From Pelomyxa schiedti (Eukaryota; Protista; Evosea), in NCBI GenBank assembly GCA_020536535.1, contig JAHLWZ010000505.1, positions 124,001 through 188,000 of the forward strand: 64,000 bases of DNA. The letters are read 5' to 3'. The position numbers and the translations under genes are program-made. The notes under the pieces were generated by a model, which was not told the origin of the DNA, did no database searches, and saw only the letters and a program-made list of their open reading frames with translations. Numbering within the stretch: position 1 is the stretch's first letter; every line of letters begins with the position of its first letter. This document shows positions 1 to 64,000 of this stretch, in pieces.

Positions 1-1
1 G

Positions 2-109
2 TTTGAAGGACAGGAGACCGCCGAACTGCCGGAGCAAATTCTGTTTGCAATGCGCTTGTATCACGTGGACCTGGAATCCATTTTCCAAAGGATACCCTGG
101 TACAGGTGA
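2..109 (+). CDS. Possible 3' end of an upstream gene (partial, unknown product)
   Basis: Open frame FEGQETAELPEQILFAMRLYHVDLESIFQRIPWYR-stop from the window edge; no recognisable motif. Confidence 0.3.
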   Translation, partial: FEGQETAELPEQILFAMRLYHVDLESIFQRIPWYR

Positions 110-311
110 AGATGTGTGCAAAACACACGCTCCAAGTGCACTCGGAATGGAAACAAACTCCAGAGTGCCCTACGCCTGCTGATATTTCTGACTATACTAT
201 CTCCACCATTAATGTTTTTTCATGAAAAGGAATGGTGTGGTTGTAGCTCAGCATTCCTGTTTTAAAAAAACAAACCTCGTTTTGGAAAAAAATCACAAAA
301 ACAAGCTTCTT

Positions 312-2824
312 CTAGGCGTTGTGGTTTATTGGTGTGAGGCCACAAACGAGGCCTGTGGTTGGGTCTCGTAGAGTACAACCAGCGGGCAGAGTAATGAGTC
401 CTTGTTCCCATCCACTGAGCTGTTTGAGGTCATCTAGGACCTGGTTGGTCCCCCAGTAGGGGTGTTCGCGGATATCACCTATGAACTTGGTTGAAAAATA
501 GTGGGGAAGGGAGTTTGTGTTTACCTGTTGTATTGTGCGCTAGGGTTACACATTCAATTCCGTTGATTGTTACTGTGTGGTAAGAGTCGAGAACCAGGCT
601 GTAAACGAAGTCGCATTTGCGTGGAACGCACTTCTCAATTTGTGCTGGGAACTGCCACTTTCCATCCACATAGATAGGGTGCCACGGTGTAATAAGTAAA
701 CCACCACTGAGTTCGACCATGCATTCTTGCCCCTCATTGCACTCGGTTCTTAGTATGCACTTTATGACGGCGGGACCTGTGCTTGAAACGGTATCTCCGC
801 TGTGCAAGTCACATACTTTTTTCCATGAATTGTCAGCCATGAGTATCATGCAGTGACCAGCAAAGCACGGATTGGATGAACAGTTATACGAACTCATGCT
901 TGTCACACTTGTCTGACTGGCCCTTGAAGAAGTACTTGATGAAGTACTTGATGAGGTGCTGCTGGGGGGTTTTGCCTTGACTTGCGGTACGGGTGGTGGA
1001 AGTTTGACGAATATGTCATCAGCTTCATCCCGCAGCTTGCCTTTTTATTTTTTTGGTTGGCTATTATTTTGAGTACCGAAAATACCAAAGAGTTCACTTC
1101 CATAGACTTGGACTCCAGGATCCTAAGTGAGTAGTTTAGGAACCTAAAACAACAACTAATACCTTGAAGTTGTTGCACTGCTCTAAAAAGTGAGCTCTCC
1201 ATAAAGATGGGAGATAGTGCTTCCCCCATTTATTGTACCAGTCCTGTCTTGGGATTATTAGAAACGACACTTGCCGAATAGTCAATACACCTGCTGAAAG
1301 CTTCTGTTGCTTGTCCACTAGCATCTTGAAGGAGGGCTGCCAATCGAGGGTCGTCTAATGCCGGCGAGGCTTGGATTTCAGTAACCACGGACGCTACCTT
1401 CCCTTGAGCTCCTGTAAGAGTTGCTCTCATTCCGGTATTTATTGCTTCACAAAATAGGAGCCTGAACTTGTGCATTTGAATCTCAGAGGTGTCGCTTGTC
1501 ACCGAGGTGCTAGAAGCAGAGGTATCTGCTGGAGGGGCTGTGGGTTCTACATACTCACAGGTTACACAAGTCTCGGATGTCTCCGCCACTGCACGGTAAG
1601 TGATGGCTATTCGGGCACATGGTTGACCAGGGGGTGGTACATGGTCGAGGTGGCAGACAATATGCCGTGGTTGACCGTACTGAAGGGGAGGGATGGAAAT
1701 CTCAGCATTGTCGTTACTTTTTACATCAGTGTAGCCATAAATCTTTCCAATGGTACAGCCGGGATGTGGTAGAATACGTAGGATAGCTGGAGTAGTCATT
1801 GTTGTGAGGAGATTGGCAATAGCATGAACAAATGTGGTGCCCTGTAGCAACTTGCTTAATGGCACAATCAAATTGAAAAAAAACTTTACCACAAATGAAC
1901 TGTCAGGAATGAACGCATAAATGCCATTTCCAACCAATGCAAAGTCATTCATGAGTTTACTGTCTAAGTTGTACCTGAAGTGAAGTGAGAGAAGGTCGAG
2001 ACTACAGCAAGAAAGCTCACCCAAAACCAAAAGAATTTATGGTGCAGGGTAGCCCATTTGCTTGGATCCATTTTTGAAGTGCAACTCTGTCACCTCCAGG
2101 TGGACTGATGTTAGGTTGTCCATCAGTGAGAATAAGAACAGCGGAACAGCGACTTGTATTACCACCGGATTTCAACTGTTCTAGTCCTCTTTTTTAAAGT
2201 GGCAAATGACGGACGCATTAGAAAGGTTTGGCATTTCAAGGCGGATACTTCAAGAGACCATCCCACAAATTAGTGGAGCCTTCTGTGTGCATTACATCAA
2301 GAATTTTCTTGGGCAAAGGTAAGAGAATGGGTCAGAAACAAGGAAATTCAAACTTCAGCCTTTGATACACCCAAAGCATCCATACGAGTGAGTGAAAGTC
2401 TGACGTCGGCAGTACTGGAATATGCAATAAGTGCTAGCCTATCTTGTGCTGATAGAGTGTGAACAACTGTTCTCACAGCGTGTTTGACGATATCTTTTGA
2501 GGACCAAAGAGTAAGATGTCTCAGAAAAATCCAAACAAAAAGAGACCCAAAATAGTAAGTCCAGTGCTCTCCAAGTCTCCAGTTGCATTTTTGAAAGTAG
2601 CACTATCACTCATACTCCCGGAGATGTCGATTACACTAGGATTAAAGGTCACCACAGCCACAGCAATTTCAAAGGGGGTATGGTAAAATGAAGGTGAACC
2701 AAGCAATATCCAACGGAGAACGCTTTGTCGCCACAGGCGGTTCAATTGTGACCATAAGATCTCCACCACTCGCAGTGGCCTTAATGCCCACAACCGACGG
2801 TGACGTACTCGTGGTTGCTGCCAT
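312..2824 (-). CDS. vWA + Vwaint + Vint (Hint/intein-like) domain protein, multi-exon
   Basis: ATG at 2824 (MAATTSTSPS...); MIDAS-type DISGSM; Vwaint-like YNKWGKHYLPSLWRAHFLEQCNNFK; Hint SNPCFAG...ITPWHPI...DFVYSLVL...VTLAHNT; spliced last exon DIREHPYWGTNQVLDDLKQLSGWEQG...RDPTTGLVCGL, stop at 312. Confidence 0.9.
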
Positions 2825-2931
2825 CTCCTTGTTTATTTTCTAAAAAAAAAAAACAACGAACGATCTACACATTACCGACGAACGGATGCCAATTTTTTCT
2901 TTTTTTTTTCTTGTCCTGGCGTAAGGGGGCA

Positions 2932-5569
2932 TCAATTGGAACCCACAATACTGAGGGGGATTGTGAGCCGTATGTCTCTGGAGGACGCACATATTTGGAT
3001 CAGGTAATCACCAGCCGAAATCAGCCAAGAGTGGGCCTGGGTGCCCCAGTACGAAAAGTCACGTGGCAAGAGCGTGAATGTTACGGCGTGGGTTTGCTTG
3101 GGATCCAGGCCTATCTTGGTGAATCCCTTGAGTTCCTTTTCGGGCCGTGGTACTTCGGGTGTTGAAGGTGCACGCACATACAATTGGACGACCTGGAAGT
3201 TGTGTTGGGTTTTTTTTTAGTTGGAGGTTTTTTGGTGTTTTGAGAGATAGGCAAACCTCTTTTCCAAAGGATGTTCCGGTATTGCTTACAGAACAGGTCA
3301 CTTGCAGAGGAGCCCCGAGTGAATCAGGAGCATTGGGCTGCTTAATTATCTTCAATGTTGCGGAACTGACCGCGATATCACTGTACTGAAAGGTTGTGTA
3401 GGATAACCCAAACCCGAAGCAGAATAACGGCTCGGTAGCACTGTCATATTGTCTGTATCCCACGAAGATATCTTCCGCGTAGGATACGTTCACCTGTGCC
3501 CTCCTTCCTCCTTTGGCTTCCTTGTTGCAGGGATAGGATTGATTTGCTGCACAGTCTTCAATGCACCTTGGAAAAGTGACGGGGAGTTTGCCACATGGAT
3601 TGGTTCCTCCAAGAAGCACAGAAGCAATGGCTCTGTCACCGCAACACCCAGGGTAGCCAACCCATAGAACAGCCGCCACCTCAGAGAGCCAGGGCGCGGC
3701 AAACGCACTTCCAATTTCAACAACAACTATCGTCCTCGGATTTGCGCGAGCTATCTCCGTTATGTCTCTGTCCTGATCAAATGGTAAATTGAGGCTCGGC
3801 CTGTCACGTTTCTCTCCTTCGTACAGTGGAGGTGCACCAGCAAAGAAAACGACGATATCAGCATGCACAAATGCCTTGGGATTGTTGTTTGTGCTGGCAA
3901 CGTGCTGAAAATTGATGTGCGGAGGGAGAGCTGCATGAAGTGTCGCCGCAGGGTTGACTTCCACGAACTGTGGAATCGCGGCACTCCCTGCCCCACTGAT
4001 TGTGAGCGAGTGCGAGTTTGGTCCACAAACGATCAGAGAGTGTATGGTGTCGCATTTCAGTGGGAGAATGCCATTGGCGTTCTTAAGAAGTACGAAGCTC
4101 TCAGCAGCAGCACTGGTTGCAGTTTCGGCATGTTTCCTTGTGTCAGGATTCTAACTGGTGCTTCAGTTAAGCGTTATACTATCCCCAAGCAACGCAACCG
4201 TTACCTTGGGTGCTTTCGTTTTTAATCTTGAGGCTAGATTCAGTATTCGTTCCCCGGACCGGTCTACAATTTTGTCTGGAATACTTCTCAATGCCGTCAT
4301 ATCGTCTGCTGATGGTGGTCCGGGCATTTTCAAGTCAAGGCCTGACATTATGCAAGGCCCAATCACGCGTGCTGCTCCCCAGTCAGAAACAACAACCCCC
4401 CCAAAATTCCATTCATCTCTAAGAATCTCAGTGAGAAGATACTTGTTTGCGCTGCAGTATTGGCCATTGACTGGAAGTATTTGTTAGTGATAATGCTGGG
4501 TGTGTTTACTATTGAATCACCAATGTTATAAGCTGACATGACAGCATCAACCCTTGCCTCCAACACTGCTGCCTCAAAGGCAGGAAGGTATATCTCTCGC
4601 AGAGCTCTCTCTGTCACGATGACATTGGCCTGCTTGCGGAACTCTTCCTGGTTATTGCAAGCGAAATGTTTGACACAGGAGGCCACTCCAACGGAATGCA
4701 AACCGGATATAAAAGACACACATGTTCTGAAAACTGTTGAATTGATTCCAAAGAGGACCATTGTCATACCTTGATGCTAAAAAGGGATCTTCAGAGAATG
4801 ACTCGAAAGTCCTCCCTCCAAGTGGGTGCCTTATTTTTACTTAGACTCACGAAAAATGAACACCAAATTTGGCACCTCACAATGTTGACACAGGGACCCA
4901 GCAACATGTTAACGCCAATGCTGGTTGCCTCCTCTCCAATAGATTTTCCCACTTCTGAGATAAGCTGGGTGTCCCAACTGGATGCCAAGTTTATCTAAAA
5001 AATATAAATGAAGATTTTGCAGGTACTGTGCAGTGGGGAGTGGCAGGGAAAGGGCAAAAACCAACCCCAGTAGGAAAAGAAGTGGTTGCAAAGCGTTTCT
5101 GGTGATGCCTTGTATTCACACCATGAGGTCCATCACTCATAAAAATTCGTGTGTACGCTGCAGTCCACCTTGAGTTGTTTTTTGTTTTTTTTTTTTTACA
5201 AGAAAGTAACAAGATATCACAACATGAAACTCCTGGCGACTGGGTGGTAACAACACCAAGAAACAAACACTAACATGCAAACACACACACATACGAGCTG
5301 TCTCCCACCAACAGCCTCCTTCGTTCCACTGGGCTCATGTGTTCCACTGGTCCCGTAATCTGTGACACATTATCAAGCGTGGTCGACGCACATGTTGACG
5401 TTGACGTCGACGTCGAGGTAGATGTAGCATTAGTGGCATGATCGGTAGCGTGGTTGGCCACCTCGCCACCACGTGTGCTGTTGGTCGTGAATATGGGACC
5501 AACACGGCCCCGCCCCCCGTTTCCACGTCTGCCCCGCGAGCCACAACGACAGCCCCTGCCCCGATCCAT
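2932..5569 (-). CDS. Glycoside hydrolase family 3 beta-glucosidase with C-terminal Fn3-like domain, multi-exon
   Basis: GH3 motifs SDGPHG, ASSWD, GPCVNIVR, CVKHFACNNQE, LREIYLPAFE, VVSDW (nucleophile), EGEKRDR, GKLPVTFP, YAEDIFVGYR, FGFGLSYTTF and Fn3-like ELKGFTKIGL...FSYW. Start codon uncertain. Confidence 0.92.
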
Positions 5570-6381
5570 ACGCAGACTACGTTTCAAATTTGAAATTGTT
5601 TCCTCGTCGTCCCATTATTCCGTTCACCGGGCCGCTGGTGGGTTTATTAGGGGCATTATGACCCTATTTACCGGAGTCCCCGACAAAACAACAAATTGAC
5701 TGAAATCAACAACTCCCCCCCCTCAGCACCTTCAAAGAAGATGAAACAAAAAAGGAAAACACAGGAAAAGAAGAAAAGTGACCAAAAGGGAAACCAAGCC
5801 GCGACTGCAGCGGGGTTCGGATGAATCGGTTGCAGAAAACCCCCACACAAACTCCTGGAGTGGAACCCGGGTTGCGCCCCTCGCGGTGGTTGGGCTGTGG
5901 GCAGATCCATTCACGAAGGGGCACAGCCCCTCATGGACAGAGAATAGCCAGTCCTCTCAGGCCTCTGACGGTCACGTGAACCCCCCGGCCTGTGTCTTCC
6001 TCAAGGGGACTATTTTTTGCTCTTTTTTTATTTTGGGTCCTGTCACGACAGCGTTGCACTTTGTACACTCGAGAAGTGGCGTGCACCAACGTCCCAGCAC
6101 TTTTTCGTGGACAGACAGTTCGGAGTGAACCACTCTGGTATATCGCGAGACTGCTATTTCACTGTTCGGTTGGTTTTTTACCAACTTCGTGGCGTTACAA
6201 AAGTGACCCAGCATGCTCAGTTGCAAGATTTGGCTGATAACAGCTGCACGGAATTAAATACAGTGGGGAGGTCTGGGGACTGATTTGCCTTACAAAGTTT
6301 CTCCCTTTTTTGTGGTTCTTGTTGTTGACTATTTTCACTTGTTGTTATGGTTGGAGGGTAAAATTATCAAGTGGTCACATC

Positions 6382-7080
6382 TCAAGAGGAACTTGTTGAT
6401 GTTGTGGAAGGCAGCGGAGACACCACGGGAGTCATAGATCCCACAGTCACAACACTGCTGGAAGGAGGAGATAGAGTGTGGTGTGAGTGTGACTGCGCCG
6501 CCGTGGCCTCGGTGGCATCCACAGCCATAAGGCTCCTCTCTTGCTCCAGCTGTTTTCGTATCTTGGATTCCTCCTCGGCTCTGAGCTGAAGCCTGCGCTG
6601 CTGAAGCTTCAGGGCACGCTGCTTCACCCGGTCTGTGCGTTCAGTGACTGTGTACATGTCACGTTTTAGCTGCACTAGCTTCTGTTGGTATACAGATGCG
6701 GCGCTGAACTGTGGTGGTTAGTTGCAGTTTGTTGTAGAGGTGGGACAAAGAGAGAATTTTGCTTGAAGTTAAAGTTATTGTTGCGTTGGTAGTTGGGGTA
6801 AAGGAAAATGATAATAGCAAAAGGGAAATTATCAATCACTTACGACATCAATAAGTCCCGATTTTGAAATGGAACTTAGCTCTTCATTTTCTTTGTGGAT
6901 AGCAGCAATGATGTGCTCTTGTGATTGACTGTCGGCACACGCATTAATCAACAAAGCTGGGAACAAAACTGGATCGAGTAGGGCAAATTACCTCACCTCT
7001 CGCAGTTTTTGTATCAATACATCAATTGGTTTGACTGTCACGTCCAACGCTCCCTCCAACAACACCGCAGTCTCACCCAT
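6382..7080 (-). CDS. BLOC1S6: BLOC-1 subunit 6 (pallidin)-like protein
   Basis: Spliced product contains YQQKLVQLKRDMYTVTERTDRVKQRALKLQQRR...EEESKIRKQLEQERSL, resembling the pallidin C-terminal helix (..KLVNIRKEM..KRALKLQQKR..); ATG at 7080 (MGETAVLLEGAL). Confidence 0.7.
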
Positions 7081-7176
7081 CGTTGTTGATTTCCCTTCAA
7101 AAGTTCGTTTGTGTTCAGTTTACACGAACAGATAGTAGATGGTTTTTTTGATTTCGGCGCCGCTTTTTGTGGTTGC

Positions 7177-8968
7177 TCAGGGAGCCGTGTGGAGGTACAC
7201 TGAGGCATCCCAGGAGCCGGAGAGCAGGCATGATCCATCAGGAGACATAGATACACAAGATACTCTGTTCTGGGCTACTGATGAACGCCATACTGGTTGG
7301 CCAGTCAACACACTCCACCCATTGATTTGGATGTCATCACTGCCGCAGAATAGGATGTGGCCGCTCAGCGAAAAGTCGGCTGAGGTCAGGCCGCCAGCGC
7401 TCCGTTCGTACATGAAGATATTTGCCAGCATGTTCTGCCTTATGTCATAAACGCGGCACCCAAGATCGTCTGCAAGTTTCAATTAGCAAATTTCATCTCT
7501 GATATCCGACACTTACCAGAGGCAGCTGCGAGCAGTGTTCCATTCGAGGAAAATGTTACACAGTTTACATCTGAATTGGCTCCAGCGAAAACAGTAATCG
7601 GCGTGGCCGGGCACCTGATATCATACAACGAAGTCAGGGCATTGCAGCCGCCAGTGGCAATGATGTTTGTATTCGCTGAGTTTACACAGACCGACATCAC
7701 ATCTGCCTCTCATGGAATCAGTGTGTTTAAGAGGTGTCACAGGAGAAAAAAAGAATACCGGATGTGGGTGTCTGAAGGTGGTTATCAAAGTGCTTGTTTC
7801 TACTTCGTGCAACATGCAGGACGAATCTCCTGACGCTGATAGTATCTGATTTTCGCTGAGGAACTTTATGCACGATACATATCCAGTGTGTTGTGAAAAC
7901 CGGTGGACAACTTCCCCAGACTGTCCAACTCTCTTGTGAACAGTGGTAGTATCTAAACAAGGAGGTATTTTTATGAAAAACTGTGAGGATGGTTTCTGCA
8001 TACTATCAAGACCACCAGATGCAACAAACTGGCACGATGGAGAAAGGGCACAGGCCATCACCCACGAAGATGCCAGGGTGATAGTATTTTCATGCGTAGC
8101 TGTTTGGTTTTCCCACCTCTGTGGAGGAATGATTCATTAGGTTCAAGAAAGCAGTTGAGTGACAAGGAACATACGTGAACCTGGACTGTGCCATCTTGTG
8201 AGGCAGAGGCAAACGTGTTACAATCACCCCAAGTGCAGGCATAAACTTTTGCATAATGCTTGGAAATACGCAGTGAATTCTTGAACCCGCATTTCCACCC
8301 TTTGGCACCGCCCAGAATACTGATCTTCGGGTTTTCAGATGGTTGTGAGTTGATCCCAGGCAGAAGAGAGCTTATCACAGCAACTGCCTTCTGAGCGATT
8401 CCGTAGGAACTCTTAATAGAGGCAGCAATAGACCCTTGTATAGCAGCGGGGTCCCTCCCCAACGTCACTCGACCACATGCCCCAAACCAACAAGGCAGCC
8501 CTCCTTTCAGTTCGTAAACCTGTCAGTTGATGTAAAGCCACAAATATATATATATATTGGTGCACCAGCACACGGCACGTGCGCGCAACTCAAACTCACA
8601 CAAGACCACGCACGTACCATCCTGTGCCACTTTTTGCACACGAGGACCAGCCTCATCATTGCCTCGAACAGTCCCAATTCATCCAGCAGCATTTGGCTCA
8701 TCAGCCCGCCGGCGGCCAGCACCCGCACCCTCGCCCTCTTGTCGGTGTAGTCCACAGGACTCTCGTGCCGTGCCGATTGCGCCGCAGTCGCAGTGGCGGG
8801 CGCGGTGGAGTCGACGGCAGCAGCACCGCCGTTGGTGCTGACGGGGGATGCCACGGCGGCAGTGTGGTCTGGTTCTTGTTGGTGCTGATGGGAAACGGCA
8901 TCGAGCCATGGCTTGCTCAGGACCATGGACAAAATCAGGTGCACAACGTCTTCGGGAAGGGTCTGCAT
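7177..8968 (-). CDS. F-box-like N-terminus fused to a G-protein beta-subunit-like WD40 propeller
   Basis: MQTLPEDVVHLILSMV...LVLVCKKWHRMV (interrupted F-box), then G-beta signature repeats HYAKVYACTWG..ASASQDG, VMACALSPSCQFVASGGLD, HTGYVSCIKFL..ILSASGDSSC, SDVNCVTF, GLTSADFSLSG, NRVSCVSMSPDG..SGSWD. Confidence 0.85.
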
Positions 8969-9096
8969 TGCGTAGGTGTTGTGGAGAAGAACGTTGGATT
9001 TCAATCCGCTTTTTCAGTTCAATCAAATGGCCGAATAAAATAATCAATGAACCGAACATGCGTTTTCCTTGAAATTATCATCTCTTCCGCCAATTG

Positions 9097-11386
9097 TCAG
9101 GCCCAACAAATCAGTTTGTACCTCTCCCCTTGTCGTGTTGGAAAGAAATGCTGGCGATGCTCGTTTGGTGGTCCGCACCGGCTCTCAGGTTTACCCCTCA
9201 AACCCCAACTGAGACGATGGAAACAACATGGTCCATCGATAGTTTTCTGGCACCTGGAAGACCCAGTGTAATCGTAGTAACGTTGGCCGCAGCGGTCGCC
9301 GTACCACTCGTAGTAATCACGGTTTGGTATCCTGGCGGTGCAGACATCATTAGCTGTATCACAGCCTTGGTTGATTTCTATGATCTGGTTGTGGGAGAAT
9401 CCAAAGGCCAACCCTTCCACAAAGTACCAATACACTCCTCTGTGTTCAGTTGCCTGAGTTGCTGACTTTGTTCTCATGCATACCTGTGACCGTCTGCCTG
9501 CTGCTGCCAGCTCGAAACACTTTGGGTTGGTCTGAAGTGGGTTTGGGTTAGTACCTGCGGAAGAGTGAAGAGGTGACACACTCCACTGAAAACAGCTACC
9601 AGAATCCATTCACCTTTCCCTGGGTCAATATCCTCTACTCTGGTTGGCTCGTTCACTGACTGCATGTAGTGAATAGTCCACCCAGTTGCAAGAATCCACT
9701 CCGGAGGGTTTTGTTGAACTCCTTCTGGGCACCACAATGTGAACCTCGCACCAGTCAGGTTGGCACCAGTTATAAAAATAGAACCAAGATATGCTTCAGT
9801 GAGGTTGGCCAGAGTCAGATTGGCTCCAGTGACTTTGGTTGTATCACAGCCCTGCTGGAATGTACTGAGGGTAGCACCAGAAAGATTAGCTTTTATCATG
9901 GTGGCACCCTCAAAGTTGCAAGCCGAACATTTACCAGATATATTGGCACCACTTAGATTCGACATTGAGAAGTTGGTAGGTCTGCCGCTACACCAGATTG
10001 TTGCATTTGTTAGATTGAGATTCGCGAAATTGCCGTCGCAAAAGAGCTTAGCATCGGTGAGGTTGGCACCAGTGAACGTGGCATTGGCACCAGAGTCGCT
10101 TCTTATGTTGGCCCCTATGAGACTGGATTTTGTGAAATTGGTATTTGTTAAGTTGGCAGACTCCAGTACGGCACTCATAAGGTCAGCACCTGTGAGATTA
10201 GCATCAGTGAGGTTGGCAGAGCTGAGCGTGGCACCAGAGAGCTTTGCACTTGTGAAGTCGACCTTGGTAAGATCACAACCAGACAAGTTGGCCTTGGTCA
10301 GGTCGGAATTACATAACACGGCACCCTTGAGGTTTGATCCAGAAAGATTAGAGCCGGTGAAGAGGCAGTTCGTAAGATTGCTATCAGAGAAATCTGCCCC
10401 ACAGAGCTGCAACCCAGAGAAATTAAATCCAGAAAGGGTTCTACGTTGCAACACCACTTTTCCAGGCACAAGCATAAGCACCAAGTCTAAGAGATTTTCA
10501 TTTTTTTTTTGTCAACACTGTGAAAGCTTTTTCCAACTCTGAATGTTGACCAATAAGTTGCTGATGGGCACGTTCCACTTCACTCAGTTGAGTCAATAAA
10601 CTTTGAATCTTGGCATCTGCGGCTTTTGTGATTGCATTCAGTGCAGGAGCTACCATTGCTATAACACATGATTCCACATGTGCGTTGAGCTTGTTTCTTG
10701 GCCCTGACCAATTGCAGTGTGGTTGGGAAGTACACGGAACATAAGTGAGCGCACATTCATTTTTCTCATGCTGTGCCATGTTGGCTGGAGCAACCTTATT
10801 TCCGCATTTTGGACAATCTATTTCAAGTCATCAATATTTTCAACAGTAAGACTGAAAATAAACACACCTACAGGGCACACAAGAAGATGGGAGGAGAGTG
10901 ACACTCTTTGGCATCCCTTTCCACATATGGGGCATAGAACTGGGAGGGCATCAAGTTTGGAAAGCATTGCTTTGGCAGTTGCTGGCCTGACATTTTGGGA
11001 CGTTATTGTTTCTCCACATGATGTACACGTTCCCTTGAGGGATCAGTTCAACTATCACGTTTACTTCTAAATCTTAATCATGTACACACTATAGTCTAAT
11101 AATTCACAGGTTCTCCTTTTTCTTATTGAAGTACCACAGGCTGGCAATCAGTGCAAATCCAAGAACCACAATCGTGAATGACAGGCTTGAAAGCGGGTTT
11201 ATTGCACACAGCACACACGGTACGCTGGTCCCAATCCGACTCACTTGTGTACAAAAACCCACTGGTGCTATTATGGGACGCAGTTGTAGTAGTTGTAGTA
11301 GTAGCCGTATATGTCTCGGTGCATCCCACAATAGTGCCTGTGGTACCCGGAGGGCACGCAGTTTGTGCTGCAGCAGAGTCACCCAT
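9097..11386 (-). CDS. RING-like/TRAF-type zinc finger + coiled coil + pentapeptide-repeat protein with an uncharacterised C-terminal domain
   Basis: CAVCNKPAFKPVIHDCG; CPICGKGCQRVSLSSHLLVCP; CPKCGNKV..AQHEKNEC..VPC..HCNWSG..HVESC; about 200 aa of A(D/N)LxxA(D/N)L repeats (9720-10440); C-terminal GVYWYF..FGFS..RLSW domain. One N-terminal splice junction unresolved. Confidence 0.8.
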
Positions 11387-11654
11387 CGAAAAAAAATTCG
11401 ACTTTCGAAGAAACCTTTTTCTTTGTTGTTGAAATGTCGGCTACGGAGCCAACTTGCCCCCCGCCACCAGCACCTCCTCCCCCAGCGTTGAAAGCACCAC
11501 CAAAAGCTGCTGAGCCGGACAAAACTGTATGAAAGATGCACAATGATTTAATGTCATTTCACTGCTGTGGCGTTTTTTTTTTTCATTCAGACGTTTTTCC
11601 TCACTGCACTTTTGAAAGGTTGTCTCTGGTGTGCTTTGTTTGCCATGGAAGAGC

Positions 11655-13040
11655 ATGCACGGCACGAGGGGAGACAAGTCGTGGCCTGGGCCAAAGTGTG
11701 TGGCTTATGATTCACGGACCAACAGGCCTGATCAATCTTCGGGAATCCCGTCCCATGAGTTCGTGGACGACGATGCTGTTTTGGCTCAAAAGGCACGTAA
11801 ATTGTATTTCAAAGGCTTGGCGTTTCCCTATTATGCTTTTTTTTCGTCTATTTTTTCTTCTTGTTTTTTTTTCTTAAAGTCACTATTATTCAAGGTTGCT
11901 ATTGTTGTTGATCTTCTGAGACAGAGCAAATATTGTGTTGCATACACTGGAGCTGGTATTAGCAAGTCCTGTGGAATTCCTGATTATGCTTCAAAGGCAA
12001 AGAATTCTGTTGCCTCTGTTGTGACAGAGGCTACCGAGCCCGCTGAAAGTGCAGGTATCTAATATTTTGTTTCGTTGTGGATATGACATGCCACGAAGCT
12101 GCTGTTCAAGCTACCACTGTTACGGACCTTCGCTCAGCTAGGCCATCGTATTCCCATTGCACGTTGGTTGCATTGGAAAGGGCGGGACTACTTAAATTCT
12201 ATGTACAACAGGTTACTATTCGTGTTTCACTTCATTGAATCTCACTTGAATCAGAACCATGACGGACTTCCACAGAAAGCAGGCTTCCCACAAGATAAAA
12301 TGAATGAAATACATGGGGCATGGTTTGACCCTAGTAATCCTGTAGGTAATATTATTTGCTATTGATAATATTTGTAAACCTGGAATTAGTTCCAATGACA
12401 GGCTGTGTTCGAGAAGATTGCACTATGAGTCTGAAGAAAACCTCGGCAGTATGCGACCTCTGTTTATGCATTGGCACAAGCCTTGCAGGAATGACTGCTG
12501 ATAACCAAGCATCTATACCAGCAGAGAAATCTCTTTTGAAGAAGACAACAAGTTTGGGTACTGTGATAATCAATTTGCAAAGAACATGGCTCGATTCCAA
12601 GTCATGTGTGCGTGTTTGGTCCCGTTCAGACGATTTTATGCGCCTCCTTGCCACACAATTAGGCCTTGTTGTTAATTATCCAGTTCCTCTCCCTGCTGAT
12701 CCTGAAACCTTGGAATCAGTATTTCAACTACCGTACAATTCAACAGGGGAGAAAATACCCAATGGAAGCAAGGTACACAAAAAACTCCTAATGATACTTC
12801 AAATTAACAAACGCAAAGGAACCGCCAATCACACTCGATTTGAGACCCGGTTCACAAGTGCGAATTTGCTACCCAGGATCCTCAAACTTTGGCAACACTG
12901 GGGAGGTTCTTGGTGTTGACCCGGAAGGCAACTGGAGGATCAAAATGGACGGCCGAGTCCAAGCCACAGGATTCGGCCGCTGGTGGATTGAAATCCTCAG
13001 AAACCAACAATGGCCATACCTCCCTTTTGTAAATGCCTAG
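11655..13040 (+). CDS. Sirtuin (SIR2-family NAD-dependent deacylase), multi-exon
   Basis: YTGAGIS..CGIPDY, QNHDGL..KAGF, EIHG, IGTSL, VIINLQRT motifs; C-terminal small beta-rich extension ending PFVNA-stop at 13040. Start assumed at MHGTRG. Confidence 0.87.
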
Positions 13041-13195
13041 TACCAACCCACATGCCCCAAATTGGTACATAGCTTTTTGCCTTCCCTGTAGCAGTACGAC
13101 TTCAACAGAATTATTTTTTCATCTTATTTTTTGATGCACATTTCCGTATTTAGGGGTACCAAAGTCACACGAAAAAAATCCCACAAACCAATTCC

Positions 13196-15426
13196 ATGTG
13201 GGGAGTAGTACTGTTGGTCTCTGTGTTGGTTACTCCCTTGTTGCTGTTTACGTTGCTGCCACCTACACAGCACCAACAGGTACCAAAAAAGGGCACCACA
13301 ACACTGAGAAGAAACCAAATGAGTGTTGGAAATGATACTATTTCACCAGAAACAATGGCTCATGTAGTTGTTGGCGATGATGGTGGAAAGAACTACGAGG
13401 ACGGTGAGGCGCCTAGGGTGAAATACAACCTCTGTTCAACTTTTTGGACTGAGAGCACAGGCCTCCCTCTCAGGATTCTCACGGGTATGGCTATCACTGG
13501 GCTCTTTCGTTGGCATGTCAATTTCTTAGAAACTTTTTGGGTTGTACTATGGCTTTGTTCACTCGGTGCTATCTTGTTCGTAGAGTATTCTTTCTTATAA
13601 ATGGCGGGTCTGTATTAAGCCGTCCGGAGAGACTTCTTTTTCCATGTATGTGGCATCCGGTTCTTCGGGTAAAAGCCACTCAGGAAAGGCCAGCAACAAT
13701 AGTTACAAAAGAAGTCATCCTGAAAACATTTAACCTTCAAAAGAGTGATATCATTTCCGAACCTGACACTGGAGCCGATAGTGGATTCCGGAGAGATGGT
13801 GTTATGTCCTATTACCACTCTTACTTAAAAGGAGGATCACCTGTAAGAGTCTTGGAGGCTGTAATACATTCAAATACAGTCCACACTCTCAGGGCTGTGA
13901 TAGAGGTCGATGAGGAGGCATTACAGAACAAGAAATTTAAAAAGTGAACTAAAACGTACTGTAAAGGGAGTACTGAATCAAGCTCGAGAGAGTGAAGCAA
14001 GAAGTAAGATTAATGGATTTTGATTGCGCTGCCGTTTCAAAATTACGGGCTCTTGGAGCAATCATAGTTGGAATGGTATACACAATCTATTTTCTTTCAT
14101 AATCGGAAATGCAGACCAACATGATAGAGCTTGGTTTCCACGGTTCGGGGCACAATTCCAATCCCAGATATGCTCATGGAAGGTACGGAAGCTTCTTACA
14201 CTATTCGCAGGCGATTTCACACTTCTCAAGGAACCCTTATTCCCTAAAGCGGGATACGGGAGGCTCCTCTTCAGGGAGTGCGATAGCCGTCTCAGCTGGT
14301 ATCTGCCCCGTGGCTCTTGGATTCGATGGAGGTGGGAGTGTGAGAATTCCGGCAGCATCCTGTGGCGTTGTAGGGTTGAAACCCACGACTGGAAGGATCA
14401 GTTCCTGGGGAGATATGCTTTGCAGCGGTGGAACTCTTGGCGTAATAGGTCCGATTGCGGGAAACGCCAGGTATGAAGGTTCCGCTGCATCAAATTCACC
14501 CACTTGGGAGCAGAGACTGCGCCATTATTCTTGAAGCTCTGTCTGGGGAAGATATTCAGGACCCAATGACATTTCACGCACCACCATTTGGAATAAGCAA
14601 TATGCGAAGGGAGAACTTAGCGGGGCTCACTATTGTAAAACCAACAAAGCTGTTGCATCCTAACTCGTATCTAGGGTGTATACTCCGAGTGGTTTAATGA
14701 CTCAACGGCACCAGTAAAAACCTCTTGCCGGGAGTTTTTAAAGTACCTGGAAAACCAAGGAGCCAGACTGAAAGTAGCGCTTGAAAAAATTATTTTCAAA
14801 TATTCACTGCCAATAATAGGAGATACAAATACCATACCTCAAAGAGGGCCAAGTGGCTCACATGATGATGTTAGGAGCCGAGATAGTTGCCTCCCGCGGG
14901 CCATCTCACGGATCACGAGAATGGAAGAATCTGAATCCATCCACCCGAACAATGGAATCCCTTGTGAATGACCTGACAACAATGCAACTTATTAGTGCAG
15001 CGAAGATAAAGTACCTTGTATCACTAATATGGGAGGAAGTGTTCCGCAAAGTCGATATTATGGTCACTCCCGCCCTTGGTGATATTCCTGCAGTAGGCCT
15101 CACACATGCTTCTGAAGATGCACTTGATGTAACTAGGAATTCCATTGTTGCCAAGTACATGTATATCCCCAATTTCACTGGTCTCCCAGCTATAGTATTT
15201 CCCATTGACTACCACACAACAAATGGAGAACTCTTGCCAGTTGGGATTCAGGTATTGTGCTGCTACACATGTGGACACTAACATGGGAAACACCTAGATG
15301 ATTGGACCAGTGTGGACAGAGGACCTCCTCATACGAACTGCAGAGCTATGTGCAAAGAGGCACACCAACAAGAAGCCTGTGGTATATTACAACATTCTCG
15401 CCAAGGTGGAGTCAAATACAGAGTGA
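13196..15426 (+). CDS. Amidase-signature family enzyme (fatty-acid amide hydrolase-like) with N-terminal hydrophobic anchor
   Basis: [48 protein letters not shown] amidase signature; [11 protein letters not shown]; hydrophobic N-terminus [18 protein letters not shown]; spliced last exon ends VESNTE-stop. Confidence 0.9.
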
Positions 15427-15455
15427 GGGAATGAATCATGTTGTTCTTTATTGGC

Positions 15456-16298
15456 TTACTCACTTGTTGGAGTTTTGCTTGTTGTGCTTGTAGTTGTTGT
15501 GTTTGAGATTGCTGATGTTGCAACTACGGGTGTGGCAGTGGTGACTGATTTTGTGTTGTTATCTCGGGGATGCTTGGGATTTGACTGTGTAGTAGTGGGT
15601 GGCGGGGCAGTGCTGGGCTTCCTTTTCCTGGGTTTGGGTGCGGAGTGATTTTCTTGTGAATAGAAAAGCTTGAAAAGTTGTACTGCTTTGTCAGCAGATA
15701 TACCGCCAGTACATGGTAACTTGTAGTTTGGGTCCCTACAGAAAAAAGGTCAAAACATTTTGGAGTGGTGAACTTCAACCATTCGGTGTTTATAGGTAGC
15801 ACAGTGCCTGCACCTCCAAAGCGTTCGTTTTTACAGCCATAGAAAACTTGCTTGAATCCTGAAACATTATAAGCTATACCCGCACAACACAGGGCATACT
15901 TAAGCTAACCAAAGCTGCAGAGCACATCACACATGGCTCACAGGTAACATACAAATCACAATGTCGAAATAAGGCCGTAGCATTCACGACTCCCAGTTTC
16001 TCAATGGCTGCATCAATAGCCTCGAATTCAGCGTGCCTCAGGGCCTGATCGAGAGTTGGTTTCAGAACATACAGTGTAGGGGGGAAAGGGCAACACTTTT
16101 CTTGGCTTTGGTTTTGTTGTATCCACATGAAACTACTTTATTTTCATCAGCCTTCACAATGACACACCCAACAGGTACTTCCCCCTCTTCCAAAGCACGA
16201 GCACCCTACGTTAAGTGTAAAAATGAGTACGGTCAATGGTAAACGAGGGGAAAAAAGGCTCCGTATGCCGACCAATTCGAGTGCGGTAGTCATGTGTG
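15456..16298 (-). CDS. ADAT2: tRNA-specific adenosine-34 deaminase catalytic subunit (ADAT2/Tad2)
   Basis: ALEEGEVPVGCVIV, RHAEFEAID, YVTCEPCVMC (HAE/PCxxC zinc motifs), YGCKNERFGGAG; Ser/Thr-rich tail. Confidence 0.85.
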
Positions 16299-16595
16299 TT
16301 ACGTCCATTTCTGTTACGACTGTAAGTAAGAAAGAACAAGTAATAAGCAAACAAGCACGACGGAAACAGTACCAACAACGACACCAACGCAAGCGACAAG
16401 ATCTGAGATCTGGTCAATTGAATTGCCACGTGTACCTCAAAATAGACAAGAAGCCAGGGGAGCAACACAAGCCGAAAAACAAAGAGGAAAAAAAAATAAG
16501 GGGTAGATCAAACACAGGAAAAAAATACAGGAAAAACAAAAAGTATCAAAAACTTTTATTTATCCAACAAACACACGTACCACGCGACACCGGCA

Positions 16596-19500
16596 ATGAA
16601 GTGCAAGGAGATCGACAGGCGCGCAACTACGGCTTGGTGGTGTCCCGCTCAATCTACGACCGTATCTCCTTTGTTGATTGCTGCCGGTACCGTCGCCGGC
16701 ACCATTGAGGCAGACTTTGATGTTAGCTCTTCACTGGAGATCTTTGGTACTTTTCCACCTGGAAATCTGTGGCACCTTTACTTTTTCCTTATCCCCGCTT
16801 TGTGTAGATATAAGCAACCCTACTGTTGCTTCTGTCGGCAAAGTTGAGGCCAATGGAAGATTCAACAAATTGGTTGGGAGTTTTTTTTTGTGGTCTGGCT
16901 TTTTTAAGATGTTTTTTTAAAGGTATGGGGAAGAGCAGGGGGCCTTCCATATGGGTTGTTGGCAGGTGCCATGGACAGTGGTTTAATTGCACTGTACAAC
17001 CCTGATTCTATTCTGAAGAGTGGGTAGGTAACTTTTTTCTTTTTCCTTCCTAAAATCAGCCAAGGTCCAATGATTCGGAAGCTCCCGACCCTCTACTTTC
17101 TTCCATCAACCGACACCAAGCACCAATCACCGCACTAGATTTTAATTCTGTTCAGACTAATCTTCTTGCCTCTGCAAGCTCTGATGCCGATGTACATGGA
17201 CAGTACAAAACACAAGCTAACCAAAAAAACACAGATATTCATATGGGATTTGGCTGATCCTTCCAAGCCAAACATGTATACACCTGGAAAGAAAACAAAT
17301 GCACAAGAAGTAACGTGTGTGGCCTGGAATAAAAAAGTGCAACATGTAAGGGTTCCTTTTGAAGTGAAATACAGGCTCAGTAATGACACAAAAGATTTTA
17401 GCCTCCTCCACCTATAATGGACAGGCATCAATATGGGATTTGAGGAGCAAGAAACTGTTAATGTCTTTCAATGATCATGCAAAAGAAGGGAAATGGAAAT
17501 CAATGGCGTGGCACCCCTTTGATGTGGGCAGTGAATTTATTGTAAATCCCTAGTAATCAAACTATAGGCAACAACACTGATAACTGCCTCTGAGAATGAC
17601 AAGGTCCCAGTTGTCCAGCTATGGGATTTGCGCAATTTCCATGCCCCACTCAAGGTAAAGGCACCTCTTTTGAAACTGCAATAATATCAAAAAAAAAAAA
17701 AAAAAGTACTTCGAAGGCCATACAAGTGGTGTCTGGAGTGTTTCATGGAGTTCCTTTGACCCTAACCTCATTGCAACTGCTGGTCGTGATAAGACCGTTT
17801 GTTGGAATGTAGAAACTGCTGAACAACTTTGTGAGGTTTTGGATTCCTGTATTAAGTACTGTTATTCAAGATATCCGTAGCTTGAACAGTCTGTTCCGGG
17901 AGTTTGGGACTGCAAAGTAGATTGGTCTCCAACTCAACCCGGGCTTCTTTCCACCTGCAGTCTTTCAGGAAAGGCGTGTTACATAGTCTGTCTTCCATCT
18001 TTCTGATTACCAAAGGTGGCAATTCACACAGTGTTCGACCCCAGTCCCTCAGTTCTTCCTACCCCCATTGCCTTTGGTGGTGCAGCTGTAGCCCCTCGTT
18101 CACTATCCGCTCCTCCAAAGTGGATGTGTGCACCTTGTTGTGCTGCCTTTGGCTTTGGAGGTTTGTTAGCCACATATATAAAACCCCTGGAGAAAGGTGC
18201 TCCCCACAACATTACGGTGAGTCTGGTATCCCAATTTTACCTCTTCTCATCCACTTTTCAGATTCAACGCCTGGAGAGTGATGCCGAATTCGTGAAACGG
18301 GCAGTTGCTCTAGAAGATGCTTTAGCTTCTGCATCATTAACTGCTTTTTGTGAAGAAAAGGTAAATTCCTTTCCCCACTTCCAAGGGAGTTGATCATTTC
18401 TAGGTGAAAGCAAGCACAGATGAAATCGAACAGCACACTTGGGAATTTTTGCAGCTGGCACTAGAAAAGGAAAGCCGGCGTGAAACTTTCCTTCAACACT
18501 TAGGATTTAAGAGAGAAAATCTCAAAGAGGAAATACGAAAGGTTAGTGTGGTCATTCACACATAACTCTTATGCCACAAAGATTATTGCCTCAATGAAGG
18601 AAAAGACCACTCCTCCGTCTGTGACACCCAGTGACGAAAAAAAACCTGTGGAAAAACCGCAGGAAGAGGTGCCAGCTACACCCGCCAGTACTGAAACCAC
18701 CGAACCCCAAGATGTTTCCTCCACTGATTGTGCAAATCTCTTTGGCAATACGGCCCCTGAGGAAGGTGCTGTTTTTGATTCAATCGCTGCCACAGCCCCT
18801 CCACAGACCAGGTCTCCACCTCCTTCATCCGACAGTGCAACAGTGACGTCGTCTGCAAGCACCACTTCGATAACCGAGCCTTCTCCTGTGCATTTGCCTA
18901 TAAGTATGCCTCCTTATTTGTGTCTGTTGTACTCACTTTTCATTCCACCCTCCCTAGATGCTGAGAGTGTAATTGCACAAGCCATTCTTCTAGGAGACTT
19001 TGAAACCGCTGTAACCTATTGTATGGAGACTGGGCAACCGGTAAAAATAGATTCCATCTCCACCTTACTTTTTTTTTAAATAATCCCTGTAGGCTGATGC
19101 ATTGATCTTGGCTTCAAAGTTCAGCAACGAGCTTTTTATTCGCACCAGAGACGAATATGTCAGGAGGAATTGGGTTAACACACCTTCCCAACGCATGCTC
19201 AAATGCCTGGTCAATACGGACCTTTTTGAAATTGTTCACAGCTTTGACCTGTCACAGTGGAAGAGTGCCCTCGCACTGTTGTGCACTTATGCCAAACCTG
19301 ATCAATTTGCAGTTTTGTGCTGTAAGGCCATCTGCTTGAGTCTAGTTTCCTTTAATCCCTGTTTAGCCCTTCTTGGTGATCGCCTGAAGCAGGAACAAAA
19401 GGACAGTGGCTCCTCTGTCTTGTGCTATATTCTTGCAGGAAATTTTGAGAAAGCCGTTCTTGTTTGGGTCGAACAGGAAAAGCAAAAAACGTATTTTCTC

Positions 19501-20930
19501 TTGTCCCTAACATCGTTAAAACCGTTGCAGGCTAGATTCCCTTCAAAGTTTTATGGAGAAGACAGTTATTTTCCGAAAGCTGACTGGTGTAGAAGATTCG
19601 AATGTCAGTGAAGCTCTAGCAACGAAATTTGCGTATGTGTTAGGACTATTCCCGTAGAAGACAAACATGCACTTTCAGGGAATACGCATCCGTTCTTGCG
19701 GCTCAAGGAAAATCTTCCATTGCCTTACGTTATCTCAGTTACCTCCGGGGCTCAGCGACAGTATCACCTTACATTTTTCGGAATTCTTTTAATTATTATA
19801 TGTTACAGAGGCACCCGCTTGCCCAAACTCTTATAGAGAGGTTAGACGCTCACCAAGAGCCCCAGAAGACTTCCAAGTCCGAAACTCCCGGTCGATCCCA
19901 AAAGATTGAAGGTTTTTCACAAAACCCTTTTCCATAATTTAATTTACTGCAGCAACTCACAAACATAAAGCGCACACTACGGCACACCCACAACAAGTCC
20001 CCCCTCAAAAACCCAAAACTTTCTCTACACCCCCTCTGACACCCCCTTTCACTGCACCCAACAAAACATTCACTACCCCTGTTCAGTCCACTCCTTTACC
20101 CCCAGTAACACAATCACCCCAATCACAATTTGGAGTTTCTCACCCACCAGTCTTTCCACCAGTAAATGCCACGATCCCCCCAGTTATCACGCCGCCTCCC
20201 GTTTTCAATACCCTCAGTGGGTCAAAACCAATACAAACACTCACCCCAGTACTTCAACCTAAACCAGTTTTAACACAGTCCACAACCCAGACCTTGACCA
20301 GTCCTCTAACTGTTAGACCTCCGCCCCCTGCCGCTCCTCAACCACCACCCACTCCCCCCGTCGTTCTTCACTCCCAAGTCTCTAACATGCCCTCTCCGCA
20401 AGGTCTCTCCTCTCAAACTACACAAGCACGCCCTTACCCTATCACCACATCCCCCTCTACCACTATCCTCCCCCCCCCCAGCAACACCCACCACACCAGT
20501 AAACCCAGCGGAACTGCAGGCTATCAACGACGCTTTGTCTGAACGTTTACTAACTGAAGTTCAACAGCGGTTTGCGGTAAGCTTTCCTTGGTCTGCCTCT
20601 CCTACCAAATCTAACCTTTAGTCAGCAGGGTAGCGCTGATCTTACAACAGCAACAGATGGCGTTAGCAGACTGCAGAAAGAGCTCCCGTCTAAGCTAAAT
20701 TCCATGTCAGCAGGCTGTGTTACCCTTCTCGCCCGTTTCTTCTCTGGTGAGCCCACCCCACTCTTTTAGTTCCCATCTAACAAGACGTTACAGCTATATT
20801 GGATGAGAGAGACATGAAACGCGCCGAAGAAACTCTCAGTGCAATCAACTTTTCCCACATGAAGGAGTTTGGGTCTGGCTCAATGATTGGGGCCAGGAAA
20901 ATTGTGCTTTGTTTGAAGAAAGCCACTTAA
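16596..20930 (+). CDS. SEC31: COPII outer-coat protein SEC31
   Basis: MKCKEIDRRATTAW..AAGTVAGTIEADFDVSSSLEIF; WD40 repeats (VTCVAWNKKVQH, QLWDLRN); ancestral-coat helical region (ILLGDFETAV, CYILAGNFEKAV); Pro-rich region near 19950-20500; C-terminal helical domain. Confidence 0.9.
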
Positions 20931-21150
20931 AAAACAACCTAGTACCCTTTTACAACGCCTAGCTCACCTTTCTTGTCGGTGGCCTGAACATTCTTGGTTT
21001 TTTTTATCAAAAAGCAGGAGCATGTGTAACTTTATTTTTATGATGTTATTCCTTGTTGGCAAGCAAAAAGTTACAGGTGGGGGTGGGACAGAGCTAAGGT
21101 GTAATCCCAATCGGGGACATTTCATTTCGAGTGATGCGTCCCACGGGGAG

Positions 21151-21259
21151 CGTACAACCGGCCGCGTGGTGTATTAGCCACTATACCACCCGACCCAGCG
21201 ATCGGTCGGGCTGGGAATCGAACCCAGGTCTCCACCTAGTAGTTAAGGCCGGCCGCACA
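21151..21259 (-). tRNA. Candidate circularly permuted tRNA gene (3' half upstream of 5' half); isotype unresolved
   Basis: Minus strand: GGTGG-AGAC-CTGGG TTCGATT CCCAG-CCCGACC-G (21236-21203), 7-nt linker, then GGTCGGG-TG-GTAT AGTGGCTA ATAC-A-CCAC (21195-21166). Perfect 7-bp acceptor, 5-bp T stem and 4-bp D stem; leader and trailer form a 13-bp helix with G-U pairs. No canonical anticodon loop could be reconstructed. Confidence 0.6.
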
Positions 21260-21624
21260 TTGACCGAAATCTCTCGTATTGGAGCTCCACCTAGTTGCCG
21301 ACTTGATTTTGGAAGGAAATGCCCTAAAGAGATTTGCCCGTAACTGAATTAGGGGACTCCCCCTTTTCGTTCACCCAGGCTGTTCCGCTGAACTTCGGCT
21401 GTTCCAGTGACCCCATATAAAAGGAAAAAAATGGCTTTTTGTCAAGCACCAAACTTTGAGTCGCATGTCGTTGTACGTGGGGTTGGCAACAAGGGCCACC
21501 CACGGCATGTTACTTTCTGCAAGTTCAAAAGAAAAGGGTTTCCGGAAAGGCCGTTGTTCGGGTCGGTTTTTTTCCTTGTTTTTCGTTTTTTTTTTCGTTT
21601 GAATCAACGAACCGTCGTGCGGTG

Positions 21625-23940
21625 ATGAGCGGTGTTGTTCACGTCCCTTTGTTCGCTGTAACGAGACTGGTGTCAAAGTTGGTCAAAGACACTCAGTCCT
21701 TGAAGGCTCCACCTACTGTACATCAACAACATCAAAACGCAAAACCAAAAACAAACGCCAACAAGGGGGACTTTTTTTGTTTGGCAAAGTTGTAACCAAT
21801 GGACTAGGCATTTACAGACCTAAGCAACACAATCAAGGATGTTGGTGTGGCAGTGAATGCAGCTAAAGGGGATACACACGCTGTTACTATTTGTCGAATG
21901 CACGAAGAACTCAAACTTATTGACGGGATTTTGAAACAATGGCCAAAGACTGATTGCACAGTGTGTAGTTTTCTTTGTGAACTGTCTACTTCTTGGGAGA
22001 AGTGAAACTAACTTCATGTCATTTTCTTTGATTCCTTCCAGAAGGATATTCAGGCATACAATTTGAAGCTTAAAACCCTTCTCGATGCCATGAAACCAAC
22101 TTCTTCTCTTTCATCTTCAGCTTCTTCTGTCACACAAACTTCAACTCCAATGACTGTGTCGCCAACGGAGGTCACACCAGTGACAAAATCGCAGTCTGAA
22201 CAGGCGCAAACTGTTCCAACAGCAACTCCTACTGCAGAAAGCACACCTACCATACCTGTTCCCACTGCACCTAACACATCAGATCTCCCTTCTACAGAGA
22301 CTGTTACGACTACACCTACTATCCCTCCCACTACTTCATCCCCCATGCCGACTCCTACTCTCAGTCCTCATCTCTCTCCCACTCCCGATCCTATTGCAAC
22401 CTCTGCTTCTACTCCCAGCACCCTTACTTATATTCCCAACGATCCCACTCCAACGCTTAATAAAAATCCGGACGCCAATCTCACTGTGAGCAGTCCCACC
22501 TCTACAACTACACCTAATGATGTACCTCCGACACAAATCTATGAACAGGCGTCCAGCTCAGTGCCTGAGGGTTCACTGTCACCCAAATCAACAGAGCCCA
22601 TTTCCACCCCCGAACTCCCTTCCAACTTAAACACCCCTCCACATGTTGATCCAGTAAGCAGCCCTTCTGCATCATCACCCGCCGTTACAATTGGCTCAGA
22701 GCCTACACCACCTCTCTCAGCATCAAAGCAAGAGGTGAATGCAAAGGATGCCATATTCCTTACCTATACACCACCCGTACCTGGAGTTGACACAACGGTA
22801 CCTTCGGCAATCACTGACAGCTCCACTGCAGCTTCAATACCGCAAAGCACTACCCCAAATCACAACACTGCATCTTCTGCTGAAGCGGAAATTACACGGA
22901 CACCATCACCAACTTTATGCATATTCTCACAGACTCCAGTAACAACAAGTCTAGATGTTCCAATAAATTTCATGCCATCTCAAATCACTGATCAAGTATG
23001 TAACCTCACGTTATCTCTTTATTGAAGTGCTGTAGGATGGGAGGCGATTTTGGTTAAGCCTATTTGGAGAAAAATCTCGGTATTTACATAATACAAAGGA
23101 GTAGCTGACTTATGTTTCTTTTTTTTTCTTTTTAGAGATGTCACAGAGAAAATATTTTGTATTGCCCTGACCAATCACTGCAAATTAACAAACCCCCAAA
23201 AGGAACAAGCAAGCAAAAGTACGGTTAGCTCTACAATTTACACACTATAACTTTTTCTGCTAGTTACTGGACGCGTTTATGTTGGTACCCTCGAAAAATT
23301 AATGAGGAAATTCACGTTTCAAGGGGTGCTGGGACTGCTCAATTGGTGCAATCCGTTTGAAAGCACTATCCCGGTAAGTCTTATTCTCGGAACTACTGTT
23401 TATTGACAAGTAAAAAAGGTGACTGATAAGGTGATGTTTGTTTGCGGTTTCCTTCCTGGAGTGCTTCAACCATGGAGTAAGTTTCCCACAAGGTAATATG
23501 CAAATACCTAAGAAGTGGAAAAAAAGACAACTCATCTGATGTGGGAGCAGCCGTAGTTGCAAGTAACCTTTGCAATGCCTCTCAGGACCAACTGTGGACA
23601 TTTAAGAATCACCACATTATCAACTGCAAGTCCAAATTGGCTCTTACTTTTGAAACTATACTTGAAATTGAGCCGGGAGGATGTCAGAGGATAGTCCTAC
23701 GAACGTATGACCCCGAATCCGAACTCCAGCAATGGTCTTTTGAAAAGGTCAGCTTCTTGCCAGAACTATCTCTACGTATCCAATTTTAAAAAACCCCTAC
23801 AGGACGGATCTATACGCTCTGTTGTCGATCCCAAGAGATTGGTGGACATTGACCGGGATTCCTCAGTAGCCATTCTCTGGTTTGCACGCCCCGGTGGTCT
23901 CAAACCCAACCAAACATTCATCATGCTACCCCACCTCTAA
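21625..23940 (+). CDS. Hypothetical protein: helical N-terminus, long Ser/Thr/Pro-rich linker, C-terminal ricin-B-lectin-like domain
   Basis: Spliceable exons from MSGVVHVPLF; 22063-23000 STP-rich exon; QxW-type repeats (SQDQLWTF, ELQQWSF, PNQTF) in the last exons. Confidence 0.6.
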
Positions 23941-24135
23941 GTATCACGTCTCAAGAACCTCGCCAGATACCAGATGTTCCGCTAAATCACAGTGATGTGG
24001 GACACCCACATTTTAAATTAATTCGTTTTTCTCGTTTCCTCACGAGGAGTGGTAACTGACAACAACAAACACTGAGATTGCGTTGTTGTTGCGTGATTGA
24101 TTGGTTGGTTGATACTGCCCAAGGGGGGAGGGTTG

Positions 24136-26603
24136 ATGTTCAGCACGGAGGGTTTCGGTTCGTACGTGACTGATGGGGAGTTTGCTGATGTGAGGGTGGT
24201 GGTGTCATCAAAAGGGTATCCTGTGCATATGGTGTTACTGGCCTCTGCTTCGTCGGTTTGTTTTTCCCTTTTTTTTTTTTTTTTTAAATTTGTTGTTGTT
24301 GCGGCGACTCACTTTTTTTTTTTTTTTCTTTGTACAGTATTTTGCAGACACGTTTAGGAAGTTGGATGCACAAAAGCCAATTTTCAGGTAGGAGACCAAT
24401 CAGTGTGCTTTAGAGTGAATGTTGTAATAGACGCACAACGAGCATTGGATCACCAACACTGGGAACCTTAAGAGGAACTTCATCACCTTCTCCTCCAGCA
24501 CCAATTGTGGCAAACTCTCAAGGTTTTCCACTCAGAAAGTCTTCTTTAGTAACTCAACATTGTTTCAGAGGTCACAAGTTCACCCACTACAACACACGAA
24601 CACAAGCACCACAGTCACTCACACAAACGACACAATAGACACACACACTCATCACATCCAGCACCATCATCCCAGCCAACACTGTCACAATCCACAGTTT
24701 TCTTGAATGGAGAAACTCCAAATAGCACACAAAAGGTATGGAAAGGGACTACGTTCATATGTGTGACTTTGTGCCAAACAGACAGAAACTGTATTGTGTA
24801 CCTTGATAAGTCATACACCCACTCAGTTACCAGTGGTAGAGTTGCCTATTGTAGATCCAGACAACGTCTTCCCACTTATCTTAGAGTTAGATCACCATTT
24901 TAATTCTTCAGCTCATGAATCTTTTAGATATGTTTATGGACTACCAATAACTGTGACACTAGATAATGCAATACCTCTTCTCTCAATGTCAAACCAACTG
25001 GCAATAACATCACTTGGGCGTACAGTTGCAATGTTGTTTTGAAATATCTTCATTTTGTCTAACTCTTGCCAGGTTTATAGCGAACCATATTACCAGTGAT
25101 AATGCCATAAAAATGTTAAAGAAGGCACTAGAACTACAATCCACTTACACTACAACAAACCCTACAACTGATGATGTCATATCAAAGTGCGTTCTTATAC
25201 TTGCCAGAAACTTCTCCGACTTAGTCAATACAAAGGTAAGGTTGTTTTTTGTTTGTAGGCTAAACCTGCAACAGGGAGAAAGCATCTTCAACGCACTTCC
25301 CATTAATGTTGTATTGGATGTTTTGCGCCACGGGTCTTTGGCTGTGGAGGCAGAATGTCATGTGTGAATTTCTTCCGGTAACATTCTTTACCCTCATTCC
25401 GCCAACTATCAGGTTTATGCTGTTGTTTGTACTTATCTTGGAAATGTCCCCCAAAGTGCTTCCGTGGACTATCACGAACTTGCCACTACCTTGTATGAAA
25501 CAGTGAGGTTTCCATACCTTGATTACGATCACCTTTCTCATGCAATGCAGGCGTGTCATAGAGAGAAACCCTCATTTGATACATAACACTCTCCACAGAA
25601 TCCATGGGTTCCTCGTAGCATGCTGGCGGAAGGAGTAGTTTATCGTCTCCTAAATTTTGAAGTATCCCCAAGTGTACACGTGGAATCGCTTCCTTCAAGG
25701 TTTGGTTTACAATGAGTGACGCCCATAATTTCCTTCTAGGATAGCACCCAGGCCTGCCTTTGCGAGGATATTTGAGTATTCATACGATTTTGATAAAAGA
25801 GGAGTTCTTTACTATCTTGCCACAAATGGCTGTGTTGACGGTTATAGTAAATTCCCACTTTTCCCTGTAACTCTCACTAGAGTGGAGAAATCCTGCAGCT
25901 ACTAAACGAATCAAAGTCACTGCCTCATCAACAGAAAAAGGATCATGCCAAACAATCGGCGACTTAGTCCCATCTGAGTGGTGGACGGCAGTATGCACAA
26001 CTTATCACACTCACCGGCCCCTAATTCTTGATTCAGGATGTGCCTGCTTCTTGGGTACAAGTGGCTCTACAGCATGGTTTTGTTGTAGTTCCCACTTACT
26101 ACAGTCTCCGTCATGGATCAAACTCCAAACACGATTGCCTTAGAAACTGGGTCTTACAAGGAAGGTGATTCAAACCGGTCTCTACAATTAAATCTAAGAA
26201 TTCATAGCAACGACGGGAATTCGTGGACAACTCTGCGTAGGCACACCAATGACATGTCAATCAATTCCAACTATGCCACGCATTCCTGGCCGGTTCAGGT
26301 CTGCCAACAGTCCCGGGATTAACTTCTCTCCATTCCCATCTGACTTCCCAACAGGGCACGGAACCGTTCCAATTCTTCCGGGTTCTACAGACAGGAAGGA
26401 ATTCTTCCAATCACAACTTCCTCTCCCTATCTGGATTTGAGTTGTATGGCGATTTGCACCGGCTCACTGCCGCAGCATCAGCTTCCACACTCCAACTAGC
26501 ACCCACTCCGGCACCAACACCAGTATCATCCAATAGCAGTATCACTGGCACATCACCACCACAGGCGCCTTCTGGTCTCACACTCGGTAAAAAGAGTTCA
26601 TAA
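24136..26603 (+). CDS. BTB/POZ-BACK protein with C-terminal F5/8 type C (galactose-binding-like) domain
   Basis: FADVRVVV...YPVHMVLLAS (BTB); FNALPINVVLDVLRHGSLAVEAE (BACK); PTYYSLRHG..CLRNWVLQG-SNDGNSWTTLRRH..FFRVLQTGRNSSNHNFLSLSGFELYG. 3' end approximate. Confidence 0.8.
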
Positions 26604-26657
26604 AAAAGAATGCAAAGGAAAGTGTAGAACTTTTTTTTTTTCCATTCAGGGAGGAGT

Positions 26658-29405
26658 TCAGAAAGTCTGGCTCAGAATAAGGTCGTCATCAGCCGCTACA
26701 GGCATAGTCACAGTCAGGTTTGGTTGCCTGTTCATCTCATTCTGAATGACCATTTGTGCATAAGGGTGGCCAGACCAGGACCTCCTTGCAACCTATGTGA
26801 TGTTGAGTGAGCATTGGAATTGATGCAAATGAAAAGTGGGCATACTCCATTGTCGACATCCCATGAGAGCATGGCGGCTGCACGGGAAGACGTAGCAGGC
26901 GCACCATCGAGAAGCATACCGAAGCCACCGTTTATAACCTCTCCCCAGCCAACACCACCTCCATTATGCAGTGATACCCAGGTGGCCCCTCTGAAGGCAT
27001 CCCCAACAAAGTTCTAGAAGAATTCGGTTATGTAATGGAATGGAAGTGAAAGTCAAAGAGGAGGAAAAAAGGGGGTGTACCTGGACTGCCATGTCAGCAC
27101 AGAACATAGAGCCATCAGTAATATTAGAGGTCTCTCGGAAGGGAGAATCTGTCCCAGAAACATCATGGTGGTCTCTGCTAATCACCACAGGACCAATTTT
27201 TCCTGAGGACACAGCCGCGTTGAAGGCTTGAGCAATTGTTGATCGTCCCTAAATTGGTTTTAAACGGACTTCCCTAAATACATTGTCATACCACTGCATC
27301 ACAGTAAAGAATCCTAGCTTGTGAGCCAACTACAAGGCCGTTAGCTTTGGCCTGAGTTATCCACAGGTAGTTGTCATCGTATTGCAACTTAAGAGAATCA
27401 GGAAGACCAGGGGTTTCTGGTGTGTGTTACGGCTTCTTGAGAAGAAACTGTTGTTATGGGCACTCACCAGAAAGTGTCTTGATTACATCAGCAGCGATTG
27501 CATCCGTAGTATCAAGGTCAGAAGGCAAACCTGAAGTGCACACCCAGCGGAAAGGTCCAAACCCAAGACTGAATATATCTTATCATTCGTTTTAAATACA
27601 CCTCTCTTGTTATGGAAGGCTTACCACCCATAATGTCCTGTACATAAGAGGGGTATTTGAAGGTTCCGTCGGCCTTCAGAATATCTGCGCCAGCTCGTTT
27701 ACTCTCCAACAAGAAGGAATTGCCATAATCCCAGAATCTCATTCCTTTGGCACACACGGCATTCACAGCCGCAACATGGCGACAAAGACTTGCTTGCACA
27801 ATTTGTTTGAATTTGGCTGGCTCAGCTCCCATCATGGTATTGCTCTTTTTAAAAGGACTCTGAGATGAAATTTTGGGCATTAGGACACACCTCTTCATAT
27901 GTTAAGCCAACTGGGTAGTACCCTCCCTGGAAGGGGCAATGAAGTGAAGTCTGGTCAGAACCTAGCTCGGGAATAAAGGGGGTATCTTCACGGGCCAAAA
28001 ATTCCTGTAGGTACATCAAAAAAAAGTAAAAATGGGAAGGTTTTGTTGAACCCTCAAACCATACCCACAAATCAACAACATTTCCGTGGTACGCAATAGC
28101 GATAGCTCTGCGTTCAGTTCGTGCTTGGTTTGCAGCTTGGACTACTTTAGCTAAGTCGTCAAATGCAACATCAACCCACCCTTGGTTGTGTCGTTTTGTA
28201 ATTGCTGATTGAGATACCTACACCTAATGAGTTTTGCGCACTTTTTGTATGAATAAAACCTCGGCAATGATGGCAACTGCGCCAGCAATTCTAGCTGCTT
28301 TTCCTTGGGCACCACTCATTCCGCCAAGTCCAGATGTAACAAAAACCTTCCCAGACAATACATTGCTGTGATCATGTTTACTGAGTGTAAAATTAAGTGG
28401 TTCACTGACCAGTGCAAGTATTTACGCCCAGCATTCAGAATAGTCAAGGTAGTTCCATGGACAATGCCTTGCGGCCCGATATATCTGAGCCAAGTGAACC
28501 AGGAAATGAGGGAGACAAACCACATACGCATAGCTACCAGCAGTCATTTGTCCGTACATGGATACTCCCAAGGCATACATCCTTTCGTACTCCTCCTTGC
28601 TTGAATAGTTGGGTATAACCATTCCGTTTGTTACAACAACACGTGGAGCATTGGGAGAACTTGACATAAGGTTATATTTTGGGGAATATGGAAGAATGTT
28701 ACCTGGGGAATAGACCCTGTGGGTGCCCAGAGCACATTACCAGTGTCTGTTCATCTGTCAGCGTCGACAAATACTGCATTACTAAGTTGTATTGCCCCCA
28801 GTGAGAGAAAACACTGCCATTTCCTCCGTATGTAACCAACTCGTGAGGATACTGCGCAACAGCAGGATCAAGGTTATTCATGATCATAAGCATTATTGCT
28901 GCTGCATGCTTGCTACTAGCTTTTATTTACCCAAAAAACAAAACAAAAAAAAAAGTCAGAGCAAATAACCAGTAATTGGGGATTATTTGTCCATTTACCT
29001 GGATAGAACGAAATCGGGTAAGCCTTCATTGGGTAGGCCTTTGGCCTGAACCTGTACATGTAAATGTGCCCGTAAGTAGCCAGCTCCGTGGCAAACTCGG
29101 GAGCCAACTTGGCGTGGTATTGTTTTGGAATGTAGCGCAGTGCGTTCCTAAGTGCCTGTCTCTTCTCTGGCATCGTTAACACCTTGTTTGTTGGTGTAAG
29201 AATTTCTTATTCCTGGCATGTTGGGGTTTTTTTTTTTGTTTTCAAATATGTTTATAAAAAAAAGGGGAAGGACAACCTGAGCCTTTATTGGAGCGTGAGG
29301 GACGCTTGGATCTCGTGCTATTACGACGGACGTTGGTGGTGTCATGAATTCCTCATCCTCCAGGGGAATCCCTCCAACCAATAAACGACGCAGCACCGCT
29401 TCCAT
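26658..29405 (-). CDS. UROC1: Urocanate hydratase (eukaryotic long type)
   Basis: PHAP, ALRNALRY, YGHIYMYRFRP, MIMNNLDPAVAQYPHELVTYGGNG, QMTAGSY, DQTSLH, FWDYGNSFLLE, YPSYVQDIMG, GATWVSLHNGGGVGWGEVINGGFG. Confidence 0.95.
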
Positions 29406-29622
29406 TTTATTCTTCCCGGCGATGTAGATTAAACTCGTTTTGTTGCAGCGAAAAAAAGAATGGAAGAGTCGGTGTCCCTCTCACAATAAGAGTCTTTTTT
29501 GTTTTCGCTTTTGGGGATTGTGTACTTCCGCATTCGTGATTCGTGATTCGTGATGCCGTGTTGTCATTCCATGTGAAGGTACGAGGGGCTGTTGGTATGG
29601 TTGCAGAGTTGCTGTTTGTTGA

Positions 29623-32600
29623 TTACTCAGTGGTGGAATGTGTTGTGAGGCTGTGGTCAGTTGCTGTGAATGACAGTTGACTTTGGCTTGGATCAACAAC
29701 TATGCTGCTTGCTGTGGTGCCAAAGAGTTTATTTGCCACAACTCCGGGGAGAAACGGCGAAGTGCCGGTGGATGTAGTAAGCCCGCTGACCGCTTGCACA
29801 TAGCCCAGCTTGGTTAGCATTGTGCCGGCTGCGTTTGCGTTGTGCGTGATACCTAGCTCGGCAACGCGTGCTTGTGCGGTGTACTCAGAAGCAGACTCTG
29901 TGTCTCCAAGTTTTGAATGTACACGAGAAAGCAAGTGATAAACATGAGACTCGGATGGCGACAGCCTACACAGAGCCTCAAGTTCTGTTCTGGCCTCCTT
30001 TTGGAAAATGGTTTGAGTGCTTGGTTTTTTTTTTTTTTTTTTTTGTATTTGGGAACCTGTAGTTTGTCCAATTCAATAAGAACCACGGACCTCATTAGTC
30101 GGGCCAAGATGTACAGTGGGTCACGTGCTACCACATTGCTCAAGCAATCCAGTGCCTTGGTTTTATTCCCTTGTTGGTATTGCGAAATAGCCAAGTACGT
30201 CTGCAAAGACGGATTTGAACTAAAGATTGACAAGGCTCGGGTAAAATAGTACTCTGCTTCTTTGCAATTGCCGGTTTTCTGAAGATTGATAAAACCTAAA
30301 CCGTACCTATGTACGTTAACACCATATTTGTAGGGAATGCTACCATCCTCTATAATCCCCATCATTCAAAGAAACAGCTTTACTGAACCATTCATAGGCC
30401 TTGTAATAGTCATAAATAGAAGATTGTTAGAAAGTCAACCAACTTTGTCATAGTCTTCAAGGAGGAGGTACTCATGACCAAGCAGGGTACAAGCATATCC
30501 AAAATTGTCATCAAGTTTGTAGGCCTACCCCATCATAAGTATAAAAAGTACAGACAAGTACATGCCTTAGTAAAGTTTTTGATGGCCTTGTTGTGGTCGT
30601 TGCACAGTGAAGAGAAATTTCCAAGAGTACACCATGACTGAGGTGCACTAGGAGATCTTGTGACAAGTTCATGTGAAAGATTCTCAAGTTCGACCTGTTT
30701 TCTTTTGATGTTGGATGATAGTAACAGAGAATTTTATGTTGCACATTTTTTTTCGTCAGCCAAAGAAGGGTAGAATAGAACTCCATGCCATTCAGATAGT
30801 GTGGATACTTGCTATGTAATTTGGAAAACACTTGCAGGGCCTAGAGGGGTGGAAGCTAGATGAAACAGATAAAACGTCGTACGTTTTTGTAGTCTGCAAG
30901 TTCAAAATAAGCTTTTCCTATCTGAGAAAGCACCCAAGGTGTATTGGTGTGTTCCTCACTGAGAGAATAAATAACTTGAAGAAATTCCTCACAGCGATAC
31001 CTTAAGATAATTTTAGAGATTCATACACTACTCTGATCGATTTTTAACTTGGATAAGAGCCAGTACGAAGAGGCCAAAGACATTAGTACTTTCATCAAAG
31101 CACTGGGGAGTGCCTTAGAGTGCAGGAAGGGTTTATCTGAACTGGGATCATGGCATGGTGTATCAGATATGTGAAACGGGTGGAGACTTGGAACCTTTTG
31201 GAGTTAATTTAATGGCACTGTGGAATAAAACTACATCTGGGAACTGTGGCTGGCAAATCTTTTCAGTTTCGTGGCACTGCGCTTTCTTCATCTGAGAAGA
31301 TCCGGAGGGGGGTTGAGGGGGGAGGGGGGTGGCTGTATTGAAAGGGAGAATACTCCTTACTGTATTAGCTTGTTGCGGTGGTAGTTGAAGAGATAAGGGA
31401 GGGGATGCAACAGCGGGGGAGATGAGAGAAAAAGTGGAGGGCGGAAGTGGTGCAGGAGTATTGGGGATGGTGCAGGTGAGTGAATGGGAATCTTGTGTGG
31501 TGGATAATAATTGTAGTGGTATTGGGGTATATGACTCACTATTATAAAAAGAGAAAAAGTTAGCTGTAGTTCCCCTCATGTTTGATTTTTTGTGCCTTTG
31601 TTTCAGCAGTGAAGAAGTAGTCTCTGGAGTGGGCCTGCTTACAGTTGGTGTAACTGAAGGAATGCCGCTGATATTACAGGTATTAGTCTGTATCATTTGA
31701 CTAGAGACCAGCTTTGCAAAGTCTATAGGAGACACGAAGGCACAGGTAGAGGAAGCAGTGTTTCCTTGCGGAGCTATTGAGAATGTTTTGATGGGATTTG
31801 GGGTGCCGGAGTTGTGAACTAGAAGTAATGTTGGGTCACCTTTATAGCCTAATTCAAGATGAGATTAAAGAGAAATCAGACTAAGTTCTTAAGAAAAGAA
31901 CTCACCTAATTTGCACAACTCCTCAAAGGAGCACCACATCAGATTATCTAATTGTAAACTCTGAAGAAAACACTTTTCCGCCTGTGCAGGCTGCTTTAGT
32001 TTCCTGAGGGCAGTGAATGCTACAAAAGAAGAAAATTTCGTGGAACTCTTACAAAAGTAGTTTCCCTAAAAGGTGTAAGCCAGGGCCACCAGTAGGGAGC
32101 ACTGGAGGAACAGATACGAATGTGAGGTATTGCGGACCATCCAGAGGTTTATATGTCCTGATTCTTGGGAGTGAGCTCTCCTCATCCCCAGGAACCAGAA
32201 CTTCAACACCTTCCACGTACCTTCCACAGTCATAACAACATTGAGCCAGTAAGAGCCTGCGAGGAAGAGGAATTTAATTGCGATTAGGATGACGCAACAA
32301 ACGTGCAATTGCAGGAACGACGAGAAATCACTACGCACGAGCAATCAGGTGGGCAAGTCCCCGGCATCTCATTCGATAAATCGATCAGAGAAGATCTCGC
32401 ATTTTGCGGGTCGCAGCAGCGGTAGTAACTCAAAGCGAGTAAATAGCCAGATCTCCAGATCCTGCCTTTCCACTCTGAAACCAACATTGCCATTGACCCA
32501 TAATCGCTATCGGCGGTAGCGCCGCGCGACGACGCCGACGCCGCCGCGTATTTCCAGCGCGAAATGGACACCATTCTCTCGGCAAGAAACCTGGCGTTGT

Positions 32601-32685
32601 CGGGCATCAAATGCGACAGAGAGTACTCGCAGTGATGGCACAACGCATCCCACGACAACACCCACTCGTTGTCGTCACCATCCAT
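29623..32685 (-). CDS. CDC27: Anaphase-promoting complex TPR subunit CDC27/APC3-like
   Basis: N-terminal YSLSHLMPDNARFLAERM..YLLALSYYR; central low-complexity region; TPR block GMEFYSTLLW, GNFFSL, EAEYYFTRALSIF, KALDCL..DP..ARL. Confidence 0.78.
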
Positions 32686-32990
32686 CTCGTTCGTTTTTTT
32701 TCCCGTTTCCCTTGCTCCATCTCCTCAGGAACCTCTTCCTCAGGAATATACCGAGTGCCAATCTCGCGTTCCTCCTCCCCATTGTCAACACCCACTGTCC
32801 TCAGGGGTGCCCAGAGGTTTCTTCAAGGAAGATTTTTCGGCCGAAGCCGAATCATTTCTGTTGGGTCTCATGAACGCCTTTCAAAACAAAACAACGAGGG
32901 AAAAAAACCGCCGAACAGAGAGGCAACGCACAACGAAAAATAAAATAGAAAACACTGAGATCCGTAGTAGCAACTCGACAACCCCAACCA

Positions 32991-35900
32991 ATGGAATTCG
33001 GAAGCCAATTCATGTACATATGGCGAGGGGAGCCTGAGGCTGAGGAATTTGAGGAGCCCGAGCCCCCACCCCCGCCGCCGACGGTCACGGCCGCAGCGAC
33101 CCCGAGGCCCTCGTCGTCTTCGTCGTGGTCCCTGGCGAGCCAGAAGGAGCTCAGGCTCGTAATTATGGGTGCCGGCGGTGTCGGCAAAAGTGCCCTGGCA
33201 ATTTCATTTGTTCAGAACCACTTTATTGGTTTGTTGAGTTTTTTTTTTTTTAAATTAAGGTCATTCATTTTTTTTTTACTCACTTTTGGTTACAGAGGAA
33301 TACGATCCTACCATTGAAGACAGTTACAGAAAACAAGTATGCATTGATGGTGAAACAATGTTGTTGGATATTTTAGATACTGGTACGGAAGTCTCTTCTT
33401 TCATTACTTTGTTCTCAAACATTCTTTAAGCTGGACAAGAAGAGTACAGTGCCATGAGAGATCAGTACATGAGAACTGGGCAAGGTTTGAATAAGTTGTT
33501 TTACTTTACCTTTTGTGATTTCATATGTAGCTTTCCTTGTCGTGTACTCTATTTCTTCTAGATCATCCTTTGAGGAGGCAACTACAATGCGGGACCACGT
33601 TTTGCGTATTAAAGATGCCGCCACTGTTCCTCTTCTTCTTGTTGGGAATAAGTTCGTTTCCGCGAATAGTAAAGTTGGTTGACCTTTGTTGCAGGTGTGA
33701 CCTGGAAGTACAGCGACAAGTCACACGAGCTGAAGGAGAAGAACTGGCTCGATCCTGGGGCCTCCCTTTTATAGAAACGTCAGCCAAATCCAGAATCAAT
33801 GTCGAAGAATCCTTCTTTGAACTCGTTCGGACATACAACAGGATGTTTTCTGTCAAGCCTGCAGCAAAACCGAAGAAGACTGCCAGTAGTAGTGGTTTCT
33901 GGAGCAAGGTTAGAAAACTTGCTACGTAGCTACTTGTAAACCCAATTTCTAGTTATTTGGCCGTGATGAAACTCCAGCAACCACAACTCCCGCTGCGGCG
34001 GCTGCCACACCAAAGAAGCCCGCCAAGATGCGCAAAGTTGAGATATCGAGTACCAATATCGCACTTGTGAGCCTTGGTACTACTAAATTTATGTTTGGAG
34101 ATTTGCAATTCCGACTTTCTAAAAGGTGATCTTGCTGAGCCAGCAGAACTTATGACTGGTGAACCTTGTTTTTGTGCGTGTGGGTCAGTTTTGACATCTG
34201 AGAGTAAACTTGTCAAGGAAGACACGAGTACTCTATCTTAGGGGTGATGACAACAATAACTTACTCTCTTCAGGAATTACTGGATGGCGATGCCAGTTTT
34301 GCGGCCAGAATAACACTGTGAGTCTTGTACCTGAGGAGATACCCAAAACCACTACAGTCGACTTCATACTTGCTCCTCCACCAGCCGACGCTATGGCAGA
34401 CTCCCTTGTAGTCTTTTTGATTGATGTATCTGGTTCAATGTGTGTCACCACTGAAGTGCCTGAAATTCAAGTAACTTTTTTTTTCTTCTCCAGTCTCCTA
34501 ACAATGACTTCAAGGCTGAATGGCAGAAATTACGAATGGGTAAGGCAAAAAGTAGAGAAGGGGAGACAGGCAATTATGTAAGCCGTTTGCAATGTGTCAA
34601 AGCTGCCGTGGATACACACTTCCAAAGATTACAAAAGCAGCATCCTAATAAGAAGGTTGTGCTTCTCACTTTCAGCAACGGAGTTGCAATTTATGGCGAT
34701 GGACACGCGCCAGAAACTTCCATTGAGGGTGATAAACTTCAAGAGTACGAAACTTTGTGGGAATTGGGCCATGGGATGGATCTTAACGCTTTATTGCCTA
34801 TCTCCAAGTCTCGAGAGGCACTTTCCAAGAAAGGTACAAAGGACGACATGCAAATTTTTCCTATCAACTTATCGAAATTCAGTGGTTTCACTAGAGGAAG
34901 AAGGTGCAACCGCTCTAGGGCCAGCACTTGTAATTGCTGTTGGATTATGTGCCCAAGTCAAGTCTCGCAGTGAAATCATTATTATGACCGACGGACTTAG
35001 CAATGTAGGGCTTGGGGCTCTTGAAATCAACAATCCTACACAGAAGTGCGCCGGTATTTTTTTTAGTTTTTGCCTTGCTAACAAAAAATTTAGAGAAAAA
35101 GCTACCACCTTCTATACTCAAATTGGTGAGAAGGCACTGGAGACCAATTCCACTATCAGTATAATTGGGCTAGAAGGAAAGGACTCAGGTCATGGGCAGG
35201 CTGCAGATTCGACAAGCTGCGACGTCGCTCTGGAAATACTTGGAAACTGCAGCGATCTTACACACGGAACAGTGAATATTGTCAATCCGCTGGAGCTGCT
35301 GCGGCAGGTCTTTTTATAACGCGTTTTTTTCTTGAGAAGTTCATTGTGACTTATAGATAAGGCTCATTCACCAAAATCCAATAATTGCCACTGATGTGAA
35401 ATTATCCTTTGCCCTTCCTCCAACGGTAGAAGTGGTTGACCAAGAGTACAGAATAGCTTCGAGGATGTCCGGTATGACTTCTGCACCAAAGCCCTCTGCT
35501 GCAGCCACAGATTCTGACTCTCTGGAGTTGGAACAATTGCTCCAATTACTGAAAAAGAAGAAGCAAGAAGCACTTGATGCAGAAGATTTTGACGTTGCCA
35601 AACAAGTTAAAGCAGGTTACTAAGATTCTCACGATTAGTCTTATCTTTTATGAACTTCGAAGTTCAGATATTGCCTTGTGCGAGACTCTCGCAGAAATCA
35701 ATGAAAGAAAGAAAAAAGCCATACAGGATGAGGACTATTCTGCTGCAAAAGAACTCAAGCAAGAGTTTTCTCAAACTCGGGCTAAGATCATAAGTGTCCC
35801 ACCCACTGAAACAACTTCTACCACAACCTCAACCAGTGCTCCTGTGACCACTGAAACAACGTCAACGAGCTCTTCAAAGCATCACCATCATCACCACAAG

Positions 35901-36698
35901 GCAGCTGCCACTGCCACGGCTGCCACGCCGAACGAACTACCTCCACAGTTGGTCATTGGCAATGCTAACGCAGAAATGGATCTTACATATGAACTTCAGG
36001 CTAAGACACGAGATAACCCAGCTCTTAGGGACTCTTTCCCTCACTCTATCCCTGTTCAAGTTGCTCCCCTTTCTTGCAATTCTTTTTTTGTTCTTACCTC
36101 TTGCCAGGTTCAAATGCAGTATACAACTCTCACTGGACAAAAGAATCTCAGGGTCGTTACACGAAGTTGGCAAACAACACCAAATCGCAGTGCCGCAGAG
36201 GAAAGTGTGAACGTGTCTATTGTGGGTCTCCGTGCTCTTCATAGAAGTGCTTATCTGGCATCTCGAAAAGAGTATAATACAGCCCGGAACCTGGTATTCT
36301 CGACTTTGCAGATGTTGAAGCGGGCAGCAAAGACCGACATTCAAATGGAGGAATATTATGTAAGTCCCGCGCAGACAACTAGCCAGTTTTCGTCAATCTT
36401 ATGTTTTGTAGTCCACAACGAGGGAATGTGAGCCACTTGACCAACAATTACAACTGGCCATACAAAACCCCAAGACAGCCAGCTCCGATACCACCGCCAA
36501 GCTTCTCTACAAATGCAAATCCTCCACAAAGGTAACAAGGGGCTAAGCCCGCCCCCTTTTAACAAACATACTAACTGATCAAAACAATAGAACATGCTGC
36601 TATCCGGCCGGCTCAAAACAGCCGCAGTGAAACACAGGCAAGTAGCCAAGGCCCTGCAGGAAGAAGTCCAGCACTTTGGTGTTGAAACCATGTATTAG
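32991..36698 (+). CDS. Ras-family GTPase fused to a Sec23/24-like zinc finger, vWA trunk and beta-sandwich (cpRas-like C-terminal module), multi-exon
   Basis: G1 GAGGVGKS, G2 [10 protein letters not shown]3 DTAGQEEY, G4 GNKCD, G5 ETSAK. In-frame splicing (33909-33952 intron) continues into [85 protein letters not shown]. Confidence 0.85.
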
Positions 36699-36815
36699 TA
36701 TCTGCGGCACTCCTGTTGGCACTTTCGCACCCAAACTCTGTATTGCATAATGCACCAAAATTTCCCTTTTTTTTCGTGCCTGTTCGAAAGGCACGTTCAA
36801 AACCCCAAGGTTTTT

Positions 36816-36915
36816 NNNNNNNNNNNNNNNNNNNNNNNNNNNNNNNNNNNNNNNNNNNNNNNNNNNNNNNNNNNNNNNNNNNNNNNNNNNNNNNNNNNNN
36901 NNNNNNNNNNNNNNN
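36816..36915. other. Assembly gap (100 N, placeholder length)
   Basis: Run of exactly 100 N; the true distance across it is unknown. Confidence 0.99.
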
Positions 36916-37113
36916 GTGCCCGTCGTCCTGGACGGCGACCGGCGGCGCGGCTGCCGTGGGGGTGGCGGCGGACTTATGGGCGTCGGGAGGCACGACGGTG
37001 GGTGTCGAGACTGCAGCGGCTGGCACAGACGAATCCACAGACTTCGTCCCTTGGTCTACGTTGGGGGTGGCGTCGTCCCCATTGACACTCGGCTGCGAGG
37101 AAACTCCGGACAT
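36916..37113 (-). CDS. 5' fragment of a hypothetical gene truncated by the gap
   Basis: ATG at 37113, MSGVSSQPSVNGDDATP..., a GC-rich Ala/Pro/Thr N-terminus like other first exons in the window; runs into the Ns. Confidence 0.4.
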
Positions 37114-38121
37114 GGGTGTATTCGTAGAAAAAAAAATGCAGGGAAAGGAGATTGGGACCGAGGGAAGCCGGCTCTTCACTGCTCAAGCGGGGCACCAGGC
37201 CCCCCATGTTGGATCTGCACGCACAACCCCCCACGGTGGCACCCACTCCAGAAGTTTGTGTGGCTGCTTCAACCGCGGTTCGGTGTCTTCACTTCTCACT
37301 TTTTCTCCAGCTTGGTTATTGTGTTTTTATCTGTGGTTTCTTTCCAGTTCAAAGCACTTCATGTCTCAGAGATTCACAGTTTTCGGTTCCCAAAAAACCC
37401 ACCACTGGCCCCGTAACAGGAATAATGGGAGTTTGATTGCAGTTGCACACCTTGCCTGGTTCTCTTCCTCACGAACTACACTGCATGATGCCCAACCAAC
37501 AGAGCATTTCTTCTGTGTGGTGTGAGATGAAGCACTTGGTGGACTGGTCCAGCTGATGTTGTTGGGGTTTTGGATATATCCTGAAATCAAGGCTTACAAC
37601 TGATGGCTTTGATTCCAAATGGCCCAGTCTCTACCTAGAACCAAAATGATTGGATCACTCAACTCAAAGCTGGTGAGTTTGTTTTTTCTCCTATGAAAAA
37701 AGGCCACTGGGAGACTCTGATTTCACAAGTCATTTTCACATCAATTTCTCTGACTCACTGATATCACTGACACTAAAAGCAGTGGAGGTTACAACAATGG
37801 GAGCAGCAGTCACAGTGCCATCTGCAACACTTGCCATTGCACTCACATCATTGGCAGATGTGGTCATGGTCACAGAAAGGACCATGGTGGGTGCATGGAA
37901 AGAAACGCAATGGACAATGGCACAGAAACAGTGTGACAAATCACAGAATCTATAGAGCATCAAAACAAGTGGAACGAGACCTGTGGCACAACAACCTTCT
38001 TGCTGAACAACAAGCCTACTCGTGACTTCATGATGGACTTTCAAAGTACTGGCTTTGAGCATGTGGTTCATTTTCCTAGCTTCCCCCATGAAGCCGGCTT
38101 CCCTCAGTCTCAGAACATGAC

Positions 38122-39221
38122 TCAATAATTCAAAAAAGTGGATTTTTCGAGACAATCCTCTTTAAAATAATAATTCAAAACCAGCAAGAAAAAAATGAAT
38201 CTGGATCTGATGATTTTTATTTTTGCTCCGAAACTTGTGTGCAGTGGTACAGAGCTGGGAAGCCTCAGTTCAGACCAAAAACATGCCCATTGTGGTATCG
38301 AAGGACAGTACCATCGGTTGTACTGTCTCGCGGCGTGCTCTAAATGCGTTTTGCCTCGTCAGAAACCACGCTCAGATATAGGCAAATTTAAAAAAAAAAT
38401 TGGTTTGGCCGGGATCGAACCAGGTCTGTGGGGGTAAAAGCCGCGACTAAAACAAAACCACATTTTTTATTCTTTCAATCAGCTCTGGTCTGAGGCCCTC
38501 TGAAGGCATTTGCTCAGATATAAGCCAATCTCTCATGTCTTGCACAGTGAACTTTTTTTGTTCTGAGGTCACAATTCCTGCTTCCCACAGCACAATGAGT
38601 ACAGGTTTCTCAAAGTGGTGCTTAGGACTGTCTTGCTTGTGCTTGTTGGTGCACTTGAGCAGACTCAGTAATTTTGATCCAAGGATCTTGAGGTAGTCTC
38701 ACCTTAAAAATTTGGCAGATTTCCCTACTGCAGAGTTAGCTGAGCTATGGGAAAAAAAGCGGGGGAGGGGAAGGTGCCAAACAAAAAAAGTTCACTGTGC
38801 AAGACATGAGAGATTGGCTTATATCTGAGCAAATGCCTTCAGAGGGCCTCAGACCAGAGCTGATTGAAAGAATAAAAAATGTGGTTTTGTTTTAGTCGCG
38901 GCTTTTACCCCCCACAGACGTGGTTTGATCCCGGCCAAACCAATTTTTTTTTTAAATTTGCCTATATCTGAGCGTGGTTCCTGACGAGGCAAAACGCATT
39001 TAGAGCACGCTGCAAGACAGTACAACCGATGGTACTGTCCTTCGATACCACAATGGGCATGTTTTTGGTCTGAACTGAGGCTTCCCAGCTCTGTCCCACT
39101 GCACACAAGTTTCAGAGCAAAAATAAAAATCATCAGATCCAGATTCATTTTTTTCTTGCTGATTTTGAATTATTATTTTAAAGAGGATTGTCTCGAAAAA
39201 TCCACTTTTTTGAATTGTTGA
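38122..39221. mobile_element. Long-inverted-repeat (foldback/MITE-like) non-coding element
   Basis: Arms 38122-38562 and 38780-39221 (441/442 bp, about 9 substitutions + 1 indel) around a 217-bp unique spacer; no transposase and no clear TSD. Confidence 0.7.
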
Positions 39222-39319
39222 TCATCCACAAAAACAACAACTTTTGAATGCACTAAACTTGCCACATAATCCAACCAACGTAACATTAATTCCTGTTCCG
39301 AAGGAAAAAAACAAAAGTT

Positions 39320-42300
39320 ATGCAAACAGTCAGGCACTGTCACAGGCTGGAGTCGATGTCCGGCCTCTGTCCGACGATTTCACACCTCTTCTCGTCACAA
39401 ATAGAGAGTTCATGGACCCTTCGTACAACAACACTGTATGCGCTCTGACGAAGCTTCATCTTTCCGAAGCACAAACAAGGAATGATGATGAGTTGGGTCA
39501 GCAGTTGTCAGGTTCCCTTTCACTTGCCACATAATTTCACAAGCAAAATTAAAAAAAACCACACTCCACACAACGTGACGTGTTTGTTTAAAAGAACACA
39601 GAAATTGGGATGAGTGATGCTTCAGATTCGCTGTGTGGAGCACTGAATACACTGGAAAAGCCCTGCACGGTGGTGGCTCTGAGGGAGGTTCTTTCTATGC
39701 CTGAAATTCCACCTCCACTTTTGCGGGTTTTCAATTCCAAAAGAGGGTGGCTCCCAAAGCTTCGGCGGAGATTAGTTCCCATAATCGACCCCGGAGGAAC
39801 TCCGTCATCCAGAATAGAGTGGCTTAGCACCAGAGGACTATGACACACTAACTTCGACACTGAAAGTTTCGAAGGGTATCGCCATCAAAGTTTTGAAACA
39901 AGCAAAGGTCCTCATTGGAGACAGCAATATAATACAACCCTACCACTGTCAAAGAGGCACAGAATGGAAATACAGTGCACAAAGTCGTACTTGCCACAGA
40001 AGGTTACTACTCTTATCAATCTGATTTACAGTGGCAGCTGTTCACCCAGCGGTGACAGCATTGCCTTTGATGGATTGAGACCGAACCGCTCCAACCAACA
40101 GGGTTTGGAACGTGGCTGAAAACACTCATTTCACTCGTTCCCATTCAAATTGCACGTGGTGACAAAAACTGTTTGGTGTTGTGCAACAACAATTTATCTT
40201 CACAGGGAAATGATACGATTCAGTTCGCACAAACCCAACACAGTGTTGCAGAGGGAATTTCGTTTGGACTCCTTGACGCTATTTTCTCATCATGTTTCAA
40301 CAAACCAGTTCTTGTTGTCACATCGATGGGAAAACAGAGCACAGGGAAGAGTTACACTCTCAACCACCTCTTGGGTGTTCTCTTTGACATCTCTGGTGGG
40401 AGGTGCACTGATGGTTGTTGGATGAGTGTTCGTGAGAGGTCCGACTTCTTGATTGTGGCTTTGGATTTTGAGGGACTTTGTGCAGAGGGTGTTGGAATGT
40501 TGAAAGGGGATGACAAACTCTTCAAGGGTTGTTTCACTCTCATGGTAAAAGACGTTCCTGACAGGGATGTTGAAAGCTTAGTCTCGGATTTCAAGTCCAA
40601 GTTTGAGGAAATCGTGAAAACCAACCAGGGACAGAGCTTTCTTTCTCAAATGTTTACAGGGACCCTCCAAATAATCCTGTGTTCTCCACCTGGGACTGAT
40701 CACTACACAAAGAGCCTAACAAGCTGTGCCGACATTCTAGAGCAACAGACACCACAGTTCCACAGTGGAAGAGAATTCTCCTCCAAGCTCAAACTGATTC
40801 TCGCGAAGTTGCACTTGAAGGATTGGTCTTCCCTCTTGGGACAAGACATGGTGATTATGGTTCGAATGCTTCAAGAACAACTCCCTTTGGCCGTGAATTA
40901 TGGTGGTGCGTCAGCCATGAGCCACCACAGGGGACAACTTGTGAATTTGTCAACTGGGGCAGTTGTTCCCTGGCAAGAGTCGGTCACCATCTCCGGCTTC
41001 GACCTTCCCATTCCAAACTTGGCTCTCCTGGCAGCTCATTACCAGGCAGATTACGTAACGACACTCCGGGACGAGTTCAAGTCTTGTTTTGAGAAATACT
41101 TTCCAACCCCAAACCAGTCTGAATTCGTTTCATGGCGTGACCAGTTCAGGGAATTTGTGCACCAAGTAATTGAGAGCCGGAAGAAGCATGTGAATGATTG
41201 GGTCCGTTCAAACATGGAAGCATCATGTGAAACACCCCATGAACCTGCCACTGCACCTGTTCCACCCCAGAACGGGTGCCCTGTTGCCAAGGAATTTTTG
41301 AAGAAAGTTGAGTGTTCATTGCTACAACTGGATGCACTTGAAGTTTGTGTAGGCACTTGTGCTGAGTGCAACTTACCGTGCTTACTTCTACATGCGCACT
41401 CAGGGCGTCACAACTGCAACGGGTCACAAGTGTGAAGGTGAGTGCACTTATTGCAGGTGCGCAGATACATGCCCTGCGGGGAAGTGTGCCTATAAGGCTG
41501 GCCATGATGGCGCTCACGATTGTGCAAGGGGACATGCATCATGCAACAAGGACTGCTCCCTCTCGAGCAAAACAGGATGCAACAGATTATGCTACCTTGT
41601 GGCCAATCACAGCGGTCCATGCATGTGCAATTCACAGAAGCACCAGTGCCTCCTCCCGCAGTCATGTTTTCGATGATTGTCACAGGGAAGTGTGCACATC
41701 TTGCGGCAGGGTTCTTTTGACCCCCGAGCATCACACAGGCAAACTTTTGATTACGAGAGGTGCACTGTGCCGAAGCCAAGAAGCTCACTTGTTGTCAAAT
41801 GGTTCCAGCAGGGCAACAAGAGCACGTAGGTACTCACAGTTGCGACACAAGGGCTCATTGCTGCCAACAGTTGTGCCCAACCTGTGGTTATATTTGTGAA
41901 CTTGCATTTGGGCACTCTAATGAGCATCAAGCAAAGCACGGGAACATGATCAAAACACACTTTGTTTCCAGTGGCAAAAACATTGACCTTGATGGGCGTT
42001 TGTATGAAGCTGGTGAAACAGGGGCTGCAGAGTCCTGCAGTTCATTCTGCAACAAACTCGGCAGGCACATTCACATTCTACCCTGTGAAACACAAGGCAG
42101 CAGCACCTGTGCTCCCGCAGATAAAGGAGGCAGAAGGCACGCCAATGTGAAGTACCTGCTGGATCCAGAAAATCCCAAGGACGAGCTCACACACGAAGGG
42201 TATTGGCATGCGATTGGCTTCTGCGATCCATGCTCAGCTGAGCACGGGGAGATTTTCAAATTGTGCAACTTCGAGTGCGGTGAAAATCACATGGATGAGG

Positions 42301-43246
42301 GAAGGTGCAAGTGTATGCTTCCTCTTTGGCATGCACATTGTGGCTTACAAGTGAATGAGGAAAAAAAATTTGAAAGCAAAAACCCAAATAGCGGATATGC
42401 ATCATCTGATGGACACATATTCATCAGGAAGCATGGACCCCCAGAAAACATTCACATCGTTTTCTGCCTTGACGCATCCACATCCATGTCAAAACGCAAC
42501 CGGTGGCAAACTCTTGTGAGAGGTGTTGAACAGTTCATTTCTGCCAGAAACAGACAAGGGGATATTTACAGTGTTGTCTTGTTCTCCGGTGAGGGAAATG
42601 TTATCTGTGACATGAAGTCGCCTGGCAATGCACGGGCTACAATTGCCGACTTGCCCAAATTTGGGCGAGACACAAAATTTTCAAGTGGTCTGTCAGTTGC
42701 ATATCGTCAGCTAATGAAGACGAGATGGTGTGGTTTGTTCTCTTTTACCATTGCTCACCAAAAACAAAAAGGGATGAGTACCGGGCTGCTCTCATATTTA
42801 TGTCAGACGGAGAGGATGAGAACTCAGAATGGGAAAGCAGTATGCTGAACATCAAGCAGCTTGCAGAGCAAAAACCGCATGCACTTTTAACTTTCGTGAT
42901 TGGAATCGGCGATGGCTTCAACACCAAAAAGCTTCAAAGTGTTGCCACAGTTGGGAACACCCTGTTCCTCACAGTTGACGCCGTGTGTGCAAATCTGGGA
43001 ACAGTGTTGCAGAGGGTCGACTCCAACGTCAACCAACTAGTTGCTTTGATGAAACAGCCAGCACACACGGAGGCCACATCTGCATCAACATCCACATCCA
43101 CATCCACATCCACAAGCTCATCCTCATCCACATCCACATCCTCCTCCTCATCCGCATCCACATCCTCCTCTTCCTCGTCCTCATACACATCCCGATCCTT
43201 GTTCTCGTGCACATCCACATCCTCATCTGATGGTGGCGCCTCATGA
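39320..43246 (+). pseudogene. Giant VLIG/GBP-like GTPase-Cys-rich-vWA gene, copy 1 (pseudogene)
   Basis: Homologous to copies 2-4, but exon 1 is frameshifted after MQTV, there is a stop at 39843, a ~2.4-kb deletion at 40070/40071, a 43-codon deletion just after DFEGLC, and frameshifts in the Cys-rich region. Confidence 0.88.
43077..43225 (+). repeat. (A/G/T)CATCC-type hexamer microsatellite encoding the Ser/Thr tail of copy 1
   Basis: acatccacatccacatcc...tcctcatccgcatccacatcc; a shorter version sits at about 51286-51350 in copy 2. Confidence 0.8.
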
Positions 43247-44649
43247 CACGATGTGCTGAGGGTTAAGGTTGTGACCCACCACACTGTGAGGTGTGCTGGT
43301 TGTTGTTCTACTTGTGTAAGCGAATAAGAAGCCAAATACAAAGTACAAGAGTTTATTGTTCATTTCTTGGATAGCTACAATAGTGTTGTGCCAGCTTGAA
43401 AGGCACCGGTTCGGTAAGATTAGATTTAGATGATTTTTTCCCCACTAATAATAAACTCGTTGAGACGGTCGGTTTTGCATTTAGTGGTGCTGTGGACTCT
43501 AGGGGAGGAGCAGCGGTCCACATCTTTCCACAAATTAACTTGAAAGGACTGTGTCATTAATCAATTAACACTAATAGAATTCCTGGCAGTGACATGCTAG
43601 ACGCCAAAAATAGTTCAGCAGGGAATAGAATGTGGGTGAAGAGTGATTGTGGGATCAACAAACAAGCTCTCAAGTGCAACCACCTAGAATGCTTCAAAAA
43701 ATGAACGGTGAAATGGGGAAAAAAAGATAATAAACAGAGCTTTGGGGAGATATCATCAGATAGGTTGGGTAAGAAGTTGGCACTTAGGAATACTTATCTG
43801 AGATTCTACAGGAGGGGCACCAAAAGCCTGAGAGTCTTATTCTATTATATATATATATGTTATGATCTGAGAAAATAACATACAAATACATGTTCTTCCT
43901 CAGAGTGAAGAACTCTTGAGGTTCAGGTTACTCAGTGTCAGCGGATTTCTGGAAGGAGTTAGAAGTACAAATCGAAGGCTGGGGATAAAATACCATTGTA
44001 TTGGACGAGACATTCCATTCAAGTGGATTCCCTGAGCTAGTAGTGAGATTCAGTACCAAGGTGGACAAGGTGACATTGAGTGGATAATATGATGGCTGCC
44101 TTCGTTTTTCTGCTCAGTGCTTTGGCAAAGAGGGTGGAATAACTTATGTAAATTGGGTCACTACAAACATTATATAGTTAATCAATGGGAAAAGGTCTTT
44201 GTTTTTTTCCAACCCTTTATCAGAAGCAATCAAATCACAAGACATATGTTGCATCTGATCAATTGCTTTTGGTTCTCCTGTCCCATGGGAACAATAAGAA
44301 CGTGACACATTATGTTTGTGTAAATGAGCAAACCCATCATCAGAAGTGACTTGCATTTTCAGAGAGGGAAAGGTAATACCAAGGCCATTTAACTCAACAA
44401 TTGGTTACCTCAGAGTGGTGGGTTCAGCCTCGTGGGAATGGCTCCGCGATTCTACCAACTTGACCTTTGAGAGTGTAATAAAAATAATCATTGTTATACT
44501 CGGCAACCGTGATTCGGCACTCTTTGTAGGTGACAGGTACGGCATCAACCCACCCAGTAGCGGCCGCTGTATCCGTGTAATCTGTTGATTATTGCATTCA
44601 CAAGTTGGGAACCCGACAACTGCATTTGGTTGAAAAGTGAGAGGAAAAA

Positions 44650-47600
44650 ATGCAAACAGTCCGAGCGGCACTGTCGCGAGCGATGATTGATGTCAAACCA
44701 CTTGAGGAACTGGACTTCGACTTGGATGTGGCTCCGTCTGACGAATTCATCTCGCAACTAGCTGACAATCGCGAGTTGATGGATGCGTCGTACTACAAGA
44801 ATGTCTTCGAAGCGGTAGTGAGTTTCCGTGCCGAAGCAGGAAAGGAAGATGATCAGTTGAGTCCGAAGTTGTCAGGTTCTTTTCACTTGTGAAAACATAT
44901 TTAACACACGACAACCACTCGGGTGGTTTTTTTTTACTGCTGAAATGACACAGAAATTGAGATGAGTGGTGCCTCAGATTCGTTGTGCCGAGCATTGAAG
45001 ACAATGGGGAAGCCCTGTACGGTGCCAGCCCTGCGGGAACTTCTGTCCATGCCTGAAATTCCACCTCCACTTTTGCAGGTTTTCAATTCCAAAAGAGGGT
45101 GGCTCCCAAAGCTTCGGCGGAGATTGGTCCCAAGGATCGACCCCGGAGGAACTCCGTCATCCAGAATAGATTCATTTCCAGGGAGGCTAACCGAGGCAGG
45201 ATTCCAGGATTTGGAAGACCTCGTTGGTTTGGATTCTGGTGACTTTCAAAGACTCACAGCATCACTGAAAATTCCAAAGGGAAGTGCATACAAAGTACTG
45301 CAGCAAGCAAAGGCCCTTGTTGGAGAGGGAAAAAAAGTGCTGTACCACACACTGGAAAATGCATCTGGACTCTACAGCTTGATCACCACCGTCAAAGAGG
45401 CACACAATGGAAACACAGTGAACAAGGTAACTCTTGTCACACAGAAGGTTGTGAATCTGATCAATATGATTCGTCGTGGCAGCTGTTCACCCAGCGGTGA
45501 CAGCATTGCCTTTGACAAACTTGGAAGTTTCGACTTTGTCACCATCGGGCTTTTTGGTGACCTCACTTTGATCACCAACTTCCTGGTGCGAATTGGCGCT
45601 TTTCCTAAAGGTCCGAAACTGCTTGCGAATAATGGTCAGGCAGAGATACACACCTTCATCACCCAGTTTGCAGAAGGATCTGAAATGAGAGGAAAGTCAG
45701 TGATGATTCTTGTCTTTGTTCCAGGGAGCACAAGCTTTTCCAACGTTCAGGAGTCTGATCCTGCGTGCCTCTTCTTGCGGTTTCTTTACAGTCTCTGTGA
45801 CAGGATTTTCATGTGCTTGTCTGAGCCAATGCTCGCTGAACTCCAAAACGAAACAGGAGAAGCTGAAACAACAAGGGTTGTTAAATGTGAAGTCGAGAAG
45901 AGGGCAATCAAAAAAGACAGGTGTGAGTTCCGGAAAGGCTTTGCCCAGAACCTCAGCCTCCCATCGTCAGATTCACCTTGGACAATGATCCAGGGGGATA
46001 ACAGGGTTGGTTTTGTCTGTTGTGAGGAAGTTGACGAGAGACTTGTGTATAACCCAAGCAAAGGACAGATTCCAGCTCTTTATTTTACGTCACAGTTCAA
46101 AAATTTGTTGGATAGGAGGGAGTTGTGCACTGACACACTCCCTTATCTCAACAAGTTAGCACTTCTTAGGTTGTTGAATCCCACTGCTGCCCAATCAGTT
46201 GAAGATGGAAACAAGGGGCCAATCAAGACTCTTCAGAGGGTTGCTAAAGATCAAATGAAACTGATGCTCATGGAACACTTCAAGCATGAGTGGGAACTGT
46301 TGCAGCTTGAAGCACCTCATTCACCGCGCAACTATTGTACTGCTTTGGACCAAACGAGGCTGAGAACTATTGTTGAGGCATGGCTTTCCAAAACAACCTC
46401 AGTCGTTTTTCTCTTTGAGGAGTTTTGCCCTGATAAAACCGAAAGTCAACTCCGCGATTTCTTGAGTCTCACAGAACAGGAAATGAAGCAGAGAATCATG
46501 CAATTTGCAAGTGACCCACCAAGACCCCACGTGACACTTGCCACTCTTTCGTACTTTGTGTTCGAACCACACTTCATCTCAGAAATCACTTCCATGTTGG
46601 AAAAGAAATTTATGTCTCAGTGCAAATCGCTCGTCAAAGAAATGCAAGCTGCTGTGTGCAACAACCCTGATGCATTTTGCATTGGGTCACCATTTTCTTT
46701 GGAGCTGGACACCGCAATCCGCAAAGAAACTCCACACACAAACCCTGAAAAAGTGATGCTGACTATGTTCCAACAGTCGACTGACAAGGCAAACCCACTG
46801 GTGAGTTTCCATTTTCAGATGGCTGGTAAAGTTCCACGACACTTGAAGTCCACAGTTGTGGAAATAAGTTTGGAGAAGAAGGCAACTGATGGGTGTTCCA
46901 ATGTCACTCTCGCACCTCCTTTTTGTTTTGATTTGGACGTGGTCACCGTTCTTGGCTCTTTCCTGTTATCTGGAAGCAAGGTGATGGTTATCGGTGTTGA
47001 TGCTGCCAACCCTTCAAATTACCTCATCTGCATCCACCATGAGGGCATATGCTCCCTCAGTTCGAAACTGCCAAAGAAAGGTGGCATTTCACAAGTCAAC
47101 TTTTGTGCAACAACGAGAATTCTGGTGATGTGTTACTCCTCACCCGATTCCAGTGTCTGTGCTCTGAAGTTCAATGACGCATATTCGAAATTTGACAACC
47201 TGGGCAGTTTCCCGCTTGACAACGATGCCGCTCTTGCGAGTGTGAAGGGAATTTTCCCAGTTCCAGAAGGACAAAAGGTTGTGGTCACATTCCCAACAGT
47301 GGCCAAGCTCTTTGACTTCGAGAACAGAACTATATCAGAGTTGCCACAACTTGATGGTCCTGCACTTTTCCTCGGTCCAGAGTTCTTCGTCACTGTGAAA
47401 CCGTCACTTCCCGTCACTTCAGGAACACTTGGTGATGAGGGGGGATCGTGCGTTGTTTCTGTGAGGAGTTGCCTGCAACCCTGCAAAGTTCAGAACTGGG
47501 AAACAAACCTCCTGAACTCACACCTGTTGCCCTCAACACTTCTGGCAAATTTTCGTGTTGGTGGTGCACAAGAATTGCATTTGGTTCAATTCAACCCCAC

Positions 47601-50600
47601 CACTGGTCACGTTTCCTCTGTTGTTTTGTTTGCTGTGATGAAACAGACAAAGTTCACACTTCAGATGGCCTCACAAACAACTCGTCCATCACGGTCGCTC
47701 TTGGAATACCTGCATCTCACCTTTGACAAGTTCCCAATCACAGCCTTTTGTGGTGTTGCAATGGAAGAGAAACCACACAAGTTGACGGTTGTGGTGCCAT
47801 CAGCAACACCTGAAACAAAGAGACTGATCTCCAAGCGTCTGGGGGAATACAAAGAGAAGATTGCTGGTCTTTTCAAAACACTTGGCACAGCTGACAAGTT
47901 CTTCACTGAACATGTGACTTGCAGCATTGATCAAGGATGGATTGAGACCGAACCGCTCCAACCAACAGGGTTTGGAACGTGGCTGAAAACACTCATTTCA
48001 CTCGTTCCTGTTCAAATTGCTCGTGTTGACAACAACTGTTTGGTGTTGTGCAACAACAATTTATCTTCACAGGGAAATGATACGATTCAGTTCGCACAAA
48101 CCCAACACAGTGTTGCAGAGGGAATTTCGTTTGGACTCCTCGACGCGATTTTCTCATCATGTTTGAGCAAACCAGTTCTTGTTGTCACATCGATGGGAAA
48201 ACAGAGCACAGGGAAGAGTTACACTCTCAACCACCTCTTGGGTGTTCTCTTTGACATCTCTGGTGGGAGGTGCACTGATGGTTGTTGGATGAGCGTTCGC
48301 GAGAAATCTGACCACTTGATCGTGGCCTTGGATTTTGAAGGACTTTGCTCTCTGGAACGTTCTGAGCAGGAAGATATTCTCCTTTCTCTGTTGAATGCAT
48401 CTGTTTCAAATTTGACACTTTTCAAGACTGAATTCAGGATTGATCGGGAAACAGAAAGAATGTTCAGGAACTTCCAAGAGGGTGTTGGAATGTTGAAAGG
48501 GGATGACAAACTCTTCAAGGGTTGTTTCACCCTCATGGTAAAAGATGTACCTGGGAGGGACATTGACAGTTTATTTTCAGAATTCGAGTCCAAGTTTTCT
48601 AGAATTGTGGAAACCAACCAGGGGCAAAACTTTCTTTCTCAAATGTTTCCAGGGAAGTTCACAATGATTATGTGTTCCCCACTCGGAACCCCTAAATATA
48701 ACGATAGCTTGAAGTGCTGTGCCAAAAGACTGCGGAAGCAGACACCACAGTTCCGAAGTGGAGGAGAGTTCTCCTCGATGCTCAAACTGATTCTTGCGAA
48801 GTTACACTTGAAAGACTGGTCTTCTCTCTTGGGACAAGACATGGTGATTATGGTTCGAAATCTTGAAGAGGATCTCAGTTTGGCTGTATCTTGCGGGAGC
48901 AAGTCAGCAGCCACAGGTCACCAGGGACAACTTGTGAATTTGTCAACTGGGGAAGTCGTTACCCGCCTCGAATCAGTCACAATCTCCGGTCTCAGTATTC
49001 TCATTCCGAACTTCAATTTACAGGCAGATCACGAGGCAGATTTCACCAGGATACAGGACGAGTTCAAGTGTTGCTTTGAGAGATATCTCCCAAAACCACT
49101 GAAGCAGAGCGATTTCAGAAAGTGGCACAGCCAATTCAGTGATTTTGTGCACCAGGTCATTGAGAGCAGGAAGAGGCATGTGAAAGATTGGGTATATTCA
49201 AATATGAATAGGTGTCCTAGTTTCTGCACTGCAACCAATCCTGGCTCTGTCCCCTTTCGGAACGAATGCCCTGAAGTCAAAGTATTTTTGATGATAGTGG
49301 AGTCTTCGTTGCGAGGACTGGATGCACTCGAGGTTTGTTCAGACACATGCGCTCGGTGTCGGTTTCCGTGTTTACTTCTGTCTCGGCATTCAGGACAACA
49401 CAACTGCAATGGATCTCACAAGTGTGAAGCAGAGTGCACTTATTGCAAGTCCGCGGGCACGTGCGCCTACCAGGCCGGCCACGACGGCGATCACGACTGC
49501 ACAAGAGGCCACAAATGCAACCAGGGCTGCACTCTCTCGTGCAAAACAGGTTGCAACAGATTCTGCTCTCGTGTTGTCAATCATGAAGGTCCGTGCATGT
49601 GCAATTCGCAGCAACACCTGTGTGGTGACAAATGCTCTGCTCGAGGGTCATCAGAACACTGTGACAAAATGTGTACACTTCCTTACGACCATCATCAAAA
49701 TCATTTCTGTGGGAGGAGGCACTGCCTGCACAGTTGCAGCTTCCCAAAGTGCACAAATCAATGTGCATCTACAGATCATTTTCATGGGAACGAGGCTTCG
49801 GCTTCAGCCTTCCCACACTTATGTGGCTCTGAGCACGACTGTCAATCAGAGTGCGAGTTACCTGGCTGGTGCATTGTTGGATACTTTCAGAAGGTGGAAA
49901 AAGTTTCATACAATGGGCACAGGCAAAATTTTGTTTATGAGAGGTCCACCGTTCCAGAACCAAGAAAGCTCCCTTGCTGCAAAAGGGTGCCACCAGGGCA
50001 GCAAGTCCACGAGGGCTCTCACTCTTGCACTTATCCACAATCTGACCATCGTTGCAAACACTCGTGCCCAACCTGTGGTTATATTTGTGAACTTGAGTTT
50101 GGACACCAGGAGCAGCATGCAGCGGCACACGGAAACATGATCAAAACACAATTTGTTTCCAGTGGCAAAGACATTGACCTTGATGGTCGTTTGTATGAAG
50201 CCGGTGAACCAGGCGCGGCGGAGCTCTGCAACTTGTTCTGCAACAAACTTGGCAGGCACATTCACATCCTCCCGTGCACAGCGGAGGGCAATGAGCCCTG
50301 TTCTCACACTGGAGAAGGAGGCATAAGGCACGCCACAACAAAGTACCTGCCGGATCCGGATAATCCAAAGGACGAGCTCACACATGAAGGTTACTGGAAT
50401 GCAATTGGTTTCTGTGACCCTTGCACGCCTGAACACAGGGAGATTTTCAAATTGTGCAACTTTGAGTGTGGCGAAAATCGCCACACTGATCCCCGGTGTC
50501 GTTGCATGCTCCCTCTTTGGCATGAACCTTGTACCTTACAAGCCAATGAATCCGAAACTCTCAAAGACGGAAGGGTTGGTTTTGCGTCATCCGATGGACA

Positions 50601-51480
50601 CATATTCCCCAAAAAGCATGGACCCCCAGAAAACATGCACATCGTTTTATGCCTTGACGCATCCACATCCATGTTGAGACGCAACCGGTGGGAAACTCTT
50701 GTGAGAGGTGTTGAACAGTTCATTTCTGCCAGAAACAAACCAAAGGATGTTTACAGCATTATTCTGTTCCACGGTCAGGGAATTATTGCCTGTGACAGGG
50801 TATCACCTGAGCAAGCCCAGACCAGAATCACCATGGAACCTCATTTTGGGGGAGACACCAAGTTTTCAAGTGGTCTGTCATTTGCCTATCGTCAACTCAT
50901 GGAAACCGACTGGTGAGTCCTTTTTACCTTACTTTTGGCATGTTTTTCACCAAAAACAAAAAGGGATGAGTACCGGGCTGCTCTCATATTTATGTCGGAT
51001 GGAGAGGATGAGAACTCAGAATGGGAAAGCAGCATGCTGAACATCAAGCAGCTTGCAGAGCAAAGACCGCATGCGGTTTCAACTTTCGTGGTTGGAATCG
51101 GCAATGGCTTCAACACCAAAAAGCTTCAAAGTGTTGCCACAACCGGGGAGGCACAGTTTCTCACAGTCGACGCCGTGTGTGCAAATCTGACAGCAGTGTT
51201 AAAAGGCATAGATGCCAAGGCACAGCTAGTGGCTTTGATGCCCCCATTGATCCACACCACTGCACAACAGCCCAGTGTACAGGCACCCACATCCACGTCC
51301 ACGTCCACGTCCGCATCCGCATCCGCATTCCAATTTGCATCAGCATCCATTTTCCCATCCAGTTCCACTGGCACCTCTGGCTCCATTTCAAGAACCAAAT
51401 ACACATCCACACGCTCATCCACACCCACGTCGCCTCTGGTTCATGACTTCACAACGAGGAAGAACGGTGGCACCTCCTGA
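44650..51480 (+). CDS. Giant VLIG/GBP-like GTPase with SAM-like, Cys/His-rich and vWA modules, copy 2 (~2233 aa)
   Basis: Predicted join(44650..44875,44954..50912,50964..51480), in frame. G1 MGKQSTGKS, G2 GGRCTDG, G3 LDFEGL; SAM-like LTEAGFQDLEDLVGL; about 450 aa of C/H-rich repeats; vWA LDASTSM..DTKFSSG..FMSDG. Confidence 0.9.
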
Positions 51481-51813
51481 TTATTCTTTAATTTCCTCCA
51501 TCCAACCCAATCTGTCTTAAACAACCAAAAGGGCATACTAGCATTGTACTCAACCGCGGATTTCACGTGCGGTTTTCCCGACATGGAGCCGCAAAGTTTG
51601 TAACAAAGAGGTCAAGAAACTTTGGTTCTGTTGGTTAGTATTATGGATTCTCCTCGTGGAGATACGTTGGAGGGGATCCCTCAAAGATTTGCAGAAATAC
51701 CGCTGATCACATCTATTCAATACGTAAAGTCCTCTGCAATTGCCGTTTTTGTACCTGAACCAGAACAAGTTGGGAACAGGAAAATTTGCTGGCCGCGGAA
51801 GTAAAAGAGAAAA

Positions 51814-54800
51814 ATGCAAACGGTCCGGGAGGCACTCTTGCGGGCGAAGATCGATGTCAAACCACTCGAAGATCTGCACTTCGATTTGGATGTGCCTCTC
51901 TCTCACGATTTCGTCAGGCAACTTGCTGAAAATTGCGAGGACATGGACGCTCCGTACTACAAAACCGTCAGCGACGAGGTTGTGCGTTTTCTTTCCGAGA
52001 AACGAAATGACGATGACCAGTTGAGGGATACGTTGAGAGGTTCCTTTCACGTTCTTTTAAAAATTTGACACGTGAAGCTAGTGTGTTTAACACAAATGAG
52101 AAATAGAAATTGGGATGGATGGTGCCTCAGATTCGTTGAGTGGAGCATTGGAGACTCTGGGAAAACCCTGCACGGTGGCAGTCCTGAGGGAGGTTCTTTC
52201 TCTGCCTGAAATTCCACCTCCACTTGCGCATGTTTTCAATTCCAAAAGAGGGTGGCTTCCGAAGCTTCGGCGGAGATTGGTTCCAATGATCGACCCCGGA
52301 GGAACTCCATCATCCACTGTCGATTCATTTCCAGGGAAGCTGACCGAGGCAGGATTCCAGGATTTGGAAGACCTCGTTGGTTTGGATTCTGGTGACTTTC
52401 AAAGACTCACAGAGTCACTGAAAATTCCAAGGGGGAGTGCAAACAAACTGTTGCAGCAATCAAAGGCCCTCGTTGGAGATGGAAAAAAAGTGTTGTACCA
52501 CACATTGAAAACTGCCTCTGTATTCAATGGCCTGATCACCACTGCACAAGAGGCACAGAACGGAAACACAGCGAACAAGGTAACTCTTGTCTCAGAGAAG
52601 GTTCTGAATCTGATCAACATGATTCGCCGTGGTTGCTGTTCACCCAGCGGTGACAGCATTGCCTTTGACAAACTTGATGAAGGTTTTGTCACCATTGGGC
52701 TTTTTGGTGACTTGAGAGTGGTAATTGACTTCCTGGTGCGAATTGGTGCTCTTCCCGAAGGCAAGAAACTCCCTGAGAACAATGGTCAGGCAGAGATACA
52801 TGCCCTCACAACGCAATTTTCAGAAGAATCTGAAATGAGAGGCAAGCCAGTGATGATCCTCGTGTTTGTTCCAGGGAGCACAAGCTTTTCCAACGTTCAG
52901 GAGTCTGATCCTGCATGCCTCTTCTTGCGGTTTCTTTACAGTCTCTGTGACAAAATTTTCATGTGCTTGTCTGAGCCAATGCTCGCTGAACTCCAAAACG
53001 AAACAGGAGAAGCTGAAACAACAAGGGTTGTTGAATGTGAAGTCGAGACGCCATCAATACAAGATAGGTGTGAGTTCGAGAAAGGGTTTGCTCAGAACCT
53101 CAGCCTCCCATCGTCAGATTCGCCTTGGAAAATGATCCAATGTGATAACAGTGTTAGTTTTGTCTGTTGTGAGGAAATCAATGAGAGCACGCTTGTTTCC
53201 CCTATTAGAGGCCAGATCCCTGCCTATTACTTCGCGCCCCATTTCAAGGATTTATTGCACGGTAAGGAACTGTGCACTGACGCTCTATGTTATGCCAAGA
53301 AGTTGGCACTCCTTCGATTGCTAAATCCCACTGCAGCCCAATCAGTTGAAGATGGAAACAAGGGCCCACTCAAGACTCTTCAGAAGGTTGTAAAACTGAT
53401 GGTAGTGCAACACTTCCAGCACGAATGGGAGCTCTTGAACCTTAAAGCACCTCATTCACCGAGCGGTAGTCGCGTTGTCCTGGACCAAACGAGGCTGAGA
53501 AATACTGTCGAAACATACCTTTCACAGACAACCTCAGTCGTTTTTCTCTTTGAGGAGTTTTGCCCCGTTAAAACCGAAAGTCAACTCCGCGATTTCTTGA
53601 GTCTCACAGAACACGAAATGAAACAAAGAATCACTTCATCTGGGAGTGAGGCACCAAGACCCCACATTCCACTTTCCACTCTTTCATCCTTAGGGTTTGA
53701 GCCACACTTTGTCTCTGAAATCACTTCCCTGTTGAAAAGGAAATTTATGTCTCAGTTTGAAGCACTCATCAAAGAAATACAAGCTGCTGTGTGCAACAAC
53801 CCTGATGAATTCTGTGGTGGAACATCATTTTCTTTGGAGCTGGACACTGCAATCCGCAAAGAAACTCCACACACAACACCTGAAAAAATGACCCTGACAG
53901 TGTTCCAGCAGTCGACTGACAAGGCAAACCCACATGTTAGTTTTGATTGTCAGATGGCTGTAAAATTGCCGCGGCACATGAAGTTCACAGTTGTGGAATC
54001 AAATATGGAGAAAACTGCTGGATTTTCCAATGTCACCCTTGCACCTCCTTTTTGTTTTGATGTGGACGTGGTCACCGTTCTTGGTTGTTTCCTGTTGCCT
54101 GGAAGCAAGGTGATGGTTGTTGGTGTTGACGCCGAAGACCCTTCAAATTACCTCATCTGCATCCATCACGAAGGCACACGCTTCCTCAGTTCGAAACTGC
54201 GAAAGAAAGGTGGCATTTCACAAGTCAACTTTTGTGCAACAACGAGAATTCTGGTGATGTGTTACTCCTCACCCGATTCCAGTGTCTGTGCTCTGAAGTT
54301 CAACGACTCATATTCGAAATATGACAACCTGGGCAGTTTCCCGCTTGACAACGATGCCGCTCTTGCGAGTGTGAAGGGAATTTTCCCAGTTCCAGAAGGG
54401 CAAAAGGTTGTTGTGACATTCCCAACAGTGGCCAAGCTCTTTGACTTCGAGAACAGAACTATATCAGAGTTGCCACAACTTGATGGTCCTGCACTTTTCC
54501 TCGGTCCTGAGTTCTTTCTCACTGTGAAACCGTCACTCCCCGTTGTTTCCGGCACGGTTTGTGAGAGGGAATCGTGCCATGTTTCTGTGAGAAGCTGCCA
54601 CAATCCCTCAATTGTTCAGAACTGGGAAACAAATCTTCTGGACTCTTGCCTGTTGCCCTCAACACTTCTGGTAAATTTTCGTGTTGGTGAAGGGGCACAA
54701 GAGCCTCATTTGATCCAATTCAATCCCACATCAGGTGAGATCTCCTCGGTGATCTTGTGTGCTGTGATGAAACACACAAAATTCTCACTTCAGATGGTGG

Positions 54801-57800
54801 CACCAGTGAGTCGGCCTTCATGTTCACCATTGAAATACTTGTTGGATGCCTCGAGTAAGTTTCCAATCACAGCCGTTTGTGATGTTGCACGGGAGGAGAA
54901 ACCACACAAATTGACTGTTGTGGTGCCATCAGCAACACCCGAAGCCAAGAGACTTGTATCCAAGCGGCTCCAGGAATACAAAGACAAACTTGTCCGTCTT
55001 TGCAAAACCCTTGGCACAGCTGACAAGTTCTTCACTGAGCATGTGACTTGCAGCATTGATCAAGGATGGTTTGAGATCGAACCGCTCCGATCCGTTGAGT
55101 TTGGAACGTGGCTGAAAACACTCATTTCACTCGTTCCCATCCAAATCGCCCGCGTCGACAACAACTGCTTGGTGTTGTGCAACACTGCATCTTCACAGGG
55201 AAAGACTGTGCGCGACAGCACTTCCCAACAAAATCTTGTAAATTTTACCCAAACCCAACACAGTGTTGCAGAGGGGATTTCGTTTGGACTCCTCGACGCG
55301 ATTTTCTCATCATGTTTCAACAAACCAGTTCTTGTTGTCACATCGATGGGAAAACAGAGCACAGGGAAGAGTTACACTCTCAACCACCTCTTGGGTGTTC
55401 TCTTTGACATCTCTGGTGGGAGGTGCACTGATGGTTGTTGGATGAGTGTTCGCGAGTATTCTGATTGCTTGATCGTGGCTTTGGATTTTGAGGGCCTTTG
55501 CTCACCAGAGCGTTCTGAGCAGGAAGACATTCTGCTTTCTCTGTTGAATGCATCTGTTTCCAACCTGACTCTTTTCAAGCTAGAATTTAGGATTGATAGG
55601 GAGACAGAAAAAATGTTCAGGAACTTCCAAGAGGGTGTTGGAATGTTGAAAGGGGATGACAAACTCTTCAAGGGTTGTTTCACTCTCATGGCAAAAGATG
55701 TTTCTGAAAGAGACATTGAAAGTTTATCTTCAGAATTCAACATCAAGTTTAAGAACATTGTGGAAACTAACCAGGGGCAAAACTTCCTTTCTCAAATGTT
55801 TCCAGGGAAGTTCACAATGATTATGTGTTCCCCACTCGGAACCACTGGATATAACGATAGCCTGATCAGCTGTGCCGAAATTCTACGGAAGCAGACACCA
55901 CAGTTCCGAAGTGGAGGAGAGTTCTCCTCGATGCTTAAGCTGATTTTAGCGAAGTTACACTTGAAAGACTGGTCTTCCCTCCAGGGACAAGACAGGGTGA
56001 TTATGGTTCGAATGCTCCAGGAACAGCTCCCATGGGCTGTCTCTTGTGGCAGCAAGTCAATATCCAGTGGCCATGAGGGACAACTTGTGAATTTGTCAAC
56101 TGGGGAGGTCGTTCCCCGCCCAGAATCGGTCACCATCTCTGGTGTCGGCATTCCCATTCCGAACTTCAATCTGCAAGCAGACCGTGAGGCAGATTTCACC
56201 AGGATAAGAGATGAGCTCAAGTGTCGTTTTGAGAATTATCTTTCAAAACCACTGAAGCAGAGTGATTTCAGGCCATGGCACAGCCAATTCAGTGATTTTG
56301 TGCACCAGGTCATTGAGAGCAGGAAGAGGCATGTGAAAGATTGGGTCTGTTCAAACACGAACAGGTCGCCTGCTTCTGTTCCTCCTCAGGACGAATGCCC
56401 TGAAGTCCAAGCATTTTTGGCTACAGTGGAGTTTTCGTTGCGAGGACTGGATTCACTCGAGGTTTGTTCAGACACGTGCACTTGGTGTCGGTTTCCGTGT
56501 TTACTTCTGTCTCGGCATTCAGGACAACACAACTGCAATGGATCTCACAAATGTGAAGCTGAGTGCACTTATTGCAAGTCCGCGGGCACGTGCGCCTATC
56601 CGGCAGGTCACGATGGTGATCACAACTGTGCAAGAGGTCACAAATGCAACCAGGGCTGCACTCTCTCGCGCAAAACAGGTTGCAATAGATTCTGCTCCCT
56701 TGTTGTAAATCACTCCGGCCCATGCATGTGCAATTCGCAGCAACACCTGTGTGGTGAAAAATGTTCCGCTTGTGGACCAGAAAGACCCTGTGGTGAGCCG
56801 TGCGCACTCCCTTGTGAAGATCATCGAAAACACGACTGCGGGAGGAGGCGCTGCCTGCACAGTTGCAGTTTCCCAAAGTGCACAAATCCATGTGCATCTA
56901 CAGACCACTTTCACGGGACTGCCGTCTCGGTTTCAGTATATCCACACTTGTGTGATAAAGAGCACGACTGTCAATCAGAGTGCGAGGTGCCTGGTTGGTG
57001 CCGTGTAGAATACATTCAGAAGGTGGAGAATCTTTCATACAATGGGCACAGGCAAAGTTTTGTTTATGAGAGGTCAACTGTTCCAGAACCAAGAAAGCAC
57101 TCTTGCTGCAAAAGGGTGCCACCAGGGCGGCAAGTCCATGAGGGATCTCACTCTTGCACTTATCCACAATCTGACCATCGTTGCAAACACTCGTGCCCAA
57201 CCTGTGGTTATATTTGTGAACTCAATTTTGGGCACCCTGGCAAGCATGCAGCGGCACACGGAAACATGATCAAAACACAATTTGTTTCCAGTGGCAAAGA
57301 CATTGACCTTGATGGTCGTTTGTATGAAGCCGGTGAACCAGGCGTGGCGGAGATCTGCAACCTGTTCTGCAACAAACTTGGCAGGCACATTCACATCCTT
57401 CCGTGCACAGCGCAGGGTGATGGGCCCTGCGTTCACACAGGAGCAGAAGGTCGAAGGCACGCCACCGTAAGGTATCTTCCAGATTCAAATATTCCGAAGG
57501 ATGAGCTCACACACGAGAGCTACTGGAATTCAATTGGATTCCGCGATCCCTGCACGGCTGAACACAGGGAGATTTTCAAATTGTGCGACTTTGAGTGTGG
57601 CGAAAATCGTCACACTGATCCTCGGTGCAGGTGCATGCTCCCTCTTTGGCACGCACGTAGTTCCTTACAAGTCAATGAATCCAAACAGTTCGAATGTGGG
57701 AAATTTGGTTTTGCATCATCCGATGGACACATATTCCTCAGGAAGCATGGACCCCCAGAAAACATGCACATCGTTTTATGCCTTGACGCATCCACATCGA

Positions 57801-58500
57801 TGAATAGACGTAGCCGGTGGCAAACACTTGTGAGAGGTGTTGAACAGTTCATTTCTGCCAGAAACAAACCAAGGGACGTCTACAGCATTGTCCTGTTCCA
57901 CGGTCAGGGAATTGTTGCCTGTGACAGGGTGTCACCTGACCAGGCCCGGGCTAACATTACCAGGGAACCTCATTTTGGGGGAGACACCAAGTTTTCAAGT
58001 GGTCTGTCAGTTGCGTATCGAAAGCTCATGGAGACTGACTGGTGTGGTTTTGTTGACTTTCTTTTGGCATTGTTGTTCACCAAACAAAAAGGTCTGACTA
58101 CCGTGCTGCTCTTATATTTATGTCGGATGGCGAGGATGAGAACTCGGAATGGGAAAGCAGCATGCTGAATATCAGGCAGCTCGCACATCAAAGAACTCTT
58201 TCAACTTATGTGATTGGAATCGGTGATGGCTTCAACTCCAGAAAGCTGCGAAGCGTTGCCGAAACCGGGGGTGCTCAGTTCGTTGCAGTCGACGCTGTGT
58301 GCACAAATCTGGCAACGGCCCTGCAGACAATTGACTCCAGAGCAGGGCAACCAGTTGCTTTGATGAATCCATTGCTAAACCTGAATCCGCCTCCCACTGC
58401 ACAACTCCGTGTGCGGGAGGCCACCTCCACTCCCACTTCCTACCCCACTTCATGCTTCACAGATCTGAGAAATTCGACAAAGAAAGGTGGCACCTCGTGA
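51814..58500 (+). CDS. Giant VLIG/GBP-like GTPase-Cys-rich-vWA protein, copy 3 (~2189 aa)
   Basis: Predicted join(51814..52039,52107..58041,58092..58500), in frame; same motifs and intron positions as copy 2. Confidence 0.9.
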
Positions 58501-58942
58501 GAGGTTATTATCGGTGTTTACGAATAAAATAATCAACGGACCAGAACTGCATTATTTTCTCTTTCAAGCGGACTGGAGTTTTTTTTTATCTGGCAGAAAT
58601 TAATTTAAATTGGCAGCTGGCGCTGAGGAAGCAGCAACTTCTGTTTGAAAAGCACAATTGTGTAGTGAAAACAACGAAGGCACTTAAAATTTAAATTATT
58701 TATTTGTCCTCATCTCTTTCCACATTCACTATATCTTGTTGGGCGCTACTGGACAATATCACACATAAGTCCGAGCTATGGGTCGTGAAAGCACATCTGG
58801 ATCAGTGGGTGGTGATTTTGGGCGGTGATGATGCACTTTTTGCAGTCAAATCAGGGTTCAGAGTTGTAGAGGTACAAGAACTTTGTAAGTCAGGACAACC
58901 CATGTCACACCAATGAGCAGAGTCACTTCATCCCATCTTCAT

Positions 58943-59830
58943 TCAAAAAGTCTTCTGAACTGAACATGGGAGGTACTCATGTTCATGTATTGGCTCAGTT
59001 GTTTCTAACAACATAAGCAAAAGGTAAAAAGAAGTTGAGTACATTTACCTAACGAAGAAATCTTCACCTTGTCCAGCTGTGTGTAGTCCCGGGACTCCTC
59101 AGGCTCTGTTTCCGGCTCCGGACATAACCTCCTTAGGATAGGTAAGAGACTAAAACACAGTAGGGGAACAAACTGGCCAAGGAACAAACTCATTGTCAGG
59201 CCCAGGATTGTAGTGCACATCGAAGATTATCTTTGCTTTTTGCAGCCAGTTGATTTCCACACTGTTGGCTAGCGTGGTACATGAGTAACACAAAAAAAAA
59301 AGAGTGATACCTGAGGCAGCTAAGCCTCCAACCCGTATCATTAGGGTGAAAAGATGCAGCAATAAAATTTGATATAAAATTTACTCGGCAGTTGTCTTCG
59401 TAAATCAATGCAGTAATCAGGGTGATGGTCAACCATCATACTGAAATGAAACTCGCACTTGCGCCAATTTTCCTCAACTGGCTGCTGATGTACAAAGTTT
59501 GTGAATACCTAGAGGGTTTAATAAAGCAAAAGAGGTGAGTGAAGAACACGCACATCACCCATTCTGTTTGTTTTTTTCACAAACTGAAAGCCCGCATGGT
59601 GGAGGTTACATAGCATTTTTGACAAAGGAAATATCTACCTTCACACCCGGTTTTCCTCTGCAAGGCACACCCTAGCAGAATACAAACCCTTGAATAGGAT
59701 ATTTGAAAGAGTCCCTGAAGCACGTTGGTAAGAATATAACTTATATAGAAACACATACATCGATAATACCGCTTCTGTGACAAGTTCCCGAACCCAAGGT
59801 GAAGGTCCCTCCATGGTCCCATTGGATATC
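58943..59830 (-). CDS. Possible small multi-exon hypothetical gene or gene remnant between copies 3 and 4
   Basis: Several typical GT-AG introns; three 3' introns splice in frame to ..NSVEINWLQKAKIIFDVHYNPGPDNERLCPEPE..QKTF-stop; the 5' part could not be resolved. Confidence 0.3.
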
Positions 59831-59934
59831 CATTCCCACGCGCGGCAAGTCCTGGAGCGTCAAAAAAGTGCTTTTTGTTCCGTTGCTCAAAATTGGTGGA
59901 ACATCAAAAACTTGCTTGGATAAAAGGGAAAAAA

Positions 59935-62900
59935 ATGCAAACAGTGAAAGAGGCACTGTCGCGAGCGGGGGTCGATGTCAAACCACTCGAAGATCTGCAC
60001 TTCGATTTGGATGTGGCTCTTTCCTGCAATTTCGTCTCTGTTCTCGCTGAAAATCGCGAGGACATGTAGCCTTCGTACTACAACATTGTCTACGACGCTG
60101 CAGTCCGTTGTCTTTCTGAAATAAAAGAAAACGACGATGACCAGTTGAGTGAGAAGTTGTCAGGTTCCTTTCAAGGATAACCGAAACACGATTGTTCTAA
60201 AATGAAACAGAAATTGGGATGAGTGGTGCCTCGGATTTGTTGAGCCGAGCATTGAGGACAATGGGAAAGCCCTGCACGGTGCCAGCCCTGCGGGAACTTC
60301 TGTCCATGCCTGATATTCCACCTCCACTTTTGGACACTTTAAATTCTAAAAAAGTAGGATGGCTCCCAAAACTTCGGCGCAGATTGGTTCCCATTATTGA
60401 CCCCGGAGGAACTCCATCATCCAGCATCGAGTCATTTCCAGGGAAGCTGACCGAGGCAGGATTCCAGGATTTGGAAGACCTCGTTGGTTTGGATTCTAGT
60501 GACTTTCGAACACTCACCGAGGCACTGAGAATTCCAAGGGTATCTGCGAACAAACTGCTGCAGAAAGCCAAGGACCTCGTTGGAAGCGGAAAAAAACCGC
60601 TGTGCCTCACACTGGAACACGCAACTGGGATCCACAGCTTGATCACCACCGTCAAAGAGGCACACAATGGAAACACAGTGAACAAGGTCACCCTTGTCAC
60701 ACAGAAGGTTGTGACTCTGATCAACCTGATTTGTAAGGGCAGCTGTTCACCCAGTGGTGACAGCATTGCCTTTGACAAACTCGATGACTGTTTTGACTTT
60801 GTCACCATTGGGTTTTTTGGTGACCTCGCATTGATCACCAATTTCCTGGTGCGAATTGGTGCTTTTCCTGAAGGCAAGAAACTCCCTGAGAGCAATGGTC
60901 AGGCAGAGATACACACCTTCATCACCCAGTTTGCAGAAGGATCTGAAATGAGAGGAAAGTCAGTGATGATTCTTGTCTTTGTTCCAGGGAGCACAAGCTT
61001 TTCCAACGTTCAGGAGTCTGATCCTGCGTGTCTCTCTCTGCGGCTTCTTTACAGTCTTTGTGACAGGATTTTCATGTGCTTGTCTGAGTCAATGCTCACT
61101 GAAATTCAACAAAGAAGAGGAGAAGCTGAAACACCAAGGGTTGTTAAATGTGAAGTCGAGAAGAGGGCAATCAAAAAAGATAGGTGCGATTTCCAGAAAG
61201 GCTTTGCCCAGAACCTCAGCCTCCCATCGTCAGATTCACCTTGGATAATGATCCGAGGAGAAGACAGGGTTGCCTTTGTCTGTTGGGAGAAAACCAATGA
61301 TAGTACATTGCCCTCCCCACTCAGAGGACAGATACCAGCGTATTGCTTTTCATCGCCGTTCAAGGATTTGTTGGGTGGGAGGGAGCTGTGCACTGGCACC
61401 CTCCCTTATCGCGACAAGTTGGCACTCCTTCGGTTGTTGAATCCCACTGCCACTCAATCAGTTGAAGATGGAAACAAGGGTCCAATCAATAATCTTCAGA
61501 GGGTTGCAAAGGAACAAATGAAATTGATACTAATGAGATACTTCAAGCACGAGTGGGGACTGTTGCAGCTTGAAGCACCTTGTTCACCAAGCGGTCATTG
61601 TGCTGATCTGGACCCATCCAGGCTGAGAGATATCATCAATGCATGCCTTTCAAAGACAACGTCTGTTGTTTTTCTCTTTGAGGAGTTTTGCCCCAAAAAA
61701 ACCCAAAGTCAAATCAGTGATTTCTTGAGTCTCACAGAACATGAAATGAAGCAGAGGGTCATTCAATTTACGAGTGATCATCCACCAAGGCCCCACGTTC
61801 CACTTTCTTCTGTTTCATCGTTGGGGTTTGAGCCACACTTCATTTCTGAAATCACTTCCATGTTGAAAAAGAAGTTCATATATCAGTGTGAAGCACTCAT
61901 CAAAGAAATTGAAGATGAGGTGTGCAGCAACCCTGATGAATTTTGCAGTGGGTCACCATTTTCTTTGGAGCTGGAAACCGCAATTCGCAAAGAAACTCCA
62001 CACACAAAGCCGGAAAAAGTGACCCTGACAATGTTAGAAGTGGGTGACAAAGCAAACCCACAAGTCACCATTACCATGGAGATGTCTGGAAAAGTTCCAC
62101 AACACATGAAGTTCACAGTTGTGGAACTGCGTTTGAAGACAACTGATGGGCGTTCCAATTTCACTCTCGCACCTCCTTTTTGTTTTGATTTGGACTTGGC
62201 GGCTGTTATTGGTTGTTTTCTCTTGCCGGAAGGCAAAGCGATGGTTGTTGGTGTTGACACTGCCAACCCTTCAAATTATCTCATCTGTATCCACCACGAG
62301 GGCACACGCTTCCTCAGTTCGAAACTGCCAAAGAAAGGTTGCATTTCCCATGTCAACTTTTGTGCAATAACGAGAATTCTGGTGATGTGTTACTCCTTGC
62401 CCGAGTCCAGTGTCTGTGCTTTGAAATTCAACGGCTCGTATTCGAAATATGAGAACCTGGGCAATCTCTCAATTGCTGATGATGCCGATCTTGCGGGTGT
62501 GAATGGAATTTTCCCAGTTCCAGAAGGGCAAAAGGTTGTTGTGACATTCCCAACAGTGGCCAAGCTCTTTGACTTTGAGCACAGAACCATTTCCAAGCTG
62601 CCACAATTTGATGGTCCTGCATTTTTCCTCGGTCCAGAGTTCTTCGTCACTGTGAAACCATCACATGAGAGGGAGTCGTGTGTTGTTTCTGTGAAAAGTT
62701 GCCTGCAACCCTCCAAAGACCAGAACTGGGAAACAAACCTCCTGAACCCACACCTGTTGCCATCAACACTTCTTACAAATTTTCAGGTTGATGGTGGGGA
62801 TGGGGCACCAGAATTACAGCTGGTACAGTTCAACCCCACCTCCCGTCACGTTTCCACAGTGGTCTTGTGTGCTGCAATGAAGCAAGCAAAGTTCTCTCTG

Positions 62901-64000
62901 CAGATGACCTCACAACCAAGTTGCCCTTCCTGCCTGCCCGATTACCTGCCTCTTATGTTAAGCAAGTTCCCAATCACAGCTGTTTGTGATATTGCATCGG
63001 AAGCGAAAACACACAAGTTGACAGTCATTGTCCCATCAGCAACACCCGAGGCAAAGAGACTGATCTCCCAGCGTCTGGGGGAATACAAAGAGAAGCTTGT
63101 CGGTCTTTTCAAAACACTTGGCACAGCTGACAAGTTCTTCACGGAACCTGTGACTTGCAGCATTGATCAAGGATGGATTGAGACCGAACCGCTCCAACCA
63201 ACAGGGTTTGGAACGTGGCTGAAAACACTCATTTCACTCGTTCCTGTTCAAATTGCTCGTGTTGACAACAACTGTTTGGTGTTGTGCAACAACAAGAGTT
63301 CTTCACAGGGAAATGATATGATTCAGTTCGCACAGACCCAGCACAGTGTTGCAGAAGGGATTTCATTTGGGCTCCTTGATGCCATTTTCTCATCATGTTT
63401 CAACAAACCAGTTCTTGTTGTCACATCGATGGGAAAACAGAGCACAGGGAAGAGTTACACTCTCAACCACCTCTTGGGTGTTCTCTTTGACATCTCTGGT
63501 GGGAGGTGCACTGATGGTTGTTGGATGAGTGTTCGCGAGTATTCTGATTACTTGATTGTGGCTTTGGATTTTGAGGGCCTTTGCTCGCCAGAGCGTTCTG
63601 AGCAGGAAGATATTCTCCTTTCTCTGTTGAACGCATCCGTTTCAAACATGACTCTTTTCAAGACTGAATTTACAATTGATCGGGAAACAGAAAGAATGTT
63701 CAGGAACTTCCAAGAGGGTGTTGGAATGTTGAAAGGGGATGACAAACTCTTCAAGGGTTGTTTCACTCTCATGGTGAAAGATGTTTCTGAAAGGGACATC
63801 GCAAGCTTAACCACAGAATTCAAGGAAAAGTTTAATAGCTTTGTGGAAACAAACCAGGGACAAAACTTCCTTTCTCAAATGTTTCCAGGAATGTTCACGA
63901 TGATTATGTGTTCCCCGCTTGGAACATCTGGCTATACTGAGAGTTTGCAGAACTGTGCCGAAATACTGCAGAAGCAAACACCACAGTTCCACAGTGGAGA
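59935..64000 (+). CDS. Giant VLIG/GBP-like GTPase gene, copy 4 (partial; exon 1 has an in-frame TAG, exon 2 is open from ATG 60219 to the window end)
   Basis: Manual translation from 60219 showed no stop up to 64000 and includes MGKQSTGKS, GGRCTDG and DFEGL; exon 1 (59935-60163) has TAG at 60067-60069. Confidence 0.85.

What the first reader, a model, noticed from the sequence alone, without database searches (positions are those of the whole stretch)
21151..21259. Circularly permuted tRNA gene candidate in a non-algal protist
Seen, minus strand 5'->3': leader TGTGCGGCCGGCC-TTAACTACTA, then the 3' half GGTGG AGAC CTGGG TTCGATT CCCAG CCCGACC G, a 7-nt linker ATCGCTG, then the 5' half GGTCGGG TG GTAT AGTGGCTA ATAC A CCAC GC, and trailer GGCCGGTTGTACG. 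The acceptor (7/7), T stem (5/5) and D stem (4/4) pair perfectly. U8, A14, G15-C48, G18G19, A21, G53, T54T55C56, A58 and C61 are all present. CCAC pairs with GTGG (anticodon stem), and leader and trailer form a 13-bp helix, the geometry expected of a permuted precursor. Established: permuted tRNA genes, matured through a circular intermediate by the splicing endonuclease and RNase P/Z, are known from Cyanidioschyzon merolae, some prasinophytes, a chlorarachniophyte nucleomorph and Thermofilum; I know of none in Amoebozoa. Caveat: I could not build a clean bulge-helix-bulge or a canonical Y-U-NNN-R loop. A 37/38 junction gives anticodon GCC with G33 and a G31:G39 mismatch; the leader TT-AAC hints at Val. 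It may therefore need extra processing, trans-splice with another half, or be a relic.
Basis: partly seen in the sequence, partly recalled or inferred. Interest (0 to 1): 0.9.

Follow-up and report, generated by a model that had tools for sequence, protein, structure and literature searches.

The report
Back-to-front tRNA-like gene in Pelomyxa
The amoeba Pelomyxa schiedti carries a flawless tRNA body whose back part is written before its front part and which is clamped by a 13-base-pair stem, but no cut-and-join rebuilds a normal anticodon arm, so it is more likely a tRNA-shaped small RNA or an off-type family member than a working tRNA.

Summary
On the minus strand at 21151-21259 the sequence reads: leader, tRNA positions 30-73, a 7-nt linker, positions 1-29, trailer. 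The acceptor (7/7), T (5/5) and D (4/4) stems and the conserved tertiary bases are all intact. A 13-bp leader/trailer helix brackets the unit.

The host is Pelomyxa schiedti: the neighbouring gene is its annotated Sec31. The locus is intergenic and occurs once in the window. Earlier notes of this scan report about ten other permuted tRNA loci on other DNA of this genome, so the kind is not new to the scan. I could not read those loci.

At this copy the anticodon arm cannot be rebuilt canonically:
- A 29/30 junction gives a perfect 5-bp stem, but a 10-nt loop with U37.
- I found a bulge-helix-bulge (BHB) of canonical geometry in a second register of the leader/trailer helix. Splicing there gives a 7-nt loop (U33, A37, UGU), but 10 bp too far from the body. 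This register is 12 kcal/mol less stable and has a chance rate of about 1-6%.

The closest Rfam match is YrlA (Y RNA-like), well below threshold, and the Ro60-binding motif is absent. No transcript evidence could be retrieved. My best reading (0.4) is a non-decoding, tRNA-shaped RNA from a permuted tRNA-derived gene. Rivals are a relic, an odd decoder and a BHB-circularised product.

The parts
21247..21259 (-). Leader strand of the 13-bp leader/trailer helix. Its last two bases (C21248, C21247) can instead serve as tRNA positions 30-31.
21237..21246 (-). TTAACTACTA: a 10-nt unpaired stretch. In the 29/30 reading it is an anticodon-like loop (UUAAC-UA plus a CTA triplet repeat; U33 present, U37 abnormal).
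   Evidence: upstream partial duplicate without the extra CTA
21232..21236 (-). 3' strand of the anticodon stem (G39-G43).
21211..21231 (-). 4-nt variable loop AGAC, then the T arm (CTGGG TTCGATT CCCAG). The T arm holds the B-box-like GGTTCGATTCC.
   Evidence: (Rfam tRNA local match to the T arm)
21203..21210 (-). 3' strand of the acceptor stem (66-72) plus discriminator G73.
21196..21202 (-). 7-nt linker ATCGCTG that closes the acceptor stem. It has no T run.
   Evidence: known intervening sequences are 1-74 nt (PMC3978253)
21171..21195 (-). 5' strand of the acceptor stem (1-7), U8 G9, and the D arm (GTAT AGTGGCTA ATAC) with the A-box-like TGGTATAGTGG.
21166..21170 (-). A26 and the 5' strand of the anticodon stem. 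C27 C28 A29 pair with U41 G42 G43. The next C (21166) pairs with G40 and is either position 30 or the first trailer base.
21151..21165 (-). Trailer: GC unpaired, then GGCCGGTTGTACG, the second strand of the 13-bp helix.
21149..21164 (-). Trailer side of the alternative BHB register: H1 21164-21159, central helix 21158-21155, bulge UA|C 21154-21152, H2 21151-21149.
21250..21265 (-). Leader side of the alternative BHB register: H2' 21265-21263, central helix 21262-21259, bulge GU|G 21258-21256, H1' 21255-21250.
21285..21295 (-). Exact 11-nt copy of ACTAGGTGGAG (loop end, 3' anticodon stem, start of the variable loop) 55 nt upstream. With the preceding A it reads AACTA-GGTGGAG, without the extra CTA.
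   Evidence: leader versus 3' part alignment, 1 of 500 shuffles reaches the observed score
21065..21069 (-). First T run (T5) downstream, 82 nt after the trailer helix. It is a candidate RNA polymerase III terminator.
   Evidence: read directly

Best explanation
This is a real, intergenic, single-copy, tRNA-derived gene unit of Pelomyxa schiedti. tRNA positions 30-73 are encoded before positions 1-29 on the same strand. A 7-nt linker closes the acceptor stem, and the whole unit is clamped by a 13-bp leader/trailer helix. It is therefore a circularly permuted tRNA-type unit.

I infer that this copy does not make a decoding tRNA. It would make a tRNA-shaped small RNA: T arm, closed acceptor stem and D arm sitting on a long terminal stem that replaces the anticodon arm. 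That is the layout of bacterial YrlA-type Y RNAs. RNase P and RNase Z could open it at the acceptor loop, since it has a full 7-bp acceptor stem and a T arm. The two pieces would then stay held together by the terminal helix.

Shown here: the sequence anatomy, the pairing, the strand-specific helix, the host species and the intergenic position. Inferred: transcription, any cleavage and the non-decoding role.
For: - The body is flawless: 20 of 20 Watson-Crick stem pairs and all conserved tertiary bases. ARAGORN accepts it after re-ordering, and accepts 0 of 1000 shuffles.
- All four non-Watson-Crick pairs of the 13-bp helix are G.U on the tRNA-sense strand. On the other strand they would be A/C mismatches. 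This argues for pairing kept at the RNA level in this orientation (read; about 1/16 by chance if decay were by transitions).
- No junction restores a canonical anticodon arm.
- U37 is shared with the older upstream partial duplicate, so it is not a recent lesion.
- From general knowledge of identity elements, G73 fits neither candidate anticodon (Val AAC/UAC or Thr UGU).
- The best Rfam match to the whole unit is YrlA, aligned end to end with the same topology (20.8 bits, E 0.08).
- The Mycobacterium smegmatis YrlA, which has a 7-bp acceptor stem, is cut by RNase P and receives CCA (PMC4201824). A closed-acceptor tRNA mimic processed this way therefore has precedent.
Against: - There is no evidence of transcription for this locus.
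- The YrlA score is far below the gathering score of 69, and the Ro60-binding motif GNCGAAN0-1G is absent.
- I could not test whether P. schiedti has a Ro60 homologue. None is encoded next to the locus.
- There is no TATA-like element within 50 bp upstream, and the first T run lies 82 nt downstream.
- Earlier notes read most sister loci of this genome as decoding tRNAs with matching anticodons. If that holds, this copy could simply be a disabled member.
- A 5-bp stem closing a UUAAC-containing loop at exactly the 29/30 junction is what a decoder ancestry predicts.
Confidence: 0.4

Rival explanations
1. It is an inactive relic: a young, disabled copy of one of the permuted tRNA genes of this genome, or the product of a local rearrangement. 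Its anticodon loop was spoiled by a CTA triplet duplication and U37.
For: - The loop is 10 nt and contains a tandem CTACTA. The upstream partial duplicate lacks the extra CTA.
- No transcript-derived record could be found.
- There is no nearby TATA-like element or terminator.
- A second, clearly degenerate tRNA-like element lies in the same window.
Against: - All visible defects sit in the 10-nt loop. About 60 constrained body positions and a 13-bp helix are intact.
- The four G.U pairs, all on the sense strand, suggest continued selection on the RNA.
- U37 predates the duplication, so the loop has been off-type for some time without decay of the body.
Confidence: 0.25
2. It is a working permuted tRNA gene with its junction in the anticodon stem (29/30 or 30/31). 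An unknown nuclease removes leader and trailer at the top of the helix, a ligase joins the ends into a circle, and RNase P and RNase Z remove the linker. The product would be a Val-like tRNA (AAC or UAC) with an enlarged loop.
For: - Joining A29 to C30 gives a perfect 5-bp stem (C27-G43, C28-G42, A29-U41, C30-G40, C31-G39) and a loop that starts UUAAC, with U33.
- The re-ordered sequence has a strong fold (z = -3.6). Its minimum-free-energy structure keeps the acceptor, anticodon and T stems but replaces the D stem with an alternative pairing; the full cloverleaf lies 3.1 kcal/mol above it.
- Earlier notes report the same 29/30 junction at Gly, Asp and Gln loci of this genome (s1-386709, s1-377880, s1-377909). 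I did not check these.
Against: - The loop has 10 nt (8 in the minimum-free-energy fold), and position 37 is U.
- G73 does not fit Val.
- No BHB of either orientation can be drawn at 29/30 or 30/31.
- No known enzyme cuts at such a site.
Confidence: 0.15
3. The tRNA-splicing endonuclease cuts a canonical BHB formed in a shifted register at the base of the leader/trailer helix, after 21153 and before 21256. The ligase then closes the unit into a circle. After RNase P and RNase Z act, the product is a 97-nt tRNA-like RNA with a composite long arm that ends in a 6-bp stem and the 7-nt loop GUUGUAG (U33, A37, 'UGU').
For: - The geometry is exactly canonical: H1 of 6 bp, a 3-nt bulge, a 4-bp central helix, a 3-nt bulge and H2 of 3 bp. 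The cuts fall at the equivalents of 37/38 relative to H1.
- With the palindromic cores kept and the outer flanks shuffled, a motif this good arises in 2.4-5.8% of trials, and in 0.7% with U33 and a purine at 37.
- All known permuted tRNA precursors use a BHB, most often at 37/38 (PMC3978253).
Against: - This register is 11.9 kcal/mol less stable than the 13-bp register under nearest-neighbour rules.
- H2 consists of G.U, C-G and U.G only.
- The resulting loop sits 10 bp beyond the normal place, behind a 14-nt asymmetric internal loop.
- No second BHB would remove the extra segment.
- G32 and G38 are unusual, and G73 does not fit Thr.
Confidence: 0.15
4. It is an artefact or a trivial rearrangement: a chimera from whole-genome amplification or misassembly, or a truncated tandem pair of ordinary tRNA genes.
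For: - The assembly comes from multiple-displacement-amplified single-cell DNA (PMC8887013).
- Only one contig carries the region.
Against: - The halves abut exactly.
- The 7-nt spacer has no terminator.
- The flanks carry no remnant of the missing halves.
- A 13-bp flanking helix with sense-strand G.U pairs is not what a chimera or a truncation would produce.
- Similar loci are noted elsewhere in the genome.
Confidence: 0.03

Closest known systems
Circularly permuted tRNA genes of Cyanidioschyzon merolae, prasinophyte green algae, the Bigelowiella natans nucleomorph and Thermofilum pendens (Soma et al. 2007; review PMC3978253)
   Same: The 3' part lies upstream of the 5' part on one strand. 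A short intervening sequence (7 nt here; 1-74 nt known) closes the acceptor stem and has no terminator inside it. Leader and trailer pair with each other. The body is intact, so RNase P and RNase Z could open it.
   Different: - The host is an amoebozoan.
- The halves meet at 29/30 in the anticodon stem. Known junctions are 20/21, 37/38, 50/51 and 59/60.
- There is no BHB at that junction. The only BHB lies 10 bp further out, in a less stable register.
- The anticodon loop cannot be rebuilt canonically.
- There is no TATA-like element within 50 bp, and the T run is 82 nt downstream.
YrlA, the tRNA-mimicking bacterial Y RNA (Rfam RF02553; Chen et al. 2014, PMC4201824)
   Same: It has the same topology from 5' to 3': terminal helix strand, variable-loop equivalent, T arm, acceptor-like stem closed by a loop, D arm, terminal helix strand. 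The 7-bp acceptor stem matches the M. smegmatis YrlA, which is cut by RNase P and receives CCA. YrlA is the best Rfam match to the whole unit.
   Different: - The score is 20.8 bits against a gathering score of 69.
- The Ro60-binding motif GNCGAAN0-1G is absent.
- The host is eukaryotic.
- No Ro60 gene lies next to the locus.
- The body is far more tRNA-like than in YrlA, with every stem perfect.
tRNA introns bounded by a BHB, and the circular RNAs made from them (archaeal and eukaryotic tRNA splicing)
   Same: The shifted register gives two 3-nt bulges separated by 4 bp next to a 6-bp stem. Cutting there would circularise the tRNA-like module.
   Different: The motif is not the stable fold, and the stem it adjoins is not at the position of a real anticodon stem.

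Membership tests
Circularly permuted tRNA gene (Soma type) | The 3' part is encoded upstream of the 5' part on the same strand, separated by a short intervening sequence with no promoter or terminator. | tested here: met
   Positions 30-73, a 7-nt linker, then positions 1-29 on the minus strand. There is no T run inside the unit. The known range is 1-74 nt.
Circularly permuted tRNA gene (Soma type) | Joining the two parts gives a complete canonical cloverleaf, including a 7-nt anticodon loop with U33 and a purine at 37. | tested here: not met
The acceptor, D and T arms and the 5-bp anticodon stem are canonical.
Circularly permuted tRNA gene (Soma type) | Leader and trailer form a BHB at the junction. 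| tested here: inconclusive
One of canonical geometry exists in a shifted register. Its chance rate is 2.4-5.8%, and it is 11.9 kcal/mol less stable than the 13-bp register.
Circularly permuted tRNA gene (Soma type) | A TATA-like element within about 50 bp upstream, and a T stretch downstream of the 5' part. | tested here: not met
   The nearest TATA-like run (TTTTATAT, 21422-21415) is about 155 nt upstream of the helix. The first T5 (21069-21065) is 82 nt downstream. RNA polymerase III signals of Pelomyxa are unknown.
Circularly permuted tRNA gene (Soma type) | A circular intermediate and a mature CCA-tailed tRNA are detected. | not testable with these tools
   No transcript-derived record for this locus could be retrieved.
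YrlA / Y RNA | A T arm, a closed acceptor-like stem and a D arm nested in a terminal helix. | tested here: met
   end-to-end alignment to RF02553.
YrlA / Y RNA | The Rfam RF02553 gathering score (69 bits) is reached. | tested here: not met
   20.8 bits, E 0.08 in a 601-nt search. There was no hit at gathering thresholds.
YrlA / Y RNA | The conserved Ro60-binding motif GNCGAAN0-1G is on the 5' strand of the terminal helix. | tested here: not met
   The aligned segment reads GGCCG--G, and no such motif occurs in the leader. The motif is taken from PMC4201824.
YrlA / Y RNA | A Ro60 (TROVE) protein is encoded in the genome, and next to the RNA gene in bacteria. | not testable with these tools
   The neighbours are Sec31 and an unannotated 596-aa gene. 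The proteome could not be searched by organism. No note of the scan mentions Ro60 or TROVE.
Ordinary tRNA gene (Rfam RF00005 / ARAGORN) | Detected in the native order. | tested here: not met
   ARAGORN finds 0 genes in the window. Rfam finds nothing at gathering scores and only a local T-arm match of 13.8 bits.
tRNA-derived SINE or retrocopy | Several copies, an A-rich tail and target-site duplications. | tested here: not met
   The locus is a single copy in 64 kb by covariance model and by pattern search. There are no flanking direct repeats or A tail.

The most novel reading that the evidence does not exclude
Pelomyxa schiedti expresses a family of back-to-front tRNA units that are processed without the classical BHB at the junction. 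One possibility is a new way of cutting and joining inside the anticodon stem. The other is two-piece or closed tRNA mimics. In the second case this locus would be the first eukaryotic counterpart of the bacterial YrlA-type tRNA-mimicking RNAs.
Probability: 0.25. Interest if true: 0.85.

Novelty: new variant of a known kind. Interest (0 to 1): 0.6.

Why it matters
Permuted tRNA genes are known only from a few algae, one nucleomorph and one archaeon, and there they always carry a BHB at the junction. A permuted tRNA-type unit in an anaerobic amoeba whose parts meet inside the anticodon stem leads to one of two conclusions. Either the phenomenon extends to a new eukaryotic supergroup and needs a different maturation route, or eukaryotes also make closed-acceptor tRNA mimics of the kind so far seen in bacterial Y RNAs. 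Either outcome can be tested directly with small-RNA and circular-RNA assays on an organism that is already in culture.

Tried and rejected
- Enumerating every cut and join of the two parts with ARAGORN. Nearly any junction is accepted because the body is so good, so the test does not discriminate.
- Looking for transcript-derived or independent assemblies through ORFs that overlap or flank the locus and through word-based protein searches of two frames. Nothing was on record, which says little about expression.
- A protein search with a Sec31 exon failed because of the tool's length filter. The search against representative proteins succeeded and gave the organism.
- Two metagenome scans. The exact permuted junction had 0 hits. 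The 5' part with its D arm had 5 hits, all chance matches with no tRNA.
- A search for a second BHB that would remove the extra arm segment found only noise.
- A search for remnants of lost tRNA halves in the flanks. A TCCCACCCCCACC stretch just before the T5 run resembles positions 60-72, but not significantly (10% of shuffles score as high in the local alignment; 9% of genomic control segments and 24% of shuffles in the gapped alignment).
- A covariance model of the module found no second copy in the window. The hit at 8744-8826 (E 0.05) lacks a T loop.
- The 8-nt direct repeat GCGGCCGG in leader and trailer is explained by the palindrome CGGCCG, so it is not evidence for a tandem duplication.
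- A look-up of the scan's findings by sequence returned nothing.

Full report
**Observation.** From 5' to 3' it holds:
- a leader (TGTGCGGCCGGCC);
- a 10-nt stretch, TTAACTACTA;
- the 3' strand of an anticodon stem, a 4-nt variable loop and a perfect T arm;
- the 3' acceptor strand with G73, and a 7-nt linker;
- the 5' acceptor strand, U8 G9 and a perfect D arm;
- A26, CCAC, GC and a trailer (GGCCGGTTGTACG).

All 20 stem pairs of the tRNA body are Watson-Crick, and the usual tertiary bases are in place. ARAGORN and Rfam see no tRNA in the native order. ARAGORN calls a tRNA when the two parts are re-ordered, and in none of 1000 shuffles.

**Host and context.**
- The neighbouring gene is KAH3761854.1, 'secretory protein Sec31 [Pelomyxa schiedti]', on contig JAHLWZ010000505.1 of GCA_020536535.1.
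- The locus is record position 145151-145259. It lies about 610 nt beyond the Sec31 stop and about 370 nt before the next annotated gene, on the opposite strand. It is therefore intergenic.
- It occurs once in the 64-kb window.
- The genome paper does not mention tRNA. No paper I could search links permuted tRNAs with Pelomyxa or other amoebae.
- Earlier notes of this scan list about ten other permuted tRNA-like loci on other pieces of this genome. I could not read those sequences, so they are leads only.

**The flanking helix.**
- Leader and trailer form 13 contiguous pairs, 9 Watson-Crick and 4 G.U.
- Helices of that length with 70-100 nt loops occur about 15 times per strand in the window over 31 loop sizes. 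I estimate that one sitting exactly on the flanks of the module has a chance of about 1e-3.
- All four wobble pairs are G.U on the tRNA-sense strand and would be A/C mismatches on the other strand. This points to pairing kept at the RNA level in this orientation.
- The two parts abut without gap or overlap, and the flanks hold no remnant of the 'missing' halves. A truncated tandem pair is therefore unlikely.

**The anticodon arm is the problem.** I found three possible reconstructions.
2. A junction at 29/30 uses the last two leader bases as C30 and C31. It gives a perfect 5-bp stem (C27-G43 to C31-G39) closing the loop UUAACUACUA. That is a Val-like UUAAC start with U33, but the loop has 10 nt and position 37 is U. 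Earlier notes proposed this junction for sister loci.
   - An exact 11-nt copy of ACTAGGTGGAG lies 55 nt upstream; only 1 of 500 shuffles reaches that alignment score.
   - With its preceding A it reads AACTA-GGTGGAG, without the extra CTA.
   - So the CTA repeat is a later slip, while U37 is older.
3. A BHB of exactly canonical geometry forms if the palindromic cores (CGGCCG in both leader and trailer) pair in a register shifted by four.
   - It has H1 of 6 bp, bulge GU|G, central helix GUUG/CAAU, bulge UA|C and a weak 3-bp H2.
   - Cutting there and joining would close the helix into a 6-bp stem with the 7-nt loop GUUGUAG (U33, A37, 'UGU').
   - That hairpin sits beyond the CCAC/GUGG stem and a 14-nt asymmetric internal loop, about 10 bp too far from the body.
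   - No second BHB would remove the extra segment.
   - With the cores kept and the outer flanks shuffled, such a motif arises in 2.4-5.8% of trials, and in 0.7% with U33 and a purine at 37.
   - The register is 11.9 kcal/mol less stable than the 13-bp helix.

From general knowledge of identity elements, G73 and the 4-nt variable loop AGAC resemble Asp-type tRNAs. They fit neither Val nor Thr.

**Comparison with known families.**
- *Permuted tRNA genes.* Known examples have junctions at 20/21, 37/38, 50/51 or 59/60, a BHB at the junction, intervening sequences of 1-74 nt, a TATA-like element within 50 bp and a downstream T stretch (PMC3978253). This locus matches in gene order, linker and leader/trailer pairing. 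It fails on the canonical loop and the promoter and terminator spacing, and is inconclusive on the BHB.
- *YrlA.* The best Rfam match to the whole unit is YrlA, the bacterial tRNA-mimicking Y RNA, aligned end to end with the same topology (20.8 bits, E 0.08). The gathering score (69) is not reached, and the Ro60-binding motif GNCGAAN0-1G is absent. It therefore resembles a YrlA in layout but is not a member.
- *A point from the YrlA paper.* The M. smegmatis YrlA has a 7-bp acceptor stem, is cut by RNase P and receives CCA. The 'cut exactly at position 1' reported by earlier notes for sister loci therefore does not separate a mimic from a true permuted tRNA.

**Expression.** I could retrieve no transcript-derived record.
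- Exact look-ups of overlapping and flanking ORFs failed.
- Two word-based searches of locus translations failed.
- Two metagenome scans gave nothing relevant.

These blanks are weak evidence either way.

**Verdict.**
- The permuted, clamped tRNA body is real and is very probably kept by selection at the RNA level. All oddities are confined to the stretch that would be the anticodon loop, and one of them (U37) is old.
- I therefore favour a non-decoding, tRNA-shaped RNA from a permuted tRNA-derived gene (0.4).
- The rivals are a young relic (0.25), an off-type decoder joined at 29/30 (0.15), a BHB-circularised long-arm product (0.15) and an artefact (0.03).
- The kind of locus has been found before by this scan on other DNA of the same genome.
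- What this locus adds is the shifted-register BHB, the strand-specific wobble pairs, the dated U37 and an explicit YrlA membership test.

Noticed in passing
window 38390-38470 (-), flanked by 38375-38390 and 38510-38525: A degenerate tRNA-like element in the ordinary order. It has a 5' acceptor-like GGTTTTG, a CTTTTAC loop (Lys-UUU-like, with C32, U33 and A37), AGAC, a 4-bp T stem with TTCGATC, CCAAACC-A and then T10. It has no D arm. It is flanked by near-identical direct repeats (GGCTTATATCTGAGC and GCCTATATCTGAGC), which suggests an inserted or retroposed unit. Rfam and ARAGORN do not call it.
   Followed up: partly
window 21285-21295, 21230-21240 and 21707-21717 (-): ACTAGGTGGAG occurs twice exactly, 55 nt apart, and a third time with one mismatch about 420 nt further upstream. 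The upstream exact copy resembles an A box (TAGGTGG) about 65 nt before the B-box-like T loop. In a 269-nt fold it pairs with CCACCUG next to the T5 run, but that fold is not better than shuffles (z = -0.67).
   Followed up: partly
window 21076-21088 (-): TCCCACCCCCACC, 6 nt before the T5 run, resembles tRNA positions 60-72 of the locus (11 of 13). It could be a relic of an ancestral 3' end with its terminator, but the match is not significant (10% of shuffles score as high in the local alignment; 9% of genomic control segments and 24% of shuffles in the gapped alignment).
   Followed up: yes
window 36816-36915: A run of 100 N: a scaffold gap inside the window.
   Followed up: no
window 44962-50916 and 52115-58168 (+): Two adjacent, uninterrupted ATG-started ORFs of 1984 and 2017 aa in an otherwise intron-rich region. 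The first is not on record as an exact protein.
   Followed up: no
window 8744-8826 (+): A weak match (14.7 bits, E 0.05) to the covariance model of the permuted module. It is GC-rich and has no T-loop motif, so it is probably noise.
   Followed up: partly

Follow-up and report, generated by a model that had tools for sequence, protein, structure and literature searches.

Giant GTPases of vertebrates and the Pelomyxa schiedti locus

In vertebrates, giant GTPases of the GBP and VLIG types are known as antimicrobial machines that are induced by interferon. Human GVIN1, a giant GTPase inducible by IFN-gamma, is reported to form an antimicrobial coatomer around Burkholderia thailandensis, and AlphaFold3 models suggest that it dimerizes through its LG domains (bioRxiv 10.1101/2025.03.24.645074). 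The layout given for GVIN1 in this preprint consists of an N-domain, an LG domain, a helical linker, a second LG domain and a C-domain; the domain description found there mentions neither a Cys/His zinc module nor a vWA domain or propeller, whereas the Pelomyxa protein described here possesses all three. GVIN1/VLIG-1 and URGCP resemble the Pelomyxa family in that both are soluble giants whose active LG domain is preceded by a large N-terminal region, encoded by tandem or expanded gene families.

Pelomyxa schiedti is an anaerobic amoeba. We analyzed a window of 64,000 nucleotides of its genome (scaffold C505:124001-188000), part of an assembly of 52.4 Mb in 5,337 scaffolds, obtained with Nanopore reads from a single, whole-genome-amplified cell (PMC8887013). 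A sequence-only reading had proposed that the window holds a birth-and-death array of giant VLIG/GBP-like GTPases with a possible role in innate immunity. The anatomy, conservation and family dynamics of the locus, reported below, are direct observations. The family is most likely a sister branch of the vertebrate GBP/GVIN-type immune GTPases rather than a member of them. This sister family to the GBP/VLIG GTPases is spread over most eukaryotic supergroups and has its GTPase fused to a large, strictly conserved zinc module and a vWA domain with a metal site.

Organization of the array

By tblastn of copy C and blastn of the repeat unit against the window, we found the four head-to-tail paralogs that had been proposed, all on the + strand (Table 1), with repeat units starting near 39365 (A), 44635 (B), 51799 (C) and 59921 (D). 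The genes are laid out in three exons and encode products of about 2,200 residues. The condition of each copy likewise agrees with the sequence-only reading, which had counted one dead copy, two intact ones and one with a damaged first exon. Copies B and C are intact; both introns of copy B are GT-AG (78 and 51 nt), and the gene model of copy C is identical to NCBI model P0001, through which the spliced product was examined; exons were searched separately. Copy A is dead through a 2.4 kb deletion and frameshifts. It retains a frameshifted remnant of exon 1 (39365-39522) and remnants of exon 2 (39610-42848) without residues ~188-984 (copy C numbering) and with further frameshifts, one of them near 41427; its tail is coded by (CCACAT)n at 43074-43227. 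In copy D, exon 1 is interrupted by a premature TAG at 60067, while exon 2 is open from near 60211 to about 66,160 (window-extended coordinates), past the window edge. This copy continues to about 66,800 (window-extended coordinates), with the vWA intron in frame and the terminal stop lost.

Part of the frameshifts in the array copies could be sequencing or assembly errors of an amplified single-cell genome; the large deletions cannot be explained as errors of such a Nanopore assembly. We rejected the possibility that the copies are assembly duplicates or haplotypes, since their DNA identity is 73-84%, their pairwise dS 0.24-0.55, the flanks of the family member on scaffold C974 have nothing in common with those on C505 or C900, and the copies on C900 do not follow a collinear order.

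Table 1. Coordinates of the array copies in the window and of the domains encoded by copy C
Feature	Position	Strand	Remarks
Copy A, pseudogene	39365..43230	+	located by tblastn/blastn
Copy B, intact, 2,233 aa	44650..51480	+	exons 44650-44875, 44954-50912, 50964-51480
Copy C, intact, 2,189 aa	51814..58500	+	exons 51814-52039, 52107-58041, 58092-58500, in frame
Copy D, damaged	59934..64000	+	leaves the window at its end
Four-helix SAM-like/HhH bundle, residues 55-125 (exon 2)	52277..52489	+	assignment not significant
Alpha/beta domain, residues ~130-305	52502..53029	+	conserved; matches no known family
Beta-propeller, residues ~308-892	53036..54790	+	blades from 308-369 and 591-892; helical insert 393-583
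Large GTPase and helical stalk, residues ~1040-1450	55232..56464	+	G1 GKQSTGKS, switch I RCTDG, G3 DFEG, G4 KD
Cys/His-rich zinc module, residues ~1451-1885	56465..57769	+	~440 residues
vWA domain and S/T-rich tail	57770..58500	+	MIDAS DxSxS; split by 50-nt intron 58042-58091

Domain architecture and relation to known GTPases

The proteins are composed of a helical N-terminus, the SAM-like/HhH bundle, the alpha/beta domain, the beta-propeller with its helical insert, the GTPase with its stalk, the Cys/His module, the vWA domain and the S/T tail, in this order. Structure models were made for two halves of the protein, and their fold-search matches are dominated by vWA, LG and propeller domains.

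We determined that the G1, switch I (RCTxG), G3 and G4 motifs are invariant or nearly so across 46 relatives. At the level of fold, the domain belongs to the GBP/atlastin/Sey1 superfamily: an LG domain leads into a helical stalk or middle domain, and G1, the switch I Thr, G3 and G4 are all intact. The AF2 model (pLDDT 77.9) finds GBP5, GBP1, RNF112, atlastin and Sey1 in Foldseek (E down to 2.6e-11), and the family profile retrieves GBP5, GBP2, GBP1 and Sey1 from the PDB. Identity to GBP1/2/5 and RNF112 is only 13-18%. Among Pfam families, URGCP_GTPase (PF25683) ranks first, followed by RHD3 and GBP, and UniProt labels some of the relatives as 'VLIG-type G domain-containing'. Yet, the URGCP_GTPase score is 38-45 bits against a gathering cut-off of 55, with only positions ~186-298 of 396 aligned; true URGCP-type genes at three loci of the same genome (C802, C769 and C454) score 176, 143 and 96 bits (95-176 overall) with this model. 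RHD3_GTPase stays below its cut-off of 42.4 bits, at 22-28 bits. The score for GBP (PF02263) is borderline, at 17-20 bits in copy C and 22.9 bits in copy B with a cut-off of 21.1. In comparison with GBPs, the Pelomyxa protein is four times longer, possesses the propeller, zinc and vWA modules, and has no CaaX at its C-terminus, which ends in ...GGTS. Unlike Sey1p/RHD3 and the atlastins, it has no transmembrane helices. A search of the protein for transmembrane segments, membrane anchors and lipidation motifs found none, and the most hydrophobic 19-mer lies in the propeller strands. Based on the Pfam cut-offs and the absent anchors, strict membership in the VLIG, GBP or Sey1 families was rejected. 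Thus, the earlier assignment to the VLIG/GBP/atlastin clade holds for the motifs and the superfamily fold, but not for VLIG membership; the G domain is related to the VLIG/URGCP family without belonging to it.

The Cys/His-rich region that had been proposed downstream of the GTPase is real: of its 445 residues, 48 are Cys and 35 are His, with seventy Cys/His columns conserved in at least 85% of the 46 relatives. We rejected NFX1-type zinc fingers for this module, as the pattern C-x(1-6)-H-x-C-x3-C-[HC]-x(3,4)-[HC]-x(1,10)-C has no match and no Pfam zinc-finger family is found at E up to 1. The precomputed domain lists of the relatives likewise contain no Pfam zinc-finger family, and an ESM Atlas search with the module gave no usable match. 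In turn, the vWA domain exceeds the Pfam VWA cut-off, has the expected fold and carries DxSxS with the downstream Thr and Asp. Its DxSxS is nearly invariant across the 46 relatives, in line with the intact MIDAS reported before. The S/T tail reported before is confirmed; it is of low complexity and coded by a microsatellite.

As for the N-terminal half, the SAM-like bundle of the sequence-only reading finds no statistical support. In the structure model this region forms four short helices, for which only weak matches were obtained, to HhH, the Rad51 N-terminal domain and the SHIP2/EphA2 SAM domains at E 0.3-1.5, and to HHH_5 (E 0.06, in a single copy). True SAM domains are present in the relatives P0079 and P0014, upstream of the alpha/beta domain found in the Pelomyxa proteins. 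A match of residues 61-101 to P0073, a bacterial PKD-repeat protein, is spurious. The alpha/beta domain contains a strand-GxxG-helix element. Its topology is compatible with a dead first LG domain, a reading confirmed neither by hhalign against the active LG domain (probability 0.2) nor by a PDB profile search and Pfam, both of which returned no match. What had been described as a beta-rich region is a beta-propeller (WD40/Kelch/NHL-like, 6-7 blades) with a helical insert.

Relatives across eukaryotes

The GTPase-zinc-vWA core was found in oomycetes, algae, plants, fungi, a dinoflagellate and a foraminifer. The vWA-bearing giants that had been mentioned for fungi and other eukaryotes are true relatives. 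Their GTPase, stalk, Cys/His and vWA core can be aligned along some 860-1,000 residues, at an identity of 28-39% (30-39% from plants to oomycetes). Members include uncharacterized giants annotated as 'VWFA domain-containing', such as Phytophthora PITG_07840, Saprolegnia SPRG_10588, Galdieria Gasu2_62280, Klebsormidium KFL_006110080 and Serendipita FRC18_011419. Among the matches, the family is apparently absent from other Amoebozoa. The alpha/beta domain is the sole N-terminal part in common with relatives in other eukaryotes; it is shared by part of the uncharacterized giants, whose N-terminal halves otherwise differ and carry swapped modules (RING, B-box, C2, SAM, AAA+). For the N-terminal half of the Pelomyxa proteins, a search of 1.84 billion representatives yields hardly any relatives; residues 335-1000 have almost none detectable outside Pelomyxa, and an ESM Atlas search with residues 1-1000 gave no usable match. 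Our literature searches for the family, VLIG-type terms and the accessions of the relatives found no specific paper. It is thus an unstudied family, although one of old age and wide distribution among eukaryotes.

Family dynamics and selection

In the P. schiedti genome the family comprises about 13 loci, 5-6 of them broken, distributed over scaffolds C505 (four), C900 (five), C974 (one), C22 (two) and C402 (one fragment). The tree interleaves the arrays, joining copy A with C900d (bootstrap 81), B with C900a (86) and D with C974 (99). The birth-and-death character ascribed to the array is therefore borne out, with tandem paralogs, pseudogenes and no homogenization within arrays. The flanks of the copies share no homology, so the unit of duplication is the single gene.

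Open exon-2 frames of ~1,900-2,300 codons are kept in six copies, one of which (C900a) ends at a late frameshift. Mean omega is 0.31-0.42. By domain, it is lowest in the GTPase (0.21) and ranges from 0.32 to 0.48 in the others, with the propeller and the vWA part tied at the highest value. The contrast between a near-invariant GTPase core and diverging flanks, pointed out earlier from the sequence, is evident in omega values of 0.08-0.16 in the core against 0.25-0.77 elsewhere. These values do not demonstrate the rapidly evolving recognition system that had been suggested: no domain has an omega above 1, and just one 30-codon window attains 1.33, which is not significant. The omega pattern is equally compatible with relaxed purifying and with diversifying selection. 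For the intact copies, the long frames, the invariant catalytic and zinc ligands and an omega well below 1 everywhere argue for purifying selection.

Proposed function

P. schiedti hosts several prokaryotic endosymbionts (PMC10579272). We propose, with a probability of roughly 55%, that the array is a tandem birth-and-death family for GTPase-driven cell-autonomous control of intracellular or ingested microbes, perhaps including the resident prokaryotic symbionts. A defense or immune role is plausible by analogy with the vertebrate systems and from the gene-family dynamics and variable architecture. The Pelomyxa family behaves like an immune gene family, with tandem arrays, dispersed duplicates and pseudogenes; its broken loci, interleaved tree, lineage-specific N-terminal half and swapped modules are features typical of conflict genes. 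Kaur et al. consider variable architecture around a preserved core, and rapid or positive selection, as criteria for conflict systems (PMC7159879). The N-terminal modules do vary among relatives; omega is below 1 in all domains. The deep conservation of the core and the 70 fixed Cys/His positions are unusual for a pure arms-race protein, and a conserved cellular role would also fit. The absence of a membrane anchor and of a lipidation motif likewise weighs against a coat-forming role.

The GTPase domain is predicted to be catalytically competent and the protein to be soluble. Binding of GTP would lead to pairing or polymerization via the GTPase domain, as in GBP1, Sey1 and GVIN1. The target would be chosen by the lineage-specific N-terminal half, especially the propeller, and the MIDAS site of the vWA domain may capture a peptide belonging to a target or partner protein. 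The zinc module, if rigid, could serve as a spacer or platform between the N-terminal targeting half and the vWA domain. If a role in defense or symbiont control is true, GTPase-coat immunity would date back towards early eukaryotes, tractable models would be available in Phytophthora, Galdieria, Klebsormidium and chytrids, and the family would stand for a zinc fold and a way of coupling GTPase to vWA that are both new. A bolder version, which we regard as doubtful, would have the GTPase-polyzinc-vWA giants form an ancestral pan-eukaryotic branch of immune GTPases that predates and parallels vertebrate GBP/GVIN. The Pelomyxa propeller half would be a diversifying recognition surface, and the zinc platform would link GTP-driven assembly on symbiont or pathogen compartments with the capture of a peptide at the vWA MIDAS site; the amoeba would then own a germline-encoded repertoire policing its obligate prokaryotic consortium.

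It is rather unlikely that the proteins are NTP-driven chaperones or assembly factors acting in proteostasis or complex assembly, in which vWA captures a client and the GTPase remodels it, as in MoxR-vWA systems and midasin. The intact MIDAS and strongly conserved core would suit such a role, and peptide capture by vWA combined with an NTPase-driven conformational change is a common mechanism (PMC7159879). However, the NTPase partner is here a dynamin-superfamily GTPase and not a MoxR AAA+ ATPase, and neither copy-number turnover nor swapping of N-terminal modules is expected of a general assembly factor.

We find it improbable that the array is a decaying, largely neutral expansion by unequal crossing-over with copies of no specific function. 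The proportion of broken loci, the moderately high mean omega and the nonsense codon and lost stop of copy D would agree with decay, but the six long exon-2 frames maintained at the observed dS, the invariant catalytic and zinc ligands and an omega well under 1 in each domain speak against it.

A housekeeping remodeler of membranes or organelles, e.g., in ER fusion like atlastin/Sey1/RHD3, is very improbable. The protein lacks a transmembrane segment, its RHD3_GTPase score is below the cut-off, canonical RHD3/Sey1 loci are present on C573 and C79 of the same genome, and 13 loci with 5-6 pseudogenes, apparently missing from other Amoebozoa among the matches, are unlike a single-copy essential function.

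Least credible is an E3 ubiquitin ligase with the Cys/His module as a RING-like catalytic unit: several copies are named 'E3 ubiquitin-protein ligase (TRIP12)' by NCBI, some relatives carry an N-terminal RING and B-box and the RING-bearing RNF112 is among the structural matches, but neither HECT, RING, U-box nor any other E3 family turns up when the spliced models and all segments are compared with Pfam at E up to 1, the NFX1-type pattern is unmatched, and the name 'Sterol 3-beta-glucosyltransferase' given to another copy suggests automatic name transfer. The NCBI naming as E3 ligase was rejected for want of a supporting domain, and, at minimum, the product names in the public records (E3 ligase TRIP12, sterol glucosyltransferase) need correction.

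Tandem organization and state of the gene copies

The window (C505:124001-188000) belongs to a 52.4 Mb assembly of 5,337 scaffolds, and the proteins it encodes show 95-100% identity to NCBI models of P. schiedti. A tblastn search of the window with the 2,017-codon ORF at 52115-58168 as query retrieved four + strand copies, here named A to D, the units of which start near 39365, 44635, 51799 and 59921. The tandem head-to-tail arrangement of paralogues noticed in the sequence-only reading is thereby borne out. Since the units are only 73-84% identical to one another at the DNA level (blastn, repeat unit), we regard them as real paralogues and reject the possibility of assembly duplicates. Each gene consists of three exons, of which the ~75-codon exon 1 is kept in all copies and is also used by the NCBI models. 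Intron 2 (~50 nt, GT-AG) interrupts the vWA domain. The spliced product of copy C was examined as NCBI model P0001, while the other searches used single exons. Copies B and C carry just two short introns in 6.6 kb, few compared with the P. schiedti mean of 7.43 introns per gene (PMC8887013), and their giant exon is unusual for this species.

Also correct was the earlier view that one copy is dead, two are intact and one has a damaged first exon. Copy A, which misses the equivalent of residues ~188-984 (numbered as in copy C) and is frameshifted in exon 1 and near 41427, is a dead gene; B and C are intact, and exon 1 of D contains a TAG at 60067. In D the vWA intron is in frame, so that the ORF reads through, and the sense codon GTA is found at the position where B and C terminate after ...GGTS. 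A short ...GG[TA]S-type motif occurs in all four copies (GGTS in B and C, GGAS in A, NGAS in D) and forms the C-terminus of A, B and C, the stop that follows it being lost in D. The S/T-rich tails of A (43074-43227) and B (51287-51318) are coded by a (CCACAT)n-type microsatellite, and the tail length varies from copy to copy. The public model of D (P0004) starts within exon 2 and is joined to the downstream 3'-5' exonuclease gene (PF01612), which could be a real fusion or an annotation artefact. Several NCBI models splice away part of the Cys/His region; models P0002-P0004 lack residues ~1449-1710.

Features of the array, its relatives in the genome and its neighbours (window positions unless a scaffold is named)
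Feature	Position	Strand	Remarks
Copy B	exons 44650-44875, 44954-50912, 50964-51480	+	2,233 residues, intact
Copy C	exons 51814-52039, 52107-58041, 58092-58500	+	in-frame sum, 2,189 residues, intact
Copy D 3' region	L013:6300-7625, window-extended ~66156-67124		in-frame vWA intron, stop replaced by GTA
C402 remnant	G000:C402:3537-7231	-	frameshifted, strongly degenerate family member
URGCP/VLIG-type GTPase domain	C802:120741-121469
URGCP/VLIG-type GTPase domain	C769:14757-15353
URGCP/VLIG-type GTPase domain	C454:3090-3569
Glycosyl hydrolase family 3 exon	3059-3964	-	codes C-terminal domain
Pentapeptide-repeat ORF	9474-10484	-	336 codons
Gene directly upstream of array	32991-36698		weak Sec23/24-trunk (vWA-like) match at 34594-35319
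Scaffold gap	36816-36915		100 N

Domain architecture

We show that the product is a soluble giant, composed of an intact dynamin-superfamily large GTPase (LG) domain with a stalk, a rigid multi-zinc module, a MIDAS-bearing vWA domain and a front half that bears a propeller and is specific to the lineage. In the copies of the array, Pfam recognises the GTPase no further than from the P-loop to G3 (URGCP_GTPase 38-42 bits, RHD3_GTPase 22-25 bits, GBP 17-23 bits); it also detects the vWA domain, which lies above the cut-off on the spliced model (37.2 vs 23.8 bits). A family profile matches vWA domains, GBP5/2/1 and Sey1 in the PDB. In the structure predicted for copy D residues 1040-2140 from an alignment of 46 relatives (pLDDT 77.9), the LG domain and stalk resemble GBP5, GBP1, GBP2, RNF112, atlastin and Sey1 (Foldseek, E from 2.6e-11). 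Because the G1 (GKQSTGKS), switch I (R-C-T-x-G), G3 (D-F-E-G) and G4 ([KR]-D) motifs show little or no variation across the 46 sequences, which also retain the MIDAS DxSxS, an active GTPase and a functional MIDAS site are to be expected.

The ~440 residues separating the stalk from the vWA domain contain 48 Cys and 35 His. At 70 of these positions, 85% or more of the 46 sequences have Cys or His, enough for about 17 predicted zinc sites. This module is modelled with pLDDT 80-90 in the C-terminal half of copy D and has no match among Pfam families, the NFX1 pattern or PDB sequences.

For the N-terminal half, the predicted model of copy C residues 1-1000 (pLDDT 72.9) places helices over residues 1-120, including a four-helix 'SAM-like' stretch whose only matches, to HhH, Rad51-N and SAM, are all non-significant, followed by an alpha/beta domain at residues 137-295; a beta-propeller in this half was confirmed. 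A profile of residues 1-1000 retrieved just 28 proteins from 1.84 billion representatives. Outside Pelomyxa the matches are confined to residues ~130-335, except for the sponge-type protein P0066 (residues 675-943). The ~130-335 stretch is shared with family members from Klebsormidium, Coleochaete and metagenomes, in which the alpha/beta domain lies ~900-1,000 residues upstream of the active GTPase. Human GVIN1 is predicted to possess two LG domains (bioRxiv 10.1101/2025.03.24.645074), which makes it reasonable to consider the alpha/beta domain a putative dead GTPase. Sequence comparisons gave this reading no support: the alpha/beta domain aligns to the active LG with an hhalign probability of 0.2 and matches nothing in PDB or Pfam.

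Family membership and distribution

The locus holds an uncharacterised sister family of immune large GTPases, for which a distinct, ancient lineage within the GBP/atlastin/Sey1/VLIG large-GTPase superfamily is the best description. Strict VLIG/URGCP membership was rejected, as the family scores 38-45 bits, below the Pfam cut-off of 55 bits, whereas three other Pelomyxa loci carry bona fide URGCP/VLIG-type domains (~95-176 bits), one of them within a 2,275-codon open frame; thus, Pelomyxa has true VLIG-type giants besides the GTPase-zinc-vWA family. Sey1/RHD3 identity was dismissed since a transmembrane segment is absent and the canonical genes reside on scaffolds C573 and C79, and a typical GBP is contradicted by the borderline Pfam score and the absence of a CaaX motif.

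We found the GTPase-stalk-zinc-vWA core (28-39% identity) in oomycetes, red and green algae, streptophyte algae, a conifer, a liverwort, a dinoflagellate, a foraminifer, Cyanophora-type and MMETSP entries, and among fungi in Serendipita, Clavulina, Endogone and chytrids. No other Amoebozoa were present among the family matches. The N-terminal modules of the relatives differ (RING, B-box, C2, SAM, AAA+/helicase, G-patch, TerD), and in UniProt they go under the names 'VWFA domain-containing' or 'VLIG-type G domain-containing' protein. Literature searches for the family and for a set of accessions of its relatives retrieved no paper on either.

Gene turnover and selection

The claim of birth-and-death, which called for a genome-wide paralogue count, was upheld. 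GTPase-core loci are located on the array scaffold C505 (four), C900 (five), C974 (one), C22 (two, only 42% identical) and C402 (one fragment), and 5-6 of the ~13 are broken, A and the C402 fragment included. Of the five C900 copies, one is intact, a single late frameshift affects another, a third is truncated, and the remaining two are frameshifted at several points. The C402 remnant, 64% identical to copy C in the GTPase core and 27-43% in the N-terminal part, is an old pseudogene and not part of any array. In the maximum-likelihood core tree, A pairs with C900d (bootstrap 81), B with C900a (86) and D with the C974 copy (99), the flanks of which show no similarity to other loci. These cross-scaffold pairs and unrelated flanks indicate that single genes duplicate and disperse and that the arrays are not homogenised. 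The family of giant GTPases therefore turns over in a birth-and-death pattern.

Nei-Gojobori estimates from the six copies with an open exon 2 gave dS of 0.24-0.55 and dN/dS (omega) of 0.31-0.42. By domain, omega increases from 0.21 in LG (CI 0.15-0.28) through the zinc module (0.32) and the alpha/beta domain (0.36) to 0.48 in propeller and vWA alike; in 60-codon windows it falls to 0.08-0.16 over P-loop-to-G4 and rises to 0.7-0.77 in the first propeller blades. A nearly invariant GTPase core with diverging flanks, as described from the sequence, was thus recovered. Adaptive evolution of a 'rapidly evolving' system was not demonstrated, omega exceeding 1 in a single 30-codon window (residues 689-716). 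Around the P-loop (55286-55465, residues 1058-1117 of copy C) there is a dip in dS to 0.13, compared with 0.72 in the window that follows and about 0.4 elsewhere, which could reflect local gene conversion or nucleotide-level constraint.

Possible function

The observations of the sequence-only reading were confirmed, and its interpretation is supported in part. We consider cell-autonomous control of microbes, whether ingested or resident, the likeliest setting (probability of roughly 0.55); several prokaryotic endosymbionts live with P. schiedti (PMC10579272). The LG domain would pair or polymerise in a GTP-dependent manner, as in GBP1, Sey1 and, by prediction, GVIN1; the vWA MIDAS site may capture a peptide, by the general mechanism summarised by Kaur et al. 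2020 (PMC7159879), and the variable N-terminal half would choose the target.

NTP-driven assembly or a chaperone role seems unlikely. Neutral decay of an expansion, consistent with the broken loci, is rather improbable next to an omega below 1 in every domain. Membrane remodelling in the manner of atlastin and Sey1 appears very unlikely for a protein devoid of a transmembrane segment. The chances are slimmer still for the zinc module acting as an E3 ligase: NCBI names the copies 'E3 ubiquitin-protein ligase', 'E3 ubiquitin-protein ligase TRIP12' or 'Sterol 3-beta-glucosyltransferase', and no Pfam support for these names was found in the Pelomyxa copies.

Neighbouring genes

The gene directly upstream of the array is followed by the scaffold gap (Table). 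In its left part the window is gene-dense and includes the glycosyl hydrolase exon and the ORF rich in pentapeptide repeats (E 4.9e-40), a type common in bacteria.
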